From an uncultured Gammaproteobacteria bacterium (GTDB lineage Bacteria; Patescibacteriota; Patescibacteriia; 2-12-FULL-60-25): DNA of 64,000 nt. A model generated the notes under the pieces. The model was given only the letters and a program-made list of their open reading frames with translations, searched no databases and was not told where the DNA came from. The position numbers and the translations under genes are program-made. Below are positions 1 to 64,000 of this stretch, one piece after another. Within the stretch, counting starts at the first letter, position 1. Every line of letters begins with the position of its first letter. The stretch is from contig CAZQSK010000005.1 of the NCBI GenBank assembly GCA_964596245.1, positions 42-64,041 of the forward strand, given 5' to 3'.

Positions 1-2
1 GT

Positions 3-3000
3 TTGGCGACGGGAACCAACTGTGCGGCGACGGCTGGTGCGCAAACGCTCGCACAAGTAACAGCGCTTGGCGCAACGGCAACAACCACGGTGTCCCTGTT
101 TGGAGGACTTGTGAGTGCAAGCACTACCGTGACGAGTACGTTCACGGTGCTTGGTGATACTTCGTTGCAGAATGTTGTCGCTGCGAACGCTACGTTCACG
201 AGTGTGAGCACCACGAATGTCTATGCCTCCGGTGTTGTCTCAACCACCCAGCTCTTCGTGAACGGACGCACCGTTTGTCTGAGCACCGGCACGAATTGTC
301 CTGCATATCTCTTGATCGAGTCCGACACCCTCGCGACTGTCACGGGTCGCGGGGCTTCGACGACACTCACGCTTGGCCTCTTCGGCGGCTTTGTCGCAGC
401 CTCATCGACAGTAACGAGTACGTTTACTGTTCTCGGCAGCACTTCGCTTCAAAACACAACAGCAACGACTCTTTTTTCTCCACTCGCTTCTTTCACAGCA
501 GCGACGGCGACGGCATTTGCATCAACATTTGCGTCATCCTCGCAGCTCTATGTAGCCGGTCAGCTTGTGTGTCTTGCGAACGGCACGAACTGTACCGCTT
601 CAGGCTCCGGAACTTCGACGAACTTCTGGGTCTGGAATGGCACGATCGACTTGTTGCGCATGATGACAAGCACGACCGACCTCGTGCTCGGCAGTCAGGT
701 CACGACGACTGGAGCAACTGCGTACTTTGACCTGTCCGGTGCCACAAAGGGAACTTCTACTATTTACTTTGGGCACGGGACCAACACGAACGTCGTGATC
801 GGCGGTACATCAACGACGCAAACAGGAACATTGAGCAACTTCCTGTTGGATGGAAACGATTTATTTGTACGTGGCAATATCGGGTCAGTCACTTCGGTAT
901 ATACCAACGCGGCATTCGTAGCAGGCGATGGCATTAACTTCCTTGATTACAACGGACAAACAATTGGCGTCGGTCCTACCTATTATCAAAATGGATTGAT
1001 CCGACAAAACGGTACCCTGTTTATCGTCGCGGATGCAGACGAGGCGAATGCGGTTGGAGGAAACATTTATCTCAACGCCGGAAATGGAAAGGAAACACTC
1101 CCGAACGCGGGTGCTATTCAGTTTACCGCTGGAACAGCTGGATTTGGCGGAGCGGGCGGCGGTATCTATATCTTGGGCGGACAAAGCGCGACAACAAGCG
1201 CCAGCAACGGTGGCGAAGTGCAGGTAATTGGAGGAACCGGCGACTCTAACGGTGGCGCGGGTGATCTGATTTTGGCCGGTGGTGAAGCATCTTCCGGTCT
1301 TGCAGGAGATGTAAATATTCGAGGCGGTGTATCAGCCGTAGATAACCGTTCCGGCTCGATCTATCTCAGACCCGGTACGACGGACAATGTCTCGGCAACA
1401 AGTGCTTCAGCGACGTTCGTTTTGATTGAATCAAGCGCGGATCATGATGGCGCGCCTCCTTCATTACGATTCCAAGAACTTACCTCGATCGGCACCAACT
1501 ACGTTGGATTCCGTGCGGCGACGAGTATCACAGGAAACACCATCTGGACCTTGCCTGATACATCTGGCGTCTCCGGATCTGCCATGATCCTTGATACGAG
1601 CAATCGTCTTTCTTTCCAGACAGTTTGTCTTGCAAGTGGAGTCAATTGTCCTGCAGGAATAGGCACGCCGTCCTTGGCTCAAGTGACGAATATTGGAGCA
1701 TCTGCCACAAATACATTACAGCTCTTTGCTGGCTTCCTTTCTTCGTCGTCTACCGTGACGAGTACGTTCACGGTGCTTGGGAATACGTCTCTTCAAAACG
1801 CGAGTGCAACGACCCTCTTCTCACCGCTCGCTTCTTTCACGGCAGCGACCGCAACCACATTCGCGGCCGGATCGGCTTCAACTTCACAACTCCGCGTCGC
1901 GGGTCAGCTCGTGTGTCTTGCGAATGGCACCAACTGTACGGCGAGTGGCTCCGGCACTTCGACAAACTTCTGGGTCTGGAATGGCACAAGCGACTATCTC
2001 CGCATGATGACAAGTACGACCGACCTCGTGCTCGGTGCTCAGGCGACTACAACCGGCGCTACGGCATATTTTGACTTAGCGGGCGCGACTCGCGGCTCTT
2101 CAACGGTATTCTTTGGTTTTGGGACAAGTACCGATGTGGTAATCGGTGGTACGAGCACGACGGAAATCTATCTGCACGAATTCTTTAATCTGAATGGAAG
2201 CGGTTTGTTCGTAAACCAAAATATCGGAAGCGCTTCGAGCGTCTATTCGAACGGAGCATTCGTAGCAGCCGGCCAGATGTTCTCAGGCGTAGAAACGTAT
2301 TACGGCAATGGCTTCATTGGTCGAAGAGAGGGTGCGCTTGATATCACAACAACCGGTATTTCGGTGCAACCAAGCATCAACATCTTGGCCGGACCGCGAG
2401 CTTCGGGCTCGGGAGGCGACATCACCCTCCGAGCAGGAAATGGAAATGGCGGTTCCCCGGGAGGAAACATCTATCTCACCCCTGGCGATTCCCTTGGTCA
2501 GCCAGGACATATCTACATCACGCCGACAAGCACATCGAATCAGCCCGAGCTTCGCTTTGTATCCATCGGTGGCGGTCAGGTCGGTCTTTCTGCCCCAAAT
2601 ACCGCTGCCATTGCTGCCTTTGTCCTTCCGTCTGTATCTGGCGCATCCAATACGGTGATGGCGACCAATGGGTCAGGCGGATTGTCCTTCATCAGCGTTT
2701 GTTTGACGGATGGAACCAGCTGTCCGGCGTCAGCGAGCAACGACACACTCGCTACCGTAACTGCACGCGGAGCAACCGCTACTTCAACCGTGCGTCTGTA
2801 TGGAGGATTGACGAGTGCCAGCACAACCGTGACTTCAACCCTCACCGTATTGGGCGGGACCTCGCTGCAAACCGCAACAGCAACCAATCTTTATGTGACG
2901 GGTAGCGCATCAACCACCGCCTTGACTGTCTCATACGGTACAACCGGTACTCCAGCCATCCGCTTCAGCGGTGATGAAAACACGGGCTTCGTCCGAAGCG

Positions 3001-6000
3001 CGACTGACACAATTGGAATTGTTACCTCATCTACTATTAATACGGTCTTCGGAGAGGGTGGGGTGACGACAACAAATATCGCGGCAACGAACGGTGCGAT
3101 TTTCAATGTTTCCACCACCGTCCTCACCGTCACTGGTCAGCTCGTCTGTTTGGCCAACGGCACGAACTGTCCGGCAGGAACTGGAACGCCGACATTGGCC
3201 CAAGTTACGAACCAAGGCGCTTCAGCGACTAACACGCTTCAACTCTTTGCCGGCTTCCTCTCATCGTCTTCCACGGTGACATCAACCTTCACGGTCCTTG
3301 GAAACACCTCACTCCAGAACGTGACGGGTGCAAATGCGACGTTTACCAATGCGACGACGACGAATCTCTTTAGTTCGGCTGCGAGCTTCACAAACGCAAC
3401 AGCCACGACGCTCGCCGCGTCCTACACATCAACCTCTCAACTCTATGTCGCCGGCCAACTCGTCTGTCTCGCGAACGGTACCAACTGTGTCGCCAACGGT
3501 GGTTCCGGTACCTCTACGAACCATTGGGTCTGGAATGGCACGATCGATTTGTTGCGCATGATGACGAGCACGACTGACCTCGTTCTTGGAAGCCAGGTCA
3601 CGACAACCGGAGCAGCTGCATACTTTGACCTGTCTGGTGGTACCAAGGGCACGTCAACTATCTATCTTGGCCACGGTACAAACACCAACGTGGTGATTGG
3701 TGGTACATCAACCACAAATACGGGATTGAATAGCCTGTTCGTCATGAATGGAAATGATCTGTTCGTGAATGGCAACATCGGCTCAGTCTCATCCGTCTAT
3801 ACGAACGGTGCATTTGTGGCCGGTCCTGGATCTACTCATTATGGAAATGGCTTCATCACCAAGAATGATGCGGGACCTCTCGCGCTTTCGTCCGTCAGCG
3901 GCACGACTCTGAATACCTCGCTTGAAGGAGCGTATAACGCCACGTCACCCCTAACTCTCGAGGCAACGATCCCGGCTTCTGACGACCCGCGCTTTGTCAG
4001 AATCCAGGGCGACTACGCCTACATCGTGAACTCGGGAACGGTTCCGACCCAGCTCCAAATTGTTGATATTTCAAATCCGAGGACGCCTTCAACGACTGCC
4101 CAGCTGTGGTTGCCTGGTTCATCCGAGTGGAATGATATCGATGTGAGCGGCAACTACGTCTATTACACCGACTACGGCGGAGGCAACTTCAACGTGATCG
4201 ATGTCAGCAGCCCTGATAGGCCCTTCATCGTATCGACGAGCACGCTCACCCCTTCGGCGATCGGTGGCGTGCGCGTGAGCGGCAATTACGCGTATCTTAG
4301 CAGCTACTCAGCGGGTGAAATAATGGTGTTAGACATCTCGAATCGAGCAAATCCGGTCCAGATCGCCACCGTCGGTGGAGCGAGCGCGATCTGGCACATG
4401 GATATTCAAGGGGATTATCTCTACTCCATGGTGTGGAGTGGAAGCACGCTCTACGTACACGACATTTCAGATCCGAAGAATCCGCTCTTGCTTTCGTCAA
4501 GAACTCTCTCCGCCACGATTGGATCTTATTCGCGAATCGAAGTTGAGGGGGGCTATGCCTATATTTTCTCATCCAACGGAGACAACCTCGCCATCGTTGA
4601 TGTTCATGATCCGGTGAATCCAAAGGAGATGTACGCAGCCACAGTCGCAGGCGTGACGAGCTTCCGTGACTTCTCGGTAAATGGTCGATATCTCTATGGT
4701 GTTGAAAACGCAAACCCGGCGATTCTCCATGTGATCGACGTTCAAGATAGAAACAATCCGATTCTTGTCCGCTCCTTCCCGGTCGCGGGACACATTTCTG
4801 CATCCGGTATCGATGTGTCAGGACGTCACGCGGTTGTTTTGGACGGGGGCGGCGACCAACTCAGTGTGGTAGAACTCGGCGGCATTGAGGCGACATCGCT
4901 TCTTGCTCACAGTGCAGAGCTTGGACAGCTTAATGTGACCGGACGCGCGTCATTCCAGAACACACTGTCGGTTCTTTCGAGCATCTCTGTCGGGGCGGGC
5001 GGGCTGCAGAGCGTTGGATCTCTTTCTGTGTATGCAAGTAATACCACCTCCACCTTCCTTGGAGCCGTCTCTACGTCGCGACTGATAGTGAATGGTCGAT
5101 CCGTATGTCTCTCGAGTGGGACGAACTGTCCCACGACGGAAACGCTCGCGACCGTGACTGCGCGTGGAGCAACCGCTACTTCAACCGTTCGCTTCTATGG
5201 AGGATTGACGAGCGCTAGTACGACCGTGACTTCAACGTTCACGGTACTTGGAGGAACATCGCTGCAATTCGTGACCGCCACGAACGTCACAACAACGAAC
5301 ATCTCGGCATCTGGAACAGTCTCTTCAACAAGATTCTCAGCGAGCATCGGCACAGTGGCCGCGCCTGCGTTCAGCTTCGCTGGAAGCGGTGACGCAGATA
5401 CCGGCTTTGCACAGACCCTCGGCGCCGGCACGCTCAGCTTCGTGCTCGATGGAGCCGTGGGCTCATACTTCACCTATACAGGCTCTGGTGCAAACGGTCT
5501 GCTACGTGTTGGAGATGGTGCGAGCAATTTGCCGTCATACTCCTTCATGAACGATACCGATACCGGTCTTGCATCGTCCGGTACTAATAAGTTGGCGCTT
5601 ATCGCCGGCGGCGTGAAGACCCTTGAAATTGGTCCCAATGGCGCGACAACGACGAACGTCACCAGCACAAACCTCTTCGTCTCAGGTGTGGTCTCGACCA
5701 CCAGCCTATTCGTGAACGGTTTCCAGGCGTGTCTCTCGAACGGCTCCAACTGTCCCGCCTCCTCCGCATCGCTTCAGACGGCATATGACACAGGCCGCAC
5801 CGTCACTACGACCGCTTCCTCAACTCCGATTCTGGTTCGCGTCCCGATGAATGCCCTTGATGCGGGACTTGGTACCGCTGTCATTGGCACAAGTAGTAAT
5901 AACGGTGTGACGCTTGGTCGTGCCAATATCAACACGGAAACGAGCTTTGTCGCATTTGGAGAGGTGAACAACATTCTTGGCGCTTCAAGTGCGCTCGCAT

Positions 6001-9000
6001 TCTATGACCATACGAATTATGCCTTTGCGATCAAACTATTTGGTCAGGGAGGCATCGCAAATGATCAAGCAACCTTCTCATTGAACGATCTTGATCGTAC
6101 GGGCTCGGCAGATAGTGCAGCCGCCGGCTTTGATAACCAGTCCTCCAACTCATCCACGGCTGTTCTTACGCTTCGTGGGGGATCGAACAGAATGGTTCAG
6201 CATGTAGGCAACGGCTCGCCTGAAGGGAGTATATACGCCGCCCGTGGGAGTATCTTCTTTAATGCGGGAACGGCGGCGACAGGCACCCAGGCCTACCTGA
6301 AGACGAATAGCAATGGGGTGAATGGCTGGATTGGCATTGCCACGACGGACATGACACAGCAGGCCCTCGCACAGGTGACGGCTTTGGGTAGCTCAGCTAC
6401 GGCGACATTGAACCTCTATGGTGGATTTGTGGCGGCGTCATCAACCGTGACGAGCACGTTCACGGTGGTTGGATTAACCACGCTTGGCAATGTGACTGCG
6501 ACGAATGTGACGTCGAGCAACCTCAAACTCGGTGACAAGCTGCGCTTCACAGGCACGGCCATTGATGCGGACAGCATTGATGCGAGCACAGGCAACTTTG
6601 ATGTGAATGCGACTGCGGGTAAGATCAACCTTTCCGCAAGTGATTCGATGACCTTGGATTCTACGGCAAGCACGATTAGCATAAGCGCGAATGGATTGGT
6701 GAGCATCTCATCTAACACAAGCGGCGTCACCCTTAATCCTGCCGACGGCTCCGTCATTACGCTTGGCAGCAGCGCGGACTTCATCAGCTTCGGTGGCCAG
6801 GTAAACTCGAGCATCATCCCATCGTCAGATCTGCTGTTCAGCCTGGGCTCAGCTTCGCTTCGCTGGAACGGCTACTTTGGAAACGTAACCGCGACCAACG
6901 TCACGACGACAAACTTCTTTGCTACGAATGCTTCAACGACAAACCTTATAGCAGGAACCGTGACGACATCCGAACTCATTCTTGAGCAAGCCGATCTTGT
7001 CGAGGTCGGGTCTTTCACTCCTGCAAGTACTACTCAACAAATTGCTTATAGCGGCCGCTATGCATACGTAAGTACTGGCGGAGGATTCATCGAGGTCATC
7101 GATGTTGCTGATCCAACTCGTCCGACTTCTACGACGCGTATTCCTACTACTGCCACCGTCGGTATCACCCGTATCCAAGTGGTTGGGAAATACCTGTACG
7201 TTGGTACTCGTACGCCTGACCAGTTGCGTGTCTACGACATCTCTAAACCGAATGCACCGATCCTCATTCGGGTGCACCCAATCAGCAACGGAACTGGTGA
7301 TGAAGGCCTCGAAATCTCAGGTCGGTATGCTTACGTCCTTGGCATTCAACATTTTAATGTCATCGATATCGGCAATGCCACCAGCCCGCTAGGCTCAGCT
7401 GTCGCCAACTTCGCGACTGGTACGTCGCTGGGCGCGCTTCAGGTCGAAGGTAACTACGCCTATATCGGACATGCCGCAGGCATGACCATTCTTGATATTT
7501 CGAATCCGACCTCACCAAGCACGACTGGCTACTTCCAAGGCGGGTCAATTACCGAACTCGAAATCAACGGACGCTATGCATACTTGGCCGATGGAACCGG
7601 ATCCCTTATCCGTATCGTAGACCTCAAAGATCCGACCCTTCCGACTCAAGTCGGCTCAATCTCTACCGGTTCTGCGCCGAGCAGCCTCCGTCTAGCTGGA
7701 AAATATCTGTATGTAGGTGAAGCAACGGGCATATTCGGCATCCAAGTATTCGATGTCTCAAGCTCGACCAACCCGATCCTCAAAAAAAGCTTTACAACCG
7801 GTAACGTGACGGTGGATCTTGCCGTGAACGGCCGCTACCTCTATACCGCTCAGCAAACTAACGGGTTCCGTGTGATCGATACACAGGGCATAGATTCTCC
7901 ATCAGCAAATATCGGAAGCTTAAATGTAGGCGCCTTGAGCGTGGATATGGATGCAGTGCTAGGTCACTCACTCAATGTTCGTGGAAGCGTGAGCATCGGC
8001 AGCGGCCTACTCTCAAATGGCCCCATCGGTGTCTTCGCTTCAAGCTCTAACCCTGCCGCTTCTTTCGTGAATGCCACCGGCTCAGCCAGCTCATGGGGCG
8101 CCTACGCAAACCGATTGCTCGTAGGCAACAGCCCAAGCGCCACGGGAACCGCCAACTGGAATATGGTGCTTTCCTACACGACAAGCGCTAGTAACGGCGG
8201 CCTGTGTATCGACGATACAAACACGGCAAACACTTGTCCGTCCGCCGCTGGCGGAGCGAGCATCGCGGCCGATGGACCGATCACGGCCGATCGTTTCGAC
8301 TTGGCAGAAATGTATTCCATGTCCGGTGCGGCGGAAGCGGGGGACTTGCTGATGCTTGATTCGGCGGCAAGCTCGACTGTCAAAATCTCGGACGGCACGC
8401 CGTACAACTCACGCGTGATCGGTATCGTTTCCAGCGCTCCGGGTTTCATTCTCGGCTGGAGTGGCGATGTACAGGTTGCGCTCACTGGTCGCGTTCCTGC
8501 CAAGGCCGCGATGACCAATGGCGTGATCCGCGTTGGTGATGCCCTCGTCTCATCAAACATCCCGGGCTACGTCATGAAGGCAACGAAGCCGGGCACCATC
8601 GTCGGTTACGCTCTCGGAGACCTGAATGCAACGGGCACGGTCGAAACATTCGTGTCTGTCGGTTATTGGGCCGGCAATGTTCTGACAACCGATGGCACTG
8701 ACACACGCATCCAAGACAACTTGGTCATCGCTCCGACCTCTACCGCGACCGCTCTGAATCCGTTCGTAGATTCCTATGGCATCACCTTCCGCGGTAGCAG
8801 CTGGGATGCGAGCTCAACCTCGGCCGTAAATCGCGACTTCACCTTGCTTACGGATATCGTCTCTGCGACCACGTCATTCTTGAGCGCGCGCAGCGCCTCG
8901 GGCACGAATCTCTTTACCCTGGACGAAGCCGGTACCTTGCGCCTCACTGGTGACGTGGCGCTCATGGGCCGTATCTATCCGTCGGCGCGCGGCAGCTTCC

Positions 9001-9950
9001 AGGACGACTTCTACATCTATGTCGATGACAGCTCATCGACGAGCCAATACATCTCGACGAATGCTGATGGTTGGCAGGCTCAAACTAGCTACGACTTGGC
9101 TGAACGTTATTACTCAAATACCAAACTCGAAGCCGGTGATCTTGTGATGGCGAGCCGCGAGGGTAGCCTGGGCATTGAAAAGGCGAGTGGCGCGGCAACC
9201 ATTCTCGGCGTTGTCTCAACCAAGCCGGGTTTCTTGCTTGGACGCAATGCCAGCAACACCTATCCGATCGCCCTCGCCGGTCGCGTACCGACCAAGGTCT
9301 CGAACGAAAACGGCGAAATCAAGATCGGTGATCAACTCGGACTCTCCTCGACGCCGGGCGTGGCCGCCAAGGCCGTGGCTCCTGGCCCGACCTTCGGTGT
9401 GGCGCTTGAAGATTATTCCGGCGGAACAGCTGGCACGATCGAAGTCTTCATCAAGTCGGGCGTTATTCTCGGCCCGGCCGCAGAGCCGGTGCTAACGCTC
9501 ACCGCTCCATCAACCAACGAACATGAATATGAACGCAGCGGCTTGGCATTAATCGAAGCGGGCCTGAAGCGCGTACACGTCTCCTACCAAAGCATTGGCG
9601 CCTGGCCGAAGGTGCTCGTCACGCCGCAAGGCGAAGCCGAAGGCGGCTGGTGGACGGAAAACTACAGCGACCTCGGCTTTGACATCATCTTGAAACAGGA
9701 GCAGACGCATGATGTGACCTTCTCATGGGAAGTGAAGCCCGTGTCCGACGGGGACCAAATCTTCCGCTCGGACGGACAATACGGACTCCTAAATCCAACC
9801 ACCGGACAACCCGCGGCAGGGTGGAGCACAGAAGAGGAGCCTGAACCGGAAGCTCCAAGCTCGACCGAGCCGATGGTCGAAACTCCGGAAGCTCCAAGCT
9901 CGACCGAGCCGATCGTAGAGACAGTAACATCAACCAGTACATCGGAATAA
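3..9950 (+). CDS. giant secreted/surface repeat protein (5' end cut by window edge): Thr-rich stalk repeats, two LVIVD-type beta-propeller blocks, duplicated C-terminal module
   Basis: One uninterrupted ORF runs from the window edge to TAA 9948-9950. The translation is Thr/Ser/Gly/Ala-rich with recurring 'LAQVT..GA.AT....GG....S.TVTSTFTVLG.TSLQN' and 'G..VCL..G.NCP' units. LVIVD-like blades ('G.YAY(I/V)...(L/F).(I/V)(V/I)D(I/V)S.P..P') occur at nt ~3980-4890 and ~7010-7890. A 'DLAE.Y...EAGDL(V/L)...G(I/V)VS..PGF.LG...AL.GRVP.K' module occurs twice (~8290-8670 and ~9090-9470). Confidence 0.9.
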   Translation: MATGTNCAATAGAQTLAQVTALGATATTTVSLFGGLVSASTTVTSTFTVLGDTSLQNVVAANATFTSVSTTNVYASGVVSTTQLFVNGRTVCLSTGTNCPAYLLIESDTLATVTGRGASTTLTLGLFGGFVAASSTVTSTFTVLGSTSLQNTTATTLFSPLASFTAATATAFASTFASSSQLYVAGQLVCLANGTNCTASGSGTSTNFWVWNGTIDLLRMMTSTTDLVLGSQVTTTGATAYFDLSGATKGTSTIYFGHGTNTNVVIGGTSTTQTGTLSNFLLDGNDLFVRGNIGSVTSVYTNAAFVAGDGINFLDYNGQTIGVGPTYYQNGLIRQNGTLFIVADADEANAVGGNIYLNAGNGKETLPNAGAIQFTAGTAGFGGAGGGIYILGGQSATTSASNGGEVQVIGGTGDSNGGAGDLILAGGEASSGLAGDVNIRGGVSAVDNRSGSIYLRPGTTDNVSATSASATFVLIESSADHDGAPPSLRFQELTSIGTNYVGFRAATSITGNTIWTLPDTSGVSGSAMILDTSNRLSFQTVCLASGVNCPAGIGTPSLAQVTNIGASATNTLQLFAGFLSSSSTVTSTFTVLGNTSLQNASATTLFSPLASFTAATATTFAAGSASTSQLRVAGQLVCLANGTNCTASGSGTSTNFWVWNGTSDYLRMMTSTTDLVLGAQATTTGATAYFDLAGATRGSSTVFFGFGTSTDVVIGGTSTTEIYLHEFFNLNGSGLFVNQNIGSASSVYSNGAFVAAGQMFSGVETYYGNGFIGRREGALDITTTGISVQPSINILAGPRASGSGGDITLRAGNGNGGSPGGNIYLTPGDSLGQPGHIYITPTSTSNQPELRFVSIGGGQVGLSAPNTAAIAAFVLPSVSGASNTVMATNGSGGLSFISVCLTDGTSCPASASNDTLATVTARGATATSTVRLYGGLTSASTTVTSTLTVLGGTSLQTATATNLYVTGSASTTALTVSYGTTGTPAIRFSGDENTGFVRSATDTIGIVTSSTINTVFGEGGVTTTNIAATNGAIFNVSTTVLTVTGQLVCLANGTNCPAGTGTPTLAQVTNQGASATNTLQLFAGFLSSSSTVTSTFTVLGNTSLQNVTGANATFTNATTTNLFSSAASFTNATATTLAASYTSTSQLYVAGQLVCLANGTNCVANGGSGTSTNHWVWNGTIDLLRMMTSTTDLVLGSQVTTTGAAAYFDLSGGTKGTSTIYLGHGTNTNVVIGGTSTTNTGLNSLFVMNGNDLFVNGNIGSVSSVYTNGAFVAGPGSTHYGNGFITKNDAGPLALSSVSGTTLNTSLEGAYNATSPLTLEATIPASDDPRFVRIQGDYAYIVNSGTVPTQLQIVDISNPRTPSTTAQLWLPGSSEWNDIDVSGNYVYYTDYGGGNFNVIDVSSPDRPFIVSTSTLTPSAIGGVRVSGNYAYLSSYSAGEIMVLDISNRANPVQIATVGGASAIWHMDIQGDYLYSMVWSGSTLYVHDISDPKNPLLLSSRTLSATIGSYSRIEVEGGYAYIFSSNGDNLAIVDVHDPVNPKEMYAATVAGVTSFRDFSVNGRYLYGVENANPAILHVIDVQDRNNPILVRSFPVAGHISASGIDVSGRHAVVLDGGGDQLSVVELGGIEATSLLAHSAELGQLNVTGRASFQNTLSVLSSISVGAGGLQSVGSLSVYASNTTSTFLGAVSTSRLIVNGRSVCLSSGTNCPTTETLATVTARGATATSTVRFYGGLTSASTTVTSTFTVLGGTSLQFVTATNVTTTNISASGTVSSTRFSASIGTVAAPAFSFAGSGDADTGFAQTLGAGTLSFVLDGAVGSYFTYTGSGANGLLRVGDGASNLPSYSFMNDTDTGLASSGTNKLALIAGGVKTLEIGPNGATTTNVTSTNLFVSGVVSTTSLFVNGFQACLSNGSNCPASSASLQTAYDTGRTVTTTASSTPILVRVPMNALDAGLGTAVIGTSSNNGVTLGRANINTETSFVAFGEVNNILGASSALAFYDHTNYAFAIKLFGQGGIANDQATFSLNDLDRTGSADSAAAGFDNQSSNSSTAVLTLRGGSNRMVQHVGNGSPEGSIYAARGSIFFNAGTAATGTQAYLKTNSNGVNGWIGIATTDMTQQALAQVTALGSSATATLNLYGGFVAASSTVTSTFTVVGLTTLGNVTATNVTSSNLKLGDKLRFTGTAIDADSIDASTGNFDVNATAGKINLSASDSMTLDSTASTISISANGLVSISSNTSGVTLNPADGSVITLGSSADFISFGGQVNSSIIPSSDLLFSLGSASLRWNGYFGNVTATNVTTTNFFATNASTTNLIAGTVTTSELILEQADLVEVGSFTPASTTQQIAYSGRYAYVSTGGGFIEVIDVADPTRPTSTTRIPTTATVGITRIQVVGKYLYVGTRTPDQLRVYDISKPNAPILIRVHPISNGTGDEGLEISGRYAYVLGIQHFNVIDIGNATSPLGSAVANFATGTSLGALQVEGNYAYIGHAAGMTILDISNPTSPSTTGYFQGGSITELEINGRYAYLADGTGSLIRIVDLKDPTLPTQVGSISTGSAPSSLRLAGKYLYVGEATGIFGIQVFDVSSSTNPILKKSFTTGNVTVDLAVNGRYLYTAQQTNGFRVIDTQGIDSPSANIGSLNVGALSVDMDAVLGHSLNVRGSVSIGSGLLSNGPIGVFASSSNPAASFVNATGSASSWGAYANRLLVGNSPSATGTANWNMVLSYTTSASNGGLCIDDTNTANTCPSAAGGASIAADGPITADRFDLAEMYSMSGAAEAGDLLMLDSAASSTVKISDGTPYNSRVIGIVSSAPGFILGWSGDVQVALTGRVPAKAAMTNGVIRVGDALVSSNIPGYVMKATKPGTIVGYALGDLNATGTVETFVSVGYWAGNVLTTDGTDTRIQDNLVIAPTSTATALNPFVDSYGITFRGSSWDASSTSAVNRDFTLLTDIVSATTSFLSARSASGTNLFTLDEAGTLRLTGDVALMGRIYPSARGSFQDDFYIYVDDSSSTSQYISTNADGWQAQTSYDLAERYYSNTKLEAGDLVMASREGSLGIEKASGAATILGVVSTKPGFLLGRNASNTYPIALAGRVPTKVSNENGEIKIGDQLGLSSTPGVAAKAVAPGPTFGVALEDYSGGTAGTIEVFIKSGVILGPAAEPVLTLTAPSTNEHEYERSGLALIEAGLKRVHVSYQSIGAWPKVLVTPQGEAEGGWWTENYSDLGFDIILKQEQTHDVTFSWEVKPVSDGDQIFRSDGQYGLLNPTTGQPAAGWSTEEEPEPEAPSSTEPMVETPEAPSSTEPIVETVTSTSTSE
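327..830 (+). repeat. intragenic ~0.5-kb repeat, copy 1 of 3 (within giant gene)
   Basis: Encodes 'TLATVTGRGAS...QLVCLANGTNCTASGSGTSTNFWVWNGTIDLLRMMTSTTDLVLGSQVTTTGATAYFDL...NVVIGGTSTTQTG'. It aligns by eye to copies 2 and 3 at both protein and nucleotide level. Confidence 0.85.
1671..2165 (+). repeat. intragenic ~0.5-kb repeat, copy 2 of 3
   Basis: Encodes 'SLAQVTNIGASATNTLQLFAGFLSSSSTVTSTFTVLGNTSLQN...QLVCLANGTNCTASGSGTSTNFWVWNGTSDYLRMMTSTTDLVLGAQ...DVVIGGTSTTE'. Confidence 0.85.
3192..3725 (+). repeat. intragenic ~0.5-kb repeat, copy 3 of 3
   Basis: Encodes 'TLAQVTNQGASATNTLQLFAGFLSSSSTVTSTFTVLGNTSLQN...QLVCLANGTNCVANGGSGTSTNHWVWNGTIDLLRMMTSTTDLVLGSQ...NVVIGGTSTTNTG'. Confidence 0.85.
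9846..9923 (+). repeat. 2 x 39-nt tandem repeat at the 3' end of the giant gene (PEAPSSTEP(M/I)VET x2)
   Basis: 'ccggaagctccaagctcgaccgagccgat' is repeated exactly with a 39-nt period, starting at 9846 and 9885. Confidence 0.9.
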
Positions 9951-9964
9951 AAAAAGCCCACGCG

Positions 9965-10909
9965 TCAGCGGAGACTGCTGATGGCGTAGGCATAGAGAGG
10001 CTGGGCCGTGCATTGCTGCAACGGGACATGCCGAAGAATGTACTGATCGGGCTGCTTCTCCTCGAGGATGAGCAGCCCGATTTGATGCGTGGGCGATTCG
10101 TCTTCGAGCGAGATCCGCTGGCGGTACTTGCGCACCACCTGCAGATGCCCGGTGAACGGATCACTCCACAGCGGCTTCGGGCCGTCGCCGGTCTCCTCAA
10201 GCGTAAGGAGACGGTTGATCGGCTGACCATTCTCGCCGCGCATGCGGACGATCACGTTCAGCAATCCGTTCTTGCGCGCCCCCGAGAAACGCGAGGCGCC
10301 GAGGAAGGTCGCGCGCTCGGGCAGATGCGTGACGTAGTGCCACATCAACGGCCGGTCCGTCGCGAGAAGCGGGGCGTAGTACAGCTGGTCACACACCCCG
10401 TCCGGCGTCCGACGATAGGCGTAGACGCGGCTCCGCTGCGTATCGCATCCGATCACGCAGTACCCATCCTCGCCCTCAGGGGCGAGATCGACCCACCGCC
10501 CGTCGAAACAGGCGATCGTCCACTCGAGCTTGCCGACCAGCCGCTCCTGGTGGGAGCGCTGCTCGGGAACGGCTCTCATGTGCGCCTTGAGATACGTCTT
10601 CAGATCGCTGGGGCGATTCCGAAAGATCGACAGGCGTTCCGATCCAGTGATGAAGGTCGCTCTCCCGCAGGACAGGAACAGGCTGACCGTTGCCTCCTCC
10701 TCCCTTCTGGGGATAAGCAGGTCATTCACCACGGACTCCGAGGACTTCACCATTCGGACCTGTGCGTGGTCGCCCGCCACGCTCAGCCCCACATAGGCCA
10801 GTCGCTCGTTGTCGCGAGCCCGGAATTCGTCCGCCGCTTGCCCAAGCGGAATGACGCCCTCCGTGCCCAGTCGCATGTACGAAGTTCGATTCAACGTCTC
10901 CATCTGCAC
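9965..10909 (-). CDS. hypothetical protein, GC-rich ORFan (314 aa)
   Basis: Long ORF with high GC3. 'GGGAGAGG' lies 7 nt upstream of GTG 10909, and ATG 10903 is an alternative start. I recognised no family motif. It converges on the giant gene. Confidence 0.7.
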   Translation of the reverse strand: MQMETLNRTSYMRLGTEGVIPLGQAADEFRARDNERLAYVGLSVAGDHAQVRMVKSSESVVNDLLIPRREEEATVSLFLSCGRATFITGSERLSIFRNRPSDLKTYLKAHMRAVPEQRSHQERLVGKLEWTIACFDGRWVDLAPEGEDGYCVIGCDTQRSRVYAYRRTPDGVCDQLYYAPLLATDRPLMWHYVTHLPERATFLGASRFSGARKNGLLNVIVRMRGENGQPINRLLTLEETGDGPKPLWSDPFTGHLQVVRKYRQRISLEDESPTHQIGLLILEEKQPDQYILRHVPLQQCTAQPLYAYAISSLR

Positions 10910-10966
10910 AATCGCACCTCTCCCTGTATGAGAACGAAGCCCGATAAAACATCCATCGGGGCTAGC

Positions 10967-10995
10967 ACTCTATTTAAAATTTGCTGAACTGTCAA
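10967..10995 (-). promoter_or_regulatory. sigma70-like promoter TTGACA-17-TAGAGT for the 9965-10909 gene
   Basis: Minus strand reads TTGACA (10995-10990), a 17-nt spacer, then TAGAGT (10972-10967). A ~55-nt leader with a short hairpin follows. Confidence 0.5.
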
Positions 10996-11041
10996 GGGTG
11001 CTTGCCGATGGCTTCGGCTTCCGATACCATCGGCCTGCCTA

Positions 11042-11116
11042 GGCGTGGTAGCCAAGTGGTAAGGCAGGAGTCTGCAAAACTCCTATGCGCGGGTTCAATT
11101 CCCGCCCACGCCTCCA
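11042..11116 (+). tRNA. tRNA-Cys (anticodon GCA), CCA encoded
   Basis: Hand-folded cloverleaf: acceptor GGCGTGG/CCACGCC, anticodon stem GGAGT/ACTCC with loop CTGCAAA, T arm GCGGG-TTCAATT-CCCGC, discriminator T, then CCA. Confidence 0.9.
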
Positions 11117-11118
11117 TA

Positions 11119-11148
11119 CAAAAAGACCCCCGATCGGGGGTCTTTTTC
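11119..11148. terminator. bidirectional rho-independent terminator
   Basis: Hairpin agacccccg-at-cgggggtct (11124-11143) is flanked by an A-run and a T-run. It lies between tRNA-Cys (+) and the 3' end of the 11156-11785 gene (-). Confidence 0.8.
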
Positions 11149-11155
11149 GTTACCT

Positions 11156-11785
11156 TTATTTACCCAAGGCAATGGCTTGCACGCGCTTGGTAGCAGCACG
11201 AGCCTGCTTCATTTTTTCAGCGCGAGCACCCCACTGCGTCTTATTGTTGCCGTATTCTACGACCTCGATCGGAATGTTGCGCTTAACGCCGTAGGCGCGA
11301 GCCGTTTTGAGCTCCTTCGTCCAGACGTCCAAACGATAGGAATAACGAGCATTCATGCGGTCATGCACCGTAAAGATCTTGTCGCCGAACACGGTCGGCA
11401 AACGGACCTTGGTGCCGAACGGCAACACATTCGTGGCAACAACACCGTCGCCGACATCGGAACCGTCAGCCGTGATAAACGGGTCAGCGTCACATTCCTC
11501 GACACGCGAGGTGTAAGACGTCGAATCCATATAAATAGTCTTCAACGTCTTCGGGCGCTCAGCCTCAAGTTCCTTTTCCTCGCTATCAATCACGATTGCA
11601 CCCGAGTCAGGGTGAACCGAGAGGTCCGTTACAATGGCAGGGCGGGGGATGGCATTCACAGCCGAGGCCACCGGAACAGCCGTCTGCGCCACGCCGAAAA
11701 CGGCAGTCAACAAAGCGAGCAACGCCTTGCGGATATGGCTAGTAATACGGTTGTTGACGTAGTATGTCATAGCTGGGCATGTCAT
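11156..11785 (-). CDS. 3D-domain (MltA/RlpA-like DPBB) cell-wall protein with N-terminal signal/anchor
   Basis: The C-terminal 'ITADGSDVGDGVVATNVLPFGTKVRLP..FGDKIFTVHDRMNARY..RLDVW' matches the 3D-domain pattern as I remember it. There is an N-terminal hydrophobic segment. Alternative start at ATG 11770. Confidence 0.7.
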   Translation of the reverse strand: MTCPAMTYYVNNRITSHIRKALLALLTAVFGVAQTAVPVASAVNAIPRPAIVTDLSVHPDSGAIVIDSEEKELEAERPKTLKTIYMDSTSYTSRVEECDADPFITADGSDVGDGVVATNVLPFGTKVRLPTVFGDKIFTVHDRMNARYSYRLDVWTKELKTARAYGVKRNIPIEVVEYGNNKTQWGARAEKMKQARAATKRVQAIALGK

Positions 11786-11796
11786 TTTGACTCAAA

Positions 11797-11825
11797 ATCT
11801 TAGCAAAAATAAGCCATTTTGTCAA
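11797..11825 (-). promoter_or_regulatory. promoter TTGACAAAA-..-TAAGAT, near-leaderless transcript for the 3D-domain gene
   Basis: Minus strand reads TTGACA (11825-11820), a 17-nt spacer, then TAAGAT (11802-11797). Only 11 nt separate the -10 from ATG 11785, and there is no SD. Confidence 0.5.
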
Positions 11826-11833
11826 GGCTAAAC

Positions 11834-14653
11834 ATGAAAAATTACTTTAAGATTAGCCAAAAAACTTGGACGACTCTCAAGCCCTGGCTCAAGATCGGCC
11901 TTTGGGCATTTTTAGCGCTAACCATAGTGGGTTTTTTCGCTTTTACCTTGTTTGCCGCATGGGTTAGCCGCGACCTTCCGGATCCGAATGTTCTTAGCAC
12001 TCGCGATGTTCCGCAATCAACCAAGATCTACGACAAAACGGGCACGCATCTTTTATATGAGATTCACGGCGATGAAAAACGCACACTGCTGAAATCTGAA
12101 GATATTCCGGATGTAGCCAAGTGGGCGACCCTCTCTTTGGAAGACCGCAGCTTCTATGAGCACCACGGCATTTACTGGAAGGGCTTGATCCGTGCCGTAG
12201 GCATGAGCGTGCTTCGCGGTCAGCGCATCCAAGGCACATCGACACTCACTCAGCAGCTCGTGCGTAATGCCATCATTAATAATGAGCGCAGTCTTGATCG
12301 TAAGTTGCGTGAGTTTATTTTGTCATTGCAAATCGAACAGAAATTTACGAAGGATCAAATCATCCAATTGTATTTGAACGAGATCCCGTACGGCTCAACC
12401 GTGTACGGACTTGAGTCAGCGAGCCAAACCTATTTTGGAAAGCACGCAAAAGAACTGACGCTCGACGAAGCGGCCTTGCTCGCCTCGATTCCGCAGCGCC
12501 CGACCTTCTACTCTCCCTACAGCGGCAAGGAAGAAAACTTGAAGCAGCTCGTAAATCGTCAGCACTACGCCATCGATATCATGGCGGAAAGCGGTTACAT
12601 CACGAAGGAGGAGGCGACCGAAGCGAAAAATATCGACACGTTAAAAAAGATTAAGCCGCGAACACTCGGCGACATCAATGCGCCCCACTTTGTCATGGAG
12701 GTGCGTCGCCAGCTGGAAGAAACATATAGCGTAAAAACGGTAGGCGAAGGGGGATTGAGCGTCATCACGACGCTTGATTGGGACAAGCAAAAGATCGCCG
12801 AAGAGGAAGTAAAAAAAGGTGTCGAAGCCCGCGGCGCGCAGTTCAAATTCAACAATGCAGCACTCGTTTCCATCGACCCGAAAACCGGACATATCCTCGC
12901 CATGGTCGGATCAAAAGATTATTTCGATGAGTCCTTCGACGGGCAGGTAAATGTGACGCTGCGCCCTCGCCAGCCGGGCTCAAGTTTTAAGCCGATTGTC
13001 TACGCGGCTGGCTTTGCGCGCGGATATTTGCCGCAAACACAGCTCTGGGACGTGAACACCTCGTTCCCGACGGAAACAACTCGCTACGAACCGAAGAACT
13101 ACGACTTGAAAGAGCGCGGCCCAATCAGCTTACGCCAAGCGCTTCAAGGCTCGCTGAACATTCCGGCTGTAAAAATGCTCTATCTCGTGGGCATTGGCCG
13201 GGCTTTGGATTTTGCTAAAGAGCTTGGCTATACCACGCTCGAAGACCGTAGCCGCTTTGGCTTGTCCCTTGTTTTGGGTGGCGGAGAAGTCTTGCCGCTT
13301 GAACATGCGGCCGCGTATGCCACCTTTGCAACCGAGGGTGAGTATCGTCCACCTGTCGCAGTACTCAAAGTGACGGATTCGAGCGGAAAAATTCTGGAAG
13401 AGTGGCAGCCACCTGAACCTCGTCGCGTGATGGACGCGCAGGTCGCGCGCACGCTGAGCGACGTCCTTTCGGACAACAATAGCCGCGCCTATGTATTCGG
13501 GACAAACAATAGCCTAACCCTTCCGGATCGTCCGGTTGCCGCAAAAACCGGAACCACCAACAACTACAAAGATGCTTGGACTGCCGGCTATATTCCGCAA
13601 ATGGCCACCGTGGTTTGGGTTGGTAACACGCGAGGGGAAGAAATGAAGCGCGGCGCTGACGGTTCAATTATCGCTGCCCCGATTTGGCAGGCCTACATGA
13701 AACGGGCAACCAAGGGCATGCCGGTTGAACGCTTCAAGGCACCGAACCCGCCCCAAACCACCAAGCCGGCCCTGCTCGGCACCGCGTTCGAACAAAAAGT
13801 TCGCGTGAACAAGCTTACCGGCCTGCGCGCGACCAACCTCACGCCGCCGGAGCTGATTGAAGAACGCGCCGATCGCGAAGCGCATGACATCTTGTGGTAC
13901 ATCGACAAGGACGATCCTGCCGGCCCACCACCAGGAAACCCCGCAAGCGATCCGCAATTCTCCTCTTGGGAATCTGGCGTGCGCATCTGGGTAGAAAAAA
14001 CCCAATGGAACGCGACAAGCACGGTCTCGGATGAATTTGATACGCAATTCACTGAAGAGACTCGTCCGCGCGTGACCATCTTGTATCCCACACCGAATGA
14101 GAACGTGGCCTCGCGCAAACTCCTGCTTCAGCTACGCGTCGAGGGCACTCGCCCAATCGCACGCGTTGAAGCATCGATTGATGGAATTCCCGTCGGTTCA
14201 AGTGACAGCGAGCCGTGGACGCTTGAGCTGCAAATCCCGAACCGCATTGAAAAAGGTTTCCGCACCCTTACCGTACGGGCCTTTGATAATCTCGGATTGC
14301 GCGGAGAGGCGACGCAAAATATTAATCTGACGGCCGAGCGCGAAAGCGCGCTCTCCGGGATTACGGTTCTTTCACCCCAGAATGATGACGTATGGTCACG
14401 TGCTAGCTTCCCGAAAAAAATCCAGGTAAACATCGAGGAGCCATCTCTCTATGACCGCGTCGACATCTACCTCATCGGAGGGGATGGACTGCGTCGCTTG
14501 GTCGGTTCGCAAATCGCGCCAACCGCCCCACTCATCGAGGTCAGCCTCCCTGCTGGGCCGCCCGTTGGCCGCCAATCCGTATTCATCGAAGCAAAACGAA
14601 AAGGGTCGGATGTGAAGGACGAAGCCCGCGTCTTCATCAATGTCACAGAATAA
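11834..14653 (+). CDS. class A penicillin-binding protein (PBP1A-type transglycosylase/transpeptidase) with C-terminal extension
   Basis: GT51 motifs 'EDRSFYEHHGI' and 'GTSTLTQQL'. Transpeptidase motifs 'SSFKP' (SxxK) and 'KTGTT'. N-terminal TM helix. The track ORF starts at TTG 11819; I prefer ATG 11834. Confidence 0.93.
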   Translation: MKNYFKISQKTWTTLKPWLKIGLWAFLALTIVGFFAFTLFAAWVSRDLPDPNVLSTRDVPQSTKIYDKTGTHLLYEIHGDEKRTLLKSEDIPDVAKWATLSLEDRSFYEHHGIYWKGLIRAVGMSVLRGQRIQGTSTLTQQLVRNAIINNERSLDRKLREFILSLQIEQKFTKDQIIQLYLNEIPYGSTVYGLESASQTYFGKHAKELTLDEAALLASIPQRPTFYSPYSGKEENLKQLVNRQHYAIDIMAESGYITKEEATEAKNIDTLKKIKPRTLGDINAPHFVMEVRRQLEETYSVKTVGEGGLSVITTLDWDKQKIAEEEVKKGVEARGAQFKFNNAALVSIDPKTGHILAMVGSKDYFDESFDGQVNVTLRPRQPGSSFKPIVYAAGFARGYLPQTQLWDVNTSFPTETTRYEPKNYDLKERGPISLRQALQGSLNIPAVKMLYLVGIGRALDFAKELGYTTLEDRSRFGLSLVLGGGEVLPLEHAAAYATFATEGEYRPPVAVLKVTDSSGKILEEWQPPEPRRVMDAQVARTLSDVLSDNNSRAYVFGTNNSLTLPDRPVAAKTGTTNNYKDAWTAGYIPQMATVVWVGNTRGEEMKRGADGSIIAAPIWQAYMKRATKGMPVERFKAPNPPQTTKPALLGTAFEQKVRVNKLTGLRATNLTPPELIEERADREAHDILWYIDKDDPAGPPPGNPASDPQFSSWESGVRIWVEKTQWNATSTVSDEFDTQFTEETRPRVTILYPTPNENVASRKLLLQLRVEGTRPIARVEASIDGIPVGSSDSEPWTLELQIPNRIEKGFRTLTVRAFDNLGLRGEATQNINLTAERESALSGITVLSPQNDDVWSRASFPKKIQVNIEEPSLYDRVDIYLIGGDGLRRLVGSQIAPTAPLIEVSLPAGPPVGRQSVFIEAKRKGSDVKDEARVFINVTE

Positions 14654-14654
14654 C

Positions 14655-15401
14655 ATGACACGCTCGCGCATCTTGGGCGCGGCCGCCCTATTCCTCCTCG
14701 CACTGGCCGGTGTCGGCTGCTCGGAACTCAGTCCTCTGACGCAAGAACGCGTGGCGGATGGGATTGACCGCATCACCGTGAACGCGACGACAACACAAGA
14801 GCAGCTTATTCTCTATCGTTTTGCCGCCGGACGTTTTGATTGGAGCGTCGAACACGCCTCAACTTCACGCACGGTTGCATCGTGGTTTGAACACCTTAAC
14901 AAGCCCGTGGCGGTCGCAAACGGCGTCTATTTCAACGAAGATGGGATGCCGAGCGGCCTTCTCATTGATGATGGAATCCCAGTAGGAAGTCGTCGCTTTG
15001 ATGATGATAAAAGCGGACTCATCACGCTCGGGGGCCAGCCATCCATCATCAACACACAAAACGAATATGCCCCAGCCCTGTTACCCGAGGCCGCGCAGAG
15101 CTTCCCCCTGTTACTCATAGACGGGAAAGCTCAGGTCAAAGTAGACACAGAAAAAAAAGCGCGCCGAACCTTCTTTGCAACGGATATTCGGGGGAATGCC
15201 TATCTGGGCATGGCACCGCTTGGCAGCTTGAGCCTATATGAGCTTTCAAACCTGCTCGCAAAAAGCGGGTTGGATCTTGATCGCGCCATCAATCTCGATG
15301 GCGGGCCATCAACCGGAATCGCGGTTCAGACGGAAAACGGACTACAGCTGGAAAACAGCATGAGCGAAATTCCGAACGTCATCATTGTTCGCAGGAAATA
15401 A
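14655..15401 (+). CDS. phosphodiester glycosidase (DUF2233/NAGPA-like) family protein, probable lipoprotein
   Basis: Signal peptide 'MTRSRILGAAALFLLALAGVGC' and the family-like motif 'AINLDGGPSTG'. Alternative ATG at 14640 overlaps the PBP stop. Confidence 0.65.
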   Translation: MTRSRILGAAALFLLALAGVGCSELSPLTQERVADGIDRITVNATTTQEQLILYRFAAGRFDWSVEHASTSRTVASWFEHLNKPVAVANGVYFNEDGMPSGLLIDDGIPVGSRRFDDDKSGLITLGGQPSIINTQNEYAPALLPEAAQSFPLLLIDGKAQVKVDTEKKARRTFFATDIRGNAYLGMAPLGSLSLYELSNLLAKSGLDLDRAINLDGGPSTGIAVQTENGLQLENSMSEIPNVIIVRRK

Positions 15402-15432
15402 AAAAGATCCCCAGCACATGGGGATCTTTTTC
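15402..15432. terminator. bidirectional rho-independent terminator between convergent genes
   Basis: 9-bp stem aagatcccc/ggggatctt (15404-15428) with flanking A- and T-runs. Confidence 0.85.
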
Positions 15433-16560
15433 TTACTGACGAATCGGCATCACCACGTAGCGATAGCCCTCGCCTTCTTTTGGCGTAACGACAACCGGAT
15501 TCATGCCATCAATCATGCGCAAAACAATTTTATCGCCGCCCATGGAAGCGAGTCCGTCGGAAATATAGCGGTAGTTGATGGTCACTTTGTTCGCATCGCC
15601 CTCCATGTCGACCTTCAGCGTGGTCGCGTGCGCCCCTGTGCCGCTGTCTGACGAAGAAACCTTCAAGTTACCACCGCCGAACTCCAAATGGACATCAAAC
15701 AGTCCCTGGCGCGAAAACAAGGCTGCAGCGCGGATCGCTTTGGAAAGTTCGGTGCGGGTTAGCGTTCCTGTTGTGCGGAACTGGGTGGGGATGATCTGTC
15801 GATAGTCGGGAAAAGAGGCCTCGATCAAACGTGAAATCAGCTCAACATTGCCGTAGGTTAGCACCATTTGGCTATCGGTCATGCTCCATTCCACGGCCTC
15901 GGGCATCCCCACGTCATCCTTGTAAGCAGCTAAGATGCGGGCGATCTCAAGCATAGCCTTGGCCGGGACAATACACTTAGCCTCCGTACTCGCGCTGCCC
16001 GGCTCAAGCTCAACCACGCGCTCGGCCAAACGATATGAGTCGGTCGCCGCCATGATCACCTTGTTTGAGTGCTCGTGTTGGAAGACGCATGACACGCCAC
16101 CAAGCTCCGGACGTGATTCGGAACCGGAGACGGCAAATGCAACTTGTCCGATCGCGTTGCGAAGCGACTCGGCCTTCAAGCGATAACCCCCTTCTTTTGC
16201 CAAACGCGGAATGAGCGGATACTCAGACGATGGCATTCCTCGAACACTCGTCGACGATCCATCCGCGCGAACCTCCAAACTGTCGCCGTTCAAAACCAGT
16301 TCCACCTTGCCGGACGGAAGGAGTGCGACATAATCCTGAAGAAGCTTGGCAGGAACCGTAAACTCTCCTGGCTGCTCAACGCGACCGCGCACCATGGCAG
16401 ATACCGCCATCTCTAAATTCGTCGTGGAAAGTTTCAAGCCACCGTTCTCGGTCTTGAGCAAGACATTACCCAAGATCGGGAGGTTGGCGTTCTTCCCAGA
16501 GATGTGGCTGACCAGGGACAATCCCTGCAAGAGATTCTCTTGAGTACAGGCGAAGTTCAT
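15433..16560 (-). CDS. dnaN: DNA polymerase III beta sliding clamp
   Basis: 375 aa. Typical DnaN N-terminus 'MNFACTQENLLQGLSLVSHISGKNANLPILGNVLL'. Located immediately downstream of dnaA. Confidence 0.95.
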   Translation of the reverse strand: MNFACTQENLLQGLSLVSHISGKNANLPILGNVLLKTENGGLKLSTTNLEMAVSAMVRGRVEQPGEFTVPAKLLQDYVALLPSGKVELVLNGDSLEVRADGSSTSVRGMPSSEYPLIPRLAKEGGYRLKAESLRNAIGQVAFAVSGSESRPELGGVSCVFQHEHSNKVIMAATDSYRLAERVVELEPGSASTEAKCIVPAKAMLEIARILAAYKDDVGMPEAVEWSMTDSQMVLTYGNVELISRLIEASFPDYRQIIPTQFRTTGTLTRTELSKAIRAAALFSRQGLFDVHLEFGGGNLKVSSSDSGTGAHATTLKVDMEGDANKVTINYRYISDGLASMGGDKIVLRMIDGMNPVVVTPKEGEGYRYVVMPIRQ

Positions 16561-16890
16561 ATACCGAGCCTCATCTTGGATGTTCGTCTTCCTTCCGTCA
16601 AACGGGTTCTCGGGTCGGGTATTTTTTCACTCATTAGTATTAGTTAGGTTATATATAAGTATATGAACGGTGGTGACTATGAGTGCTGTGGATACTGAGG
16701 ATAAATGGCTTTTTGCGCCAAGCCAAAGCCCGCAACGGCCGCTTTCTATCCACTCGTATCAAGGTATAACCTGGGCCGCGCCTATGGATGAAAATAGCGC
16801 CCCCTTTAGAGGCGCTATTTTGTACTCATCTAGTCCCAAGCTTCCCCAAAGGTTTATCCCAGCTCATCCACAGACTTGTCCCCAGCGATC
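16561..16890. other. candidate oriC (dnaA-dnaN spacer): AT-rich unwinding element plus DnaA-box-like 9-mers
   Basis: AT-rich tract 16621-16665 ('attttttcactcattagtattagttaggttatatataagtatat'). Box-like sites: TGTGGATAC 16686-16694, TATCCAC 16747-16753, TTTATCCCA 16853-16861, TCATCCACA 16864-16872. Confidence 0.55.
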
Positions 16891-18309
16891 TTAGACCCGC
16901 ATCTCTCCGTTCGAATAAAGTTTTTCTCGAATGATGGTGAGGTCACGTCGCAGCTGCTCATCTTGTTTGAGAAGATCGCCGATTTTTTCGCAGGCGTGCA
17001 TCGCGGTGGTGTGATCTCGACCCCCGACCTGGTCCCCGATCGAGGGATAGGAGCACTTAGCTTCTTCGCGCAGCAAGAACATCGCGACCTGTCTTGGGAA
17101 TGCGAGACGACGCTCGCGACTCTTGCCCAGAATTTCATCCATGGAGATGTCGTAGTAGAGCGTGACCGTCTCCAAGAGCACGCGCGGAGTAATGTTTCGC
17201 TTGGTGAGCGTCGGCGAGAAGCTTTGCAAAATCGGTTGGATGGTTTGCAAAGACGGCAGCAAGTTTTTGAATTGATGATACGCAACAATTTTGTTGAGCG
17301 CGCCTTCGAGTTCGCGGATGTTGCTTTGGATGGCTCCGGCGATCGCGTGGAGAATTTCGGTCGAGAGAGGATAGTTCTTCTCGCGAGCTTTGGCCTGGAG
17401 GATGGCGACGCGGGTTTCGAAATCCGCCTTGGAGATGTCCGCCATCATGCCCCATTCGAAACGGGACTGAAGGCGGCTTTCCAGGTTCGGAATGTCCTTG
17501 GGCGGACGGTCGGATGTCATCACCAGCTGCTTATTGCCCTGGTGAAGGTGATTAAAGGTATGGAAAAACTCTTCTTGGGTGCCCTCGCGGCCAGCCAAGA
17601 ACTGAATATCGTCGACCAAAAGCAAGTCAACCAAGCGATATTTGTCTTTAAAGTCGTTTCCGTGGCCGCTCCGTACCGCTTGAATGAATTCATTGGTGAA
17701 TTTCTCACAGGTAACGTAACGAACCTTCAAATTTGGGTTGTTTTGCAGCGCATGATGGCCGATCGCCTGTAAGAGATGGGTTTTACCCATACCAGCGCTT
17801 CCATAGAGAAACAGTGGATTGTGGACAACGCCGGGCTTGGTTGCGACCGCGGTGGATGCTGCATGAGCCAACTCGTTATTTTTTCCCACAACAAACGAAA
17901 CAAATTGATAGCGAGGGTTCAGTCCAAGGTCTGCGCTCGCCGGGGTTTGCGTGGGGATAAATGCTGTGGAATTCGGGGGAGCGTAGCTGACATTCTGTGC
18001 CTCCGGTTGCTGGCCTGCCTGCTTTTCTGCGACGTGGTCGAGCGGAAGGACGGTCGTATTCTTCACTTCAACACGGTAAATCACTTCACGAATCGGCAAA
18101 TTAGATGCATTACGCAACGCTTTGACGATTTGGTCGTGATATTTTTTCTCCATCCACGCTTTTGTGAAGGTATTGGGCACTGAAACAACCGCACGACTAC
18201 CTTCCGCTTCACTGAGAAAGGTATTTTTGAACCAGGTCGTGAAGTTTGCCTTGGAGAGCGTGAGCTCCAACTCTCCGAGCGCGGCCTGCCAAAGAGCTTG
18301 AGTGTCCAT
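16891..18309 (-). CDS. dnaA: chromosomal replication initiator DnaA
   Basis: Walker A 'GSAGMGKTHL' and C-terminal DNA-binding region 'RDHTTAMHACEKI'. Start chosen at ATG 18309 ('MDTQALWQAALGEL'); the track ORF extends to 18390. Confidence 0.95.
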   Translation of the reverse strand: MDTQALWQAALGELELTLSKANFTTWFKNTFLSEAEGSRAVVSVPNTFTKAWMEKKYHDQIVKALRNASNLPIREVIYRVEVKNTTVLPLDHVAEKQAGQQPEAQNVSYAPPNSTAFIPTQTPASADLGLNPRYQFVSFVVGKNNELAHAASTAVATKPGVVHNPLFLYGSAGMGKTHLLQAIGHHALQNNPNLKVRYVTCEKFTNEFIQAVRSGHGNDFKDKYRLVDLLLVDDIQFLAGREGTQEEFFHTFNHLHQGNKQLVMTSDRPPKDIPNLESRLQSRFEWGMMADISKADFETRVAILQAKAREKNYPLSTEILHAIAGAIQSNIRELEGALNKIVAYHQFKNLLPSLQTIQPILQSFSPTLTKRNITPRVLLETVTLYYDISMDEILGKSRERRLAFPRQVAMFLLREEAKCSYPSIGDQVGGRDHTTAMHACEKIGDLLKQDEQLRRDLTIIREKLYSNGEMRV

Positions 18310-18438
18310 AATCGAGTCGATCTTTCCAAGCACGCATACGCCTGTCAAACACTGTGGAGAAACAGTGGATAGTATGGGATAAAACCCCACACTCTTGCCA
18401 AACGCTTAGATTTCCTGTAATCTATCTAGCGAAACTAT

Positions 18439-18606
18439 ATGGCTACAAAGCGAACCTATCAACCGAAAAAGCGCCGTCGCGCCAAAGTTCACGGCTTTTT
18501 GAAGCGTCAGAAGTCCAAGAACGGTCGCGAAGTACTCGCCCGTCGCCGTCGCAAAGGCCGCAAGGTCTCCGCGATCAAGACCAAGGTGAAGCGCTCCCGC
18601 CGCTAA
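18439..18606 (+). CDS. rpmH: 50S ribosomal protein L34
   Basis: Not in the ORF track (55 aa). Hand translation gives '[55 protein letters not shown]'. Classic position upstream of rnpA. Confidence 0.93.
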
Positions 18607-18618
18607 ACGCGGTAAGAT

Positions 18619-18646
18619 AAGGCGAGGGAAACCTCGCCTTTCTGTT
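18619..18646 (+). terminator. hairpin + U-tract between rpmH and rnpA (terminator/attenuator)
   Basis: Stem aaggcgagg/cctcgcctt with a GAAA loop (18619-18640), followed by 'tctgtt'. Confidence 0.5.
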
Positions 18647-18652
18647 ATCTCT

Positions 18653-19060
18653 ATGTTGCCCAAAGCCGACCGCCTCCGCCGCGCCAAGGATTTTGCCCTC
18701 CTGTCCCAAAAAGGACGGGTGGTCTATTCGCCGTTCTTCGCCTTACGTCTGCGCCCGGCTTCGGCGACCAAGGTCGGCTTTGTGACCTCGTCCAAGATTT
18801 TCAAAACGGCGGTGAAGCGCAATCGTGGAAAACGTCGCATGCGCGAAGTGTTGCGTTTGATGAAAACCGATTGGCCGAAGGGTTTTGATTTGCTTTTTAT
18901 TTTGAAGATCGAGGTGCTCGACGCGCAATTTGCGGAATTACAATCTGCAGTCGTGCGCGCATTTGAAAAAATTCCGGAAGCCATGAGCAAGCCGGCGCAA
19001 CCACGAAAAAATATCAAAGCGCGTCGCAAGACGTCGGTTGTATTTAAAGAGAAAGGGTAA
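18653..19060 (+). CDS. rnpA: ribonuclease P protein component
   Basis: Contains 'AVKRNRGKRRMRE' (RNR motif). Synteny is rpmH-rnpA-yidD. Confidence 0.9.
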   Translation: MLPKADRLRRAKDFALLSQKGRVVYSPFFALRLRPASATKVGFVTSSKIFKTAVKRNRGKRRMREVLRLMKTDWPKGFDLLFILKIEVLDAQFAELQSAVVRAFEKIPEAMSKPAQPRKNIKARRKTSVVFKEKG

Positions 19061-19064
19061 TCCT

Positions 19065-19313
19065 ATGCGACGCATCGGCATGTTTCTTGTCCGCGTCTAT
19101 CAAAAGACGCTTTCGCCCGATCATGGACCGCTATCGCGCATCTTGCCGTATAAGACCTGCAAGTTTCATCCGACTTGTTCCGAATATACGTACACCGCGA
19201 TCGAACGGTTCGGACTTTTGAAAGGTTCGTGGATGGGAGTGAAGCGCATCGGACGGTGCCATCCGTGGAGTCTCGGGGGAGTCGATCACGTCCCGGAGCG
19301 TCATCTGTCATAA
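19065..19313 (+). CDS. yidD: membrane protein insertion efficiency factor YidD
   Basis: Contains 'CKFHPTCSEYTYTAIERFGLLKGSWMGVKRIGRCHPW..GG.D.VP'. ATG 19065 follows 'GAAAGGG'. The track ORF starts at 19038, inside rnpA. Confidence 0.9.
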   Translation: MRRIGMFLVRVYQKTLSPDHGPLSRILPYKTCKFHPTCSEYTYTAIERFGLLKGSWMGVKRIGRCHPWSLGGVDHVPERHLS

Positions 19314-19397
19314 GTGCAGCAAAGCCCCGTTTTATGGATATACGAATAATGTATACAACGTATGTCCATGATGTCCCGGCTGGTTATCAGCCAAGTC

Positions 19398-19694
19398 TCA
19401 AAACATCTGTGGCTGTACCGCTGGTTCATCAATGCCCAGCTGAACGGCTAACAGTTTCACAAACGCCTCCCGACTGAGCGGGAGGCGTATTGTTTTCTTT
19501 TTATTTGTGAGCCCGTTTACGATTTCAATCTCCTTTCTGGAGACCGAACAGGTCTTGGCGAGCAACTCGACGAGCGCTTGATTTGCCTTGCCATCAACCG
19601 GCGGCGCGGCAAGCTTGATTTTCAAACTACCGTCAGCCATCCAGCCGACGATTTCCGTTTTTGAAGAATTGGGAACGACGCGAACGGTCAACAT
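19398..19694 (-). CDS. DUF167 (YggU-like) family protein
   Basis: Contains 'VRVVPNSSKTEIVG...LKIKLAAPPVDGKANQALVELLAK...EIEIVNG'. ATG 19694 overlaps the tig stop (TAATG). The 3' end is uncertain because the ORF reads through the terminator hairpin. Confidence 0.75.
   Translation of the reverse strand: MLTVRVVPNSSKTEIVGWMADGSLKIKLAAPPVDGKANQALVELLAKTCSVSRKEIEIVNGLTNKKKTIRLPLSREAFVKLLAVQLGIDEPAVQPQMF
19463..19505 (+). terminator. strong rho-independent terminator (+ orientation) embedded in the 3' end of the minus-strand DUF167 ORF
   Basis: 10-bp stem acgcctcccg/cgggaggcgt (19463-19488), then 'attgttttcttttta'. Confidence 0.75.
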
Positions 19695-20977
19695 TATTTT
19701 ATACACTGCTTCTTCAACCAATCGAGCGTTTTGCGATTGCGCATCTGAATGCTCATGTACTCGCGATAGTCCGGAGAGATTACGCGCTCGCGCGTTTCCG
19801 TGTCCGTCTCTTTCAAGCTCGCGAGAATGCGATCGGTCTCGGCATCGAGCTCGTCGTCGCTGACTGTGACTTTCTCCTGCATCGCAAAATTCTTGATGAG
19901 GACGGCAGTACGGATGCGGCGGATGGCCTGCTGGGTGAAGTCGAGCTTGAGCTCGTCCTTGGTCTTCTTGATCTGCTGAAGGTAGGTCGGCATGTCCATT
20001 CCCTGGTCTTCGAGGCCGGTTTCGAGCTCCAACATCATGCGTCGCACCTCTTCGTTGATCAAAAGGTCAGGAATTTCGCCAAAGCTAGCGGCATCAGTGA
20101 GTTTTTCCAACATTTCGATCTCGGCGGCCTCACTAGAGCGGGAGTCCATCTCAGCCTGCATGTTTTCCTTCAATTTGGCACGAAGCTGAGCGAGATTCTC
20201 CAAGCCGACGATCTTAGCGAATTCGTCATCGACTTTCGGCAGCTGAAGCTCGAACACTTCGGCTGCTTTGACCTTGAAGTCGACATTCTGACCGGCCAAG
20301 TGTTTCTGGAAGTGCTCCTTCGGGAACGGGAGGGTGAACATTTTTTCGTCCCCCGGTTTCATGCCGACGAGCTGATCAGCCAAACCCGGAATGTAGTTCG
20401 GCTCATTCAAGTACACGCGATACCCATTTCCATTGCCGCCTTCAAGGGCGACCTTGTCTTTGGTCATCTCCATGTCCACGATCACCATGTCATCCAATGT
20501 GGCGGCGCGATCAACCGGAGTTTCGACGCGGCGCATTTTACGCATTTCATCCAACGCTTCTTCGACCATGGCATCATTCGCTTCCTTTTTCTTGGCATCG
20601 ATCTTACAAGCGGCCAAATCCGGCATCTTGGTGACTTCCGGCGTGATCGGGGAGATGGTCGAAAAGACCAAAGGCTGACCCGGGGTCATCTTATCGATAT
20701 TGACGGACGGGGAGCCAACCGTGTCGATCTTGTCCGTCAAAACAGCCTTCACATAAGCCGAACGCACAATGCGTTCCAAAGCCGTTTCAAGAATTTTCAT
20801 CTCGCCGTAGTTGCGAGCGGCGTCTTCGTAGGTGACGTGACCAGGTCGAAAACCCGGAAGCGGGTTCGCGGTGCTGAGCTCTTTTACGGCTTCCTCGCGT
20901 GCAGCGCGGGTTTCATCCCAGGGGATTTCGAATTCCAGTTTGACTTCGCCCTTGGGGAGACGTGTGAGTTTATGCAT
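19694..20977 (-). CDS. tig: trigger factor
   Basis: 427 aa. Typical N-terminus 'KGEVKLEFEIPWDE', 'LPGFRPGHV' and PPIase-like middle region. Confidence 0.92.
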   Translation of the reverse strand: MHKLTRLPKGEVKLEFEIPWDETRAAREEAVKELSTANPLPGFRPGHVTYEDAARNYGEMKILETALERIVRSAYVKAVLTDKIDTVGSPSVNIDKMTPGQPLVFSTISPITPEVTKMPDLAACKIDAKKKEANDAMVEEALDEMRKMRRVETPVDRAATLDDMVIVDMEMTKDKVALEGGNGNGYRVYLNEPNYIPGLADQLVGMKPGDEKMFTLPFPKEHFQKHLAGQNVDFKVKAAEVFELQLPKVDDEFAKIVGLENLAQLRAKLKENMQAEMDSRSSEAAEIEMLEKLTDAASFGEIPDLLINEEVRRMMLELETGLEDQGMDMPTYLQQIKKTKDELKLDFTQQAIRRIRTAVLIKNFAMQEKVTVSDDELDAETDRILASLKETDTETRERVISPDYREYMSIQMRNRKTLDWLKKQCIK

Positions 20978-21020
20978 AGAATTAGCCGAGAATAGGCGTA
21001 TTTAGCAATTTCGTCAACCC

Positions 21021-21049
21021 TTGCCATGTTGGGCTTTTTCCTTTATTCT
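21021..21049 (+). promoter_or_regulatory. promoter TTGCCA-17-TATTCT upstream of ychF
   Basis: TTGCCA 21021-21026 and TATTCT 21044-21049. ATG lies 11 nt after the -10 (near-leaderless). Confidence 0.45.
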
Positions 21050-21060
21050 CCGCAGGAATT

Positions 21061-22143
21061 ATGGCACTCCAAATCGGCATTGTCGGTCTTCCGAACGTGG
21101 GTAAGTCCACGCTTTTTTCGGCCATCACCAAAAAGCAGGTGGATTGTGCCAACTACCCCTTCTGCACCATCGACCCGAATGTGGGCGTGGTTGAAGTTCC
21201 GGATGAGCGCCTCGCCGTGCTCGCCAAGATCAGCAACACAAAGAAAATCATTCCGACCGTGATCGAGTTCGTCGACATCGCCGGCTTGGTAAAGGGCGCT
21301 TCCGAAGGCCAAGGCTTGGGCAACAAGTTCCTTGCGAACATTCGTGAGACGGACGCCATCGCTCAGGTGGTGCGCGCGTTTGATGATTCAAATATTTTGC
21401 ACGTGGATGGTTCCGTGAATCCGGTACGTGATGCAGATACCATCAACACCGAGCTCGCATTGGCTGATATGGATGTTCTCGCCAAGCGTTCTTCGACGAT
21501 CGAGAAACAAATGAAGAGCGGCAAGACGAAAGAGCTCGAAGCTGAGTTCGCGGCAGTCGCAAAAGCCATCGCGTCTTTGAATGCCGGCACCATGCTTCGC
21601 GATGTTGAATGGACCGAAGACGAACGTTTTGCCTTGCGTGTGTTGCAATTGCTCACGATGAAGCCGATGCTTTATGTCGTGAACGTCAGCGAGGCTCAGC
21701 TTGGTGATGGAACGTGGAAAGAGCGCGTGAAAGATTTGAAAGGTCGCATCGTGCCTGTCTGTGTGAAGATGGAAGCCGACCTTTCATCCATGCCTGAAGC
21801 GGAAAAGAAAGAATATCTTGAGATGGCCAACCAAACCGAATCCGGTTTGGAGCGTTTGATTAAGGAAGCCTACGACGTGCTCGGTTTGATTACCTTCCTC
21901 ACCACCGGTGAAGTCGAAACGCGCGCGTGGACCACGGTGAAAGGCTCGACCGCGCCGCAAGCCGCCGGCCGCATCCACACAGATTTTGAAAAGAATTTCA
22001 TCCGCGCAGAAATCACGCCGTACAAGGATTTCGTCGAATGCGGCAGCGAAGCCGCCTGTCGTGAGAAGGGGAAGACGCGTATCGAAGGGAAAGATTACGT
22101 CATGCAGGACGGAGACGTTTGCTATTTCCGTATCGGAGCATAA
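21061..22143 (+). CDS. ychF: redox-regulated/ribosome-binding ATPase YchF
   Basis: Starts '[19 protein letters not shown]'. C-terminal TGS-like 'DGDVCYFR'. Confidence 0.95.
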
Positions 22144-22156
22144 GAATGGGTGGGCT

Positions 22157-23443
22157 ATGAAGGTTGCAGTCATCGGAACTGGATATGTCGGCCTTGTGTC
22201 GGGCGCTTGCTTGGCCGAGCTTGGCCACAAAGTGTCTTGTGTAGACGTTGATCCGGCCAAAATCGAGAAGCTGCGCCAAGGCGTGATGCCGATTTACGAA
22301 CCGGGCCTCGAAGAGCTGGTGAAGCGCAATGTGGCGAATGGTCGCCTCGCATTTACTACCGATTACACACAGGCCGTACCGGATGCCGAGTTCATTTCCA
22401 TTGCCGTCGGAACTCCATCAGCCGAAGACGGCTCGGCCGACATGCAATATGTGTTTGCCGCCGCAGAAATGATCGGCAAGCATTTGAAGCGCTACACCGT
22501 TGTTGCTGACAAGAGCACGGTGCCTGTCGGAACAGCCGAGCGCGTGACGGAAATCATCAAGAGCGTGTACGCCGGAGAGTTTGATGTGATTTCCAATCCG
22601 GAAATTCTGCGCGAAGGACATGCCGTGTCCGATTTCATGAATCCGACGCGCATTATCATCGGTTCGCCGTCCGAGCGCGCCACTCAAGCCGCACTTAAGC
22701 TCTACACCTATCTTGTTTGTCCCAAGCTTGTGATGTCGCAACGTTCTGCTGAGCTCACGAAGTACGCAGCCAATGCGTTTCTCGCGACCAAGATCAGCTT
22801 TATCAATGAGATCGCGCATCTCGCTGAAGAACTTGGCGCCGATGTTGAAGAAGTCGCCGCCGGAATCGGTTCTGATCCGCGCATTGGAAAAGATTTTTTG
22901 CGTGCAGGCCTCGGATGGGGAGGCTCATGCTTCCCGAAAGACGTTCGCGCCATTCGTCACAAGGCGTCGAGTGTTGGATTGGAGATGCCGATCGTTGCCG
23001 CCGCGCTTGAGATGAACGCCAAGGCAAAATCGCGCGTGGTTTCGCGTATCGAAAAAGCGCTCGGAGGCTTGTCCGGAAAGAAAATCGCTTTGTTGGGTCT
23101 TTCATTCAAGAACAACACCGACGACACGCGCGAATCAGCGGCTATCGAACTGCTCAAGCATTTCTTAAATGCCGGTGCGCAGGTTTCTGCTTATGATCCG
23201 GCCGCAGCTTTGTATGACAAAGAGCTCGAGACGCGCTTTGCACGCGTACCGTCCGCGCTGGATGCTGTGCGCGACGCTGACGCCCTGATTCTTGCCACCG
23301 AATGGGACGAGTTCCGCAGCTTGGATGTGCCGGCTATCAAATCAGCCATGAAGGGGAGCGTGATCATGGATGCCCGTAACCTGCTTGATCCGGATCAGGC
23401 TCGCAAAAATGGCTTTACCTACCTCTCCATCGGCCGCCCCTAG
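22157..23443 (+). CDS. ugd: UDP-glucose 6-dehydrogenase
   Basis: 'MKVAVIGTGYVGLVSGACLAELGH' Rossmann fold and catalytic 'GGSCFPKD'. The track ORF starts earlier (21986), overlapping ychF. Confidence 0.92.
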   Translation: MKVAVIGTGYVGLVSGACLAELGHKVSCVDVDPAKIEKLRQGVMPIYEPGLEELVKRNVANGRLAFTTDYTQAVPDAEFISIAVGTPSAEDGSADMQYVFAAAEMIGKHLKRYTVVADKSTVPVGTAERVTEIIKSVYAGEFDVISNPEILREGHAVSDFMNPTRIIIGSPSERATQAALKLYTYLVCPKLVMSQRSAELTKYAANAFLATKISFINEIAHLAEELGADVEEVAAGIGSDPRIGKDFLRAGLGWGGSCFPKDVRAIRHKASSVGLEMPIVAAALEMNAKAKSRVVSRIEKALGGLSGKKIALLGLSFKNNTDDTRESAAIELLKHFLNAGAQVSAYDPAAALYDKELETRFARVPSALDAVRDADALILATEWDEFRSLDVPAIKSAMKGSVIMDARNLLDPDQARKNGFTYLSIGRP

Positions 23444-23476
23444 GCGGCCTTTGCGTTTTATGGAACGTGGTATGTC

Positions 23477-24709
23477 ATGCGCGTTGCGCGCTGGCTTTGT
23501 CTTGGATTTTTGGCAGGCGTGGCGATCCATTCGTTACGGCCTCATCTTGAATTCGATCCTTTGCTTCTTGGAATAGCGGCCAGCGCCTCGATTCTTGGAG
23601 TCTTGTTTCGTCGTTATCTATTAATATGTTGTTTTGTTTTTGCGTGCGCACTCGGCATGGCGCGCTTTGAGATGATTCGCTCTTCGCTTTCGCCAAGTAT
23701 CGCGCCATTCAATCCTGAGGGCTTTGTGAAATCATGGGAGAAACCGGACGCCCAAGATGCGTTCTCGGTTTGGATTATGGGCCAACGCTCTTTTCTCACG
23801 GCTAGAATCCAAACCGCTTTGCCAGGCGATGAAGGGCAGCTCTTGGCTGGGATGTTGTATGGGGAGCGTGGATTATCTAAGCAAAGAAAAGACGGATTTA
23901 AACGAGCAGGGCTTACGCATCTGATCGCCGTCTCAGGCTCGAACGTCACCATCATCGTGGTCTTTGTCTCGCGACTGCTTGTCTTGTTGAAACGAGACAA
24001 ACGGGAATCATTCATGTGGCTAACGGTCGGACTTATGTCCTTTGTATTATTTGTTTTGCCACAAGCGCCGGTTGTTCGTGCTGCCATCATGGGTTGGTTA
24101 TTTGCTTTGGCTCCGCTTGTTGGACGCATAGCGCACCCGTGGCATGTATTGAGATTGGCGGCTGTCGCTTACATCGCATGGCAACCGACGGCTTTATTAT
24201 TCGAACCATCATTCGCTTTATCTTTTCTCGCGACGATCGGTCTTATGGTGTGGGGGAGTTGGTTGGATGAAGTGCTTGAAGCGAGAATCCCTTCGGCCGT
24301 ATTGCGAGAAGCGGTTACATCGACCTTCGGCGCAACGCTCCTCACCACGCCCTACACTATGTGGGCCTTTGGTCAGGCGAGTGCACTTGGGTTGGTCGCG
24401 AATCTTGTTGCTGTGCCACTCGTGCCTTGGGCCATGGCGCTTGGGTTCATCTTGCTCGTACTGCCCATAGCGCCCGTCGCGCTCGCAGCCAAAGGGTTCT
24501 TATATATCATATTATTTACCGCTGACGCTGCCGCCAGCCTGGGGCTTGGATACTGGAAAGAGGTCATTGTTTCGTCGGGGTTCATGCTTGGCTGTTATTT
24601 TAATATCTGGCTTATCCACAGATTTTTGTCAGGCAAGACGCCTTTGTCGAATGTCTCGGACAGAATGATCAGGCTGTTACGCGGACCATTTTCTGCCCAG
24701 GAAGACTAG
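23477..24709 (+). CDS. comEC: ComEC/Rec2 family competence channel protein (competence domain only)
   Basis: Polytopic membrane protein with 'FKRAGLTHLIAVSGSNVTIIV'. No C-terminal metallo-beta-lactamase domain is seen. Confidence 0.85.
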   Translation: MRVARWLCLGFLAGVAIHSLRPHLEFDPLLLGIAASASILGVLFRRYLLICCFVFACALGMARFEMIRSSLSPSIAPFNPEGFVKSWEKPDAQDAFSVWIMGQRSFLTARIQTALPGDEGQLLAGMLYGERGLSKQRKDGFKRAGLTHLIAVSGSNVTIIVVFVSRLLVLLKRDKRESFMWLTVGLMSFVLFVLPQAPVVRAAIMGWLFALAPLVGRIAHPWHVLRLAAVAYIAWQPTALLFEPSFALSFLATIGLMVWGSWLDEVLEARIPSAVLREAVTSTFGATLLTTPYTMWAFGQASALGLVANLVAVPLVPWAMALGFILLVLPIAPVALAAKGFLYIILFTADAAASLGLGYWKEVIVSSGFMLGCYFNIWLIHRFLSGKTPLSNVSDRMIRLLRGPFSAQED

Positions 24710-24746
24710 GCTGTTTTGCCCTGTTCGCATCAACAAACAAATATTT

Positions 24747-24774
24747 TTGACGGCGTTTCTGCATGCCGTAGCGT
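24747..24774 (+). promoter_or_regulatory. possible promoter TTGACG-16-TAGCGT at the left edge of the GC-rich block
   Basis: TTGACG 24747-24752 and TAGCGT 24769-24774. It would give a ~430-nt leader before the lipoprotein gene. Confidence 0.35.
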
Positions 24775-25074
24775 GGAAAGCAGGTCGAGAGACCTTGGAC
24801 AGAACGGTTGTACGCACGGATCACAGGTTGGTGGTGGCGCCCGAACAGAAACGATTCGGGAATGGGCCACCGCTTCGCGGAATGTTCTGCGGGGCGCCAT
24901 AAGGCATACGGAAATCCGTCCGACAGCGACGCGTGGAAGCTTGGTTGGCCGGGGAATAATCTGCCTTCGACACGAAATCGAAGCGGACGCCGCCGGAACA
25001 TCGAGCTTGGACTGATCGAGCTTGTCTCGCCGCAGACCTCTCACGTCGTGCCGCTCTGTGATCCACGCAAATCT

Positions 25075-25104
25075 GGACGGGCGCTTCCGACCAAGCGCCC
25101 GTCC
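25075..25104. other. 12-bp perfect GC-rich stem-loop in an unassigned GC-rich spacer
   Basis: ggacgggcgctt-ccgacc-aagcgcccgtcc. There is no flanking U-run on either strand. Confidence 0.6.
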
Positions 25105-25207
25105 ATGATCGGCCTTCGCTCCCGCGTCCAGAACTAGTAGTGGATGCGGTCGGCGGAGGTCAGATCGAATGGTTCGATCGGTTGTCCGCTCCTTGTTGGA
25201 GGTCGTC

Positions 25208-26083
25208 ATGCTACGTTTGTTCATTCACATCGTGTTCGCGTGTCTGATGTTCGCCTGCGCCAGCGGTGGCCCGGGTCCCCGCAGCCACGCGCGTCGTACC
25301 GATGCAGGCCCCGTCGCATTCGATGCAGCGGCTCCGCTTCCGCGTGATGCCGGATCTCTTCCGCCGGTTCTCACGGATGCGGCCCCACCGCCGATCTTCG
25401 TCGATGCGGGTTTGCTGCTCATGCCTCGGGACGCGGGATCGCGTACGGATGCACGGGTGTCGCCCGTGACTCCGGCTCGCGAGACCTGCGACGGCCTCGA
25501 CGAGGATCTCGATGGCCGCATCGACGAAGACTTCCTGTGTCCCATGGGACATGTGGGGGAGATCTGCGTCACGAGTTGCGGAGCCGCCGGGTTCCGCGTG
25601 TGCGCAGCGCCAAGTTGCTCGTGGAGCGAGGCGTGTCTGCCCTTCGACGAGTCCTGCGACACCATCGACAACGATTGTGATGGTGTCGTGGACGAAGGCT
25701 GCGCACCCGCAGAACATCGACTTCGTATCGCACTCAGCGCATCGATGCGTTCGGCATGTCCTGCGGGCTGGCGCATTCGGTTGTGGCTTTCGAGCCCGCC
25801 CGAAGAGTCCATCCGTGGGGCCGCGCTCGAGCGATCGATCCCCGAGGGCCATGGTCCTTGGAGCTCGATCACTCTGTGGTGTGACGAGCGCAGGCCCGAA
25901 TGGCAAACCTGGGACTCGGCCGACCGAACCGCCTTGGGAAGCGGAGCCTTCGACGAGCTTTCGCTCGATGGAGTCGACCTTCGTGGTTCCACGAGCCTCT
26001 GCGAGGACCCGGAATCCCCGGGCTCGGGCTATCGTCCCATCATCATGTGGGATCCGATCCGTCGGGGGAGCTGTCCGCCGTAG
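25208..26083 (+). CDS. GC-rich putative lipoprotein with Cys/Asp-rich 'CDG.D.DCDG..DE' repeats (MopE-like putative metal-binding motif)
   Basis: GGAGG lies 5 nt upstream of ATG 25208 (alternative ATG 25169 also follows a GGAGG). Signal sequence 'MLRLFIHIVFACLMFACASGG'. Motifs 'CDGLDEDLDGRIDED' and 'CDTIDNDCDGVVDEGC'. Very high GC3. Confidence 0.75.
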   Translation: MLRLFIHIVFACLMFACASGGPGPRSHARRTDAGPVAFDAAAPLPRDAGSLPPVLTDAAPPPIFVDAGLLLMPRDAGSRTDARVSPVTPARETCDGLDEDLDGRIDEDFLCPMGHVGEICVTSCGAAGFRVCAAPSCSWSEACLPFDESCDTIDNDCDGVVDEGCAPAEHRLRIALSASMRSACPAGWRIRLWLSSPPEESIRGAALERSIPEGHGPWSSITLWCDERRPEWQTWDSADRTALGSGAFDELSLDGVDLRGSTSLCEDPESPGSGYRPIIMWDPIRRGSCPP

Positions 26084-26092
26084 CGATTTTCT

Positions 26093-26124
26093 GGGCTCCG
26101 CGTCTCACGGAGCCCTCTTTTATT
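26093..26124 (+). terminator. rho-independent terminator
   Basis: 8-bp stem gggctccg/cggagccc (26093-26115), then 'tcttttatt'. Confidence 0.75.
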
Positions 26125-26200
26125 CAGCCAAGAAAGTTATCCACTTCACATGTGGAAACGTGACCTATAAGGTATCGAACATAAATAGAACACTACCCCT

Positions 26201-27283
26201 ATGGCAAAGAAAAATGCTGACGTTCAGGACGGTCGTCGTGTCGCCGTACAAAGCGCTATCGATCAAATCAAAGAAAAGTTCGGCGAAGGCTCGATCATGA
26301 AGTTGGGCGAGGCCCGCAAGATGCAGGTCGACGCCATTCCGACCGGTTGTTTGTCCCTCGACCTCGCGCTCGGCGTCTTTGGTGTGCCGCGTGGACGTAT
26401 TGTGGAGATCTACGGCCCGGAAGCTTCCGGTAAAACGACATTGGCGCAGCACATTATTGCCGAAGCGCAGAAGGCCGGTGGCATCGCCGCCTTCGTCGAT
26501 GCAGAACATGCACTTGATCCAGACTACGCGCGCAAAATCGGCGTCGATGTCGACAACATGTTGATCTCGCAGCCTGATACGGGTGAACAAGCTCTGGATA
26601 TCGTGGAAACGCTTGTGCGTTCAAATGCGGTGGATGTGATCGTCGTCGACTCCGTGGCCGCGCTTACGCCAAAAGCGGAAATCGAAGGCGAAATGGGCGA
26701 TCAGCACATGGGTTTGCAGGCGCGTTTGATGAGCCAGGCGCTGCGTAAGCTCACCGGCATCGTCTCGCGCTCGCGCACGGTCGTGATTTTCATCAACCAG
26801 ATTCGTTTGAAGATCGGTGTCGTATTCGGCAATCCGGAAACAACCACCGGTGGCACGGCTTTGAAGTTCTACTCATCCCAGCGCATCGAAGTGCGCCGCA
26901 GCGCCCAGATTAAGATGGGGGAGAAGATTATCGGCAACCGTGTAAAGACCAAGATCGTGAAGAACAAGGTGGCAGCTCCGTTCCGCACCTGTGAATTCGA
27001 CATCATGTATAACGAGGGCATTTCTGTACCGGGCGACTTGCTTGATACGGGCACTGAACTCGGTGTTGTGACCAAGTCCGGCAATTCCTACTCCTTTGGC
27101 GCTGAGAAATTAGGCGTCGGTCGTGAGAATGCCAAGCTCGCGCTTAAGGAGCGCCCGGCTCTCATGAAAGAGATCCGTGAAAAGTCTTTGGCGGCCTGGC
27201 AGGAGCGCGAGAATGAGGGCAATACAGCGGCAAAATCAGATGAGGATGCCCCAGAAGATGACGGAACGTCGTCGGAAGCATAG
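26201..27283 (+). CDS. recA: recombinase RecA
   Basis: Walker A '[11 protein letters not shown]'. Canonical RecA sequence throughout, with an acidic C-tail. Confidence 0.97.
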
Positions 27284-27298
27284 AATAGGGCCATTCCC

Positions 27299-29608
27299 AT
27301 GGGCCGTCGCAAGAAATCGTCATTTGATTTGACCCTGGAGCCTGAAACACGAAAAGGCGTCGCCGTTGTATTTCTCTTCGGCGCCGCTTTTTTGCTTCTC
27401 CTGTCGTTTTTCGACATGGCCGGTTCATTCGGCCAGGCCCTAAATGAGGGCGTGTCGTATGTATTTGGCTGGGACAAGCTCGTAATCCCGTTCTTGTTGC
27501 TGGCTTGGGCCTATCACGTGCTCGCTCCCGAGCGTTTACCGCTGCGTTTCACCAACATGTTGGGGTTTTTGTTCTTTTTCCTGTCGCTAAACCCGCTTGT
27601 ACACGTTGTCACCTTCCCGTTGAATGCTCCAGTTGCGGATGCGGCTTTACGCATGGCCGGTGGGAAACTCGGTGAGACCGTTGGCGTTGCCTTTGTGCAG
27701 ATGCTCGGCATGCCCGGGAGCATCATCGTCTTCGTCGCACTGCTCGTGATGTCGCTTTTGCTCATGTTCAATGCGACGTTGCGTCAAGTCTTGTTTGTGT
27801 TTGATCTGGCTTGGAAGGGTGTGGCCATGTTTTTCAAAGCGCTGTGGTCTCCTATTCGTAAATGGATGGACGTGCGTTCACGTTCCAAAAATGAAACCGG
27901 TTTGAAGCCTCTGGATGAAGAGACAGAAGAGGAGGAAGAATCGGAGGATGGTGAGGAGGAAGAGGGGGGCGAAGAGGGGGAGGAAGAAGACGAGGAGGGA
28001 GAAGAGGAGGAAGGCGACGAAGACGGAGCTCCGGCCCCGCGTGCCAAGCCGCGTAAGCGCTATCCGCGCATCGAAATTCCGTTGGATTTGCTTGATCGTC
28101 GTGATGACAAACCAACATCCGGTGACATCGTGCACAACCGCGAAGTGATTCGTCGCACGCTGGAGAACTTCGGTATCGTGGTTGAGATGGCTGAGGTGGC
28201 CGTCGGTCCTACCGTCACACAATTTGCCTTTAAGCCGGCCGAAGGTATCAAGCTCTCACGTATCACTGGTTTGAATAACGACCTCGCGCTCGCTTTGGCT
28301 GCGCATCCGATTCGTATCGAAGCGCCGATTCCGGGTAAGTCCTTGGTCGGCGTTGAAGTTCCGAACAAATCGGTGGCCACGGTTGGTGTGCGCGAGATGC
28401 TTGAGGCGCGCGAATTCCGTGAACGTAAAGGTCCGCTCGCTTTCATCCTTGGTAAAGATGTCTCCGGCAAAGCGTGGACCGCTGATCTCACCAAGATGCC
28501 GCACTTGCTGGTGGCCGGTGCAACCGGTTCGGGTAAGTCCGTGGGATTGAATACGATCATCATGTCGTATCTGTACACGCTTGGACCTGATGACGTGAAG
28601 TTCATCATGGTTGACCCGAAGCGTGTCGAATTGCAGGTGTATAACGGCATTCCGCACTTGATTACGCCGGTCATCACCAAGGTTCCGGAAACCGTGAATG
28701 CGCTCAAGTGGGCTTTGCGCGAAATGGACCGTCGTCTCGATTTGTTGGGCTCGATGAATTCCAAGGATATCGGTAGCTACAACTCGCGCGTGCAGGAACG
28801 TTTGCCGTACATCGTCATCATTATTGATGAAATGGCCGACTTGATGGCTTCTTCCGCATCCGAAGTCGAAGGTCCGATCGTGCGTTTGGCGCAGATGTCG
28901 CGCGCTGTTGGTATTCACTTGGTGCTTGCAACGCAGCGTCCGTCCGTCGATGTCATCACCGGTTTGATTAAGGCTAACGTCCCGGGGCGTATCGCATTCG
29001 CCGTCGCATCTGCCACGGATTCGCGCACCATTCTCGATCAGCAGGGTGCCGAAAAGTTGCTTGGTCGTGGTGACATGCTGGTGACCTCAAATGATATTCC
29101 AGTACCGAAGCGTTTGCAGGGGGCATTCGTCTCTGAAGCGGAAATCGGTCGCGTAGTCGACTACGTGAAATCCAAATACGATCCGCCGGAATATGATCCG
29201 GGCGTCGTGGAGCGTTCTTCCAATGGCCCGACGATTTTTGGCGATGGCGGCGGCGATCCGGAAGATTCTGATCCGCTTATTCCCGATGCGAAGGAAGAGA
29301 TCATTCGTGCCGGCAAGGCCTCAGCCTCGCTTTTGCAGCGCCGTCTCAAGGTTGGATATGCGCGTGCTGCACGCTTGCTCGATTTGCTCGAGCAGGAAGG
29401 ATTTATTGGTCCTGGCGATGGCGCCAAGCCGCGAGAAATCTTGAAAGCAGACTTCACGAAACAGATGGATCCGCTGACGGCCAACCGCAAGGCTATCCCG
29501 GCTGCGGAACCTGAGCCGGAAGAGGAAGAAGAGGAGGAGGAAGACGTCGAAATGGATGATGTAGACGCCGAAGCCGAAGAAGAGGCTGGCGAAGAAGAAG
29601 CAAAGTAG
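27299..29608 (+). CDS. ftsK: DNA translocase FtsK/SpoIIIE
   Basis: N-terminal TM helices and a poly-Glu linker (nt ~27915-28030). Motor domain with 'GATGSGKS' and 'VIIIDEMADLM'. Gamma domain 'ASASLLQRRLKVGYARAARLLDLLE'. Confidence 0.95.
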   Translation: MGRRKKSSFDLTLEPETRKGVAVVFLFGAAFLLLLSFFDMAGSFGQALNEGVSYVFGWDKLVIPFLLLAWAYHVLAPERLPLRFTNMLGFLFFFLSLNPLVHVVTFPLNAPVADAALRMAGGKLGETVGVAFVQMLGMPGSIIVFVALLVMSLLLMFNATLRQVLFVFDLAWKGVAMFFKALWSPIRKWMDVRSRSKNETGLKPLDEETEEEEESEDGEEEEGGEEGEEEDEEGEEEEGDEDGAPAPRAKPRKRYPRIEIPLDLLDRRDDKPTSGDIVHNREVIRRTLENFGIVVEMAEVAVGPTVTQFAFKPAEGIKLSRITGLNNDLALALAAHPIRIEAPIPGKSLVGVEVPNKSVATVGVREMLEAREFRERKGPLAFILGKDVSGKAWTADLTKMPHLLVAGATGSGKSVGLNTIIMSYLYTLGPDDVKFIMVDPKRVELQVYNGIPHLITPVITKVPETVNALKWALREMDRRLDLLGSMNSKDIGSYNSRVQERLPYIVIIIDEMADLMASSASEVEGPIVRLAQMSRAVGIHLVLATQRPSVDVITGLIKANVPGRIAFAVASATDSRTILDQQGAEKLLGRGDMLVTSNDIPVPKRLQGAFVSEAEIGRVVDYVKSKYDPPEYDPGVVERSSNGPTIFGDGGGDPEDSDPLIPDAKEEIIRAGKASASLLQRRLKVGYARAARLLDLLEQEGFIGPGDGAKPREILKADFTKQMDPLTANRKAIPAAEPEPEEEEEEEEDVEMDDVDAEAEEEAGEEEAK

Positions 29609-29621
29609 GTAAAAGGGAGGC

Positions 29622-30323
29622 ATGGCCTTCGTCTCAAAGCGTGTACAGGCTGCAGGCCGTCTTGGCCCCGATCTGATTGATTTGCGTGAACGCGTAGGTT
29701 TGAGTATTTCCGAAGCCGCGCAACGCACAAAGATCGCGCCGTCCATTATTAAAGCCTTTGAAGAAGAAACGTGGAGCGAATTGCCGGATCAGGTGTATGC
29801 CGAACGCCTGCTGCGCTCCTACGTTTCTTTTTTTGGTGCCAACGACTCTTACTATCTTCACAAGTTTCGTGAATCACTGGAGGCGCGTGAAATTGTCCGT
29901 GATACATCGGTTTTGTTGCCGCGCGCCATGCGCATCGGTGCACATGAGCTGATCGTGACGCCGCGTGTTCTCGCGGCCCTTGCGTTCTTTGTTTTTACGC
30001 TCGGGCTGGGTGGCTATGTGTATGCGCAAGCGCGCGCGATGTCGGTGGCGCCTCCGCTTGAAATCGTTTCGCCATCTGACGGCCAACGCTTGGATGAACC
30101 GGCTATTTTAGTGACTGGACATACGGCCCCGGGCTCTTCCGTGACCGTGAATGGTGCCGCCGCCGTTGTCGGAGATGATGGGCGCTTTGAATATCGGATG
30201 AATGTACCGCGCGGTTCGACCGTGATTCGTATCGTGTCGCGCCGACGTCACGGAAATGAGTCGACCATCGCACGTCGCGTGATTTACGATCGTCCTCCGG
30301 CGGCGCAAGCATTGCACGAGTAA
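29622..30323 (+). CDS. RodZ-like HTH (Xre-type) membrane protein
   Basis: N-terminal HTH 'LRERVGLSISEAAQRTKIAPSIIKAFEEE', a central TM helix, and a C-terminal beta-rich domain. Confidence 0.7.
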   Translation: MAFVSKRVQAAGRLGPDLIDLRERVGLSISEAAQRTKIAPSIIKAFEEETWSELPDQVYAERLLRSYVSFFGANDSYYLHKFRESLEAREIVRDTSVLLPRAMRIGAHELIVTPRVLAALAFFVFTLGLGGYVYAQARAMSVAPPLEIVSPSDGQRLDEPAILVTGHTAPGSSVTVNGAAAVVGDDGRFEYRMNVPRGSTVIRIVSRRRHGNESTIARRVIYDRPPAAQALHE

Positions 30324-30348
30324 AAAAATAGACCGCGTATTAGCGGTC
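30322..30348 (-). terminator. rho-independent terminator of the small two-gene unit (minus strand)
   Basis: Hairpin gaccgc-gtatta-gcggtc (30331-30348). On the minus strand it is followed by TATTTTTTT, and the stop codon TAA lies in the loop. Confidence 0.7.
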
Positions 30349-30495
30349 GGAGGGGCGGCGGGTCTTCTTGGAGACCAGTCGCATGAGGGTGCCCGGGTTG
30401 CTGGGCTTGCTGGGCAGATGATCTGCGATCCAGTTGAGCAGTGAGGGGGTCACTGCCAGGCCGAAGAGGGTGAGCAGGATGCCGGTGAGCATCAT
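30340..30495 (-). CDS. small membrane peptide (51 aa), GC-rich ORFan
   Basis: 'MMLTGILLTLFGLAVTPSLLNWIADHLPSKPSNPGTLMRLVSKKTRRPSDR': one TM helix plus a basic tail. Nearly all third positions are G/C. The ATG overlaps the upstream stop (ATGA, 30492-30495). Confidence 0.65.
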   Translation of the reverse strand: MMLTGILLTLFGLAVTPSLLNWIADHLPSKPSNPGTLMRLVSKKTRRPSDR

Positions 30496-30674
30496 GCAGC
30501 ATCCGGGGGCTGGGTGTCGCGGTCCTTCATCGACACGGGTGTCGGGGGCGGCGTGCTCGACAGCCTGCGCAGCAGCTGGAGCTCCTCCTCCGGGATCACC
30601 TGAGTCTTGGTGGTCGCGATCTCGTCGTCCGTAGACAACGAGGGTTTGGAACGTGCGATCTTGCGTTCGGTCAC
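30492..30674 (-). CDS. small hydrophilic protein (60 aa), GC-rich ORFan
   Basis: GTG 30674 is preceded by 'AAGGGAG' with a 5-nt gap. High GC3. Translationally coupled to the downstream peptide gene. Confidence 0.6.
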   Translation of the reverse strand: MTERKIARSKPSLSTDDEIATTKTQVIPEEELQLLRRLSSTPPPTPVSMKDRDTQPPDAA

Positions 30675-30711
30675 TGGTTCTCCCTTGTTCGCCGTCCGAA
30701 GACGGGCTATC

Positions 30712-30740
30712 AACGTACCATAAAGTCGTTATTTTGTCCA
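30712..30740 (-). promoter_or_regulatory. promoter TGGACAAAA-..-TACGTT for the small two-gene unit
   Basis: Minus strand reads TGGACA (30740-30735), a 17-nt spacer, then TACGTT (30717-30712). It sits in an AT-rich patch inside the GC-rich island. Confidence 0.4.
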
Positions 30741-30762
30741 GTTTGCTGGACTTTTTTGGATT

Positions 30763-30818
30763 TGAAGACGCGCCCCGTGCTTTTTCCGAAGAATCTCGGA
30801 TTGGCACGGGGCGCGGTC
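30763..30818 (-). terminator. long GC-rich hairpin immediately after the 30821-31555 gene (no U-run)
   Basis: Arms gacgcgccccgtgc / gcacggggcgcggtc (one bulge) enclose an inner tccga/tcgga stem. It starts 3 nt after the stop codon. Confidence 0.55.
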
Positions 30819-30820
30819 AT

Positions 30821-31555
30821 TCAGGTGTCCGGCCAGTAGCGCTTGGCGAGCGCTTCCAGATCCGGGAGCATGGCCGTCGTGACGTCGAGCAGGTTCGAGA
30901 GGAACCCGTTCGTCAGCCAGATGGCGATGCCGACGCGATTCGGCTTGATGGTGACGAACCCGTCCTTGTCCGGCTTGTGGTCCGGAATGTCGGGCAGGCT
31001 CGCCATCCACAGCTCGATCGAGCCCTTCGCGTTTGTCCGCATCTGATAGTAGCGGGCGCGTCGGGGCGTGGTGTGCGGGGCGATGATGAGGGGGTGTTCC
31101 GGCGACTGCAGAGCCTCGATGAGGCGGCTCCAGCGGAAGTCGAAGCGGTTGACGCGTCTCCCGACGCGTGGGTGACCTTGCGGTCCGAGCGGGATCGGAC
31201 GCATCGCGTACATGGACGGGGAGATCGGCTGATCACCCTCGCCCAGGTACTTGATGATGCTTCCGTCCGTACCCGGCGCGTGGCCACCTTGCAGGTAGCT
31301 CACGTACCGCTCGGCGAGCCCGTCGAGCTTGAGCTCGTACGGATCCTTCACGAGCTCTTCCTCGAAGAGGTCGAGCTCGATGATTGGATCCACCTCGCCC
31401 TCGCTGTTGAGAGCCGGAACGATCCAGACCTGATGCAGCCACATGGCTGCGAGCTCGTCCGTGGACCACGGCATGCGCAGTCGCGGAACCCACATCTGCT
31501 GTGCGAGGGCCCTGATGGCCCGCGCACGAGTCGTCTTCTTCTCGTCGTCGGCCAT
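30821..31555 (-). CDS. hypothetical protein (244 aa), GC-rich ORFan
   Basis: AAGGAGG lies 4 nt upstream of ATG 31555 ('MADDEKKTTRARAIRAL...'). High GC3. No motif recognised. The track ORF extends to 31615. Confidence 0.7.
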   Translation of the reverse strand: MADDEKKTTRARAIRALAQQMWVPRLRMPWSTDELAAMWLHQVWIVPALNSEGEVDPIIELDLFEEELVKDPYELKLDGLAERYVSYLQGGHAPGTDGSIIKYLGEGDQPISPSMYAMRPIPLGPQGHPRVGRRVNRFDFRWSRLIEALQSPEHPLIIAPHTTPRRARYYQMRTNAKGSIELWMASLPDIPDHKPDKDGFVTIKPNRVGIAIWLTNGFLSNLLDVTTAMLPDLEALAKRYWPDT

Positions 31556-31816
31556 ATGGCCTCCTTCTTGTTGATGAACGTTCGGGGACATCCGGACAAA
31601 CCTGGAGGTCAACACTTAACACCAAAAGGTGGTTCGCGTTGGGCGAGAACCGCGTTAGGAGCGTCCAGCAAAAGCCGGAGACTGATCGCGGAGAGGATCG
31701 CCGGTCCTCCAAGTGTGTCGGGATGTCCGACTCGGAATCCAAGTTGCCTTGGGTGCCGAGGAGACACGAGCTCAGACCGAGTAGGTCCGAGCTCAAGAGT
31801 CTGAGTGGGAGGGGGG

Positions 31817-32395
31817 TTAGCCCTCTACGGGTTCGGTCTGGCGAATGGTGATCCATCCGCCGGTAACCGGAATGCGTGTGAAGTCGGTGATCGCGCGTTC
31901 GCTGGTACCCCAGTGAACCGGGATGGTCTGCACGTTGCTGACGCCGCCCGGAAGGATGTCCCAGCCGGAGACGGTCTCGAGAATCTCGACCGTCAGGTTC
32001 CGGCTGTCGCGCGCGACTTCAACGCGCAGGTCCCAGTGCATGCAGATCGACGAGGCGTACGACATGCGTACTTGCTCGTATCCTGCCGCGATGGTTCCTG
32101 CCGATCCGTCCGCGTGAACGCGAGACGAGAGCGTGGGCAGCTGGTGACGACTTCCGAGGAAGCCGCCCCACACGCCCGCCGTCGGGTCGCCGTGTCCGTA
32201 GTTCGGGTCGACCGTGAAGGTGACCCGGAGCGGAAGCACGCCGGTGGCGGCGCGTTCGCGATCGCTCATGTTGATCTCGTCGGCTTCGTGAGCCAGATGA
32301 GTCGCCGCGGCGCCGAAGTCGGCGCTGTAGGCTTGCCACAGGGTCACGAGCAGGAAGACGCTGATCGAGCGGTACAAGATCGTTCGCGGTCGCAT
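31817..32395 (-). CDS. secreted hypothetical protein (192 aa), GC-rich ORFan
   Basis: GGGAG lies 8 nt upstream of ATG 32395. Signal peptide 'MRPRTILYRSISVFLLVTLWQAYSA'. High GC3. Confidence 0.7.
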   Translation of the reverse strand: MRPRTILYRSISVFLLVTLWQAYSADFGAAATHLAHEADEINMSDRERAATGVLPLRVTFTVDPNYGHGDPTAGVWGGFLGSRHQLPTLSSRVHADGSAGTIAAGYEQVRMSYASSICMHWDLRVEVARDSRNLTVEILETVSGWDILPGGVSNVQTIPVHWGTSERAITDFTRIPVTGGWITIRQTEPVEG

Positions 32396-32511
32396 GATGT
32401 TGACTCCCGCCCCGCATCGCTGCGGAGCATGAAATGTACAAACCCGTCTTGGTAGACGGTAGGGAGAGATTCCCGTTCTCGAGCATCAAGGGTTGATGAC
32501 CGGGAACGGGT

Positions 32512-32567
32512 CAGGAACGCGTGACGAATCACGCGCTCCTGCCAGGTTAGTTGTTGTTGGTTGGGGG
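32512..32567 (-). repeat. intergenic module copy (stop - C/A-rich tract - CCUGG - hairpin, read on minus strand)
   Basis: Plus strand shows hairpin 32512-32541 (13-bp stem, 1 mismatch), gCCAGG 32541-32546, then the G/T-rich tract 'ttagttgttgttggttggggg' up to stop 32568. Confidence 0.6.
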
Positions 32568-33002
32568 TTAGGCCGCGGCCGTGTCGACGTCGATCTCGAT
32601 CTCATCGTTTCCGATGAGAACGGCGATCTCGCGATCGGTACGCGGGAGCGGGTTGTGGAGGAGGCTGTACGCCACGGCGGCGTCCAACTCCTCACGCGAC
32701 GGGATCGGCTTGGCCTTGGGGGCCGTGCCGAGGATCGTGTCGTCGAGCAGACGCGTGAACGACTGCTCGAAGGACTGCTCGGCCTCGCGATCGAAGGACT
32801 GGATGTCCCAGATCAGGCCGCAGGCCGCATCGAGCTCGAGGCGGATCTCCTCGAGCTCGCGCTCGGCTTCGGCGATGAGGCCGAGCTTGGCGATCTCGAG
32901 CGCGGTCCGCTTGCGCGGCGTCTCGTCGAACGAGATCGGCAGAGTGCCGCAGCGCGAGCTGATCTCGTCGTATCCCATGGTGGGGAAGAGCGAAAGGTTC
33001 AT
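32568..33002 (-). CDS. acidic hypothetical protein (144 aa), GC-rich ORFan
   Basis: GAGG lies 6 nt upstream of ATG 33002 ('MNLSLFPTMGYDEISS...'). High GC3. The track ORF extends to 33041. Confidence 0.6.
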   Translation of the reverse strand: MNLSLFPTMGYDEISSRCGTLPISFDETPRKRTALEIAKLGLIAEAERELEEIRLELDAACGLIWDIQSFDREAEQSFEQSFTRLLDDTILGTAPKAKPIPSREELDAAVAYSLLHNPLPRTDREIAVLIGNDEIEIDVDTAAA

Positions 33003-33112
33003 GACTGACCTCGTGGTTCGGGGAAGAAACATCCGTATCATCCAGAGCGTTCACGGAAGAAGTACCGTGTCGCCCAAATCGATGATCGAGAGACTCAATC
33101 GGCGATTGGGGC

Positions 33113-33210
33113 GGACGTCGCAGGCAGGTTTGTATCCCGCGCCGCGACGTCCCAGGGGTATGTAGTTGAAGGTTCGGAATGTCCGGGTTGGTTGCCGTTT
33201 GGTGGGAATG
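33113..33210 (-). repeat. intergenic module copy (hairpin - CCAGG - G/T-rich tract on plus strand)
   Basis: Hairpin ggacgtcgc...gcgacgtcc (33113-33152), CCAGG 33152-33156, then 'ggtatgtagttgaaggttcggaatgtccgggttggttgccgtttggtggg'. It shares 'gttgaaggttcgg' with the 34434-34489 copy. Confidence 0.55.
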
Positions 33211-33290
33211 GCGTTCGTGAGCCCCGTTGGGGTCTATCGAACCGCTCATCCGTTGTGGCAACACTGGTCCCTCATCATTCCGTTGCGGAC

Positions 33291-33899
33291 CTACTCGGCC
33301 GCGACCGGCTCCGGCTGCGCCTTGCGGCGCGCGCTCGCCCGCTTCGGCTTCGCCGGCGCGGTGAGCTTGCGCAGCTCCGCCATGAGGCTCTCGAGCTTCT
33401 CCGTGGGGAGGCGCTCGAGGCTCGTCGGCGTGCGCGGGAGCTTGTCCTCGGTGACGCCGCGGTCCTTGAGGACGCGGCGCGTCGAGAGCAGGAGCTCGCG
33501 GTAGGTCTTCACAGCCTCCCGCTGCGCCGCCTGGCGGTCGAGCTTGCTCGCGAGCGCGCTCACCACGGGGGCGAGGCGCTTGCTCTTCTCGGCATCGGCC
33601 TCGAGGGCCGCCTGCGTGTCCGCCGCGGCCTTGGCCTCGGCGTCCGCCTTGTTGGCGTCCTCGCACTCCTGCGCGATGGCCGCGTAGCTCATGCCGAGGA
33701 ACTGGAGCTCCTCGAGGCCGAGCTTGGTGAAGCCTTCGGGGAGCTTCACGCGATCCGCCTCCGCGACGCCGCGGGAGCGCTGCAGCGCGTACGCCCGCCG
33801 CTCCGCCTTGTGGGCGGCCTGGCGCGCGTCGTGCAGGATCTTGTCCTGCTGCTGCTTCGCGGCCTGAGCGACGACGTTGAGGTTGGTGATCGTGAGCAT
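33291..33899 (-). CDS. coiled-coil-like hypothetical protein with basic C-tail (202 aa), GC-rich ORFan
   Basis: AGGAGA lies 5 nt upstream of ATG 33899 ('MLTITNLNVVAQAAKQQQDK...KPKRASARRKAQPEPVAAE'). Ala/Glu/Lys/Arg-rich. The track ORF extends to 34109. Confidence 0.65.
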   Translation of the reverse strand: MLTITNLNVVAQAAKQQQDKILHDARQAAHKAERRAYALQRSRGVAEADRVKLPEGFTKLGLEELQFLGMSYAAIAQECEDANKADAEAKAAADTQAALEADAEKSKRLAPVVSALASKLDRQAAQREAVKTYRELLLSTRRVLKDRGVTEDKLPRTPTSLERLPTEKLESLMAELRKLTAPAKPKRASARRKAQPEPVAAE

Positions 33900-34216
33900 G
33901 GCACTCTCCTGGCTTGTCGTTTCGGTTTCGTTGGTTACGGGAACATCCCCGCAACGCCCATCTCGATGGCCGATCAAAAGTATCGGCGCCCGGGATGGGC
34001 GTGCGTGAGCACGCCCGTGTGAAGGTGCCCCGTCCGATATGATCAGACGGAAGGATGTAGGGACGAGGGAGAATGGCCGGCCGAAGCAAGACATTTCTCC
34101 GAAGGACAATTCAATTGGGATTGGCAGATTGCTCCGCCGTGCCCGACTTCGTTGTCCGCATCATCCGTTCCCATGTTCGGGTTCGGAATGATGTTCGCCC
34201 TCCACATCGCTCCATC

Positions 34217-34367
34217 CAACATTTTGGAGGCGGAAATGGTCCACCTGGCCCGAAGGCCCGCAGATCCGCACCAGCCTTGGTCGAACGATCCCAGTCGAAA
34301 CCGAGTTCGAACGATTCAGGCTGGAGTTGAGACGTATTACTACGGCTCGTCCTCCTCCAAAATGTTG
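34217..34367. ncRNA. candidate structured RNA: 14-bp perfect inverted repeat enclosing nested stems, in a ~590-nt gene-poor spacer
   Basis: CAACATTTTGGAGG 34217-34230 pairs with CCTCCAAAATGTTG 34354-34367. Inner complementary pairs are cagcct/aggctg, tcgaac/gttcga and ggcc-cgaa-ggcc. Strand and function are unknown. Confidence 0.35.
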
Positions 34368-34433
34368 TATGCAGCGAACGGTTGAAAGATCAGCAGCAGA
34401 GTCCGATGGTTGGATCGGCCTCTTGTGCTGATC

Positions 34434-34489
34434 GGCGAGTGAGTTCACTCGCCGCCAGGGTTAGGGTTGAAGGTTCGGGGTGTAGTTGG
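34434..34489 (-). repeat. intergenic module copy (stop - C/A-rich tract - CCUGG - hairpin, read on minus strand)
   Basis: Plus strand shows hairpin ggcgagtg-agtt-cactcgcc (34434-34453), CCAGG 34455-34459, then 'gttagggttgaaggttcggggtgtagttggt' up to stop 34490. Confidence 0.6.
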
Positions 34490-34837
34490 TCAGGAGGCGA
34501 GGGCCTCCGGGGTCTCGTCGATCATCTCGGCGGCGCGCGCGTTGCGTGCGCGGGTGAGGCCCGCGAGCACACGCTTGGTCGCAGCGACGATCGTGGCGTA
34601 GGGGCGCTCCTCGTTGTGCATCGTGCACACGATGAGGATGGCCTCGGCGCGCTCCTTCTCCACGCCGCTGAGGCTCTCCACGGGGCGCTGCATGAGCTCC
34701 TCGCAGTTGAGCGCCGCGATGAGGTCCTCGGCGTTGATCGCCTTGAACTCCATCTCGGTGCACTTGCCCTGGCGGATCGATGCGTGCTCGAGAGCCTTCT
34801 CGAGCGTCTTCGTGAGCAGATCCTTCTTCTTCGACAT
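34490..34837 (-). CDS. hypothetical protein (115 aa), GC-rich ORFan
   Basis: ATG 34837 has GAGG ~10 nt upstream. High GC3. 'MSKKKDLLTKTLEKALEHASIRQGKCTEMEFKAINAEDLIAALNCEELMQ...'. Confidence 0.65.
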   Translation of the reverse strand: MSKKKDLLTKTLEKALEHASIRQGKCTEMEFKAINAEDLIAALNCEELMQRPVESLSGVEKERAEAILIVCTMHNEERPYATIVAATKRVLAGLTRARNARAAEMIDETPEALAS

Positions 34838-34884
34838 TTCTCGGTACCTCGTGCTGTTGGATGTGGATGGTGCGTGATGCAGCG

Positions 34885-35070
34885 CTAGCGCCGCACCTTC
34901 TTCTTCCGGTTCGGGCGGCTGCTGACCGAGCTCGACCCGGTCATCACGTAGCGCGTGGACGGCTGCGCGATCTGACGATCGCGATCCTTCCGCATGCTCA
35001 GGGCCCGCTCCACGTCCTCGTCGGACGTGCAGTACGTACCACCGACCGTGATCAGGTTCTTCTGACTCAT
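34885..35070 (-). CDS. small basic-tailed protein (61 aa), ORFan
   Basis: ATG 35070 follows 'GGGGTGAAGAG'. 'MSQKNLITVGGTYCTSDEDVERALSMRKDRDRQIAQ...RPNRKKKVRR'. The track ORF start (35175) is the TTG of the promoter -35 hexamer. Confidence 0.5.
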   Translation of the reverse strand: MSQKNLITVGGTYCTSDEDVERALSMRKDRDRQIAQPSTRYVMTGSSSVSSRPNRKKKVRR

Positions 35071-35146
35071 CTCTTCACCCCGAAAGGTGCTGGATCCCGG
35101 ATTCCGCTCAGAACCACCTGAGACGGTTTCCAGAATCGAACGGGCT

Positions 35147-35175
35147 AGGATAACATAAAAAGAGGGTTTTGTCAA
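35147..35175 (-). promoter_or_regulatory. promoter TTGACAAAACCC-..-TATCCT driving the first genes of the eight-gene island
   Basis: Minus strand reads TTGACA (35175-35170), a 17-nt spacer, then TATCCT (35152-35147). The first 12 nt are identical to the promoter at 43672. Confidence 0.5.
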
Positions 35176-35382
35176 GGGTTGCAGGACAGCGTTATCTAGA
35201 TTAAATGCGCTACAATTAGCGACAAATATAGATCATTGTTAAAATTGTCTAAAATTAGCCAACAGCAAATTGGCTTAGTTGAGCTATCAATGGGGATAAG
35301 AAGATTCAAGATTGGGTTCAAAAATAGCGGTTTTGGCTCAGATCAGCGTTTTTTGACAAAAGTGCCTCAGATTCGCATTCCC

Positions 35383-35411
35383 TTGACGCCACCTATATCT
35401 ATTGTTAGAAT
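35383..35411 (+). promoter_or_regulatory. promoter TTGACG-17-TAGAAT upstream of rpoB (long leader)
   Basis: TTGACG 35383-35388 and TAGAAT 35406-35411. The rpoB ATG is ~275 nt downstream. Confidence 0.5.
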
Positions 35412-35510
35412 CAGCCCACAACAGTGCGATTTGACAGATGCTTTCCGAGCATCTATCGGACGGTTTCCGGACAACCGATCCAACATGAGCGACCAAACCC
35501 ACAATTGAAG

Positions 35511-35545
35511 CTCCTCCCGTAACCCCCGTTGGGAGGTGTTTTGAT
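35511..35545 (+). terminator. weak hairpin + U-tract in the rpoB leader (possible attenuator)
   Basis: ctcctccc...gggaggtg (6-7 bp, one mismatch, 12-nt loop), followed by 'ttttg'. Confidence 0.3.
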
Positions 35546-35686
35546 GTCTGAGTCGTTCCGTCATTCCACTGTCTTTTATCCATTTCAACCCTGCTGCGTT
35601 TCTGCTCGGTCACTGGCGCCATCGGCCGTCATGTCTCCGTTGCTAAGTCCCGTGCGGACGCAGAAAACAGGGTTCGCATCATCCCC

Positions 35687-38600
35687 ATGTCAGCGATGCA
35701 ATTCCGCCGCCAAGCTCCGAAAGAAGCTGAGCGACGCTATTTCACGGCCGCGCGCGACGCTATGGCGTTGCCCGACCTGATCGAGATCCAGAAGACCAGC
35801 TACCGCTGGTTCCTGGAAGAGGGTATCCGCGAGTTGCTTAAGGAGATTTCGCCGATCAAAGATTTTATCGGTCGTGATCTTGAATTGCACTTCGTCGATT
35901 ATTATTTCGACGAACCGAAGTTCGACGAAAAAACGTCGAAGGGCAAGAACGTCAACTACGAATCGCCGTTGCGCGTGAAGTTGAAGTTGATCAATCGCCG
36001 CACGAAAGCGGAAAAGGAATCCGAAGTGTATCTCGGTGACCTTCCGCTCATGACCGATCGCGGTACGTTCATCGTGAACGGTATTGAGCGTGTCGTCGTG
36101 TCGCAGCTCGTGCGCTCGGCCGGTGCCTTTTTCACCGCCGAAGCCATGCATGGACGCCGCTACTACGGCGCGAAAATCATTCCGAACCGCGGTGCGTGGT
36201 TGGAATTCGAAACCGACGGCAACAACGTGTTGTGGGTGAAGATCGATCGCAAGCGCAAAGTCGCCGCGACCGCGCTTTTGCGTGCCTTCGGTATCGGTTC
36301 AAGCGAAGACATTTCCAAATTGTTCACCGATGTCGACGTGCATCCGATGAACAAGTACATCGAAGCCACCTTGGCCAAGGACATCTCCACCAATGAGGAG
36401 GAGGGCTACATCGAAGTCTATAAGCGCATCCGCCCGGGTGATCTTGCGACGTCTGATAACGCCAAGTCGTTGATCCATTCGATGTTCTTTAACTTCGATC
36501 GTTATGACCTGGGTCCGGTCGGTCGTTACAAGTTCAACAAGCGTTTCGGTTTGACCACCGAGCACGCGATTATTTCGCAAGAAGAGAATCGCATTCTCAC
36601 TAAGGAAGACTTGATCCACATCTTGCGCGAGTTGATCCGCTTGAACGTGGCTCAGGAAGAACCGGATGACGTGGACCACTTGGGTAACCGTCGCGTGCGT
36701 GCCGTTGGCGAGCTCGTGCAGAGCCGTTTCCGCATCGGTCTCGCTCGTATGGAGCGCATCGTGAAGGATCGTATGTCCACGATGGACATCGACCAGCTCA
36801 ACCCGGCGAAGCTCATCAACGCCCGCCCGGTGATCGGCGCGGTGCGTGAATTCTTCATGAGCTCGCAGTTGTCGCAGTTCATGGATCAGACCAACCCGTT
36901 GTCCGAGCTCGAACACAAGCGCCGTTTGTCCGCGATGGGTCCGGGGGGCCTCACGCGTGAACGCGCCGGCTTCGACGTTCGTGACGTGCATCGCACGCAC
37001 TACGGCCGCATTTGTCCGATTGCTTCTCCGGAAGGTCCGAACATCGGTCTTGTGGGTCACTTGTCCTGTTACGCGCGCATCAACGACTACGGCTTCATCG
37101 AAGCTCCGTATCGTGCCGTGAAGAACTGGGCCAAGAACGACGGCAAGGACGCGGTGGGGGAGGTCTTGCGTGTCGATGTAACCGCCGGTGACGGCAAGGT
37201 CGTCGCCAAGGCAGGTGAAGAGGTTGATAAGAAGCTGGCCGAAAAGCTCGCCAAAGTTTCGATTGATAAATTGCCGGTAGTACCGAGCGTGTCCGGCGAG
37301 ATCGTGTACCTCAACGCCTTCACCGAAGAGCGTGGGACAACGGCTCCGGCCACCACTCCGATCGGTCGCGATGGAAAATTCCTCGTCGAACGTGCTGCCG
37401 CTCGTAAGAACGGAGAGCCGACGGTCGTAGACGTGCATGAGATCGACTATGTCGACGTCTCTTCGAAGCACATTCTTTCCATTGGTACGTCGTTGATTCC
37501 GTTCGTCGAACACGACGACGGTCACCGCGCGCTCATGGGAACGAACATGCAACGTCAGGCCGTTCCGTGTGTGAAGCCGGATGCCCCGATTGTCGGTACC
37601 GGTGTTGAACGCCGCGTCGCCGTGGACTCGGGTCACGCCGTGATCGCATCTGAAGACAGCGTGGTCGTGTCCGTTTCCGGTAAGCACGTCGAATTACAGT
37701 CTTTGGAAGACAAGAAGATTCGCCGTTATGATCTCGTAAAATTCTCGCGCTCCAACCACTCCACGTGTTTGAATCAGCGCCCGGTTGTATCAAAGGGCCA
37801 GAAAGTATTTGCCGGCGAAGTACTCGTCGACGGTACGTCGTGTGAACGCGGTGAACTCGCTCTCGGTCAGAACTTGCTTTGCACGTTCTTGTCTTGGGAT
37901 GGGTACAACTACGAAGACGCCATTATTCTGTCCGAGCGTCTCGTGCACGCCGATCGCTTCACCTCGATTCATATCGAGCATCATGTCATCGACGTGCGTG
38001 ACACCAAGCTTGGTCCGGAAGCCGTGACGAGCGACATTCCGAACGTGTCCGAAGAAAAGCTTCGCAACCTCGATGAGCACGGGATCGTGCGCATTGGTGC
38101 CGAAGTGAAGTCGGGCGACATTCTCGTGGGTAAGATCACGCCGAAGGGTGAAACGGATTTGTCCGCCGAAGAAAAACTCTTGCGCGCCATTTTCGGTGAA
38201 AAGGCCCGCGACGTGCGCGACAGCTCGTTGTACCTCGAGCACGGTGAGAAGGGTAAGGTCATCGACGTCAAAACGTTCTCGCGCGATGCCGGCGACAAGC
38301 TGCAGCCGGGCGTCTTGAAGCAGATCGTCGTCACCGTTGCCGATCTTCGTAAGATTCAGGTGGGCGACAAGCTCGCCGGTCGTCACGGGAACAAGGGTGT
38401 TATTTCGAAGATCGTGCCTGTCGCTGACATGCCGTTCTTGGAAGATGGCACGCCGGTCGACATTATTTTGTCACCGCTCGGTGTCGTGTCACGTATGAAC
38501 CTCGGCCAGATTCTCGAAACCCACTTGGGTCTCGCAGCCAACGCCTTGGGTTACATGGTGGCCACGCCTGTGTTCGACGGTGTTCCGGAAGACACGATTC

Positions 38601-39151
38601 GTGAAGAGTTGAAGAAGGCCGGCTTCCCGGAAGACGGCAAGATCGCGCTCTTCGATGGCCGTACCGGTGAACGCTACGACCACAATCCGACCGTGGGTTA
38701 CATCTACATGTTGAAGTTGAACCACATGGTGGAAGACAAGATTCACCAGCGCTCCATTGGTCCGTACTCGCTCATCACGCAGCAGCCGTTGGGTGGTAAG
38801 GCACAGTTCGGTGGTCAGCGCTTCGGTGAAATGGAAGTGTGGGCTCTTGAAGCTTACGGCGCCGCTCACACGCTTCAGGAAATCCTTACGATTAAGTCGG
38901 ACGACGTGCCTGGCCGTTCCAAGGCATACGAAGCGATCATCAAGGGCGAACCGATTCGCAAGGTCAACGTACCGGAATCCTTCCACGTGCTCGTGCGCGA
39001 ATTGAAGGGTCTTGGTCTCGACGTTGAATTGTTGAAGGACGGCAAGCGTCTCGAAGAATCAACCCCGCGTCCGGAACATTTCCGCAATCGCCCGGCTCTG
39101 ACGAATGCCGAAGACGATACGGAATGGGGTCCGCCGGCTGAACAATTCTAA
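35687..39151 (+). CDS. rpoB: DNA-directed RNA polymerase subunit beta
   Basis: 1154 aa with canonical RpoB blocks, e.g. 'GDLPLMTDRGTFIVNGIERVVVSQL', 'GNRRVRAVGEL' and 'RHGNKGVISKI'. Confidence 0.98.
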   Translation: MSAMQFRRQAPKEAERRYFTAARDAMALPDLIEIQKTSYRWFLEEGIRELLKEISPIKDFIGRDLELHFVDYYFDEPKFDEKTSKGKNVNYESPLRVKLKLINRRTKAEKESEVYLGDLPLMTDRGTFIVNGIERVVVSQLVRSAGAFFTAEAMHGRRYYGAKIIPNRGAWLEFETDGNNVLWVKIDRKRKVAATALLRAFGIGSSEDISKLFTDVDVHPMNKYIEATLAKDISTNEEEGYIEVYKRIRPGDLATSDNAKSLIHSMFFNFDRYDLGPVGRYKFNKRFGLTTEHAIISQEENRILTKEDLIHILRELIRLNVAQEEPDDVDHLGNRRVRAVGELVQSRFRIGLARMERIVKDRMSTMDIDQLNPAKLINARPVIGAVREFFMSSQLSQFMDQTNPLSELEHKRRLSAMGPGGLTRERAGFDVRDVHRTHYGRICPIASPEGPNIGLVGHLSCYARINDYGFIEAPYRAVKNWAKNDGKDAVGEVLRVDVTAGDGKVVAKAGEEVDKKLAEKLAKVSIDKLPVVPSVSGEIVYLNAFTEERGTTAPATTPIGRDGKFLVERAAARKNGEPTVVDVHEIDYVDVSSKHILSIGTSLIPFVEHDDGHRALMGTNMQRQAVPCVKPDAPIVGTGVERRVAVDSGHAVIASEDSVVVSVSGKHVELQSLEDKKIRRYDLVKFSRSNHSTCLNQRPVVSKGQKVFAGEVLVDGTSCERGELALGQNLLCTFLSWDGYNYEDAIILSERLVHADRFTSIHIEHHVIDVRDTKLGPEAVTSDIPNVSEEKLRNLDEHGIVRIGAEVKSGDILVGKITPKGETDLSAEEKLLRAIFGEKARDVRDSSLYLEHGEKGKVIDVKTFSRDAGDKLQPGVLKQIVVTVADLRKIQVGDKLAGRHGNKGVISKIVPVADMPFLEDGTPVDIILSPLGVVSRMNLGQILETHLGLAANALGYMVATPVFDGVPEDTIREELKKAGFPEDGKIALFDGRTGERYDHNPTVGYIYMLKLNHMVEDKIHQRSIGPYSLITQQPLGGKAQFGGQRFGEMEVWALEAYGAAHTLQEILTIKSDDVPGRSKAYEAIIKGEPIRKVNVPESFHVLVRELKGLGLDVELLKDGKRLEESTPRPEHFRNRPALTNAEDDTEWGPPAEQF

Positions 39152-39172
39152 TCAACCTCACACGCAACCATT

Positions 39173-42100
39173 ATGGCGTTTTTCCACACGGAGAACATCA
39201 AGTCCACGGACTTCGACTCCATCCGCCTCAAAGTCGCGTCACCTGAGGTGATTCGCGCTTGGTCCTACGGCGAAGTTACGAAGCCGGAAACGATCAACTA
39301 CCGCACGCAGAAGCCGGAAAAGTCCGGTCTGTTTGCCGAAGAAATTTTCGGTCCGTCAAAAGACTGGGAATGTTATTGCGGCAAGTATAAGAAGATCCGC
39401 TTCAAGGGAATTATCTGTGACAAGTGTGGCGTCGAAGTGACGCACTCGCTTGTTCGCCGTGAGCGCATGGGCCACATCGAGTTGGCCGCGCCGGTGGCTC
39501 ACATTTGGTTCTTGCGTTCCGTGCCGTCGAAGATCGGTACGGTGCTCGACATGTCCATCCAGTCGATGGAAAAGGTGATTTACTTCACCGCCTTCATCAT
39601 CACGCATGTTGATGAGGACTTGCGCGTGCAGACCGTCGAGCAGGTACGCACGGAATATAAGGGTAAGAAGAAGGCCATCGAATCCGAATCCGAACGTGAG
39701 CGCGAGCGCATCCAGAAAACCTCGGAAGAGAAGAACTGGAAGAACGAGCAGCTTCAGAAGGAATTGGATAAGGCCGAAGGCAACAAGGAACGCCGCTTGA
39801 ACGAACTTGAGGCTGATTTTGATCAGGCCGAGAAGGAGCTCAAGGACTTGAAGCCGATGAAGATCATCTCGGAAGCCGAGTACCATGATCTTTCATTGAA
39901 GTTCGGTCATCTCTTCGAAGCTCGCATCGGTGCCGAAGCTATTCTCGAATTGCTTCGCAAGATCGACGTCGAGGCCACGATGAAGGCTATTCAGGGCGAA
40001 TTGAAGGGCGCCTCCGAAGCCAAGCATGACCGCTTGGTGCGCCGCTTGAAGCTCTTGAAGTCATTGCACGTCAACAAGCTTGATCCGACCTGGATGATCA
40101 CGCAGGCCCTCCCGGTGATCCCGCCGGACTTGCGTCCGATGGTGGCTCTCGACGGTGGACGCTTTGCAACCTCCGACTTGAACGACCTCTATCGCCGCGT
40201 CATTAACCGCAACAACCGTTTGAAGCGTTTGATCGAGTTGCATGCTCCGGAAGTTATCGTGCGTAACGAAAAGCGCATGTTGCAGGAAGCCGTGGACTCG
40301 TTGATCGACAACAGCGCCCGCGCCTCCAAGACCGTGATCGCCGCAACCGGCAAAAAGCGCCAGTTAAAGTCGCTCGCCGACATCTTGAAGGGCAAGCAGG
40401 GACGCTTCCGACAGAACTTGCTCGGTAAGCGTATCGACTACTCCGGTCGTTCCGTGATCGTCGTTGGTCCGACGCTTGAGCTTCACCAGTGTGGTTTGCC
40501 GAAGACCATGGCGTTGGAACTCTTCAAGCCGTTTATCATCTCGGAACTCATCAAGCGTGAATTGGTTCACAACATTCGTTCCGCGAACCGCTACATCGAA
40601 GCCGACCATGCCGAAGTTTGGGACATTCTTGAACGCATTGCGGAAGACTCCGTCGTGCTCTTGAACCGCGCTCCGACGCTTCACCGTCTCGGTATTCAGG
40701 GGTTCCAGCCGAAGCTGATCGAAGGCAAGGCCATTCAGGTTCATCCGATGGTCTGTCCCGCCTTTAACGCCGACTTCGACGGTGACCAGATGGCCGTTCA
40801 CATTCCGCTGACTGAGGAAGCCCGTTGGGAAGCCAAGAACTTGATGCTTTCCACCAAGAACTTGCTCAAGCCTGCTACCGGTTTCCCGGTGGCCAAACCG
40901 GACAAGGACATTGCTTGGGGTTGTTACTACATGACGAGCTTGGTCGAACCGAAAGAAGGTCCGGTCAAAGTGCTCGGCAGCTTGAAGGAAGCTTCCTATC
41001 TCTTCGAGATCGGCAAGCTCGCCATCAATGAAAAGATCAAAGCCCGCGTGAAGGAGGGTGGCCCGATTGTCGAAACGTCGGTCGGTCGTCTCATCTTGAA
41101 CGAACTCTTCCCGAAGGAAATCGGCTTCCGCAACGAAGTCATCGGAACCAAGCAGCTCGGCGAAATCGTGCGTACCACGATCGAGTTGCGCGGCTTCGAG
41201 CGCACCGCGCGCTTCCTCGACGAAGTGAAGAACATGGGTTTCTACTACATCACCAAGTCCGGTTACAGCTACGGCATGGGTGACTTGCCGAAAGTCGCCA
41301 AGCACAAGCTGCTTGAGGAAGGTGAAGGTCGCACGCTTGAGATTGAAGAACAGTATAAGGAGGGATTGCTCACCAAGAAGGAGCGTTACAACCAAATCAT
41401 CCGCACGTGGTCGGATGTGAAGGATCAGATTCAGAAGTTGTCGCGCGAATCGCTCGACAAGCAGGGCGCCGTGTTCTCGATGATTGACTCCGGAGCCCGT
41501 GGTTCCGTCGGTCAGCTGACGAACGTGGTCGGTATGAAGGGTCTTGTGTCCTCTCCGTCGGGTGAAATTATCGAGCTTCCGATTAAGTCCTCGCTGCGCG
41601 AAGGCTTGGACGTGCTCGAGTACTTCATCGCTTCGCACGGTGCGCGTAAGGGTTTGACCGACACCGCTCTGCGTACGGCCAACGCCGGTTACCTCACGCG
41701 TCGTCTCGTGGACGTGGCCCAGGACGTCATTATTCAGGTGGAGGATTGTGGCGACGCCGAGGGTGTGACGCTCACCGCTGCCGAGTGTGATGAAATCGGT
41801 GAACCGATTATGACGCGTTTGCTCGGTCGCTTCCTTGTGAAGGACTTGAAGGACGCGGAAACCAAGGAAACGTTGGTGAAGAAGGGCACGTTGATCAACG
41901 AAGATCAGGTACGCGATCTCGCCAAGCACAAGATTGACTCAGCCGTCGTGCGATCGGTGCTTACGTGTAAGCTCCCGCGCGGTCTGTGTCAGAAGTGCTA
42001 CGGCTATGACCTCGCATACAACCAGCTCGTGAAAATGGGTACGGCTGTCGGTATCATGGCCGCCCAGTCGATCGGTGAACCGGGTACTCAGCTCACCATG

Positions 42101-43135
42101 CGTACCTTCCACTCCGGTGGTGTGGCCGCAGCCGACATTACGCAGGGTTTGCCGCGCGTCGAAGAATTGTTCGAAGCGCGCATGCCGAAGCGCAAGGCGT
42201 TGTTCGCCGAAGTGTCCGGTAAGGTGAAGTTGGTCGAAGGGGAGAAGCGCGTCATCCAGGCGCCGACCGGTGAAAAGGTTGTTGATTCGACCTCGTTGCG
42301 CGTCATTCATATTCACTACACGGGCGTGAAGGAAGATGAGTTCAGCTTCCTCAAGAAGGACCAGGTGAAGGTGGAAGACGGTCAGAAGGTGAAGGAGGGT
42401 CAGATGTTGATCATGCGCGCATCCGGCGAAGAGGTGATTGCCTCGCATCCGGGTACCGTGAAGGTCGATAAGAACTCGGTCACGCTCGTTTACAGCGCCC
42501 CGTCGGTGGTTGAGCAGGAGATCCCTGCCGGCTACTCGGTGCTCGTGAAGGACGGAGCCGAAGTCGAAGCCGGTGACGTGTTGACCGAAGGTCAGTACGA
42601 CTTGCAGGAGTTGTTCCGCTTGAAGGGCCACGACGCCGTCATGCGCTATCTCTTGCGCGAAGTGCTCGCCATTTACGCGTCGCAGGGTCAGAAGCTTAAC
42701 GCCAAGCACATCGAAGTGATCGTGCGTCAGATGTTCTCGCGCGTGTACGTGAAGGACGCGGGTGACACGGACTTGCTTCCGGGTCAGATCGTGGACCGCT
42801 ACCGCGCCGAAGAAGACAACCGCCGCATCGAGGCGAAGGGTAAAGCCTTGCCGTCCACGTTCGCGCCGTTGTTCATGGGTATCACCAAGGTCGCGCTTTC
42901 AACCGAATCGTTCTTGTCCGCCGCTTCCTTTATGGAAACGGCCCGCGTGCTCATCAACGCCGCGGTCACGGGTAAGATCGACCGTCTCGAAGGCTTGAAG
43001 GAAAACGTGATCATTGGTCGTCTCACCCCGTCGGGTACCGGTTTCGGAGTTGATCTGAACGGACCGCAGGTGGAGGAAGGGCCGAAGATCAAGGAACGCG
43101 AAGAGCAGAAGGAAGAAGAAAAGTCCGAGGCCTAA
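39173..43135 (+). CDS. rpoC: DNA-directed RNA polymerase subunit beta'
   Basis: 1320 aa. Zn-finger 'CYCGKYKKIRFKGIICDKCGVEV' and catalytic 'NADFDGDQMAVH'. Confidence 0.98.
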   Translation: MAFFHTENIKSTDFDSIRLKVASPEVIRAWSYGEVTKPETINYRTQKPEKSGLFAEEIFGPSKDWECYCGKYKKIRFKGIICDKCGVEVTHSLVRRERMGHIELAAPVAHIWFLRSVPSKIGTVLDMSIQSMEKVIYFTAFIITHVDEDLRVQTVEQVRTEYKGKKKAIESESERERERIQKTSEEKNWKNEQLQKELDKAEGNKERRLNELEADFDQAEKELKDLKPMKIISEAEYHDLSLKFGHLFEARIGAEAILELLRKIDVEATMKAIQGELKGASEAKHDRLVRRLKLLKSLHVNKLDPTWMITQALPVIPPDLRPMVALDGGRFATSDLNDLYRRVINRNNRLKRLIELHAPEVIVRNEKRMLQEAVDSLIDNSARASKTVIAATGKKRQLKSLADILKGKQGRFRQNLLGKRIDYSGRSVIVVGPTLELHQCGLPKTMALELFKPFIISELIKRELVHNIRSANRYIEADHAEVWDILERIAEDSVVLLNRAPTLHRLGIQGFQPKLIEGKAIQVHPMVCPAFNADFDGDQMAVHIPLTEEARWEAKNLMLSTKNLLKPATGFPVAKPDKDIAWGCYYMTSLVEPKEGPVKVLGSLKEASYLFEIGKLAINEKIKARVKEGGPIVETSVGRLILNELFPKEIGFRNEVIGTKQLGEIVRTTIELRGFERTARFLDEVKNMGFYYITKSGYSYGMGDLPKVAKHKLLEEGEGRTLEIEEQYKEGLLTKKERYNQIIRTWSDVKDQIQKLSRESLDKQGAVFSMIDSGARGSVGQLTNVVGMKGLVSSPSGEIIELPIKSSLREGLDVLEYFIASHGARKGLTDTALRTANAGYLTRRLVDVAQDVIIQVEDCGDAEGVTLTAAECDEIGEPIMTRLLGRFLVKDLKDAETKETLVKKGTLINEDQVRDLAKHKIDSAVVRSVLTCKLPRGLCQKCYGYDLAYNQLVKMGTAVGIMAAQSIGEPGTQLTMRTFHSGGVAAADITQGLPRVEELFEARMPKRKALFAEVSGKVKLVEGEKRVIQAPTGEKVVDSTSLRVIHIHYTGVKEDEFSFLKKDQVKVEDGQKVKEGQMLIMRASGEEVIASHPGTVKVDKNSVTLVYSAPSVVEQEIPAGYSVLVKDGAEVEAGDVLTEGQYDLQELFRLKGHDAVMRYLLREVLAIYASQGQKLNAKHIEVIVRQMFSRVYVKDAGDTDLLPGQIVDRYRAEEDNRRIEAKGKALPSTFAPLFMGITKVALSTESFLSAASFMETARVLINAAVTGKIDRLEGLKENVIIGRLTPSGTGFGVDLNGPQVEEGPKIKEREEQKEEEKSEA

Positions 43136-43146
43136 TGGCTAAACAA

Positions 43147-43171
43147 AAAGCTCCCTTCGGGGAGCTTTTTT
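43147..43171 (+). terminator. rho-independent terminator of rpoBC
   Basis: gctccc-ttcg-gggagc (43150-43165) followed by tttttt. Confidence 0.85.
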
Positions 43172-43172
43172 G

Positions 43173-43212
43173 GTATGAAAAAAGAGCCAGTTGGCTCTTG
43201 TGAGGGTGCCTC
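43173..43212 (-). terminator. repeat copy 1: 3'-UTR + rho-independent terminator shared by the twin cassettes
   Basis: 'gtatgaaaaaagagccagttggctcttgtgag' (32 nt) is identical to 43681-43712. The minus strand reads aagagcca-ac-tggctcttttttcatac directly after the stop of 43212-43622. Confidence 0.8.
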
Positions 43213-43622
43213 TACATGCTCAGAGGGATATCGACGAGACCGACGATGAAGTAAACAAGATTGTACTTCCGTTCGTTGAGTGGCCTCGTTCGTGGTCCGT
43301 AGACCGCCAGTACGGAGTAGCCGTCTTTCTCGAGCCGCTCCTTGAGCGCGAGCGCACGCCCGACGAGAATGGGGAGTTTGGGCCAATTTATCCCCTCGAT
43401 CATCCTTATCGGCTCGACCAAGCGCTTGTTGCTCGATCGTATGGTGCCGATCACATAGAAGAAGGATGTCCCATCCCTCATCTGTTTTCTCGCTTTGCGG
43501 TACCAGTACTCGACCCAGGTCGCATCGTCACCGGACCTATGTTGCCAGGGGTTTAGTTTCGTATCTGCTGCGATCTGATCTAGCACGCGACAGAATGTTT
43601 CGTGGGCCTGGTGCTTGCGCAT
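43212..43622 (-). CDS. hypothetical protein (136 aa), ORFan cassette A
   Basis: 'GAGGAGGTGAGG' lies immediately upstream of ATG 43622 (the track start, GTG 43628, lies inside the SD). 'MRKHQAHETFCRVLDQIAADTKLNPWQ...'. No motif recognised. Confidence 0.65.
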   Translation of the reverse strand: MRKHQAHETFCRVLDQIAADTKLNPWQHRSGDDATWVEYWYRKARKQMRDGTSFFYVIGTIRSSNKRLVEPIRMIEGINWPKLPILVGRALALKERLEKDGYSVLAVYGPRTRPLNERKYNLVYFIVGLVDIPLSM

Positions 43623-43641
43623 CCTCACCTCCTCGCGCCCC

Positions 43642-43672
43642 TACTTAGCGCATGAAACATGGGTTTTGTCAA
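43642..43672 (-). promoter_or_regulatory. promoter TTGACAAAACCC..GCTAAGTA (cassette A)
   Basis: Minus strand reads TTGACA (43672-43667), a 19-nt spacer, then TAAGTA (43647-43642). 26 of 31 nt are identical to the cassette B promoter. Confidence 0.5.
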
Positions 43673-43680
43673 TCCCTCGA

Positions 43681-43720
43681 GTATGAAAAAAGAGCCAGTT
43701 GGCTCTTGTGAGAACGCCTC
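43681..43720 (-). terminator. repeat copy 2: 3'-UTR + rho-independent terminator shared by the twin cassettes
   Basis: Same 32-mer as 43173-43204. It follows the stop of 43719-44180 on the minus strand. Confidence 0.8.
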
Positions 43721-44180
43721 ACCAGGAGGCAATGATCTCCACCCACTCCTTGGGCTCACCATCCGGTGATCCCCAGAGCGGGGATTGGAGGTTCGGATGA
43801 ACCACCGGCGCCTCATCCCGGAACATGCACTTGTTTGGGTCCGGAGCGAAGCGGCGGAACTGCTTCACCCCAAAACCGTTGATGACGAGGATGGGGGCAA
43901 GCATGAAAGCTTCGCCGCACAAGCTGTAGAACGCTGGGATGCCTTCGACTTCGACTGTGGTTTCGCACAGTGTGCGGTCGCGGCAGTCGATGCGGACGAA
44001 CGAGGCGGCCCTCTGGTTGAGTTCAGCCGCAAGTCTAAAGCGCGGCTTCTGCTCATCGAGGAAGGTTTGTGCCGCATGAAGGGCGCTGAGTGAAGGCCTC
44101 CTCTCGACCCTTCGCTCATTTCTGCGAGCTACCCGCTCGCTGATCTCCATCAGCTCCCAAATGAACTGCTTGTCTATCAT
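43719..44180 (-). CDS. hypothetical protein (153 aa), ORFan cassette B
   Basis: 'GGGGAGGAAGCG' lies upstream of ATG 44180 ('MIDKQFIWELMEISERVARRNE...'). The ATG at 44198 sits about where transcription should start. No motif recognised. Confidence 0.65.
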   Translation of the reverse strand: MIDKQFIWELMEISERVARRNERRVERRPSLSALHAAQTFLDEQKPRFRLAAELNQRAASFVRIDCRDRTLCETTVEVEGIPAFYSLCGEAFMLAPILVINGFGVKQFRRFAPDPNKCMFRDEAPVVHPNLQSPLWGSPDGEPKEWVEIIASW

Positions 44181-44201
44181 CGCTTCCTCCCCTTGCATCG
44201 T

Positions 44202-44232
44202 TACTTAGCCCAGAAAACAGGGATTTTGTCAA
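44202..44232 (-). promoter_or_regulatory. promoter TTGACAAAATCC..GCTAAGTA (cassette B)
   Basis: Minus strand reads TTGACA (44232-44227), a 19-nt spacer, then TAAGTA (44207-44202). Confidence 0.5.
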
Positions 44233-44253
44233 CCCTTATGCTACGCTTTGGTC

Positions 44254-44736
44254 ATGCGCGTATTGGGCATTGATCCAGGCTTTGATCGCACCGGTTGGGG
44301 CGTGATTGAAGACACCGGCGGCAAGCTTTTGTATGTGGCGTGCGGTTGCATTCAGACTTCGACGGACGATTCTTATCAAAAACGCTTGCAGGCCGTGCGC
44401 GACGGTATTCGGGATTTGATCGTCGAGCATGCGCCGCAGGCGGTTGCGATTGAGCAGCTCTTTTTCCAAACCAATGCCAAAACCGCCATCAAAGTCGGTA
44501 TGGCCAGGGGAGTGGCTGTGCTTGCGATTGCTGATGCCGGGCTTCCGATCGTGGAGCCAACCCCCAATCAGGTGAAATCAGGAACCACAGGGCAGGGAAA
44601 TGCCGACAAAAAGCAGGTCCAGGATATGGTCGTACGTCTCCTAAAATTGAAGGCCGTTCCCAAGCCCGATGACGCCGCCGATGCCCTGGCAATCGCTATC
44701 GTTGGCTCGACCATGCGCGGCCGGGCAAACCCTTGA
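44254..44736 (+). CDS. ruvC: crossover junction endodeoxyribonuclease RuvC
   Basis: Contains 'MRVLGIDPGFDRTGWGVIE' and 'DAADALAIAI'. The track start is TTG 44248. Confidence 0.93.
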   Translation: MRVLGIDPGFDRTGWGVIEDTGGKLLYVACGCIQTSTDDSYQKRLQAVRDGIRDLIVEHAPQAVAIEQLFFQTNAKTAIKVGMARGVAVLAIADAGLPIVEPTPNQVKSGTTGQGNADKKQVQDMVVRLLKLKAVPKPDDAADALAIAIVGSTMRGRANP

Positions 44737-44743
44737 TTTTCTC

Positions 44744-44772
44744 TTGTAGGTTCTGCGGAAAATGGGTAGAAT
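44744..44772 (+). promoter_or_regulatory. promoter TTGTAG-17-TAGAAT
   Basis: TTGTAG 44744-44749 and TAGAAT 44767-44772, upstream of the MBL-fold gene. Confidence 0.5.
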
Positions 44773-44808
44773 AGGCCCATTGAAAGACTCTGATTTCTTG
44801 GCTCTATT

Positions 44809-45450
44809 ATGCAAATTTTCTGGCATGGATTCTCCTGCATCCGTATCGAGGCCTCGCATGGCGATAAAGATGCCGTTTTGGTGACCGATCCATACGCCTC
44901 GGACACGGGTTTGCGCTTCCCGCGCACACTCAAGCCGGACGTGGTCGCGCTTACGCATCAGGATCGTGACCAGTTCCCGATGGATGGATTTGAGAATGAG
45001 CCGTTTATCATCAATGATCCGGGTGAGTACGAAGTGAGCGGCATCTTTGCTTACGCGATTCCGGTGCGCTCGGGCGAAGAAAAGCACCCGCATCAAGTCA
45101 TGTATCGTTTTGAGATCGAGGGAATGTCGATCGGCTTCCTTGGCAACCTGAAGCGCTCGCTGACGGATGAAGAAGTGGAGAAGTTGGGGAGTATCGATAT
45201 TCTATTATTGCCCGTTGGCGGTGGAGATTCGATCACCGCCAAGCAGGCGGTCGAGATCATCAAGATCATTGAGCCGCGCATGGTCGTTCCGCTCGCGTAT
45301 CATGTCGAAGGGATCAAGCAAGAGCTTGGGACCGCCGACGCCTTCTGCAAAGAGTTGGTCTGCAAGCGCGAAAACGCGAATAAGCTGAAGATTTTCAAGA
45401 AAGATTTGCCGGCCGAAGACCTTGTCGTCACCGTTCTCGAACGCGCCTAA
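44809..45450 (+). CDS. MBL-fold metal-dependent hydrolase (UPF0173/UlaG-like)
   Basis: Starts 'MQIFWHGFSCIRIE...VLVTDPY' and contains '..ALTHQDRDQ'. Length and pattern fit the Lactamase_B_3-type family. Confidence 0.7.
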   Translation: MQIFWHGFSCIRIEASHGDKDAVLVTDPYASDTGLRFPRTLKPDVVALTHQDRDQFPMDGFENEPFIINDPGEYEVSGIFAYAIPVRSGEEKHPHQVMYRFEIEGMSIGFLGNLKRSLTDEEVEKLGSIDILLLPVGGGDSITAKQAVEIIKIIEPRMVVPLAYHVEGIKQELGTADAFCKELVCKRENANKLKIFKKDLPAEDLVVTVLERA

Positions 45451-45455
45451 CCTTT

Positions 45456-45740
45456 ATGCCACGCCTCGCTCCTACTCGCCGCCGCCGCGCCTTGAGCGCC
45501 GAGACGGCACCAGCTCCCGAAGCTGCTCCCGACAAGCAGACGCTTATCGAAGCGCATGCCAAAGAGTGGCGCAGTCATCATCCTGCGACTAAATTGCCGA
45601 TTATTGTCGGCATCGTGGTCTGTACGGCACTGGTGATGACCGGCTGGGCCCTCACGACAGGTAGGGGACTTCTTGCTCCGGCGCGTCCCGACGCCGCATT
45701 TGCCGCCGTTTCCGATTCCGCATCCGTTTTCACCAAATAA
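45456..45740 (+). CDS. small membrane protein, hypothetical
   Basis: 94 aa. Arg-rich N-terminus and one TM helix ('LPIIVGIVVCTALVMTGWAL'). No SD. Confidence 0.5.
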   Translation: MPRLAPTRRRRALSAETAPAPEAAPDKQTLIEAHAKEWRSHHPATKLPIIVGIVVCTALVMTGWALTTGRGLLAPARPDAAFAAVSDSASVFTK

Positions 45741-45746
45741 CCGATT

Positions 45747-48215
45747 ATGCCCGAACAGCAGAACATGCCCCTCATTCCCGCGGGAGTGAAGCCGACCGCC
45801 TTGGTCGAGGAAATGCAGACCGCATTCCTTGATTACGCCATGAGCGTGATCGTGGATCGCGCCTTGCCTGACGTGCGCGACGGTTTGAAGCCGGTGCATC
45901 GTCGTATTTTGTACGCGATGTGGACGATCGGTTTGCGCGCCAATGCGAAATTCCGCAAATCAGCCAACGTGGTCGGTGAAGTGATGGCCAAGTATCATCC
46001 GCACGGTGACGCTGCCATCTATGATTCGATGGTTCGCATGGCGCAGGATTTTTCGATGCGCTACATGCTGGTCAAGGGCCAGGGAAACTTCGGTTCCGTC
46101 GACGGGGATGGCGCCGCCGCCATGCGTTATACGGAAGCCAAGCTTTCCGGCATCGCGGAAGAGCTCCTGTTCGACATCGATAAGAACACGGTTGATTTCC
46201 GTCCCAACTACGACGGTTCACACGATGAGCCTAAGGTCCTTCCTTCAAAAATTCCGAACCTGCTTTTGAACGGAACGCTCGGCATTGCCGTGGGCATGGC
46301 GACCAATATTCCGCCGCACAACCTAACGGAGGTATGTAACGGTATTTCCGCCTTGATTGAAGACCCGGATATTTCCATCGACGACCTCGTAAAGATTATT
46401 CCGGGTCCTGATTTTCCGACCGGCGGCATTATTTACGACAAGAATGAGATCAAGCAGGCATTCGCGACCGGTAAGGGCGGCATTGTGATGCGCGCGAAGA
46501 CCGAAATCGTCGAAGAAAAATCTGGGAGCTTCCGCATCATCGTCGAAGAGTTGCCGTATCAGGTGAATAAGGCGCAGTTGTTGGAAAAGATTGCCGAGCT
46601 TGTTACGGAAAAGAAGATCGAAGGGATCCGCGACTTGCGTGACGAATCGAACAAGGACGGTATTCGTATTGTCGTTGAGCTCAAGAAGGACGCATATCCG
46701 AAAAAAGTCTTGAATCACCTGTTCAAGATGACGCAGTTGCAGGAAACCTTCCACGTGAACTCATTGTGTTTGGTGGATGGCATTCAGCCGCGCATTCTTA
46801 CGCTCAAGAACTTGCTTGAGGAGTATGTGAAGCACCGCAAAGAAGTGGTGCGCCGCCGCACACAATACGAATTGGATCGTGCCAAGGAACGACTCCATAT
46901 TTTGGAGGGTTTGCGTATCGCGCTTTTGAAGATCGACCAGATCATCGAGACCATCAAGAAGTCGAAAGACAAGGACGAAGCCAAGTCCAACTTGATGAGC
47001 AAGTTCAAACTGTCTGAGATCCAGTCTCAGGCGATCTTGGACATGCGTCTTCAGCAGCTCGCCAACCTTGAGCGCTTGAAGGTCGAGCAGGAATGGGAAG
47101 AAAAGAAGAAGCTCATTGACGAGCTCGAAGGTATTTTGGGCAGCGCAAAGAAAATTTTGAACATTATCAAGGGCGAGGTGGACGGGTTGCGTGAAAAGTT
47201 TGGCGACGAACGTCGCACCAAAATCGTGGCCGGTCCGGTCGGGGAGTTCTCGATGGAGGACTTGGTCCCGCAAGAAGACACGCTCGTGATGTTGACCCAA
47301 GACGGCTACATTAAGCGCTTGCCGCCGGACACGTTCAAGAGCCAGGGCCGCGGAGGCAAGGGTGTGATCGGCCTTGAAACCAAGGATGAAGACGCCGTGC
47401 GCACGATGTTCACAACGAACACGCATGCGGAGATTTTCTTCTTTACCTCGCGTGGTCGTGTGTTCCGTTTGCAGGCGTACGAAATTCCGCAGGCCTCGCG
47501 CACCTCAAAGGGCCAGGCCATTGTGAACTTCTTGCAGCTCGCGCCGGGCGAAAAAGTGTCGGTGACCTTGCCGAATGATCATCTTGAGGGCTCTAAGTAC
47601 TTGGTGATGGTGACCTCGCAAGGCACGATCAAGAAATCGGCTTTGGACGAGTTCTCCAATGTGCGCCGTTCGGGTTTGATCGCTATCAATCTCCACGAAT
47701 CTGATGAGTTGGTGTACGTGAAGCCGTCTACGGGTGGCGATGATATCTCGCTCGTGACGCTCGAGGGTCAAAGCATCCGTTTCAGCGAAGAAGACGTGCG
47801 TCCGATGGGCCGTACGGCGGCCGGTGTACGCGGCATCAAGCTCAAGAAAAAGAATGATCGCGTGGTCGGCATGGACGTCATCAATCCGAAGCTTGCAGAC
47901 AAGGGCCAGCTCGAATTGTTTGTCATCACGGAGAACGGTATGGGCAAGCGCACAAACTTAAAGGAGTATAAGCAGCAGGGTCGTGGTGGCTCCGGTATCC
48001 GTACAGCCAAGGTTGGTGCGAAGACCGGCGGTGTGGTCGCTGCCTTCATCTCTAATGAGGATGATGAGCAGGACCTCGTCATGATTTCCAAAAAGGGAAT
48101 TGTGGTGCGCACGCCGTTCAAGAGTGTGCCCTCGCTTGGTCGCGATACGCAGGGTGTGCGTCTGATGCGCTTCAAGGAAGACGGCGACAGCGTGAGTGGT
48201 GTGAGCTTCGTCTAA
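45747..48215 (+). CDS. gyrA: DNA gyrase subunit A
   Basis: Contains '[14 protein letters not shown]' and '[10 protein letters not shown]' (catalytic Tyr region), plus C-terminal beta-pinwheel repeats. Confidence 0.97.
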
Positions 48216-48232
48216 AGAAAATTAAGGATTAA

Positions 48233-48273
48233 AAAGAGCGGCCTTGATCCAGAGTGGATCGGGGCCGCGTTTG
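48233..48273. terminator. compound hairpin terminator between convergent gyrA and the methyltransferase gene
   Basis: gcggcc..gatcc-agag-tggatc..ggccgc (48238-48268). There is a T-run on the minus strand (ctcttttt) and a weaker 'gtttg' on the plus strand. Confidence 0.65.
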
Positions 48274-48867
48274 TTACGGGTAGATCAGATAGTGAGCGGC
48301 GATGCCGTTCGGACCGAAGTACTGCTCGCTGTAGAGCCGTACCGTCCCGAACGTCTCGTTCAGCATTCGCTCGAGCTCGACCTGGTGGTCGGAGATCGTC
48401 GCGATGTGCTCGTTGTACGTCTCGCCCGCGACGAGAATCGGCGCGATCAGGATGAACGCGCCTCTCTTGGGCTTGAGCATCTTGCGGATGCGCTTGAGCA
48501 TGCCCGGCTTGTCCTTCATGAAGGCGAAGACGAGCTTCATCGTGATGAGATCGAATCGGCCTTTTGGCTGGAACCGCTCCACATCGGCGAGGCGGTACTC
48601 GATGAAGCCGACCTCGGCAACCGTCTTCTTGGCCTGCTCGATCGCGACGGGTGACATGTCGACCGCCGTGACGTCGAAGCCGAGGCGTGCGAGCTGGCGA
48701 GCGAAGTCACCAGTCCCGCAGCCGAGCTCGAGTGCCCTGGTGCCGTTCATACGGCCTTGCAGAGTCGCCTCATCATGCATCCGATGGAGGAGGAGGGTGC
48801 TGACGTTGGGGTAGTCGCGACCCTCCAGGTAGTTTACGTCCCAGTAACCTGGGGAATGATGTTCCAT
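48274..48867 (-). CDS. class I SAM-dependent methyltransferase (GC-rich)
   Basis: Motif I 'ALELGCGTGDFARQLARLGFDVTAVDMS'. GGGAG lies 6 nt upstream of ATG 48867. Confidence 0.85.
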   Translation of the reverse strand: MEHHSPGYWDVNYLEGRDYPNVSTLLLHRMHDEATLQGRMNGTRALELGCGTGDFARQLARLGFDVTAVDMSPVAIEQAKKTVAEVGFIEYRLADVERFQPKGRFDLITMKLVFAFMKDKPGMLKRIRKMLKPKRGAFILIAPILVAGETYNEHIATISDHQVELERMLNETFGTVRLYSEQYFGPNGIAAHYLIYP

Positions 48868-48888
48868 CTTGGACTCCCTGTGAGGTTG

Positions 48889-49605
48889 TTACGGTTCGCG
48901 CGCGATGCGCATGACCAGGTCTGACGCTTCGCGCCAGTTTTCATCTCCGATCAGTGTCCAAGCGAACGCTTCACGCATCGCCTGTCGACCAAGGTGGTCG
49001 CGTACCACGCAGAGCTGGAGCGTCTCCTCCGAGCGGATCTCGTCTGCGAAGTCGCACTCAGCCTCATACGCTTCCATCTCTGCAGCCAGGAAGTATCGGA
49101 GATATTCCTCTGTGATGTCCGCGGCTCCGCGAGGAGTGAAGGTCCACGCGGGAACCGTACCATCCAACGCTTGTCGGAGATGGATGTACTCGTGATAAAT
49201 CACGAGTTGCTGGCGCTCGTGACGGCTTTCGTCGAGCAAGAGCGTCGGCGAGACTGACAGAGTCAGGAATGATCCATCCTCCGTCGTGAGAAGCATGGTT
49301 GATGCGAACAGTCCCAGATCTCCGGTCAGGGAATCCTGGAAGTTCAGCACGACCACCTCATCTTCGATCAGTCGGTTCAAATCCCGGCTGATCTCGATCC
49401 GCGGATGGGTCTGTATCAGCACACGCAGCGCCTCTTGGGCGCGAGCCATGTCTTGGTACGCAGGATCGGCGGCGATCGAGTCGGCCGTCCGATGATGGAG
49501 CCGAACGCGCGGTGCCGGATCGGGCCACGTCGTCGAGCTGTCGCTCGCGCAGAGCATGATCACGGCCACGATGGCCGCGAGAATCAGATTGAACGGGTGT
49601 TTCAC
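48889..49605 (-). CDS. HExxH-motif protein with N-terminal signal/anchor, putative secreted metallopeptidase-like (GC-rich ORFan)
   Basis: GGGAGG lies 5 nt upstream of GTG 49605. N-terminus '(M)KHPFNLILAAIVAVIMLCASDSS'. Contains 'VIYHEYIHLRQ' (HExxH). The track ORF start (49662) is the TTG of the -35 hexamer. Confidence 0.65.
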   Translation of the reverse strand: MKHPFNLILAAIVAVIMLCASDSSTTWPDPAPRVRLHHRTADSIAADPAYQDMARAQEALRVLIQTHPRIEISRDLNRLIEDEVVVLNFQDSLTGDLGLFASTMLLTTEDGSFLTLSVSPTLLLDESRHERQQLVIYHEYIHLRQALDGTVPAWTFTPRGAADITEEYLRYFLAAEMEAYEAECDFADEIRSEETLQLCVVRDHLGRQAMREAFAWTLIGDENWREASDLVMRIAREP

Positions 49606-49633
49606 GATTTCCTCCCTTGCGTGAAGCGTTGGT

Positions 49634-49662
49634 ACATAAGCGGAAAAATGGCGCTTTGTCAA
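49634..49662 (-). promoter_or_regulatory. promoter TTGACA-17-TTATGT for the HExxH/methyltransferase operon
   Basis: Minus strand reads TTGACA (49662-49657), a 17-nt spacer, then TTATGT (49639-49634). Confidence 0.5.
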
Positions 49663-49684
49663 TCCGTCCCGATCCCGTTAAGCT
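49656..49684 (+). promoter_or_regulatory. promoter TTGTCA-17-TAAGCT for ruvA, predicted leaderless
   Basis: TTGTCA 49656-49661 shares the palindromic core TTGTCAA with the divergent promoter. TAAGCT 49679-49684. ATG 49692 lies 7 nt after the -10. Confidence 0.5.
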
Positions 49685-49691
49685 TGTTCCC

Positions 49692-50246
49692 ATGATCGCT
49701 TCGTTACGCGGAAAAATCCTCGAAAAAGGGCCGAACTGGCTCTTGATGGAAGTCGGAGGCATCGGATATCGCTTGAAGGCCGCTCCGGCCGTTATTACGG
49801 GTGTGCATCAGGACCGCGAGACATTCTTATATACGTACCATCATGTTCGCGAAGATGCGGAAGAGTTGTTCGGCTTTCTCTCCATGGCCGATCTGGACTT
49901 GTTCGAGAGTCTGCTCGGCATTTCCGGCGTTGGTCCCAAGGTCGCGATGACCATCATGTCGGTAGGGTCCGCGGATCAGGTAAAGCGCGCCATCATGTCA
50001 GGGGACTTGGCGACCATGACTTCGGTCCCGGGCGTGGGCAAAAAGACGGCACAAAAAATCATTCTTGAATTAAAGGGTCAGCTGGTGGAGATGGACGGGT
50101 CATCCGGAGAGGACTCGGACGTTCTAGATGCATTGGTCGGTTTGGGTTACTCAACTCAACAAGCCAAAGACGTGCTTAAGCATGTAAAATCGGAAGATCC
50201 GGGGGAGCGTATCAAGGAAGCGCTCAAATTCCTCTCAAAGCCATGA
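49692..50246 (+). CDS. ruvA: Holliday junction branch migration complex subunit RuvA
   Basis: Starts 'MIASLRGKILEKGPNWLLMEVGGIGYRL'. HhH motifs 'LLGISGVGPKVAMTI' and 'VPGVGKKTAQKI'. Confidence 0.93.
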   Translation: MIASLRGKILEKGPNWLLMEVGGIGYRLKAAPAVITGVHQDRETFLYTYHHVREDAEELFGFLSMADLDLFESLLGISGVGPKVAMTIMSVGSADQVKRAIMSGDLATMTSVPGVGKKTAQKIILELKGQLVEMDGSSGEDSDVLDALVGLGYSTQQAKDVLKHVKSEDPGERIKEALKFLSKP

Positions 50247-51235
50247 GACTTATCGAAGCCAACGAACAAGTAATCTGGGACGATTTCGTCTCGGGCTTAC
50301 CGTATGCGCAATTTACTCAGTCTTGGATCTGGGGAGAGCTTCAGCGCTCACTTGGTCGTGAGCCAAAGCGTTTTTTTATTCATGATGAAGCCGAAGCCGT
50401 TGGTGCAGTACAACTCATGTATCAGCGCCGTCCTTTGGTTGGGGGGTATTGGTTGGCCCCTCGCGGTCCCGTGATGCTCGCGTCGCTCATGACCGAAGAA
50501 AGTTTGAAAAACAGCATGACGCTTTTGGCGGATGCGACGTTGCCCAATAGTGTCTTCTTCCGTTTTGAGCCGCTGCTTTCCACCAAGCATCAGAATTTGA
50601 TGCCAAAGGCTTTTCAGCGACAGCGTTCATACAATCCATCGACCACGGCTCTGCTTGATCTCACGCTTCCGGAAGAGGATTTGCTTGCGGCCATGCATCC
50701 GAAGACACGTTACAATATTAAAGTAGCAGAAAAGCACGGCGTCGCGGTGCGCGAAGATAAAAATATCGACACATTTCTTTCATTACAAAAAGACACGGCA
50801 GCACGCGACGAATTCATGCCGCAATCCGATGAGTATGTGCGAAAGCAATTCGATTTTCTGAGCGAACACGGCATGGCGAAGATTTTGGTCGCGGAAAAAG
50901 ACGGTGAAGCGTTGGCCGCGAACTTTATGATCACGTATGGCGATACGTGTACCTATTTGTACGGCGCCTCTTCATCCAACATGCGCAATATGATGGCGCC
51001 ATTTGCCTTGCATTGGGAAGCGATTCGTTGGGCGAAGGCGAGTGGGTTCTCCGTTTATGATTTTTGGGGCTGTAATCCGGAAGATTCAAATGCCGTTGAT
51101 TTCAAGCCGCGCTGGGAAGGGATCACGCGTTTCAAAATCGGCTGGGGGAGTGATCGTATTTCGTTTGTTGGTACCTATGACGTTCCGAAAAAGCCTGGTA
51201 TCTATAAGTTGTTGAAAATGTTGGGGAGGGTATAA
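50243..51235 (+). CDS. FemAB-family peptidoglycan bridge-formation (aminoacyl)transferase
   Basis: Contains 'FTQSWIWGELQ', 'KTRYNIKVAEKHG' and 'YLYGASS'. Overlaps the ruvA stop (ATGA). Confidence 0.85.
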   Translation: MRLIEANEQVIWDDFVSGLPYAQFTQSWIWGELQRSLGREPKRFFIHDEAEAVGAVQLMYQRRPLVGGYWLAPRGPVMLASLMTEESLKNSMTLLADATLPNSVFFRFEPLLSTKHQNLMPKAFQRQRSYNPSTTALLDLTLPEEDLLAAMHPKTRYNIKVAEKHGVAVREDKNIDTFLSLQKDTAARDEFMPQSDEYVRKQFDFLSEHGMAKILVAEKDGEALAANFMITYGDTCTYLYGASSSNMRNMMAPFALHWEAIRWAKASGFSVYDFWGCNPEDSNAVDFKPRWEGITRFKIGWGSDRISFVGTYDVPKKPGIYKLLKMLGRV

Positions 51236-51255
51236 AAAATCCGAGCTGAGCTCGG
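51234..51255 (-). terminator. short hairpin + U-run terminator after pyrF (minus strand)
   Basis: ccgagc-tga-gctcgg (51241-51255). On the minus strand it is followed by ATTTTTTA. Confidence 0.55.
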
Positions 51256-51972
51256 CTAGTAGGCCGCGGCCATCTCCTCAAGGATGGTCTGTGCGGCGGT
51301 GCGCGGGTCGAGCGCTTCGAGGATCGGGCGTCCGACGACGATGTGCCCGCCGCCGCGCTGCGCCTTGATCGCCATGCTCGGCGTCATCACGCGCTTCTGA
51401 TCGCTGAGGGTACCGTCTGCCGGACGGATGCCAGGGGTGATCGGGATCAGTCCGAACCCCTTGCTCATGATCTCCTCCACTTCGAGCGGGGAGCAGACCA
51501 CGTGCGAGACGCCTGCCTCGACCAGCATCTCGCACATGGCGAGGGTGGTCGCAAGCGGGCTGTTGCCGTAGATGCGGCGACACGCGCTGTTGTCGAGCGA
51601 GGTGAGCACGGTGACGCCGATCACGCGCGTCTTGCCAGCATGGTCGACCGCCGCCTTGAGCGAATCCGGCCCGCAGCCCGCCATGACGGTCACGCCCCAG
51701 ACGTCGAGCGCCTCGACCCCCTTCATGGCGCCCTTGATGGTGTTGGGGATGTCGTTCAGCTTCAGATCGAGCATGATCTGCGCCGAGATGTTGGCCTGCC
51801 GGATCGTGTTCACGGCCCGGGGAGCCCCGATGTGCGTCACGAGCTCGAGGCCGATCTTCAGGTTGTTCGCCAGCCCTTCGAGGGTGCGGGCATGCCGCAC
51901 GGCCCCTTCGATCGTTGGAACATCCAGGGCGACGATCAGGTCGTCCTGCGCTTCTACGAACCTTGTATTCAT
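51256..51972 (-). CDS. pyrF: orotidine 5'-phosphate decarboxylase (GC-rich)
   Basis: AGGAGG lies 4 nt upstream of ATG 51972. Contains 'IVALDV', 'DLKLNDIPNT' (DxKxxDIxxT) and 'VVGRPI'. The track ORF start (52020) is the TTG of the -35 hexamer. Confidence 0.85.
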   Translation of the reverse strand: MNTRFVEAQDDLIVALDVPTIEGAVRHARTLEGLANNLKIGLELVTHIGAPRAVNTIRQANISAQIMLDLKLNDIPNTIKGAMKGVEALDVWGVTVMAGCGPDSLKAAVDHAGKTRVIGVTVLTSLDNSACRRIYGNSPLATTLAMCEMLVEAGVSHVVCSPLEVEEIMSKGFGLIPITPGIRPADGTLSDQKRVMTPSMAIKAQRGGGHIVVGRPILEALDPRTAAQTILEEMAAAY

Positions 51973-51991
51973 GGAACCTCCTTGCGGCCGC

Positions 51992-52020
51992 ATTGGATCG
52001 GTTTTCGCGGTTTTTGTCAA
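51992..52020 (-). promoter_or_regulatory. promoter TTGACAAAAA-..-TCCAAT for pyrF (weak -10)
   Basis: Minus strand reads TTGACA (52020-52015), a 17-nt spacer, then TCCAAT (51997-51992). Confidence 0.35.
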
Positions 52021-52023
52021 TAC

Positions 52024-52052
52024 AAAACACCCTCCTGCGCGGAGGGTGTTTT
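52024..52052. terminator. bidirectional-type rho-independent terminator after doxX
   Basis: 8-bp stem caccctcc/ggagggtg (52028-52048), flanked by AAAA and TTTT. Confidence 0.8.
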
Positions 52053-52075
52053 GTAAAACGGTGATCCGTTTTTAC

Positions 52076-52501
52076 TTATTTCTTCATCATCATGCTAGCG
52101 ACTGAGAAGCGACCCGGACCCGTGAGGGCGAGCGCAACCGAGACGCCAAGCAAGACCAAGTCGACGTCAGCTGCCGGGAAGGCCATCTTCTTCACCATGA
52201 AGAGGGCGACCAACATGACGATGCTGAGCAAGATAGCAGCCGGGCGAACCAAGATACCTAGGATGAGGGCGAGACCGCCGACAAACTCGGTCAAAGCAAC
52301 GACCCAGGCAAAGAACATCGGCATCGGGAAGCCGAGACCGCCGACCATACCGGCAAACATTTCAATACTCGGGTTGCCCGTGAGCTTACCCCAGCCATGA
52401 AGAACGAACACGATACCGGCGACGATGCGCAAAACGAGCAGGGCCTTGTCCTGCATGTCCTTACCCATCATTCCGTCGGTTTTGGAGAGCATTTGTTGCA
52501 T
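52076..52501 (-). CDS. DoxX family membrane protein
   Basis: Contains 'ALLVLRIVAGIVFVLHGWGKL' and four predicted TM helices. Confidence 0.85.
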   Translation of the reverse strand: MQQMLSKTDGMMGKDMQDKALLVLRIVAGIVFVLHGWGKLTGNPSIEMFAGMVGGLGFPMPMFFAWVVALTEFVGGLALILGILVRPAAILLSIVMLVALFMVKKMAFPAADVDLVLLGVSVALALTGPGRFSVASMMMKK

Positions 52502-52589
52502 AGTGCCTATAGAATAGCAGGAAATGCGTAATTTGGCAGTTTTGTCATGCTTTGGTTCGCCCCTCGTTCTTATGGTAAGAAAACATCAT

Positions 52590-53264
52590 ATGAACACCAT
52601 TGTCCCTCGCTCGATGTGGCTGGTGCCACTCGCGACTCTCGCCCTGTTCGGCGCCGGCTGCTTCTCATCTGACCCAGCTCCGGTCGCGCCGCCTGCCACC
52701 CCTCCGACGAACCAGGTTCCGTCCCAGCCTTCAACGCCGACGCAACCGAATCCGACGACTCCGACGCCTACTCCGACCCCGGCCCCAAACCAGCCCTCGG
52801 GCCCGGTCACTCTTCCGACCATCGACGCGACATGGAAGACCTACACGAACAAGGCGGAGACCTTCTCATTCCAGTGGCCGACCAAGGGTCGCTTGGCTCC
52901 GACTTGGGAAGTCTCGTTGCCCTCCAAGCTCGACAACGGTTGTTTCAAAATGGCAGATTTCGGAGAGCCGATTGAGACCAAGCGTTTAACCGTTGGCTCG
53001 CAAGAGTTTTGCCACACCTCATATCGTGATGCAGGAATGTCGCAACGCTACTTCAGCGACTACTACGCGACCGTCATGAACGGTCAAAATGTCGTGATCG
53101 GTTTCGAAAAGCATCTCGTAGTAGGTGACGTGATCGGCGACGGTGCGTGTAAGGGCATGCTCGTGCTTCCGGGTTCAACCGAGAAGCCATGTCTCGAAGT
53201 GAAGCCTGATGCCTATCAGGCCCATCTCGATCAAATCGTGAATACTTTCCAAGTTCTCAAATAA
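52590..53264 (+). CDS. probable lipoprotein with Pro/Thr-rich linker, hypothetical
   Basis: Signal peptide 'MNTIVPRSMWLVPLATLALFGAGC', then a 'PAPVAPPATPPTNQVPSQPSTPTQPNPTTPTPTPTPAPNQP' linker. The track ORF starts at 52524. Confidence 0.7.
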   Translation: MNTIVPRSMWLVPLATLALFGAGCFSSDPAPVAPPATPPTNQVPSQPSTPTQPNPTTPTPTPTPAPNQPSGPVTLPTIDATWKTYTNKAETFSFQWPTKGRLAPTWEVSLPSKLDNGCFKMADFGEPIETKRLTVGSQEFCHTSYRDAGMSQRYFSDYYATVMNGQNVVIGFEKHLVVGDVIGDGACKGMLVLPGSTEKPCLEVKPDAYQAHLDQIVNTFQVLK

Positions 53265-53270
53265 GTAATC

Positions 53271-53296
53271 AGACCCGGCGTAAGCCGGGTCTTTTG
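53271..53296 (+). terminator. rho-independent terminator
   Basis: agacccggc-gtaa-gccgggtct followed by tttg. Confidence 0.8.
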
Positions 53297-53332
53297 TTGA
53301 CGAGGGGAGCGTCCGGTCGCACCATAGAGCCC

Positions 53333-53770
53333 ATGAACAAACAAACCACTATTGAGCAGGTAGTCGCTGCTCCGCGCGAACGTGTGTTTCGCGCCTTCAT
53401 CGATCCTAAGGATGTGATGAGCTGGTTTTTCGCCAGCGAGGGTTGGACCACGCCGCATGCCGAGATCGATGCCCGCGAAGGTGGACGTTTCAGCATCGGT
53501 TTTCAATCACCGGATGGCCAGGGAAGCTTTGATTTCACCGGCACCTACACCGAACTGAAGGAGCCGGAACGCATTTCGTACATGATCGATAAAGATATTG
53601 CCGATACAAAAGATGAAGGCCGTCCAGTGACAACCATCTTCGAAGATCTCGGCGACGGCACGACCAAAGTCACACAAACCTTCATGCTTGAAAGTACAAA
53701 TAGCGAAGAGATACAGCGCGAAGGTTGGGGAGCGATGCTTAAGAACCTGGCCAAACATCTTGAGAAATAA
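53333..53770 (+). CDS. SRPBCC/AHSA1-like domain protein
   Basis: Contains 'TIEQVVAAPRERVFRAFIDPKDVMSWF' and 'GWGAMLKNLAKHLE', typical of Aha1/START-like SRPBCC proteins. Confidence 0.75.
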   Translation: MNKQTTIEQVVAAPRERVFRAFIDPKDVMSWFFASEGWTTPHAEIDAREGGRFSIGFQSPDGQGSFDFTGTYTELKEPERISYMIDKDIADTKDEGRPVTTIFEDLGDGTTKVTQTFMLESTNSEEIQREGWGAMLKNLAKHLEK

Positions 53771-53781
53771 TCTTTTAGTAT

Positions 53782-54204
53782 ATGATCAAACAAATCTTTG
53801 TGAACTTGCCGGTGAAGGATCTTGAGAAAACGAAAGCCTTTTGGACTAAGCTCGGTTTCTCTTTCAACCCTCAATTCACGGATGAGAACGCCGCGGCACT
53901 TGTCTTAGGAGAAAATATTTTCGCCATGCTGATCCAGCCCTCGTTCTTCAGCCGCTTCACGAAAAAGGAAATTGCGGATGCCACCAAAGTAACCGAAGTG
54001 ATCAACGCCATTTCAGTCGGCAGCCGCGAGGAGGTAGACACGATGATGATGAGCGCGCTCGAGGCCGGTGGAACCGAAACTCGCGACAAGGAGGATTATG
54101 GTTGGATGTATAATCGCAGTTTCACGGATCTCGATGGACATATTTGGGAACCGGTCTGGATGGATGCCGCAAAAGCCCCGGCTAACCCCGGTGCCCAGGC
54201 GTAA
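53782..54204 (+). CDS. VOC (glyoxalase/bleomycin-resistance fold) family protein
   Basis: Contains 'IFVNLPVKDLEKTKAFWTKLGF' and 'FTDLDGHIWE'. Confidence 0.8.
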   Translation: MIKQIFVNLPVKDLEKTKAFWTKLGFSFNPQFTDENAAALVLGENIFAMLIQPSFFSRFTKKEIADATKVTEVINAISVGSREEVDTMMMSALEAGGTETRDKEDYGWMYNRSFTDLDGHIWEPVWMDAAKAPANPGAQA

Positions 54205-54213
54205 ATCAGAAAC

Positions 54214-54245
54214 AAAAATATCCGCTTGAGGCGGATATTTTTTTA
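54214..54245. terminator. bidirectional rho-independent terminator
   Basis: aaatatccgc-ttgag-gcggatattt with flanking A and T runs, between the VOC gene (+) and copA (-). Confidence 0.85.
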
Positions 54246-56390
54246 TTAGTCGGCTCTCTTGAGACTTCGCGAGATTCGGAGGCTGTTGGCCAGTACGCTG
54301 ACGCTTGAGAGTGCCATGGCTCCTCCGGCAAAGATGGGATTGAGCGCGCCGACCATCGCAAGGGGAATGAGAACGATATTGTAGAAGAAGGCCCAGAAAA
54401 GATTTTGTTTGATGGTCGAGAATGTTTTGCTCGCAAGGGTCAGGGCTTCCACAGCTTTGAGCGGAGAGCCGCCCATGAGCACGATTTGTCCGCTCGCGAT
54501 GGCCACGTCGGTGCCCGTGCCAATAGCGATGCCAAGATTTGATTGGGCGAGAGCTGGCGCATCATTCAATCCATCTCCGACAAAAGCCACCTTACTACCT
54601 TCTGCTTGTAGGCGCTTAATCTCGTCCGCTTTTCCGCTTGGCGAAATTTCCGCCAACACATGTTCGATGTTCAGTTCTTTTCCGATCGCTTTTGCCGTCG
54701 CTTCGTGATCACCCGTAATGAGCGCAACCTTGATGCCGCGGCTCCGAAGGAGGGTGACAGCCTCCTTTGCCTCGGGTTTCGCGCGGTCCTTGGTTGCGAT
54801 GGCGCCCAGATATGAACCATCCTTTGCGAGCAGGATGACGGTTTTGGCGGCTTTGCGTAGCGCTTGAATTTTCTTATTATCTTCGGCGGAGATCGCGATG
54901 GATTCCTCGACTAAGAACGCTTCGGTTCCCAAGAGGACGGGCTGGCCATCGAAGCGGCCCTGTATCCCTTTTCCCGGAATCGCCTCAAATCCTTCAATCC
55001 TACCCGTTGGCGCATGGGCTTCGGTTGCAGCCGCGAGCACCGCGCTTGCAAGCGGATGTTCCGACGTTGACTCGAGTCCAGCGGCAATGGTCAGTATCGT
55101 TTGCTCGTCGATTCCCTCTGTGGGGGAGATGTCGGTCACGGTCGGGCGACCTTCCGTAAGCGTTCCTGTCTTATCAAAGACAACCATATCGATGTTTCTC
55201 GCGGCTTCGAGAGCTGAACCGTCTTTTACGAGAATGCCGCGCTTCGCACCTGCACCCGTTCCGACCATGATGGCGGCCGGTGTCGCAAGCCCCATGGCGC
55301 ACGGGCAGGCGACGATAAGCACGGCGACTGCATGCCGAATCGCTTCACCTATGCTTGCTCCGAGGAGAAGCCATACGATAAGCGCAGCAATGGCGAGCAG
55401 GATCACCACGGGGACAAACACCGATGAAATACGGTCCACGAGTTTTTCGACCGGCGATTTGGTCGCGAGCGCATGACTCACGGTCGCAACGATTGCGTCC
55501 AGCGCCGAAGCGCCCGGCTCGACCGTCACTTCCATCGTAAATGTTCCCGTTTTATTGATCGTGGCTCCAAACACATTCGCGCCCGTCTCTTTTTCCACCG
55601 GTACCGGTTCGCCCGTGAGCATCGACTCATCGACGGACGAATGTCCCTCGACCACAGTCCCATCGGTTGGAATCCGCTCGCCGCTTTTCACCAAGCAGCG
55701 ATCTCCCGGTCGCAGGGTTGCCGGGTCCACATCTTCGGTTTCGCCGTTCGCGTTAATGCGATGGGCGAGTTTGGGATGAAGAGTCAGAAGCGCTTCAATA
55801 GCCGCGCCAGCGATGGCGCGTTGTCTCGCTTCAAGCCATTTTCCAAGCAGGAGAAAGAAAATGATAATGCCGGATACTTCGAAATAGACATCGCCGGTGC
55901 CGGTGACAAGGGCGTAGGTGCTCCAGAGTAGGGCCGAGCCCGTACCGACCGTGACCAGCGTATCCATTCCAACGCGGCCATGAGTCAGTTCATTCCATGT
56001 GCCGGCATGGAACTTTCGTCCGAAGTAAGCGACGAGGACCCAGGTAAGGACGGCGATCACGCGAAGATCAAGCTCGATGAACATCGTGATGAGAAGCGGG
56101 AGCACCAGAAGACCCGAAATAATAAGACCTGTGGTCGTCGTATAACCGACGTGTGCGAGATGGCTCTCATGATTTGTCCCATGCTCTCCTGCCACGTGAT
56201 AACCCGTATCTGTTACGGCCTTCACGAGCGGCGCATGTCCCAAATGCTCCTCGTGCGTGATGGTTGCGCGTTCGGTCGCGTAATTTACGTTCGCATCTTT
56301 AACGCCCGACACTTTTTTGAGCGACGTTTCGATCGTATTCGCACACGACGCGCAATGCATCCCGACAATCTTCAGTTGGGTGGTTTTCAT
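54246..56390 (-). CDS. copA: copper-translocating P1B-type ATPase
   Basis: N-terminal HMA domain '[12 protein letters not shown]', TM 'CPC' motif ('[11 protein letters not shown]'), 'DKTGTLT' and '[10 protein letters not shown]'. Confidence 0.96.
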
Positions 56391-56391
56391 A

Positions 56392-57480
56392 TTATTCGAC
56401 GACGGTGAATGAGCCGCGAATCATTCCCATGCCGCAGGAGAACGGGATTTCGCCGGCTGATTTGGGTGTGAAACGGATTACATTTGTTCCAGGGGAGAGT
56501 TGGCGGCTGATCCCAAGTCGCGGGGAGATAAGGGTGGAGGCGCAGCCGGACACGTCTTTTCCTTCTACGGCCCAATAGACGGGGACATTCCGTTTAAGCA
56601 CAAAACGTCTCGGCATAAAGGCACCGTACTCGACCGTCATTTGTATGACTTGCTCTTCTGCTTGAGCGGGTTTGATCATCAGACCTTGTGCAAGTACACG
56701 CTCGATCGATCCGGTGATGGTGATTGGGGAACCGAGAACGGTAAGGCCGCCATCAAGTTGGCCAATCGCGAAGAGGATGAGGGCGGCTCCGGTTCCAAGT
56801 TGGAGAAAGCGTGTTTTTGAAGCGAGGTGAGAGCCGAACAGTGAGAGGCCTAAAAGGGTCGGGAGCGTTCCAAGGGCAAAGATGAGCATAAAGCCAGCTC
56901 CGGTCCATGCCGATCCTGTTGCCAGGGCAAGAGCCTGCGCGGCTTGGGTAAAGCCGCAGGGGAGGATGAACGTTGCAGCTCCAAGGAGCCAAGGCGTGGT
57001 TGGATTCGAGGTCTTAAACGGAAGTCGAAACGTGGATGTGAAGCGCGCGGGAATGAGGTCAAGCAAACTGGCGCCTACGATCAGAAAACCAACACCGAGA
57101 ATAAGGCCAAGCCAGCCATAGACGGAAGAAGACGCAGAGATAATCTGTCCGAAATAACCGAGCAAGGCTCCGCCAAGAGCGAAGGCGAGGAGGCGACTGA
57201 CGTGAATCGAGATCAGCGAGGCGTATGAGGTGTTTTTTGCCCCATGCGCGAGAAGAAAAGCACCCGTTGAACCGAGGCAGGTGGAAAAAGAAGCGACGAT
57301 GCCAAGAACGAACAAGGCCGCATATGACGGGGCAATGGTTGCCCCAGGGACAATGGCTGAAAACTTCGGCCAAACAAACGCACCGAGTATGGCGACGGCG
57401 ACGAATGCGAGAACGGCATTGAGCAGTCTCGTTTTGAGTGGGCGTCGCGTTTCGGGAACGCAGCAAGCAGGAGTATCCAT
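56392..57480 (-). CDS. TauE/SafE (DsbD_2)-like membrane protein fused to a C-terminal cupredoxin-like domain
   Basis: Multi-TM N-terminal part. C-terminal '[30 protein letters not shown]...[14 protein letters not shown]' resembles the cupredoxin_1 domain often found next to copA. Confidence 0.65.
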
Positions 57481-57481
57481 A

Positions 57482-57751
57482 TTATGATCGTTGGGAGAGT
57501 TGCATGACCTTTTCCACTTCGGCTAAGACGCGTTCACGCTCCTGCGCCGAACCTTTACGCATCCCTTCCGCAAAACAGGAGCGCAGATGGTTTGAGAAGA
57601 TGTCCAGGATGAGGCGTTTTACAAGCCCTTGAACCGCGAGGACTTGCTGAAGGATTGAAATACAATATTCTCCGCGCTCAAGCATTTCAATGACCTTGTC
57701 GAGATGTGAGCGTGCCTTGCGGGCAAGCGAAAGGGGAGTCGAGGCCGGCAT
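57482..57751 (-). CDS. csoR: CsoR/RcnR-family metal-sensing transcriptional repressor
   Basis: 89 aa. Contains 'HLDKVIEMLERGEYCISILQQVLAVQGLVKRL....H..C' (Cys-His-Cys ligand pattern). Confidence 0.85.
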   Translation of the reverse strand: MPASTPLSLARKARSHLDKVIEMLERGEYCISILQQVLAVQGLVKRLILDIFSNHLRSCFAEGMRKGSAQERERVLAEVEKVMQLSQRS

Positions 57752-57752
57752 A

Positions 57753-58367
57753 TTAGTGCATCATCATGCCCGAGCCGCCGCCGTATCCGTCGCGCAACCA
57801 GCTCAGCATGATGCTGATCTCTTCGGTTTGCACGCGGATCACGTCTTGGGCGAAGTTCGTGAGTTCGGCGCGCTTCGTAAAGCCAAGAGCCTGGCGTGCC
57901 ATTTCGACCGCACCCATGTGATGCATGACCATGCCGTGTAGGTAGGTTGCGACCGCGCGCTCTTCGCTCAAGCCTTGGAGATTCGGCATCATGGGCTGGT
58001 AGCGGCCATCATCACGGTATTCGGTTCCAAACCAATCACGATGCCAGCTTTTCATTTGTTCGATTTCCTTGGTCTGTGCATTGATGATGCCCTGCAAAAA
58101 TCCCTGAATATCCGGATCACTCGTGCGCGAGAGAACGTAGCGCGACGTATCTACCGCTTCCTGATGATGCGGAATCATGGCCATGATGAACTCGGCATCC
58201 GTTTTGACGACCGGGTGGGCCATCATCATGCTTCCTCCTCCCGCGTGCATCATGCCGACCGTTCCTGGGCTCATGGTAAAAGGCCGAATCGGCAAGACAT
58301 AGGTTCCAAGAATCCAACCCAAGAAAAAAGTGGCAACGGCGATCAACGCGATATAGGGAGGTTTCAT
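57753..58367 (-). CDS. DUF305 family protein (signal-anchored)
   Basis: Two 'HH..A(V)' repeats ('MIPHHQEAVDTS' and 'MVMHHMGAVEMA') and an N-terminal TM helix. Confidence 0.8.
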   Translation of the reverse strand: MKPPYIALIAVATFFLGWILGTYVLPIRPFTMSPGTVGMMHAGGGSMMMAHPVVKTDAEFIMAMIPHHQEAVDTSRYVLSRTSDPDIQGFLQGIINAQTKEIEQMKSWHRDWFGTEYRDDGRYQPMMPNLQGLSEERAVATYLHGMVMHHMGAVEMARQALGFTKRAELTNFAQDVIRVQTEEISIMLSWLRDGYGGGSGMMMH

Positions 58368-58376
58368 ATGAAGAAT

Positions 58377-58406
58377 ATTCTATACCTACCCCCCAGGTAT
58401 AGGCAA
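58377..58406 (-). promoter_or_regulatory. copper-operon promoter TTGCCT-18-TAGAAT with a CsoR-type operator filling the spacer; near-leaderless
   Basis: Operator TATACCT-ACCCCCC-AGGTATA at 58381-58401 (a perfect 7-bp inverted repeat around a C-run). -35 at 58406-58401 and -10 at 58382-58377. ATG 58367 lies 9 nt after the -10. Confidence 0.6.
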
Positions 58407-58422
58407 ATGCATTTTACGATAT

Positions 58423-58450
58423 ATAAAAACCCTCGCATACGCGAAGGTTT
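58423..58450 (-). terminator. rho-independent terminator after tRNA-Ala
   Basis: Minus strand reads aaccttcgc-gtat-gcgagggtt plus a U-rich tail. The single mismatch on the plus strand becomes a G-U wobble on the minus strand. Confidence 0.7.
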
Positions 58451-58454
58451 TTAC

Positions 58455-58531
58455 ATGGTGGACCGTGTCGGATTTGAACCGACGACCCCTGCCTTGCAAA
58501 GGCAGTGCTCTAGCCAGCTGAGCTAACGGCC
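58455..58531 (-). tRNA. tRNA-Ala (anticodon UGC), CCA encoded
   Basis: Reverse complement is GGGCCGT..GCTC-AGCTGGCTA-GAGC..CTGCC-TTTGCAA-GGCAG..GTCGG-TTCAAAT-CCGAC-ACGGTCC-A-CCA. The G3:U70 identity pair is present. Confidence 0.92.
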
Positions 58532-58547
58532 CTTATTTCCGTGCGCG

Positions 58548-58576
58548 CAATCTAGCAGAAGCCGCGACCCTTTACA
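58548..58576 (-). promoter_or_regulatory. promoter TTGTAA-17-TAGATT for tRNA-Ala
   Basis: Minus strand reads TTGTAA (58576-58571), a 17-nt spacer, then TAGATT (58553-58548), ~17 nt upstream of the mature tRNA 5' end. Confidence 0.5.
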
Positions 58577-58640
58577 AATGGGCCTTTTTCCGATACATCA
58601 TGTCGACCCACGGCATTCGTGGAGAAAGGGAGAAAGACAT

Positions 58641-59096
58641 ATGGGTTTCGCCGGTTCTTTTGGTCGCAGGCTCAGTGACCTCGGAGCGCCAGAGGAGGAT
58701 CGACGCATCCTCGCGGTCCCGACCGAGCCCAACCCCGTGCGGTTGTGGCGCGTGCTCGCGGGCACGGTGATGCTGCTCTGGTCGACGCGCATGAATCCGC
58801 GCGCCACCTTCTACTTCGATCTCGAGGAGTCGTTCGGGAACGAGTACCGTCCCAAGGACGGGTTCCGCCTCGCCATCAAGCGGGGCGAGCGCACGCTTCA
58901 GCTCAAGATCGACTGGAGCATGGTCTGGGTGTCGAAGAACATCCTCTACGTCCGCACCGAGCTCCACCCGGACCTCATCGCCCTGTGCGAGAGCGGATCG
59001 ATCGAGGAGCTCATCGTCGAGATGCGCACCACGACCAAGGCCAGCCGGCCCAAGACCTTCCGCGTCACCGCGGCCAAGCACGAGAGCTCGTTCTGA
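58641..59096 (+). CDS. hypothetical protein (151 aa), GC-rich ORFan
   Basis: 'GGAGAAAGGGAGAAAG' lies 4 nt upstream of ATG 58641. GC3 is very high by hand codon reading. 'MGFAGSFGRRLSDLGAPEEDRRILAV...'. The track ORF starts at 58578. Confidence 0.7.
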   Translation: MGFAGSFGRRLSDLGAPEEDRRILAVPTEPNPVRLWRVLAGTVMLLWSTRMNPRATFYFDLEESFGNEYRPKDGFRLAIKRGERTLQLKIDWSMVWVSKNILYVRTELHPDLIALCESGSIEELIVEMRTTTKASRPKTFRVTAAKHESSF

Positions 59097-59602
59097 TGCG
59101 TCGCGGAAGACCGATGAGTCTCAGGCCGCGTCAGCGATCGGTGCTCGCGCGCACGCGTTGGGAGTTCCCGATCCTCGAAGCGAAGAAGATCGCCGAAGAG
59201 GTGAAGGGGACATGTCGCGTGATCGTCATCAAGCAGCGCTGGGAAGTCTGGGTCTCGATCCAGCTCAAGCGCTCGATGAAGGATCGCGACATCGAGCTGG
59301 AGCTCGAGCAGCTCCGCGCCGCACTGTGGTTCGGCTACGAGGATGAGTCGGCGGACAAGGGGTGGACGATGAATCGTCTCAACATCACCGAGTCCACGCT
59401 GACCATCCAGGCCGACTACCGCGACGGCGATCTCAAGCGCCTGCGCGAACCGCGCACCAAGCTGCGCATCGCCCCGCGTCCCGGAAAGGGAGAGCCGCTC
59501 GCAGGAGCGCTCCTCATGCTCGAGGATGCCGCCGACGTCTACGATCCGTCCCATCCGCGCGTGCGGCGCGACAAGGGTCACGAAGACGACATCCCGTTCT
59601 GA
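59096..59602 (+). CDS. hypothetical protein (168 aa), GC-rich ORFan, start overlaps upstream stop
   Basis: The TGATG junction means stop 59094-59096 and ATG 59096-59098 share one nt. 'MRRGRPMSLRPRQRSVLARTRWEFPILEAKK...'. The track lists the same frame from 58745. Confidence 0.65.
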   Translation: MRRGRPMSLRPRQRSVLARTRWEFPILEAKKIAEEVKGTCRVIVIKQRWEVWVSIQLKRSMKDRDIELELEQLRAALWFGYEDESADKGWTMNRLNITESTLTIQADYRDGDLKRLREPRTKLRIAPRPGKGEPLAGALLMLEDAADVYDPSHPRVRRDKGHEDDIPF

Positions 59603-59646
59603 CCACGTAAAATCCCGCTTGCGCGGGATCACGTGGTCTTTTTTTA
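59601..59646 (+). terminator. long two-tier hairpin + T-run terminator
   Basis: Outer stem gaccacgt/acgtggtc and inner stem atcccgc-ttgc-gcgggat (59601-59638), then ttttttt. Confidence 0.85.
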
Positions 59647-60627
59647 TTTTGCTGGAGTGAGAGCTGGCTTACCCGAAAGCACTGCGATAATATTATCAGC
59701 CGCAAGTTTAGACATGGCTTGGCGTGCTTCGATGGTGGCGCTGGCCGTGTGCGGCGTCAGGATCACATTCGAAAAGGCTTTCAATTCCAATTTGTCGGAG
59801 AGATCGCAGTCGATTTCCGGTTCGCACTCAAAAACGTCGAGTGCGGCACCCGCGATGCGCTTGGTCGCAAGGGCGCGAAGCAAGGCTTTTTCATCCACGA
59901 TCGGTCCACGCGCCGTATTAATGAGGAAGGCCGATTTTTTCATGAGCGAGAATTCAGCCGTAGAAATCAAGTGACGGGTAGAAGGCAAAAGCGGCACATG
60001 CAAGCTGACGAAATCGGACATTTGGAGAAGCTTTTCCATTGAAACAAACTTCGCGCCGTATTCGCGCTCGAAATCCGGATTGCGTTTGATGTCGCTGTAC
60101 ACGCATTTCATTTTGAATCCCTTCACGGCTCGGTCAGCGACGGCGGCACCGATACGTCCGCCGCCAATCAGGCCGAGTGTTTTACCGTACACATCCACTC
60201 CGAGCAGAAGTTGTGGGCCCCAGCCCTTATATTTCTTCGCGCGCGCATATCCATCGGATTCAACGATGCGATGGGCAAGCGCCATCAGCAAAGCAAAGGT
60301 GTGTTCGGCGACGGTTTCGGACACTTCCGGAGCGGGTGTATTGGTCACGGGAATATTTCGCTTCTTCGCAGCAGCCAAATCCACATTATCGAAACCCACG
60401 GCATAATTTGCCACGATCTTGAGTTGCGGTCCGGCGGCTGCAAAAAACGCTTCATCAATCTTGTCAGTCAAAAGCGAGAGCACGGCGTCTTTCCCTTTTG
60501 CGCGCTTCAATAGCTCCTTGCGTGGCATCACTTGGTCCTGGTCATAGATATCCAGGTCGTATTTCTTTGCTTTTAGGGCCAAAATTCCGGCGTCAGGTAA
60601 TGGGCGCGTAATCAAAATGCTGGGCAT
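59644..60627 (-). CDS. D-isomer-specific 2-hydroxyacid dehydrogenase (glyoxylate/hydroxypyruvate reductase-like)
   Basis: NAD-binding 'GLIGGGRIGAAVADRA' and catalytic region 'LINTARGPIVDE...TPHTASAT'. Confidence 0.88.
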   Translation of the reverse strand: MPSILITRPLPDAGILALKAKKYDLDIYDQDQVMPRKELLKRAKGKDAVLSLLTDKIDEAFFAAAGPQLKIVANYAVGFDNVDLAAAKKRNIPVTNTPAPEVSETVAEHTFALLMALAHRIVESDGYARAKKYKGWGPQLLLGVDVYGKTLGLIGGGRIGAAVADRAVKGFKMKCVYSDIKRNPDFEREYGAKFVSMEKLLQMSDFVSLHVPLLPSTRHLISTAEFSLMKKSAFLINTARGPIVDEKALLRALATKRIAGAALDVFECEPEIDCDLSDKLELKAFSNVILTPHTASATIEARQAMSKLAADNIIAVLSGKPALTPAK

Positions 60628-60642
60628 ATGCCACAGAGCTTA

Positions 60643-61575
60643 TCACTTCTTCAAGATGCGCGCCGCTGCGAACTTTACGCCCGGTAAAATCGCATTCACG
60701 AGCATGAGTAGCATGATTTGTTTTGGAACGGCATTTGAGTCGCGGAAAAACTTATCCGCGACATATAAGGCGAGCGTGTTGTTCATGTACAGCATGCACA
60801 AAGCAACGGTGACGCGTTCGGGCGGCGTACGCCAAGGCGTGATGCGATAGGCGGCCCAGGTTAAGATGGCGAGCCAGGGGAGGGTAAAGGCCAGCACCGC
60901 CAGATCACGCCATGCAAGCGTGACGGGATTGCCGATCGAGGTCGAGGCGGTAATGCCGGTGATCAAGAAACCGAATGCAATAACGGATGCATTTCTCCAG
61001 AGCGCGTCATGTGCCGCGATGCGTTTGGGGATGCGAGCCTTGAGCACCATCGCCAACACAAACGGGATGACGATCGTAAGGAATAAAGACCAGAACATCT
61101 GCACCACCGGAATGGGGACGGCTTCTCCGAGCGCGATTTTGGTGACGAGCGGGATGGTGATCGGCGCGAGCAGGGACGTGATGCCGGTGATCACGAGTGC
61201 GAGCGACGTTTTTCCGCCAAAGAACTCCGCGACCAACGCAATGGTCATACCGGTCGGCATGGCGCCCATGATGAGCAGGGCCACGGCCCAGTCCGGCGCA
61301 AACGGTGCGATCGGGAGATAGAGCGCAAACGGCATCAAGATCAGCATGTACAATGCCGCGTTGCTCAGTAGGCGCCAATCACGGCTGTAATTCAGGATTT
61401 CATCCAATGAGAGACGTAGGCTTGAAAAGAAAAACACCAAGATCAGGAGCTGGGTTGTGTATTCGTTGATGGGAGCAAAGAAACGCGGAAACAAAAGTCC
61501 CAAAATGATACCGAGCAACACCGCCATGATTTGGTTGTCATGCAAAAAAGATTTCAAGCGAGCAACCAAAACCAT
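60643..61575 (-). CDS. bile acid:sodium symporter (BASS/SBF-like) family transporter
   Basis: 310 aa and ~9-10 TM helices. The overall pattern ('LLIMGAMPTGMTIALVAEFFGG') resembles SBF-like transporters, as I remember the family. Confidence 0.6.
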   Translation of the reverse strand: MVLVARLKSFLHDNQIMAVLLGIILGLLFPRFFAPINEYTTQLLILVFFFSSLRLSLDEILNYSRDWRLLSNAALYMLILMPFALYLPIAPFAPDWAVALLIMGAMPTGMTIALVAEFFGGKTSLALVITGITSLLAPITIPLVTKIALGEAVPIPVVQMFWSLFLTIVIPFVLAMVLKARIPKRIAAHDALWRNASVIAFGFLITGITASTSIGNPVTLAWRDLAVLAFTLPWLAILTWAAYRITPWRTPPERVTVALCMLYMNNTLALYVADKFFRDSNAVPKQIMLLMLVNAILPGVKFAAARILKK

Positions 61576-61576
61576 A

Positions 61577-62563
61577 TCAACGAATACTCACGCGCTTGAA
61601 ATCGTTTTTTTTCGGGAAGCGGGGGAGAATGCCTGCTTTGGCGCCCATATGCGTGATGACGCCGGTCGCATTGAGCATGGCGACCGCTAATGAGGCGTGT
61701 ACATCCTGTTTTGTCTTGATCCAAGCCGCGACAAAAGCGCTCCCGAATGCATCACCAGCGCCCGTCGTATTCACGAGTTTCTTTTTAAGCGAGTTTGCGC
61801 GGAGATTTTTACCAGCCACGCGCACGAGCGCGCCTTTGCTTCCCTCGGTGAGGAGAAAAGCGCCACGCGGTAAGTCGCCGATGGCCACCAATCCGCCCAA
61901 CAGATTCGCCTCTTCGGCATTCAAGCTGAGAATGTCCGTTTGCTCGATAAATGGTTTTAGTTTTTTCAACCCAAGCTCCAATTCGCGATTACCGGGATTC
62001 CACGCGATCTTGGTTTTGTTGCGAGCCGCATGAGAGAAGATATCTTTCAGCGCTTGGATATCTCCGCCAAGAGACGTGAGATAAATCCAATTGGCGACTT
62101 TCCCTCCGCTCAATTTCTTGGTCCAGTGATGCCAAGGGAAGGACGCGCTGTCTAACTTCGCTGATGCGCCTCGATGAGTGAAGATGGCGCGATGACCTGT
62201 GCCTGAAAGCAATATCACCGAGTACGCGGTTTTTTCTTTCTTATCGATTTGCATGAAGCGCGTATCGATTTTTTCTTTCTTCAAATCTGCTATGACTTGG
62301 CTCGCGGTTAAATCCTTGCCGATGCGGGAGAGACAGGCGGTTTTTAATCCAAATCGGGCAAAGGTTACGGCTGCATTCGTGGCGCCACCGCCCGAGGCAA
62401 AGGTCAGCTCATCAATGCCCATCTTGGCACCCATGGCGAAGCAGGCCGAAATGCCGTCGGGGGAGTTACTATCGTGATGCATTTCGAGCGCGGCTGAGCG
62501 CACAAAGACGTCCTGCGTAGCCGAACCAATGGTAAGAACGTCAAAACGTGGCATATTCGCCAA
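61577..62563 (-). CDS. PfkB-family carbohydrate kinase
   Basis: Contains 'GGGATNAAVTFARFG' and C-terminal 'NTTGAGDAFGSAFVA'. Confidence 0.88.
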   Translation of the reverse strand: MANMPRFDVLTIGSATQDVFVRSAALEMHHDSNSPDGISACFAMGAKMGIDELTFASGGGATNAAVTFARFGLKTACLSRIGKDLTASQVIADLKKEKIDTRFMQIDKKEKTAYSVILLSGTGHRAIFTHRGASAKLDSASFPWHHWTKKLSGGKVANWIYLTSLGGDIQALKDIFSHAARNKTKIAWNPGNRELELGLKKLKPFIEQTDILSLNAEEANLLGGLVAIGDLPRGAFLLTEGSKGALVRVAGKNLRANSLKKKLVNTTGAGDAFGSAFVAAWIKTKQDVHASLAVAMLNATGVITHMGAKAGILPRFPKKNDFKRVSIR

Positions 62564-62668
62564 ATATCATACCACGCGGGTACACCCGGAGCTTGTCGAA
62601 GGGTTGACTTTTTCGCTGAAATGTGGTTGATTTCGACCAGGTCGGAAGGTCCGACCGAGGAGGACACC

Positions 62669-64000
62669 ATGGGTACCAACACCGTTCGTTCCATCTTCAC
62701 GTTCGTCACGCTGTTCGTCCTCGCGCTCATCCCGACCGTCGGGCGCGCGCAGGACACGGTCATCTCGATGCCGTCGGTTCTACCGATCGCCGGGGCCGCA
62801 GACGAGGTCCTGGCTCAGGAGCTCGATACCGCGCTCCGTCAGGCGATCCGTGCCCGGCCCGGGTGGGTGATGTCGAGCCTCGACATTCGCTTCACCGAGC
62901 TCATCCGCGCCTGCAACGGCGAGGTCGAGACTCCGTCGGACACGTGCCTCATCGGGATGATGGCGGCACGAGATCCCGTGGCCCTCAGTGGCTACGTGAT
63001 CTTCGCCGGACTTGGTCGTCGCGGTGAGGCTGACGCAGCTCAAATGTATCTCACGATGACTTTGATCAATGTCGAAACGCGCCTGCGTGAAGGATTGATC
63101 GAGGTCGAGGTGGAGCGCATCATTTCGCTCGAAGAGCGGAATCGTCTGGCCACCGATTGGGTGAGGCGGCTGGCTCGTCTGGTCGAGCCGGAGCCGGTTC
63201 CACCGGTCATCCCGCTCGCCGCCTCCGGCGTCGGACGTGTCGTCACGATACTCGGCATCGATTCCGTCGAGGGCGACGACTCGTTCGCCTATGCTCTGAC
63301 CGGGGCGCTGCGCACGCAAGCGCGCACCGTTCCGGACTGGGCCGTTTCGGATCGGGAGATCGTGCTCACCCAGCTCGCGTTGGCGCACGACTGCGAGCCG
63401 GTCACCCTCGATTGCCTCCGGGCATGGTCGGTGGATCCCGACTCGGGTGCGAATGGCGACATCATCATCTACGGACGACTGCGTCGTGCCGGAGAAGGTA
63501 CATCGCTGCACCTGCATCTTGAGCTCGCGCTCTTCGATGCAACAGCTGGTCGCATCACACATCGCGTGAGTCGCGACATGACGGTCGAAGAAGTGATGGC
63601 GCCTACACTGCGTACCGCCATCGCGACGGAGATCGTTACGGTGCTGACCGGTGCAGAGAATGCGATGGACGAGAGTCCGATCGAAGAGACCGAAGTCGAG
63701 GAGATCCCCGTTGCGACGGGTAACCCTCACGAGGGCCTCGAGATCGGTGGCATCGCCATGATGGGTCTGGGTGCGGCTTCGGTCGTGCTCGCCTCCGTGT
63801 TCGGAGGTCTCATCATGAGCGCCAACGACGATGCGCGCTTCAACGCCTACCGTTCCACCTGGGACGGCACGCGAGTGAGCGACATCTGTACTGTCGCCGC
63901 GAGCGACATGAGCGCCGACGGTCAGTACGTCGCCGGCCGCTGCAACGAGGCGGCCACCTACGAGATCCTGACCCCGCTTCTGTGGATCCTCGCGGGTTCG
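62669..64000 (+). CDS. GC-rich secreted/membrane-anchored hypothetical protein, 3' end beyond window (not in supplied ORF track)
   Basis: AGGAGG lies 5 nt upstream of ATG 62669. I read 444 codons by hand to the window end with no stop and very high GC3. Signal peptide 'MGTNTVRSIFTFVTLFVLALIPTVGRAQD'. TM helix 'GIAMMGLGAASVVLASVFGGLIM' near nt 63750. Confidence 0.75.
   Translation, partial: MGTNTVRSIFTFVTLFVLALIPTVGRAQDTVISMPSVLPIAGAADEVLAQELDTALRQAIRARPGWVMSSLDIRFTELIRACNGEVETPSDTCLIGMMAARDPVALSGYVIFAGLGRRGEADAAQMYLTMTLINVETRLREGLIEVEVERIISLEERNRLATDWVRRLARLVEPEPVPPVIPLAASGVGRVVTILGIDSVEGDDSFAYALTGALRTQARTVPDWAVSDREIVLTQLALAHDCEPVTLDCLRAWSVDPDSGANGDIIIYGRLRRAGEGTSLHLHLELALFDATAGRITHRVSRDMTVEEVMAPTLRTAIATEIVTVLTGAENAMDESPIEETEVEEIPVATGNPHEGLEIGGIAMMGLGAASVVLASVFGGLIMSANDDARFNAYRSTWDGTRVSDICTVAASDMSADGQYVAGRCNEAATYEILTPLLWILAGS

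Follow-up and report, generated by a model that had tools for sequence, protein, structure and literature searches.

The question raised by this locus is why short runs of GC-rich genes preceded by Shine-Dalgarno (SD) sites lie among housekeeping genes that start without any SD, and whether they came from elsewhere. In the window, i.e. the whole stretch of 64,000 nucleotides that was analysed, all eight GC-rich blocks (islands 1 to 8) were confirmed at the positions given in an earlier note on this DNA, which had claimed two compositions and two translation initiation styles. In 1-kb windows, GC reached 0.60-0.67 at 9.5-11, 25-26, 30-35, 48-49.5, 51-52, 58.5-59.5 and 62.5-64 kb, and the background between the blocks was 0.50-0.57. 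The total GC of the block at 43.2-44.2 kb was barely raised (about 0.55-0.56), and this block was distinguished by a third-position GC content (GC3) of 0.70-0.73 together with its SD sites. When a curated set of 31 backbone and 17 island genes was compared, the median GC3 was 0.82 in the islands (0.70-0.98) versus 0.62 in the backbone (0.54-0.74; Mann-Whitney p=8e-8), in agreement with the sliding GC and with the two compositions claimed.

The strength of each SD was scored as the hybridisation energy between bases -20 to -3 and the 16S tail GAUCACCUCCUUA, taken as the presumed tail of this lineage's own 16S rRNA. The median was -10.5 kcal/mol for island genes vs -3.0 kcal/mol for backbone genes (p=4e-6), and a strong SD (energy <= -9), located 4-9 nt ahead of the start, was present in 10 of the 17 island genes and in none of the 31 backbone genes; some of the island starts behind this count were picked with the aid of the SD site, and database gene calls concurred for islands 2 and 3 and for three relatives. 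In-frame internal start codons, used as a control, reached -9 in just 4.9% (backbone genes) and 8.7% (island genes) of cases, showing that the SD signal was not the product of GC content alone. The two initiation styles were thus borne out.

The difference was not limited to third positions and SD sites, because GC1 and GC2 were likewise shifted between islands and backbone, R/(R+K) was 0.47 in the backbone vs 0.67 in the islands (p=3e-5), and the islands, when pooled, had a GC-normalised dinucleotide signature at delta*=0.147 from that of the backbone, compared with 0.029 +/- 0.011 (maximum 0.067) for equal-sized backbone samples. The rpoBC, gyrA, tig and recA genes favoured TTG, GGT, CGT, GAA and TGT, with CGG and AGG rare or absent, whereas the island genes shunned those five codons and used CTC/CTG, GAG, CGG, GGG, CCC and AGG; hence island codon usage was not the native expression bias taken further. 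The islands retained the backbone preference for CTC over CTG. By codon usage, amino-acid bias and dinucleotide signature, they look foreign.

The backbone between the islands (11156-62563, no strand assigned; GC3 0.54-0.74, without SD) belongs to Candidatus Uhrbacteria of the CPR/Patescibacteria, as the suggestion of a CPR-type backbone had anticipated, and includes pbp1A, dnaN, dnaA, rnpA, tig, ychF, ugd, comEC, recA, ftsK, rpoB, rpoC, ruvC, gyrA, ruvA, femAB, doxX, copA, ghrB and pfkB, among others; its highest GC3 values (0.70-0.74) were those of rpoB, rpoC and gyrA. The strings quoted earlier from upstream of rpoB, rpoC, recA, gyrA, copA and pfkB were all correct. A TAnnnT -10 box whose end lay 3-12 nt ahead of the ATG was found in 9 of 30 backbone genes and in 0 of 15 island genes (2.9% expected by chance), in line with the earlier impression that several backbone genes look leaderless. 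Such backbone genes carried the arrangement typical of leaderless genes, in which there is no SD and a -10 element lies close to the start codon, usually about 6-12 nt away; the -10 boxes abutting the ATG of many backbone genes fit leaderless mRNAs, suggesting leaderless transcription. The recognisable island promoters consisted of full -35/-10 elements followed by a leader of 12-50 nt (islands 4 and 6, with candidates in 1, 3, 5 and 7). A 16S rRNA gene was sought in the window and in all fetched loci and none was found. The anti-SD motif has been lost in part of the Parcubacteria (PMC9297842); in the present lineage, we infer a functional anti-SD from the conservation of SD sites in orthologues, and the island SD sites are likewise presumed to function.

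The cargo of the islands was varied and mostly of no known family. Island 1 (9965-10909, minus strand; GC3 0.81) was a single gene for a 314 aa protein without match in Pfam, NCBIfam, PHROGs, PADLOC or PDB, with the SD GGGAGAGG 7 nt ahead of its GTG start; it lay 133 bp from tRNA-Cys (11042-11116, plus strand), on the 5' side of the tRNA, and no flanking direct repeat was found. Island 2 (25169-26083, plus strand; GC3 0.70, SD GGAGG), whose start at 25169 is that of the database gene call, encoded a lysine-free lipoprotein that comprises two Cys-rich motifs of the MopE type, a disordered linker of DAG repeats and, at its C terminus, a beta-sandwich. Its Cys/Asp repeat corresponded to Pfam PF11617 (MopE motif), and most named non-CPR matches of this motif were from Myxococcota (a MYXO-CTERM protein, Sandaracinaceae and Myxococcales proteins), which upheld the association with that phylum made earlier. 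Island 3 (30340-35175, minus strand) extended to about 35175, beyond the 35070 first proposed, and held eight genes of no known family (30340-30495, 30492-30674, 30821-31555, 31817-32395, 32568-33002, 33291-33899, 34490-34837 and 34885-35175), with GC3 of 0.74-0.98, an SD in most and an intergenic GC of 0.57-0.59.

Island 4 (43173-44235, minus strand) was composed of two tandem cassettes with ORFs at 43212-43622 and 43719-44180, each having a TTGACA, about 18 nt, TAAGTA promoter followed by an SD, the ORF and the terminator AAGAGCCAACTGGCTCTTTTTT, identical in both; the cassette flanks were 93% and 76% identical and the two ORFs were unrelated. Island 5 contained a SAM-dependent methyltransferase gene (5a, 48274-48867, minus strand; GC3 0.83, weak SD GGGAG) and a second gene (5b, 48889-49605, minus strand; GC3 0.70, SD GGGAGG) for a protein that is probably exported and may be a lipoprotein, with a HEYIH (HExxH) motif, a weak match to DUF6782 and residue 2 as its single lysine. 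Island 6 was pyrF, encoding orotidine-5'-phosphate decarboxylase (51256-51972, minus strand; GC3 0.88, SD AAGGAGG), which had a promoter to itself (TTGACA, 17 nt, TCCAAT) and was flanked on either side by a terminator hairpin. Island 7 (58641-59602, plus strand) had two genes of no known family (58641-59096 and 59096-59602; GC3 0.89 and 0.82) with a TGATG stop/start overlap, and lay 109 bp from tRNA-Ala (58456-58532, minus strand), again on the 5' side of the tRNA. Island 8 (62669-64000, plus strand; GC3 0.77, SD GAGGAGG), truncated by the window end, encoded a lysine-free exported protein that combines two alpha/beta domains resembling TolB-N/PelC/FlgT with a signal peptide and a transmembrane helix.

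Relatives had GC-rich, SD-led genes at six of the seven checkable island sites, so the islands are neither recent insertions nor artefacts of assembly but represent an old accessory set that is still changing. The genes at matching sites were partly diverged homologues (25-64% identity; 71-92% for the backbone) and partly different cargo, which indicates that the sites have lasted long while their genes turned over. Relatives spanning a backbone GC of 47 to 59% all had GC-rich, SD-led genes between the HTH_25 gene and rpoB, and the island 3 site was occupied in L002, L003, L004, L005, L007, L011, L088 and L092. An orthologue of the island 2 gene lay between comEC and recA in L088 (56% identity), a 38%-identity homologue of island 7 gene 2 was found at the same site in L084, where gene 1 had only a marginal match (25% over 95 aa), and two paralogues of the island 8 gene adjoined pfkB in L084. 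The presence of other cargo varied: L082 and L084 had pyrF in the matching place (64% identity) and L002, L003, L004, L005 and L007 lacked it, the rpoC-ruvC site contained 0-1.3 kb across relatives, and the gyrA-ruvA site, with the methyltransferase and the peptidase-like gene here, had Tdk-, Maf- and deoxyribosyltransferase-like genes in L002-L005; islands 2, 3, 7 and 8 had diverged homologues at the same sites. The methyltransferase orthologue of L082 (58% identity) had a GC3 of 0.57 and no SD, beside a neighbour with a GC3 of 0.87, pointing to different histories within one site.

In the database gene calls of L088, L084 and L082, 12 of 21 high-GC3 genes reached an SD energy <= -9, versus 0 of 39 backbone genes. 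The SD sites were conserved (AAGGAGG before pyrF in three genomes, GGAGG before the thymidine-kinase-like gene in four and before the island 2 gene in two) despite synonymous sites near saturation (4-fold identity 0.39-0.59). The claim of repeated foreign acquisition thus stood as regards the foreign look of the genes, but not as insertions private to this genome, since the relatives' sites were filled. The best matches gave a similarly divided answer: they lay within Uhrbacteria and at the same sites, but at identities far below those of the backbone genes, suggesting that the genes were acquired long ago and then inherited, and that they diverged fast while the cargo of fixed sites turned over.

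Searches for the machinery of mobile elements gave no support to any of three candidates. No integrase or transposase was found in the islands with Pfam or NCBIfam, no flanking direct or att repeats were found, and none of the islands was inserted at the 3' end of a tRNA gene. A prophage remnant was rejected because the islands had no PHROGs phage hallmarks and no relatives in viral contigs, an anti-phage defence island because PADLOC found no known defence-system proteins, and an integron cassette array at island 4 because no IntI was found, no attI/attC was recognised, and its units had their own promoters and ordinary terminators.

Nor did any close homologue of an island gene from a donor appear among 5.8 billion proteins: the closest homologues were from Uhrbacteria, and the methyltransferase had no homologue outside the clade. 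For PyrF, the MopE-motif lipoprotein and the TolB-N-like envelope protein, the nearest named non-CPR relatives were Myxococcota, at 31-47% identity. The top named matches of PyrF were Enhygromyxa salina and Nannocystaceae (45-46%), its neighbour-joining tree resolving no sister group, and all organism-named matches of the island 8 domain were Myxococcota PEGA-domain proteins (5 proteins in 4 clusters, among 20 looked up). The earlier idea of host-derived genes keeps this distant affinity in its favour, but the composition of high-GC Uhrbacteria fits equally well. A host origin is no more than hinted at by the distant Myxococcota affinities of the three families.

Together, these results make it reasonably probable, in our judgement, that the eight blocks consist of accessory genes gained by horizontal transfer, and that they occupy a small number of permissive intergenic sites, with turnover of cargo, on a Uhrbacteria chromosome of high synteny. 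The island genes would still be expressed in the manner of a high-GC source that uses SD, with full -35/-10 promoters and leaders, mostly an SD, G/C-ending codons and arginine-rich proteins, while core genes would be transcribed from -10 boxes abutting the ATG and their leaderless or near-leaderless mRNAs translated without SD. Most sites would have been occupied before this genome diverged from its sequenced relatives, and the cargo since then may have been inherited, with very fast divergence and partial drift to host composition, or swapped for other SD-led cargo, probably via recombination between conserved flanking genes; the direction and age of transfer are likewise what we infer. The ultimate source may have been Myxococcota-like for three families, and the immediate source was probably other Uhrbacteria.

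Evidence against acquisition from outside was the negative search for integrase, transposase and att repeats, the absence of a close donor homologue, the PyrF tree with its lack of a resolved sister group, and the closeness of island codon and dinucleotide patterns to those of high-GC Uhrbacteria, by which composition cannot name an outside donor. This closeness bears on two other explanations. A possible, if rather unlikely, one is that the donors were simply other high-GC Uhrbacteria or Patescibacteria and that the affinities to Myxococcota are ancient or a coincidence, with no host signal. Signature and codon usage were indeed closest to L019 (delta* 0.062), L014 and L027 (61-66% GC), all close homologues were on Uhrbacteria contigs, and, in a published survey, 83% of detected transfers into Patescibacteria came from other Patescibacteria (PMC12455944). 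However, signature distance followed GC (rho -0.79); core genes of high-GC Uhrbacteria lack SD, and such a backbone would not supply SD-led, leadered genes; and the original entry of these families into Patescibacteria would still need a source. We hold it improbable that the islands are native, fast-evolving accessory genes whose GC3 was raised by GC-biased gene conversion at often-recombining sites, with no outside donor. This would agree with constant sites whose cargo varies and diverges very fast, the GC-richer intergenic DNA of island 3, a codon usage equal to backbone preferences shifted toward G/C, homologues nearly confined to Uhrbacteria, and a GC3 that stays high at near-saturated synonymous sites; with such saturation, values of at least 0.9 could be kept only by replacement in the recent past or by a force that persists. 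It leaves unexplained the SD sites, full promoters and leaders confined to island genes, the unequal GC3 of same-site neighbours (0.57/0.87 in L082, 0.83/0.70 here), the PyrF, TolB-N-like and MopE-motif relatives outside CPR, and the high-GC relative L019, whose island-site genes (GC3 0.72-0.79) fall below its core (0.91-0.95). Reported bacterial gene-conversion effects are also far smaller than a shift from 0.62 to 0.98.

Selection for efficient translation of native, highly expressed genes, which would account for both SD and G/C-ending codons, is very improbable: the top backbone GC3 of rpoB, rpoC and gyrA speaks for it, but the islands shun the codons that these genes, tig and recA favour and use others that are rare or absent there, the shift extends to GC1, GC2, intergenic GC and the R/K ratio, and the cargo (unknowns, a methyltransferase, pyrF) includes no typical high-expression gene. 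Least credible, and largely refuted, is that the islands are prophage or integrative-element remnants, or assembly or binning chimeras. Two islands adjoin tRNA genes, and the ends of two Logan contigs fall at or close to the edge of an island, but the phage, defence and integration searches were negative and the layout recurs independently. L001 matched window positions 23322-36433 with 3 mismatches, a Logan contig spanned both island 3 junctions, L090 and L091, from two sequencing runs, were 100% identical, and Logan contigs (SRR8893623, SRR8893624) crossed the junctions of islands 2 and 3, ruvC/island 4 and doxX/pyrF, the one at ruvC breaking inside the repeated terminator of island 4. MAGs from other studies had the same block architecture, and these contigs and MAGs together appear to exclude assembly chimerism.

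On the preferred reading of acquired cargo at permissive sites, the islands can be set beside several known systems. According to Lawrence and Ochman, 'alien' genes and genomic islands that were acquired with an atypical GC reportedly drift toward host composition. As in classical genomic islands, the composition here was unlike the rest of the genome (GC3, codon usage, dinucleotide signature), presence among relatives was in part patchy or variable and drift varied (methyltransferase, 0.83 vs 0.57). Unlike them, these blocks measured 0.7-5 kb, had neither integrase nor flanking repeats, occupied the same sites across species with near-saturated synonymous sites and differed from the host in translation start style. 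Host-to-episymbiont transfer occurs in Saccharibacteria living on Actinobacteria, and that case shares with ours a CPR recipient, envelope or exported proteins and a cargo that possibly reveals the partner; it differs in that the Myxococcota identities are only 31-47%, and we know of no host for Uhrbacteria.

In groundwater Patescibacteria, islands and single transferred genes amount to up to 13% of the genome, and the transfers are old (mean divergence 24%) and mostly exchanged between Patescibacteria (PMC12455944). That case resembles ours in its CPR recipient and islands, and the parts of the source consulted describe neither conserved sites nor a split between SD-led and leaderless genes, and name neither Uhrbacteria nor Myxococcota. 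Island 4 resembles an integron cassette array in its tandem single-gene units, conserved boundaries and unrelated ORFs, and departs from it in having no recognised integrase or attC-type sites and a promoter and intrinsic terminator for each unit. In Deinococcus-Thermus, Actinobacteria and Bacteroidota, leaderless or non-SD initiation is dominant and SD-led genes are a minority. Our chromosome is like these, and like the Parcubacteria devoid of anti-SD, in having core genes without SD and -10 boxes abutting the start codon, whereas its SD-led minority, unlike that of leaderless-dominated genomes, is a compositionally foreign class of genes.

The earlier note had guessed that the backbone of the window belongs to a CPR-type bacterium, and this guess was correct: RpoC shared 90% and 89% amino-acid identity with two Patescibacteria / Candidatus Uhrbacteria MAGs, and the titles of nearly all 80 returned loci were Uhrbacteria, Patescibacteria or plainly generic. 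Eight GC-rich blocks, islands 1 to 8, lay between its housekeeping genes (9965-10909, 25169-26083, 30340-35175, 43173-44235, 48274-49605, 51256-51972, 58641-59602 and 62669-64000). A 1-kb GC profile rose from a background of 0.50-0.57 to maxima of 0.60-0.67 at seven of the eight positions originally listed; the block at 43.2-44.2 kb barely rose in total GC and was distinguished by its GC content at third codon positions (GC3) and its Shine-Dalgarno (SD) sites. Genes were curated from ORFs and homology, with the help of database gene calls wherever these existed; the median GC3 was 0.62 (0.54-0.74) in 31 backbone genes and 0.82 (0.70-0.98) in 17 island genes (Mann-Whitney p=8e-8). The shift went beyond third positions, because GC1, GC2 and the arginine/lysine balance were displaced too, and the intergenic DNA of island 3 had a GC content of 0.57-0.59. 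When the islands were pooled, their GC-normalised dinucleotide signature was at a distance of 0.147 from that of the backbone, compared with 0.029 +/- 0.011 for equally large samples of backbone sequence, and island 3 differed from the other islands by only 0.061.

The two classes were also separated by their SD signal, calculated as the energy with which bases -20 to -3 are predicted to pair with GAUCACCUCCUUA, the putative 16S tail. Median energies were -10.5 kcal/mol for the islands and -3.0 kcal/mol for the backbone (p=4e-6), and a value of -9 was reached by 10 of 17 island genes and by none of 31 backbone genes, the SD core lying 4-9 nt from the start codon. As a control, in-frame internal start codons reached -9 in 4.9% of cases in backbone genes and 8.7% in island genes, showing that the SD signal is not a by-product of GC content and that, at the starts of backbone genes, it does not exceed chance. 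GC profile, GC3 and SD energy together thus confirmed that GC-rich, SD-led blocks stand in a backbone devoid of SD sites.

In 9 of 30 backbone genes, but in none of 15 island genes, the ATG was preceded by a TAnnnT box whose end lay 3-12 nt away (2.9% by chance). Where -35/-10 pairs could be recognised, the -10 box ended 7-11 nt before the ATG in the backbone (the 11156-11785 gene, tig, ychF and ruvA) and 19-57 nt before it in island genes. This geometry suggests that the core mRNAs are probably leaderless or nearly so, and that the predicted leaders of the island mRNAs hold the SD site. Upstream of orthologues, the SD was the conserved element despite near-saturated neutral divergence (AAGGAGG before pyrF in three genomes, GGAGG before a Tdk-like gene in four and before the island 2 gene in two), which argues that these predicted sites are used. 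Core genes of high-GC Uhrbacteria lacked an SD too. The anti-SD motif is reported to be missing in part of Parcubacteria (PMC9297842); a 16S rRNA gene, sought for its anti-SD tail in the window and in all the fetched loci, was not found.

Gene order was kept in the loci of relatives (L002/L088, L003/L092, L004, L005, L007, L011, L082 and L084), which bore GC-rich genes at the same intergenic sites. This comparison covers seven islands, the site of island 1 lying outside every fetched locus. The comEC-recA site of relatives held the lipoprotein of island 2 (in L088, with 56% identity), and the HTH_25 gene-rpoB site held 4-5 kb of genes opposite to the rpoB strand in every relative checked, with a GC3 mostly of 0.72-0.97 and AGGAGG-type SDs, whether the backbone GC was 47% or 59%. 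Homologues of islands 7 and 8 were present at the ghrB and pfkB sites of L084. Other sites had been turned over: the femAB-doxX site contained pyrF in L082 and L084 and was empty in L002, L003, L004, L005 and L007; the rpoC-ruvC site contained other genes, amounting to 0 to 1.3 kb; and the gyrA-ruvA site had nothing in L007 and L084, a methyltransferase and an unknown gene in L082, and salvage-like genes in L002-L005 (L002 18181-20853, L003 18525-21114, L004 18218-21236 and L005 19375-21982). The latter, all SD-led, resembled thymidine kinase, Maf and nucleoside deoxyribosyltransferase by N-terminal motifs only; together with pyrF, they suggest an accessory compartment enriched in putative nucleotide metabolism genes.

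Homologous island genes shared 25-64% identity with those of relatives, and backbone proteins 71-92%. When only the database gene calls of L088, L084 and L082 were considered, an SD energy <= -9 was found in 12 of 21 high-GC3 genes and in none of 39 backbone genes. A rougher count over 44 of the 80 fetched loci gave an SD in 39% of high-GC3 genes and 14% of the others (about 12% by chance); it is noisy and of value as support only, and its simple gene caller fails when genes are atypical and overlooks the short genes of the islands. The blocks proposed in the earlier note are real, foreign-looking and SD-led within a CPR chromosome. Its interpretation is supported in part and needed one main correction: relatives carry GC-rich genes at the same intergenic sites, so that the blocks are neither private to this genome nor eight fresh insertions. 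They form an accessory compartment that is old and shared, in which the sites are fixed and the cargo turns over.

An assembly artefact was ruled out by independent contigs crossing the junctions and by the same architecture in MAGs from unrelated studies. A 13.1-kb Logan contig (SRR8893623) matched window 23322-36433 with three mismatches, covering islands 2 and 3 with all four of their junctions, and two further contigs, one from each of SRR8893623 and SRR8893624, were 100% identical and crossed the ruvC/island 4 and doxX/pyrF junctions; an exact look-up with gyrA gave no match; the possibility of a chimera, for which a check had been proposed, was thus answered at these places. The compositional difference could also be explained as translational selection, that is, the native expression bias taken further. 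This was excluded by the codon identities, because rpoBC, gyrA, tig and recA preferred TTG, GGT, CGT/CGC, GAA, CCG and TGT and never used CGG or AGG, whereas the island genes avoided TTG, GGT, GAA and TGT and used CTC/CTG, GAG, CGG (0.18), GGG (0.18) and CCC (0.30). The island pattern is that of a GC-rich genome or of a uniform GC pressure. Gene-by-gene histories fit better than biased gene conversion or another regional force, as neighbouring genes within one site differed widely in GC3 and, in the high-GC relative L019, the GC3 of genes at the site was below that of the core.

Compared with its closest relatives, the genome kept only 39-59% identity at the four-fold sites of backbone genes, a level close to saturation. 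A rough decay estimate suggests that a GC3 of about 0.95 at entry, around the split, would have fallen to about 0.78 by now; this fits the island median and implies that genes with a GC3 of 0.94-0.98 are younger replacements. The orthologue of the island 5 methyltransferase in L082 (13071-13682, 58% identity) had a GC3 of 0.57 and no SD, and its neighbour had a GC3 of 0.87 and an SD. This implies complete drift to the host composition, and the methyltransferase family looks as if it had been caught in both compositional states.

No integrase or transposase was found, nor were att-like repeats found flanking any of them, with the exception of the internal cassette repeats of island 4. At both neighbouring tRNA genes, the island was on the 5' side of the tRNA. 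Island 4 (43173-44235) consists of two tandem promoter-SD-ORF-terminator units with unrelated ORFs, whose terminators are 93% and promoter regions 76% identical; its promoter and terminator modules were sought in relatives and were absent. Repeats of 40 nt were located at 43173-43212 and 43681-43720, and of 45 nt at 43631-43675 and 44191-44235, and an independent Logan contig broke within the repeated terminator. The structure hints at, and would be expected from, the integration of a circularised allele of this site through a single crossover. From this structure and the differing cargo between conserved flanks, we infer that cargo may be swapped by homologous recombination through the housekeeping flanks.

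Some other features of the window were recorded. The 15433-19060 region, with dnaN, dnaA, rpmH, rnpA and a cumulative GC-skew minimum at ~16.5-17 kb, is the probable replication origin. An ORF of more than 3315 aa with an open 5' end (3-9950), rich in T/S/G/A/N, with 1.0% lysine, a composition of the backbone type and a terminal 38-nt tandem repeat (9846-9922), probably encodes a CPR surface protein. A copper-handling cluster of backbone composition (54246-58367) comprised the P-type ATPase CopA, a DsbD_2 and cupredoxin membrane protein and a DUF305 protein. Part of pfkB, ghrB and the gene of an SBF-family transporter (60643-61575) were on the Logan contig L086 (positions 59606, its end, and 62110). 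Judged by its gene coordinates, this contig should stop ~4 bp outside island 7; a change in coverage at that junction or variation among strains may be the reason.

Most island products could not be assigned to a family of Pfam, NCBIfam, PHROGs or PADLOC, and a PDB sequence search gave no match for the proteins of islands 1 and 8 or for the 30821-31555 gene product of island 3. A phage or viral origin was discarded, since PHROGs and two viral-contig scans gave nothing, as were defence systems, since PADLOC had no match for the islands. The recognisable products were PyrF, a SAM-dependent methyltransferase, a probable exported HExxH-motif protein, a lipoprotein with two MopE-type Cys-rich motifs and, in island 8, an exported protein with two TolB-N/PelC/FlgT-like domains (model pLDDT 86.8). 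A fold search with the beta-sandwich of island 2 gave weak C2-like matches only, none significant. All four exported island proteins (25169-26083, 31817-32395, 48889-49605 and 62669-64000) lacked lysine in their mature parts, with 0 K in 304 aa, 0 in 192, 1 in 238 (residue 2) and 0 in 443, respectively, whereas cytoplasmic island proteins had 3-9% K and exported backbone proteins retained lysine. In relatives, the families of islands 2 and 8 were likewise almost lysine-free. Resistance to lysine-specific proteases is a speculative explanation.

Close homologues of every family searched were on Uhrbacteria contigs, at the same sites. The best named matches of PyrF were from Enhygromyxa salina and Nannocystaceae (45-46%), with Verrucomicrobia only slightly behind; the MopE motif matched one MYXO-CTERM protein and proteins of Sandaracinaceae and Myxococcales; and all organism-named matches of the island 8 domain were Myxococcota PEGA-domain proteins (5 proteins in 4 clusters, 20 having been looked up). 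The association with Myxococcota made in the earlier note thus holds as a distant affinity in three families, but not as evidence of recent transfer. The islands might be a host-interface set derived from Myxococcota related to Nannocystaceae/Sandaracinaceae, on which the Uhrbacteria clade would live. The set would comprise lysine-free exported envelope proteins with domains of the diderm type (TolB-N/PelC-like proteins and MopE-motif lipoproteins with DAG-repeat linkers) and the nucleotide-salvage enzymes PyrF, Tdk and Maf; donor-style SD-led expression would be preserved, and an arms race would drive renewal. We consider this unlikely; were it so, the islands would reveal the host of a CPR class without a known one. 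Codon usage and dinucleotide signature of the islands were just as close to high-GC Uhrbacteria, although the core of the latter is SD-less too, the methyltransferase had no relative outside the clade, and in a PyrF neighbour-joining tree the Uhrbacteria formed a long branch without a resolved sister group, giving no donor. Neither donor nor host link is established.

If the old, shared accessory compartment is as proposed, a CPR genome would hold two expression styles, a leaderless, SD-less core and a foreign-looking accessory set carrying SDs, with leaders wherever promoters are recognisable. SD and GC3 together would be a simple sequence marker for accessory or acquired genes in Uhrbacteria MAGs. 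Such a genome would also call for caution with gene callers and binning tools built on a single start model and a single composition for each genome. Candidate host-interaction genes would be those of the lysine-free exported proteins and of the salvage enzymes, and their distant Myxococcota affinity a testable lead to Uhrbacteria partners. In our literature search, no paper brought Uhrbacteria together with GC islands and with SD or leaderless initiation. This case is set apart by a foreign composition that coincides with a predicted switch from leaderless to SD-led expression, by the persistence of the sites across species and by the lysine-free exported cargo. GC-atypical acquired genes are a textbook phenomenon, and the value of the present case is in its particular architecture and the host lead, rather than in that general phenomenon.

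Follow-up and report, generated by a model that had tools for sequence, protein, structure and literature searches.

An inherited, clade-restricted gene cluster, predicted to form two operons, with three structured RNA domains between the rodZ-like and rpoB genes of a Candidatus Uhrbacteria bacterium

Searches of Pfam, PHROGs, PADLOC and NCBIfam returned nothing above threshold for any of the proteins of the locus reported here, in agreement with the initial annotation, which had been able to assign no motif, and a search of Rfam gave no match for its three RNA domains (A, B, and B2). Residues 28-94 of the 115-residue protein (g115; genes are named here by the length of their products) weakly resembled two parts of ABC ATPases, the LSGGQ region and the helical subdomain: NCBIfam modC matched with E=9e-4, which falls far short of that family's cut-off, and CbiO in the PDB with E=0.29. 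The likeness is not significant and is taken as a lead, no more. For g192, whose family comprised 18 clusters, the AlphaFold2 model (pLDDT 63) contained a helix at residues 3-40 and seven strands, and its best PDB fold match, a weak one, was a C2 domain (E=0.027, TM 0.36-0.46). Among 5.8 billion proteins the g244 family formed 5 clusters, and among 1.84 billion it had 25 representatives; it matched neither Pfam nor PDB, and its AlphaFold2 model (pLDDT 34) was unusable. One protein at the corresponding position in a relative had a sub-threshold match to DUF2786 (E=4.7e-4).

The window (the whole stretch of DNA analyzed, 64,000 nucleotides) belongs to a Candidatus Uhrbacteria (Patescibacteria) bacterium. 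Eight minus-strand genes encoding proteins of 61, 115, 202, 144, 192, 244, 60, and 51 aa lie at 30322-35175, and their number, lengths, coordinates, and spacers of exactly 146, 261, 172, 288, 590, and 47 nt were reproduced as first annotated. A second gene caller, run on a separate Logan assembly of this organism, gave an identical gene set except for the start of the first gene, which was placed at TTG 35175 (96 aa instead of 61). The rodZ-like neighbor, used as a query, retrieved six GTDB species representatives labeled Uhrbacteria/Patescibacteria or, in one case, Gammaproteobacteria, in which the rodZ-to-rpoB interval measured 4.9-8.4 kb and held minus-strand ORFs rich in third-position GC (GC3); the same arrangement was found in L002/L003, L028, L030, and L032. 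The relatives examined were 10 genomes plus fragments, all from one narrow clade. All 10 had the slot, in the order recA-ftsK-rodZ, GC3-rich genes on the minus strand, and rpoB-rpoC, and in eight of them the order of gene families was identical. The genes had been described as interrupting the context expected upstream of rpoB, which the presence of the same slot in every relative examined contradicts. The locus is an inherited, clade-restricted gene cluster, probably a pair of operons, whose protein families match nothing known; of the earlier proposal, the coherent, undescribed multi-gene unit stood, and the status of an island did not. Its features are listed in Table 1.

Table 1. Coordinates of genes, RNA domains, and signals in the rodZ-rpoB slot, in order of transcription
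Feature	Position in window	Strand	Description
First-unit promoter	35147..35175	-	Sigma-70-like TTGACA-17-TATCCT with upstream TG (consensus scan)
g61	34885..35070	-	Small basic protein, pI 10.6, C-terminal tail PNRKKKVRR; GC3 0.90, dN/dS 0.24
g115	34490..34837	-	Helical protein; GC3 0.94; 43% identity to L009 homologue
Two adjacent stem-loops after g115	34383..34453	-	34434-34453 and 34388-34433, then CUUUCA; inverted repeat and MFE fold
RNA domain B	34211..34372	-	Four-helix junction, ~163 nt, closed by UUUUGGAGGAGG/CCGCCUCCAAAA
RNA domain B2	~34049..34212	-	Directly 3' of B; closed by GAUGUGGAGGG/CCCUCGYCCCUACAUC
Rest of g202 leader	33900..34048	-	Three or four more hairpins, then SD CAGGAGAG, ATG
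g202	33291..33899	-	Ala/Glu/Lys/Arg-rich, basic tail; GC3 0.98, dS 0.16, dN/dS 0.55
Structured spacer g202/g144	33003..33290	-	z=-3.8, K=0.152; alignable in part to L009
g144	32568..33002	-	Acidic protein, pI 4.3; BLAST homologue in L009
Structured spacer g144/g192	32396..32567	-	Three strong hairpins, z=-7.0
g192	31817..32395	-	N-terminal signal/anchor helix, then beta-sandwich domain; dN/dS 0.18
RNA domain A	31576..31735	-	22-bp closing helix GACAUCCGGA..CUUGGAGG / CCUCCAGG..UCCGGAUGUC, two internal hairpin arms
g244	30821..31555	-	Largest protein, no recognizable domain; dN/dS 0.23
Long hairpin after g244	30770..30814	-	GCGCCCCGUGC...GCACGGGGCGC; terminator-like, without U-run; sequence and alignment
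Second promoter	30740-30712 (element 30675..30740)	-	TGGACA-17-TACGTT
5' UUCG hairpin	30707-30691	-	GCCCGUCUUCGGACGGC; downstream of second promoter, then SD GGGAG
g60	30492..30674	-	Pro/Thr-rich, GTG start, C-terminus ..PPDAA; dN/dS 0.20
g51	30340..30495	-	One-TM peptide, basic C-terminus, maximum hydropathy 1.92
Intrinsic terminator of second unit	30322..30348	-	Stem GACCGC..GCGGTC and T-run (scan: 30348-30331 plus T-run)

The eight ORFs are genes, with a coding signal far beyond chance. The minus-strand frames proposed, and no others, had third-position GC of 0.8-1.0 together with GC1 above GC2, and this signal collapsed in the spacers. All eight were open in a relative with ~87% nucleotide identity, where indels were multiples of three, and dN/dS, measurable in this comparison for seven of them, was 0.18-0.57; the value for g144 is a first-pass estimate only and less reliable, and this gene is further supported by its L009 homologue. 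Shine-Dalgarno (SD) sequences and start codons were conserved, and families detectable by BLAST or HMM spanned species that lacked alignable DNA in those ORFs. High-GC DNA does yield long open frames on both strands (e.g., 383 aa on the plus strand and 465 aa in an alternative minus frame), and database homologues outside the clade were absent, as would be expected if the ORFs were chance frames in what is essentially one long noncoding region. Given the frame-specific GC3, the dN/dS values below 1, and the families that outlast DNA similarity, that explanation is scarcely credible for the locus; it is refuted for g244, g192, g115, g144, and g61, and least secure is the refutation for g60 and g51, whose BLAST-level homologues were confined to L002.

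The initial characterization of the proteins was upheld, with g144 acidic, g202 basic in its tail, g192 carrying an N-terminal hydrophobic helix, and g51 a one-TM peptide whose start overlaps the g60 stop via ATGA. A BLAST homologue of g61 was found only in L006 (55% identity). From translations read by eye, small ORFs whose acidic motif and basic tail are similar appear to occupy the g61 position in L008, L009/L028, L011, and L032; the g144 motif F[DN]xEAExSFxxSF can be seen in the window and in L028, L030, and L032; g60 homologues terminate in PP[ED]AA; and TM peptides with an RRR end are found at the g51 position in relatives. The g60 start region GTGA.CGAA was invariant in aligned relatives. 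Similar Ala/Glu/Lys/Arg-rich ORFs of 208-310 aa are located at the g202 position in relatives, and g202 is inferred to be a coiled-coil. Identity between species fell to 26-31% for g244 and g192, compared with 82-89% for RecA and 88-93% for RpoB.

Two transcription units are proposed. The first would start at 35175 and carry g61, g115, B, B2, g202, g144, g192, A, and g244; the second would start at 30740 and carry g60 and g51, closed by the terminator. Both promoters and the terminator had been called previously; the promoter at 35175 and the terminator were recovered by scan, and the promoter at 30740 was conserved in L002, L006, L007, and L009 together with the hairpin and SD behind it. The promoter at 35175 is divergent from that of rpoB and its hexamers were invariant across a seven-species alignment, and the terminator is convergent with the rodZ-like gene. 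The stem-loops after g115 look like a weak terminator or a processing/stabilizer element; their sequence was conserved in five of seven aligned species, and L024 and L032 have it too, again ahead of domain B. The spacer holding the long hairpin after g244 had K=0.035 against L002.

Base composition bears on the question of whether the locus came from a foreign high-GC donor, as a horizontally acquired island or as the remains of a prophage, plasmid, or defense system. Regional GC was 0.60-0.67 versus ~0.54 elsewhere in the window; for GC3 the values were 0.80-0.98 versus 0.55-0.75. Codon use was blanket G/C-ending, like that of a generic high-GC organism and unlike that of host rpoBC (r=0.23 against rpoBC preferences), and all of the proteins are ORFans; the sub-threshold DUF2786 match in a relative is a further point in favor of import. 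However, the slot was fixed in 10 of 10 relatives with divergence that tracked the host, and promoters and leaders were host-type and conserved. No mobility genes, integrase, or att site were found at the locus, its borders lack long direct repeats, no tRNA lies closer than 19 kb, and the searches that bear on the suggested phage, plasmid, or defense origin (PADLOC, PHROGs, phage, plasmid, and IMG/VR viral contigs) were empty. GC3 was in the same high range in every species, and in L008 it was still extreme despite flanks of GC 0.49, which argues that it is maintained and is not the fading signal of an import. Acquisition from a foreign donor is thus largely refuted and very improbable. The extreme GC3 is probably upheld by a silent-site fixation bias to G/C and reflects neither recent import nor host-type codon selection.

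Between the window and L002/L003, flanking genes had dS of 0.67-0.99 and dN of 0.013-0.022, and locus genes had dS of 0.16-0.50 and dN of 0.064-0.127. Silent divergence was thus 2-6x below that of the flanks, declining with rising GC3, and replacement divergence 4-8x above; the locus proteins evolve ~5x faster than adjacent housekeeping proteins. These values, the alternation of variable ORFs with conserved blocks, and the resemblance of g192 to an exported beta-sandwich protein are compatible with a reading in which the slot is a recombination hot spot and its genes encode variable surface or contact proteins. Frequent homologous exchange between strains, anchored on the invariant RNA elements and rpoB/rodZ, would generate the protein diversity, GC-biased gene conversion would raise GC3, and the RNAs would serve mainly as conserved DNA anchors. 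Against this, the protein families were orthologous and collinear with no cassette shuffling, and the RNA elements carry compensatory base-pair changes on one strand, which indicates that selection acts on the RNA structure rather than on identity of the DNA. We regard the hot-spot reading as improbable.

The spacers, earlier noted as unusually long for an operon and full of strong hairpins, are indeed long and strongly folded (MFE z of -9.1, -3.8, -7.0, and -8.1 for the four long ones versus dinucleotide shuffles); as oddities of operon spacing they were misjudged, for at least three RNA domains of ~160 nt, conserved and covarying, lie within them. The 590-nt spacer upstream of g202 (z=-9.1; K=0.077 versus L002) holds B and B2. 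The hairpins of B are capped by one GNRA and two UUCG loops, and B2 includes the hairpin GAACCCGAACAYGGGAAC as well as additional UUCG hairpins. Compensatory changes were found in 25 of 49 pairs of B, 22 of 46 of B2 (10 sequences), and 24 of 47 of A; paired cells amounted to 94.9% (29-53% with partners slid), 89.9% (36-46%), and 95.3% (32-44%), respectively. The model of B (R1) scored 130-172 bits in 12 distinct sequences and 30-56 bits on the opposite strand, which together with G-U pairs settles the RNA strand, and it gave weak matches at the B2 position in L006 and L010. The model of A (R2) scored 52-172 bits in 11 distinct sequences. One- and two-nucleotide indels in the RNA core exclude coding. 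In the g144/g192 spacer, relatives had hairpins at the same position with sequence conserved within subclades only.

The RNA domains diverge 10-100x less than silent sites in flanking genes (against L002, K=0.051 for B and 0.006 for A) and are among the slowest-evolving sequences of the locus, comparable to rpoB. Interspecies Blastn alignments consisted mainly of the noncoding elements, with coding matches few and weak. L030 and L006 are an independent pair that repeats the pattern of the window and L002: their 479-nt B+B2 leader was 91.6% identical, compared with 93% for rpoBC and 78.5% for rodZ-ftsK-recA, and the ORF adjoining the leader was unalignable.

Such rpoB-like conservation, which in two independent species pairs exceeds that of recA and ftsK, could also mean that B+B2, some 330-480 nt long, and possibly A as well form a functional trans-acting or RNP-forming noncoding RNA of a new large structured class, which would work with the co-conserved ORFan proteins or be cut from the mRNA in the closing helix. 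The RNAs persist in L010, L011, and L013, where the neighboring g244 family was no longer detectable, nor, by profile search, the g192 family. The folds are complex and multi-helical with GNRA/UUCG caps, the 15-22 bp closing helix could be an RNase III site, and terminator-like hairpins lie ahead of B. However, a promoter of its own and a terminator after B2 are absent; conservation extends to a point ~40 nt ahead of the following start codon and then ends; the element always precedes an ORF on its own strand; and it is single-copy in 64 kb. A separate noncoding RNA is considered unlikely.

The account that we find reasonably probable is a vertically inherited cluster of the Uhrbacteria clade, in which cis-acting RNAs control possibly envelope-associated proteins and silent sites are biased to G/C. 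A, B, and B2 would control the mRNA that carries them, from leader or intercistronic positions. The closing helix of each pairs an SD-like GGAGG with CCUCC. The 3' end of A is 20 nt from the g244 start codon, and an SD and start codon followed A by +14 to +45 nt in 11 of 11 sequences. In L010, L011, and L013, where a different gene comes after A, a TTGACA-17-TATxxT promoter is found immediately upstream of A, and in L026 B is located 86 nt downstream of the operon promoter. The real ribosome-binding site of the gene after A could be exposed or hidden as the closing helix of A opens or closes; alternatively, the helix could create an RNase III-type processing site. Against this account, B and B2, located 150-310 nt upstream of the g202 start, are too distant for simple SD masking, neither A nor B is followed by an intrinsic terminator, and no classical expression platform was recognized for any of the three. 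In the window, B lacks a recognizable promoter and, with terminator-like hairpins ahead of it, may be reached only by read-through. Because the RNAs stay constant while the operon proteins change beyond recognition, their partner is more likely invariant than an operon-encoded protein, and a small molecule or ion, the ribosome, or an RNase would be candidates. The proteins would form a cell-envelope-associated module, in which a beta-sandwich protein, secreted or anchored, is joined by a coiled-coil-like protein, an acidic protein, and one or two small TM peptides; this is inferred more weakly, from hydrophobic segments in two of the eight proteins and the mediocre model of g192 with its weak fold matches. 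The three RNA domains are new and constitute the most conserved and most informative part of the locus.

Three structured RNA domains with strong covariation are the most solid and novel content of the minus-strand cluster between the rodZ-like gene and rpoB. These domains of ~160 nt (A, B, and B2) lie in the spacers of eight small genes, named here by the length of their products in amino acids (g61 to g51). The genes and spacers (47, 590, 288, 172, 261, and 146 nt) listed in the initial annotation were reproduced by ORF listing and by the gene calls on an independent assembly of the same organism (Logan assembly SRR8893623, 13.1 kb), the sole difference being that the first gene was called from TTG 35175 (96 aa). 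An assembly artefact (chimera) as the source of the cluster is unlikely, since this assembly contains the same genes, spans both joins, and links the cluster to both flanks. The promoter and terminator proposed at the two ends of the cluster were recovered by scan. The first transcription unit would comprise g61 to g244, and the second, with g60 and g51, carries a separate conserved promoter at 30740, a UUCG hairpin at its 5' end, and a GTG start that is likewise conserved. Regional GC was 0.60-0.67 in the cluster versus ~0.54 in the remaining window. Within each proposed frame GC3 was 0.8-1.0 and GC1 exceeded GC2, the spacers lacked periodicity, and GC3 in other genes of the window was 0.55-0.75. 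The strong hairpins noted earlier in the spacers were also recovered, as all four long spacers folded far better than shuffled controls (z-scores of -9.1, -3.8, -7.0, and -8.1).

Genes, signals, and RNA domains of the cluster and the adjoining rpoB promoter
Feature	Position	Strand	Basis or remark
g61	34885-35070	minus	ORF listing and start-codon inspection
g115	34490-34837	minus	ORF listing and start-codon inspection
g202	33291-33899	minus	ORF listing and start-codon inspection
g144	32568-33002	minus	ORF listing and start-codon inspection
g192	31817-32395	minus	ORF listing and start-codon inspection
g244	30821-31555	minus	ORF listing and start-codon inspection
g60	30492-30674	minus	GTG start
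g51	30340-30495	minus	ATGA overlap with g60
Promoter TTGACA-17-TATCCT	35175	minus	consensus scan
rpoB promoter	35383	plus	consensus scan
Terminator	30348-30331	minus	scan
Domain B	34372-34211	minus	alignment and covariance model R1
Domain B2	~34212-34049	minus	directly 3' of B
Domain A	31735-31576	minus	covariance model R2

The protein of the rodZ-like neighbour matched six GTDB species representatives; the titles name Candidatus Uhrbacteria or Patescibacteria, and in one case Gammaproteobacteria. All six carried recA-ftsK-rodZ, then an interval of 4.9-8.4 kb (the slot), and then rpoB-rpoC. Identity to the window was 82-89% for RecA, 88-93% for RpoB, 71-84% for FtsK, and 62-75% for RodZ; cluster proteins could be detected at only 26-31% for g244 and g192, 43% for g115 (contig L009), and 55% for g61 (L006). 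The slots of the representatives were occupied by ORFs on the minus strand, the GC3 of which was 0.74-0.97, and in L008 slot GC3 was high although the flanks had a GC of 0.49. The whole cluster was found at the same place in the ENA contigs L002 and L003 (~87% nucleotide identity to the window), the same slot layout was seen in L028, L030, and L032, which were reached through g192 homologues, and presence at this locus was recorded in 10 of the 10 related genomes examined. The order across species, read from the operon promoter, was a g61-like basic peptide, g115 (in some genomes), RNA domains B and B2, a coiled-coil-like protein, an acidic protein, a protein with a TM segment and a beta-sandwich, RNA domain A, a g244-like protein, a Pro-rich peptide, and a TM peptide, followed by convergent rodZ. 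The acidic protein carried the motif F[DN]xEAExSFxxSF (read by eye from translations), and across relatives the Pro-rich peptide ended in PP[ED]AA and the TM peptide in RRR. Most protein families could not be recognised in the genomes farthest from the window (L010, L011, and the fragment L013), where the two RNA domains and the layout were kept. Judged from these comparisons, the fixed slot and conserved order indicate that the cluster is inherited within the clade and is not an insertion. The gene-neighbourhood conservation that the initial annotation had proposed to look for was thus found, and its description of the cluster as interrupting the expected context was not borne out.

Contig L010 (CAYZVS010000001.1) is titled 'uncultured Gammaproteobacteria bacterium'; this label is probably wrong, because the contig has both RNA domains and the recA-ftsK-rodZ-slot-rpoB synteny in common with Uhrbacteria genomes. 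A bAvd gene (PF22296), encoding an accessory protein of diversity-generating retroelements, lies beside recA in one relative (L032 17036-17386 and L033 8463-8813), and the window carries a MopE-like gene at this position.

The cluster resembles genomic or defence islands and integron cassette arrays (CALIN) in its compositional anomaly, its small same-strand ORFans, and the structured sequence between its ORFs; it differs in being fixed in all relatives with conserved order. No mobility or phage genes (integrase, recombinase) were found among the eight proteins above threshold in Pfam, PHROGs, or NCBIfam, no long direct repeats flanked 30200-35800, and no tRNA was nearby (the nearest are at 11042 and 58456). 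The comparison with defence, phage, and plasmid databases suggested in the initial annotation came back empty: blastn of the cluster against phage and plasmid sequences gave no match, and the sole match in PADLOC-DB v2 (LmuB, E=0.96) was noise. Sequence patterns of the RNAs matched six viral contigs in IMG/VR, none of which was confirmed by the covariance models, and none of A, B, and B2 occurs in the IMG/VR contigs. A CALIN is further contradicted by the lack of an integrase (IntI) and of a repeated attC-like family, the spacers not forming one repeat family and the models R1 (domain B) and R2 (domain A) each finding a single copy in the window, as well as by the gene order conserved across species and the cluster's own internal promoters. 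Neither an RT domain nor a long direct repeat pair, as would be expected of a diversity-generating retroelement, was found in the cluster. The cluster is not a mobile or defence island; what stands of the earlier proposal of an undescribed system is a pair of undescribed operons restricted to the clade.

That none of the genes carries an assignable motif was confirmed, as none of the eight proteins had a match above threshold in Pfam, PHROGs, PADLOC, or NCBIfam. Family profiles of g244 and g192 gave no match in Pfam, PHROGs, or the PDB, nor did the families when scanned member by member against PHROGs. The g244 family comprised 5 clusters in a set of 5.8 billion proteins and 25 representatives in one of 1.84 billion, and the g192 family 18 clusters; all members were unnamed and without a Pfam domain, and every member with context checked sits in the slot. 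Of the structure models, also proposed earlier, that of g244 (AlphaFold2) was unusable (pLDDT 34). The g192 model (pLDDT 63) consists of an N-terminal helix and a seven-stranded beta-sandwich with weak matches to C2/Ig-like sandwiches, the top PDB match being a C2 domain (E=0.027, TM 0.36-0.46), and had no match in BFVD; as modelled, the match is to a generic sandwich and homology is not established. Single-sequence PDB searches of g202 and g144 gave no match. Residues 28-94 of g115 showed a non-significant likeness to the ABC ATPase helical subdomain and LSGGQ/signature stretch (NCBIfam, PDB). This ABC-like stretch (..ESLSGVEKERAEAILIV..), of which the LSG motif is lost in the L009 homologue, may be a relic of a gene fragment. 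The slot proteins of L010 and L011 gave only one sub-threshold DUF2786 match in Pfam, no paralogues of the eight proteins were found elsewhere in the 64-kb window, and literature searches gave nothing relevant to the cluster. As a best guess, offered tentatively, the proteins form an envelope-associated module.

Comparison of the window with L002 in 100-nt windows showed parts of the spacers to be 96-100% identical, and ORFs 65-98% (mostly 75-95%). Noncoding divergence (K) was 0.006 for domain A, 0.051 for domain B, 0.035 for the g244-g60 spacer, 0.077 for the whole 590-nt spacer, and 0.15 for the other two long spacers. In the comparison with L002/L003, the flanking recA, ftsK, and rodZ had dS of 0.67-0.99 and dN of 0.013-0.022, and the cluster genes dS of 0.16-0.50 and dN of 0.064-0.127. 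Between species, mostly noncoding blocks were aligned by blastn, and coding matches were few and weak. In an independent pair, L030 and L006, the B-B2 leader was 91.6% identical over 479 nt, compared with 93% for rpoBC and 78.5% for rodZ-ftsK-recA, and the coiled-coil-like ORF next to the leader was unalignable. The RNA domains are conserved at the level of rpoB and embedded among fast-evolving ORFan proteins.

The closing helix of B has 18 pairs (UUUUGGAGGAGG/CCGCCUCCAAAA) and encloses a variable GNRA-capped hairpin, a long UUCG-loop hairpin (GGUUUCGACUGGGA), and a second UUCG hairpin. R1 found one copy of B in the window and one in every relative, plus metagenome fragments, with scores of 130-172 bits on the minus strand versus 30-56 bits on the opposite strand. 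Compensatory changes were present in 25 of the 49 pairs of B, with 94.9% of cells paired versus 29-53% when the pairing partners were slid (10 distinct sequences), and in 22 of the 46 pairs of B2 (89.9% paired versus 36-46% slid). Domain A, with a 22-bp closing helix and two internal arms, was found by R2 in 11 distinct sequences, including L010, L011, and L013; 24 of its 47 pairs showed compensatory changes (95.3% paired versus 32-44% slid). At gathering scores, Rfam 15 recognised only two tRNAs in the window, and at E<=1 it had no match on A, B, or B2 in the window, L008, L010, or L030. A tmRNA or tRNA-like element, which 'GGUUUCGACUGGGA' had brought to mind, was ruled out by the lack of ARAGORN and Rfam matches, the motif being a UUCG-capped hairpin. 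Indels of 1 and 2 nt in the conserved core of B rule out coding, and the small ORF in the 590-nt spacer (58 aa, called in L002) was rejected for this reason. An AUG inside the closing helix of A was rejected as the start of g244, as the codon reads ACG in L006 and is not in frame in L007. For the window, A and B were rejected as paralogues (R1 scores A at 6-8 bits).

In all 11 sequences with domain A, an SD and start codon follow its 3' end at a distance of 14-45 nt. Three of them (L010, L011, and L013) carry a TTGACA-17-TATxxT promoter directly before A, which would there form the 5' terminus of the mRNA and is followed by a different gene of ~165 aa. The stretch from the operon promoter to the coiled-coil-like gene contains B and B2. 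B is 86 nt downstream of the promoter in L026 and ~330 nt in L010 and L013, and in the window it follows g61, g115, and two terminator-like hairpins; the coiled-coil-like ORF begins 190-360 nt 3' of B in every case, with B2, where present, filling most of the interval. These positions upstream of genes on the sense strand are those of cis-acting leader or intercistronic elements, and the most economical reading, which we hold to be just on the probable side, is that A, B, and B2 would control the mRNA in cis in this way. The covariation (90-95% of cells paired versus 29-53% slid over the three domains) and the sense-strand 5' UTR location are both those of structured cis leaders. The RNAs stay constant while the cluster proteins diverge beyond recognition; autoregulation by these proteins is therefore less likely than an invariant partner. 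That the RNAs act on their own or in an RNP is considered unlikely.

Riboswitch-type leaders share with the domains the ~160-nt multi-helix junctions with many compensatory pairs and invariant junction nucleotides, the sense-strand 5' UTR location, and conservation far above that of the downstream ORF. A is kept despite a different downstream gene, and B and B2 stand in tandem; tandem aptamers are known, for example, from the glycine riboswitch, and 'orphan' candidates are known only from comparative genomics. The domains differ from such leaders in having no Rfam 15 match at E<1 and no recognisable terminator/anti-terminator platform (no such structures were seen with the RNA domains), in the distance of B and B2 from the start codon (150-310 nt), and in ORFan neighbours that offer no metabolic clue. 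They also differ in that GGAGG pairs with CCUCC in all three closing helices, which suggests a possible interplay with ribosome binding or an anti-SD/SD switch. After A, at 31556-31585 and at the matching site in relatives, the sequence of the 5' strand of the closing helix recurs as a conserved CCCGGAC, which might base-pair with the GUCCGG in the 3' strand, and L032 and L010 show compensatory changes there (read from the alignment); an alternative switch hairpin GUCCGG..CCGGAC overlapping the 3' strand of the A closing helix is possible.

Intercistronic processing or stability stem-loops are known from the RNase III sites of the T7 early region and from segmental stability elements of the puf, pap, and malEFG type. 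The cluster is like these in being a single-strand multi-gene unit with unusually long, strongly folded spacers, with hairpins after each ORF and closing helices of 15-22 bp, which could be RNase III sites. It differs in the conserved multi-helix interior and invariant loops, which simple sites do not need, and in conservation far above that of generic stabiliser hairpins.

Autoregulatory leaders are also known from ribosomal-protein and RNA-polymerase operons, such as the L10 leader and the rplL-rpoB attenuator, which many bacteria have upstream of rpoB. The cluster likewise has structured leaders in an operon of small proteins beside rpoB, and rpoB itself has here a conserved leader, uORF, and attenuator-like hairpin. 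The cluster differs in lying on the opposite strand and being transcribed away from rpoB, in containing no ribosomal proteins (Pfam and NCBIfam gave none of the ribosomal family matches that an rplKAJL-type operon would show), and in its fast-evolving proteins and codon use unlike that of rpoBC. On the plus strand, 35383-35686 holds the promoter of rpoB (TTGACG-17-TAGAAT) and a nearly invariant leader of ~275 nt (K=0.013 versus L002). Its uORF of 6-7 codons (35485-35508) keeps start and stop in 7 species, the peptide not being kept, and a hairpin CCTCCC..GGGAGG with TTTT follows directly 3' in an attenuator-like arrangement. The region between the divergent promoters (35176-35382) is AT-rich (GC 0.375-0.40) and contains TTAGC/GCTAA inverted repeats (35207-35223 and 35255-35278), found as a perfect palindrome in L011 (TTAGCCAAATTGGCTAA) and as a near-perfect copy with one differing central base in L010. 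These repeats look like a putative operator common to rpoB and the ORFan operon. At the other end of the window, an open reading frame of at least 3315 aa (3-9950, plus strand) runs off the window start.

Codon use in the cluster shows a blanket preference for G/C-ending codons (CTC, CGC, GGC, GAG), and rpoBC prefer TTG, CGT, GGT, and GAA; the two shifts relative to other genes correlate at 0.23. High expression with host-type translational selection was therefore rejected as the cause of the high GC3. Nor is this a fading import signal, since all species of the clade show the bias. Synonymous divergence falls with GC3, from g60 (GC3 0.82, dS 0.50) to g202 (GC3 0.98, dS 0.16), and the flanks have GC3 of 0.55-0.65 and dS of 0.67-0.99. 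The silent sites of the cluster point to a fixation bias towards G/C, for which biased gene conversion at a recombination hot spot and selection for GC-rich mRNA are candidate causes. Two ordinary enzymes on the minus strand, a class I methyltransferase (48274-48867) and OMP decarboxylase (51256-52020), have GC3 of 0.84-0.85, well above their neighbours, so the ORFan cluster is not the only place in this genome with high GC3.

RNA folds that are large and well conserved yet lack an Rfam match are uncommon, and riboswitches, ribozymes, and RNP scaffolds have come to light among them in the past. Should A, B, and B2 be no more than ordinary stabilising leaders, what is left is a well-annotated operon specific to the lineage. 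A bolder proposal, to which we give little credence, is that the locus encodes a new RNP or cell-surface apparatus of candidate-phyla bacteria with B+B2 (330-480 nt) and A as functional components or ligand sensors; if true, the RNAs would not be passive leaders but orphan riboswitches of new classes or a large structured RNA of a new kind. The domains are short enough to be probed in-line against ligand libraries, and R1 and R2 are suited to a scan of all Patescibacteria genomes. Silent sites frozen at G/C while amino acids change fast are an unusual signature, and the locus could serve as a natural test of biased gene conversion versus selection on mRNA composition in bacteria. Bacteria of the candidate phyla (Patescibacteria) have not been cultured, and their tiny genomes hold a great number of genes without a known function; an operon that keeps its place next to rpoB throughout the clade, with proteins that have no relatives elsewhere in billions of sequences, gives a compact foothold for their comparative genomics.

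Follow-up and report, generated by a model that had tools for sequence, protein, structure and literature searches.

Two unrelated genes in near-identical regulatory shells at a hotspot of gene turnover between rpoC and ruvC in a CPR bacterium

Introduction

Integrons combine an IntI tyrosine recombinase and an adjacent attI site with cassettes that are mostly promoterless and expressed from a common promoter, Pc. At the 3' end of each cassette lies attC, an imperfect palindrome of 57-141 nt with RYYYAAC ... GTTRRRY core sites. Phage morons, in turn, are autonomous promoter-gene-terminator units inserted between prophage genes. Homology-facilitated illegitimate recombination, reportedly described by de Vries and Wackernagel in 2002 (a work listed in PMC8116780), is a process and not an element; it predicts that foreign DNA is added beside a one-sided anchor, with little or no homology at the other end. 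A further comparison is offered by the minimal mobile elements (MMEs) of Neisseria (Saunders and Snyder 2002, summarised in PMC3898611). As that summary presents them, different whole-gene cassettes occupy the space between two conserved genes, by strain and by species, without mobility genes.

Here we describe a locus that bears on all of these systems, in a 64,000-nt stretch of DNA (the window) whose host, as judged from RuvC homologues, is a Candidatus Uhrbacteria-like lineage within the Patescibacteria (CPR). CPR/Patescibacteria genomes are small and rich in ORFans, and gene gain and loss in them are poorly known. The original prediction for this DNA was of two unrelated ORFans, each enclosed in the same promoter and terminator shell between rpoC and ruvC, as the signature of a modular cassette system.

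Results

Organisation of the rpoC-ruvC interval

The features of the interval are collected in Table 1. Genes A and B are both on the minus strand, antisense to the rpoC and ruvC genes that enclose them. In the direction of their transcription the order is P_B, gene B, T_B, an 8-nt linker, P_A, gene A and T_A. The rpoC terminator is convergent with T_A and directly abuts it, and ruvC starts at 44254, 21 nt past P_B and divergent from it. The strong SD sequences expected at each gene are present at both. RecA is encoded in the window at 26201-27283. RecA and RuvC are both present, as is a FemAB-like gene next to RuvA in relatives.

Table 1. Features of the rpoC-ruvC interval, in window coordinates
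Feature	Coordinates	Strand	Description
rpoC intrinsic terminator	43145..43171	+	AGCTCCC-TTCG-GGGAGCT + T6; orthologous hairpin 3' of rpoC in all relatives
Terminator T_A	43173..43212	-	Gene A 3' UTR; hairpin 43182-43199, U6 run, GTATG of the rpoC-side flank
Gene A	43212..43622	-	136 aa ORFan; SD GGAGGTGAGG-ATG at optimal spacing
Promoter-like box P_A	43642..43672	-	TTGACAAAACCCATGTTTCATGCGCTAAGTA; -35 TTGACA, non-canonical -10 region GCTAAGTA
P_A/T_B linker	43673..43680		8 nt, TCCCTCGA on the + strand
Terminator T_B	43681..43720	-	Copy of T_A, 32/32 and 37/40; includes GTATG
Gene B	43719..44180	-	153 aa; SD GGGGAGGAAGCG-ATG (SD GGGGAGG); small fast-evolving family
Promoter-like box P_B	44202..44232	-	TTGACAAAATCCCTGTTTTCTGGGCTAAGTA; 22/31 to the promoter of the B homologue in L111/L112
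Conserved ruvC-proximal flank	44233..44253	+	CCCTTATGCTACGCTTTGGTC; -10-like TATGCT at 44237-44242, back to back with P_B
Segment missing from contig L001	43664..44223		560 nt, one repeat period: cassette B plus one promoter copy

The terminators are a local repeat

The identity of the terminators, not the likeness of the promoters, is the solid part of the evidence for twin shells. The 32-mer GTATGAAAAAAGAGCCAGTTGGCTCTTGTGAG has two exact copies, at 43173-43204 and 43681-43712 (0 expected, from 100 shuffles), and none elsewhere in the 64-kb window. Similarity runs to 40 nt (37/40, 93%), as had been claimed, and stops at both stop codons. On the minus strand the repeat folds into a perfect 7-bp stem with a 4-nt loop, followed by U6. 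Both copies were called by a terminator scan, and both have the G+C-rich stem-loop and U run at the 3' end of a gene that characterise rho-independent terminators. Folding of 61-nt segments gave -15 and -19.9 kcal/mol for the two hairpins, and an Rfam scan returned sub-threshold matches only.

The idea that the shell belongs to a genome-wide system did not hold up in the collections searched, from which the source genome is absent. Among 596 Gb of representative genomes, a 21-mer of the shell core gave only 20 scattered single matches in unrelated bacteria, which are generic terminators. A 26-mer of the shell had 0 matches in the JGI metagenome collection, and the promoter and terminator had 0 matches in the viral contigs of IMG/VR. 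Nor did the window itself hold a copy beyond the locus. From the flank bases carried by T_B and P_A, described below, we infer that the near-identical shells reflect a local duplication and are not copies of a dispersed element.

The promoter-like boxes share a generic -35 motif

Sigma-70 promoters carry a -35 TTGACA and a -10 TATAAT-like hexamer, 16-18 nt apart. The 31-mers at 43642-43672 and 44202-44232, both on the minus strand, agree at 26 of 31 positions, exactly as predicted (0 expected by chance), and the repeat reaches 45 nt at 76% identity. In both, the -35 is perfect and GCTAAGTA is conserved; related boxes of relatives read TGCTAAGAA, TGCTAAGGA and TGCTAAGAT. No acceptable -10 lies at 16-18 nt in either box, so that a sigma-70 scan returned 0 sites, and P_A and P_B are therefore treated as putative promoters.

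Against an expectation of 2.0, the window has seven copies of the motif TTGACAAA, at 11825-, 35175-, 35353+, 43672-, 44232-, 49662- and 52020-, all of them a short way upstream of an ORF. In this organism the opening 8-9 nt of the promoter box constitute a generic -35 motif, and promoters elsewhere in the window that are unrelated to the boxes agree with P_A or P_B at 15-19 of 31 positions. The recurrence of the first 12 promoter nt at 35175, read earlier as a further trace of the shell, is indeed present (35164-35175, minus strand), but given this excess and background it is largely a generic extended -35. By the same background, only about 7-10 of the 26 shared positions inform on common descent. 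Across cargo types in different genomes, promoter likeness is about 20/31 against a generic background of 15-20/31, and it rises above background for A-B, B-B' and GNAT-GNAT only. The arrangement of boxes and hairpins suggests that each unit is transcribed separately from its TTGACA-type box and stopped by its own hairpin. The hairpins of the A and B units would then shield rpoC and ruvC from antisense read-through.

Genes A and B are unrelated and probably native

Both genes carry the codon-position signature of the host. The GC1/2/3 values of A are 0.55/0.39/0.69, like those of host genes, and GC3 is 0.69 in A and 0.73 in B, compared with 0.70-0.74 in rpoB, rpoC and gyrA. It is therefore probable that A and B are real genes with a native composition. 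Neither has a family in Pfam, PHROGs, PADLOC or NCBIfam, and a PDB sequence search gave a weak match for A only (3l8d_A, a methyltransferase; E=0.0035). A word-indexed search of 5.8 billion proteins returned A itself as its only match. For B, an exhaustive HMMER search of 1.84 billion representatives returned B itself and one homologue, P0123 (46% identity, E=6e-28), with VRIDCRDRTLC as the conserved block of the family. The gene for P0123, on contigs L111/L112, is convergent with rpoC (RpoC 87% identical) and divergent from yebC, and its flanks are related to those in the window: the promoter reads TTGACAAAATATTCTGTTTCTGGCCCAAATA (22/31 to P_B) and the terminator GAGAGCCTCACGGCTCTCTTTTCATAT. 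B is an old resident of the locus and A is an orphan. With 46% identity in B against 87% in RpoC, B evolves several times faster than core proteins, as do the GNAT acetyltransferases found at the locus in relatives (L033 vs L034, 45% identical). No phage or plasmid relatives of A, B or the other cargos were found, nor any match in the defence-system libraries. We propose that the A and B products are cytoplasmic, fast-evolving, strain-variable accessory proteins.

Two more distant relationships were considered and rejected. A or B as a degenerate GNAT gave its best hhalign alignments in motif A, with scores no better than those of shuffles and no Pfam match. Cargo D, a gene at the locus in the relative L115, shares an N-terminal ELxEM..ER.RNE and a C-terminal W-stop with B, but as a diverged B orthologue it scored only z 0.99 against shuffles in hhalign.

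Tandem paralogues are recognised by detectable homology of their products, and A and B have none: BLASTP gave E=30, hhalign a probability of 0.35%, and tblastx and blastn no similarity, in agreement with the original description of the 136-aa and 153-aa products as unrelated. A plain tandem duplication would have to assume that A and B are remote paralogues whose coding sequences diverged beyond recognition, with the flanks kept by selection or gene conversion. Cargo evolution at the locus is indeed very fast, and the limits of the homology between the cassettes also speak for this history: precisely the stop codons on one side, and on the other a point about 20 nt ahead of the start codons, immediately before the SD. 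Single-sequence AlphaFold2 models suggest a similar order of elements, H-H-E-E-H, in the two proteins, but with pLDDT of 46 and 44 they are uninformative and too poor for a fold search. Against this stands the absence of similarity at any level between coding sequences whose terminators are identical at 32 of 32 positions. Terminators so alike point to a recent copy; B can still be matched to its genus-level orthologue at 46% identity, and a paralogue of recent origin ought then to be recognisable too. We regard a plain tandem duplication as unlikely.

The interval is a hotspot of gene turnover in relatives

In several relatives (L026, L028/29, L031/32, L113 and L116) the order is rpoB-rpoC-ruvC-MBL-gyrA with no gene between rpoC and ruvC; their RuvC is 82-86% and their RpoC 86-90% identical to those of the window. 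The empty spacer measures 57 nt in L026 and L028 and 5 nt in L031, and no antisense promoter or terminator was found in the spacers of L026 and L028. The gene-free spacer in close relatives identifies A and B as lineage-specific occupants. In more distant relatives yebC lies in the interval on the plus strand; the window has neither yebC nor remnants of it.

In other relatives, about as distant, the interval is filled with other genes. One antisense GNAT acetyltransferase (Pfam E about 1e-15) is present in L033 and L034 (RuvC 79% and 76% identical), and in L039 (RuvC 77%) a GNAT is followed by a second antisense unit, E. L115 (RuvC 84%) has rpoC-[C, 102 aa]-yebC-[D, 164 aa]-ruvC, and L119-122 (RuvC 80%) have rpoC-[F, 326 aa]-[C, 105 aa]-ruvC. 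In the closest relative, L025 (MBL 94%, RuvC 90%), cargo C adjoins ruvC. The distant relative L048 carries three or four antisense units, with almost identical 40-nt terminators behind two unrelated genes, one of them rpoC-proximal; their sequence differs from that of the window. All cargos found are oriented against rpoC and ruvC, and each of the close-relative cargos examined has its own promoter-like box, SD and intrinsic terminator. An all-against-all BLASTP comparison of families A, B, C, D and GNAT detected no similarity between them. C, D and F have no family matches, F specifically none in Pfam or PADLOC. The rpoC-ruvC spacer is thus a local hotspot of gene turnover, holding from none to several small genes. 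Relatives do not show a single ancestral gene pair with ordinary divergence, the outcome that would have spoken against the prediction; they show different cargos at the same spot, several with the same type of terminator.

Some flanking sequence is common to different cargos. The ruvC-proximal flank CCCTTATGCTACGCTTTGGTC is also found in L025, L033, L115 and L119, irrespective of cargo, and sequence related to T_A lies 3' of rpoC in L111 (cargo B'), L033 (GNAT) and L115 (cargo C). A terminator of the type GAGCC-loop-GGCTC-T run-CATA stands behind cargos A, B, B', C and D, with a variant form behind GNAT. In 597 kb of related DNA, GAGCC-loop-GGCTC-T-run terminators are almost confined to the hotspot, at cassettes that carry cargo A, B, C or D. 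Promoters or terminators of cargos C and F differ from the A/B shell.

Related flanks across cargo types could also arise if the interval were a gene nursery, in which a resident antisense promoter and terminator keep the interval transcribed and ORFan cargos originate in place. The lack of homologues of A, the lack of families for C, D and F, and the host-like composition of A and B would all fit such an origin. Yet the conservation of B, C and GNAT from genome to genome clearly marks them as established genes, and new sequence would not be expected to yield an ORF of 136 codons with strong GC3 periodicity. ORFans are very common in CPR genomes anyway, and the homologue search for A was confined to a word index. 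The cassette-free spacers of L026 and L028, moreover, lack the antisense elements that a nursery would keep. We consider this origin highly improbable.

Strain polymorphism and the tandem junction

Two Logan contigs cover parts of the locus, and both break at the 32-nt repeat. L002 (SRR8893623) is 100% identical to the window over 2627 nt and has B adjoining ruvC. In L001 (SRR22388024) gene A is present, cassette B is absent, and P_A is joined directly to the ruvC flank. Compared with the window, L001 has an exact 560-nt gap (43664-44223), 8 SNPs and one indel in 1374 nt; the single SNP in gene A is synonymous. The presence or absence of a single cassette between strains, proposed earlier as a check on the cassette idea, is therefore found here as the absence of B by exactly one repeat period. 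The ends of the gap fall within 9 nt, TTTTGTCAA, common to P_A and P_B, and the junction accordingly lies in the -35 box and not in the hairpin. Because Logan contigs are assembled from 31-mers, the join in L001 cannot be the product of a 9-nt repeat, and the polymorphism is real.

The junction between P_A and T_B (43673-43680) is known from the window contig alone; a second contig across it, sought by exact RpoC look-up, gave no record. An assembler could in principle have chained A-only and B-only strain alleles in tandem through their shared repeats. The window is a metagenome-assembled contig, an A-only allele exists in L001, and the breaks of both Logan contigs at the 32-nt repeat would suit such an artefact. 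The junction itself, with its unique bases TCCCTCGA and only 9 nt shared on the promoter side, is one that no k-mer graph could invent. L002 matches the window without a mismatch, and tandem antisense units also occur in L039, L119-122, L115 and L048. Of the explanations considered here, this is the one to which we give the least credence.

The sequence around the junction gives a clue to its origin. The rpoC-side flank GTATG of T_A recurs in T_B; in relatives the flank reads tATATG, ttATG or aAATG. P_A is followed by TCCCT, which appears to resemble the ruvC-side flank of P_B and of relatives (CCCTT in the window, TCCTT in L033, TCCGT in L115 and L119). With an rpoC-side flank on T_B and a ruvC-side flank on P_A, the array looks like the complete interval in two versions, placed head to tail and separated by 3-4 filler bases. 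These bases, CGA or CGAG, go beyond what a simple microhomology join at TATG explains. A conserved T-P linker common to the window and L039 was also considered and rejected, as GGATTGACA and CATA are generic or flank features.

Discussion

Origin of the twin shells

Building on the anatomy, repeats, polymorphism, cargo diversity and absent homology observed here, and on a presumed promoter activity, recombination route and order of events, we lean towards reading the locus as an MME-like hotspot in which two alleles of the interval were joined head to tail by recombination and in which the duplicated shell mediates cassette loss. In the population, an A allele like that of L001 would have coexisted with a B allele like that of L111/L112, in which rpoC and the B homologue are adjacent, and the two would have been joined by unequal or illegitimate recombination. 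The resulting order would be rpoC flank-T-A-P-ruvC flank, followed by rpoC flank-T-B-P-ruvC flank. This anatomy fits the joining of alleles better than the integration at the hairpin that was first suggested.

One possible route is homology-facilitated illegitimate recombination anchored in ruvC after uptake of DNA. The one-sided anchor, here ruvC, and the join with short or no homology that this process predicts fit the head-to-tail junction, apart from 3-4 bases for which it does not account. Natural competence has been shown in a CPR phylum, the Saccharibacteria (PMC10187176), and together with the RecA encoded in the window this makes a ruvC-anchored event plausible. Alternatively, the interval may have been duplicated in tandem, with one copy then replaced by the other allele. 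Either way the duplicated shell would form direct repeats, between which a RecA-dependent or slippage deletion would remove one cassette cleanly, as in the 560 nt missing from L001. L001 may represent such a deletion or a surviving parental allele.

Whole-allele exchange alone does not account for differences that are limited to the coding sequence with related flanks in A, B and GNAT, where the divergent part runs from the -10/UTR to the stop codon. Three possibilities may be considered: shells acting as homology arms, very fast divergence of coding sequences with conserved flanks, or new coding sequence arising in place. The first can be taken further. Were the shell to supply portable homology arms, RecA alone would allow competent Uhrbacteria strains to exchange, accumulate and lose fast-evolving ORFans at the rpoC-ruvC spacer, in a recombinase-free functional analogue of an integron. 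The shared terminator type behind A, B, C and D and the copied terminators of L048 would be footprints of this process. We put this forward tentatively, as a minority view.

The locus does not reveal a new recombination machine. It is an alignable example of a hotspot beside essential genes, at which six or more unrelated cargos are found among genus-level relatives. Between strains a single gene is gained or lost, and the recombination joints are marked by short duplicates of regulatory flanks. For a group in which genetics is just becoming feasible, the A and B shells are candidate sources of native promoter and terminator parts.

Comparison with known systems

Like an integron, the locus lines up unrelated ORFs with a similar short palindrome behind every one, and single cassettes are gained or lost. 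A dedicated modular cassette system of this kind, with the hairpin and/or the promoter box as a recombinase site and the shell as the mark of a mobile pool, would explain an identical shell around different cargo, the clean presence or absence of one cassette, related terminators behind four or five cargo types and the repetition of the terminator-copy pattern in L048. The resemblance ends there, and the rpoC-ruvC locus fails every defining feature of an integron. No IntI and no tyrosine or serine recombinase came up in Pfam scans that covered the neighbours of the cassettes, the ORFs of the island and 10 mid-size window ORFs, so that the linked recombinase anticipated in the original prediction did not turn up in the ORFs scanned. 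Inspection of the A/B repeats found no GTTRRRY or RYYYAAC and no R''/L''/L'/R' boxes, and the palindrome is an 18-nt terminator. Unlike integron cassettes, each A/B unit has a TTGACA box, with putative promoter activity, and an SD of its own, and the deletion junction of L001 is in the promoter repeat, outside the hairpin. The differing promoters or terminators of cargos C and F, and the confinement of the shell to this locus in the searches above, also weigh against a dedicated system, which we judge very unlikely. What survives of the modular cassette proposal is its description of self-contained units with a shared shell, unrelated cargo and cargo turnover; a dedicated or genome-wide system does not.

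Phage morons share with the A and B units the layout of a self-contained promoter, one gene and a terminator between two unrelated genes. Unlike morons, the units occupy a core chromosomal interval and not a prophage, and they are without phage or plasmid relatives among the matches found.

The closest likeness is to the MMEs of Neisseria. The states of the rpoC-ruvC interval are empty, A, B, A+B, GNAT, C(+yebC)+D and F+C, which corresponds to the MME pattern of different whole-gene cassettes between two conserved genes, and no mobility gene was found in or next to the cassettes. Exchange of MMEs presumably proceeds by homologous recombination, and an exchange through the flanks would be the counterpart at rpoC-ruvC. 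The locus differs from the Neisseria MMEs in its CPR host, in its position between rpoC and ruvC and in that all cassettes found are antisense single-gene units. It differs further in having two cassettes with a duplicated promoter and terminator shell, and related terminators behind unrelated cargos. We therefore assign the locus to the class of MME-like hotspots; its host is a CPR bacterium, its self-contained units are antisense, and its duplicated regulatory shell marks the recombination joints.

Promoter-like sequences

The -35 motif TTGACAAA occurs seven times in the window against 2.0 expected, a count reached in 0 of 100 shuffles, and every copy lies just upstream of an ORF. Downstream of several copies, a T-rich spacer is followed by TGn and a TAAGNN-like -10 element. 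The pattern is a candidate lineage-specific consensus for strong promoters in Uhrbacteria. In P_A and P_B, the promoter-like boxes of the unrelated cassette genes A and B, the spacers each contain an imperfect inverted repeat around a T run (CCCATG-TTT-CATGCG and CCCTG-TTTT-CTGGG, respectively). The two repeats differ from each other; as putative operators, they could form a common site for co-regulation.

Coordinates of sequence features in the window and in contigs of relatives (L048, L111, L115, L116)
Feature	Location	Strand	Context
TTGACAAA copies	window 11818-11825, 35168-35175, 35353-35360, 43665-43672, 44225-44232, 49655-49662, 52013-52020		
P_A spacer	window 43650-43663		
P_B spacer	window 44210-44223		
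TGGTGA end, B	window 43719-43724		
TGGTGA end, B'	L111 902-907		
TGGTGA end, D	L115 1495-1500		
TGGTGA end, C	L115 425-430		
Cargo C terminator	L115 370-420		
3 or 4 antisense units	L048 740-3200	minus	rpoC-yebC spacer
Island of ~7 antisense ORFans	window 30340-35175	minus	immediately upstream of rpoB
Giant ORF	window 3-9950	plus	left edge of window
618-aa Cas12f/TnpB-like protein and 93-aa ORF	L116 6970-8826	minus	between ruvC and MBL-fold gene

Cargo ends and terminators

B, its homologue B' and the other antisense cargos C and D all end in Trp plus TGA (TGGTGA), with a hairpin a few bases further on, and no significant protein similarity was found between the cargo families. Judged from these shared ends, a related terminator flank may reach into the last codon. 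The cargo C terminator has the same stem as the L111 terminator (GAGAGCC/GGCTCTC), with a 26-nt insertion replacing the 4-nt loop of the L111 version. In the distant relative L048 (RuvC 61%), genes for a 121-aa Cys-rich protein and an unrelated 289-aa Exo_endo_phos protein are each followed by a near-identical 40-nt terminator, cccccgcgcgattc(t/a)ccatcgcccggggg(c/t)gtttctt, one of the two being the rpoC-proximal terminator.

Accessory genes around rpoBC and ruvC

The ORFans of the island upstream of rpoB have a G+C content of 0.60-0.73, far above that of core genes, and a GC3 of 0.80-0.94 versus approximately 0.70. None of the island ORFs has a Pfam or PHROG match, and the island has its start at a predicted promoter, TTGACAAAACCCTCTTTTTATGTTATCCT (-35, 17 nt, extended -10). 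The island looks horizontally acquired, which would place antisense accessory genes on both sides of rpoBC. Separately, an ORF of at least 3315 aa enters the window from its edge.

The relative represented by L116 lacks the cassettes. Its 618-aa protein matches Cas12f in PADLOC (E=1e-43), and the insertion adds a predicted element of mobile or guide-RNA nuclease type to the surroundings of rpoC and ruvC.
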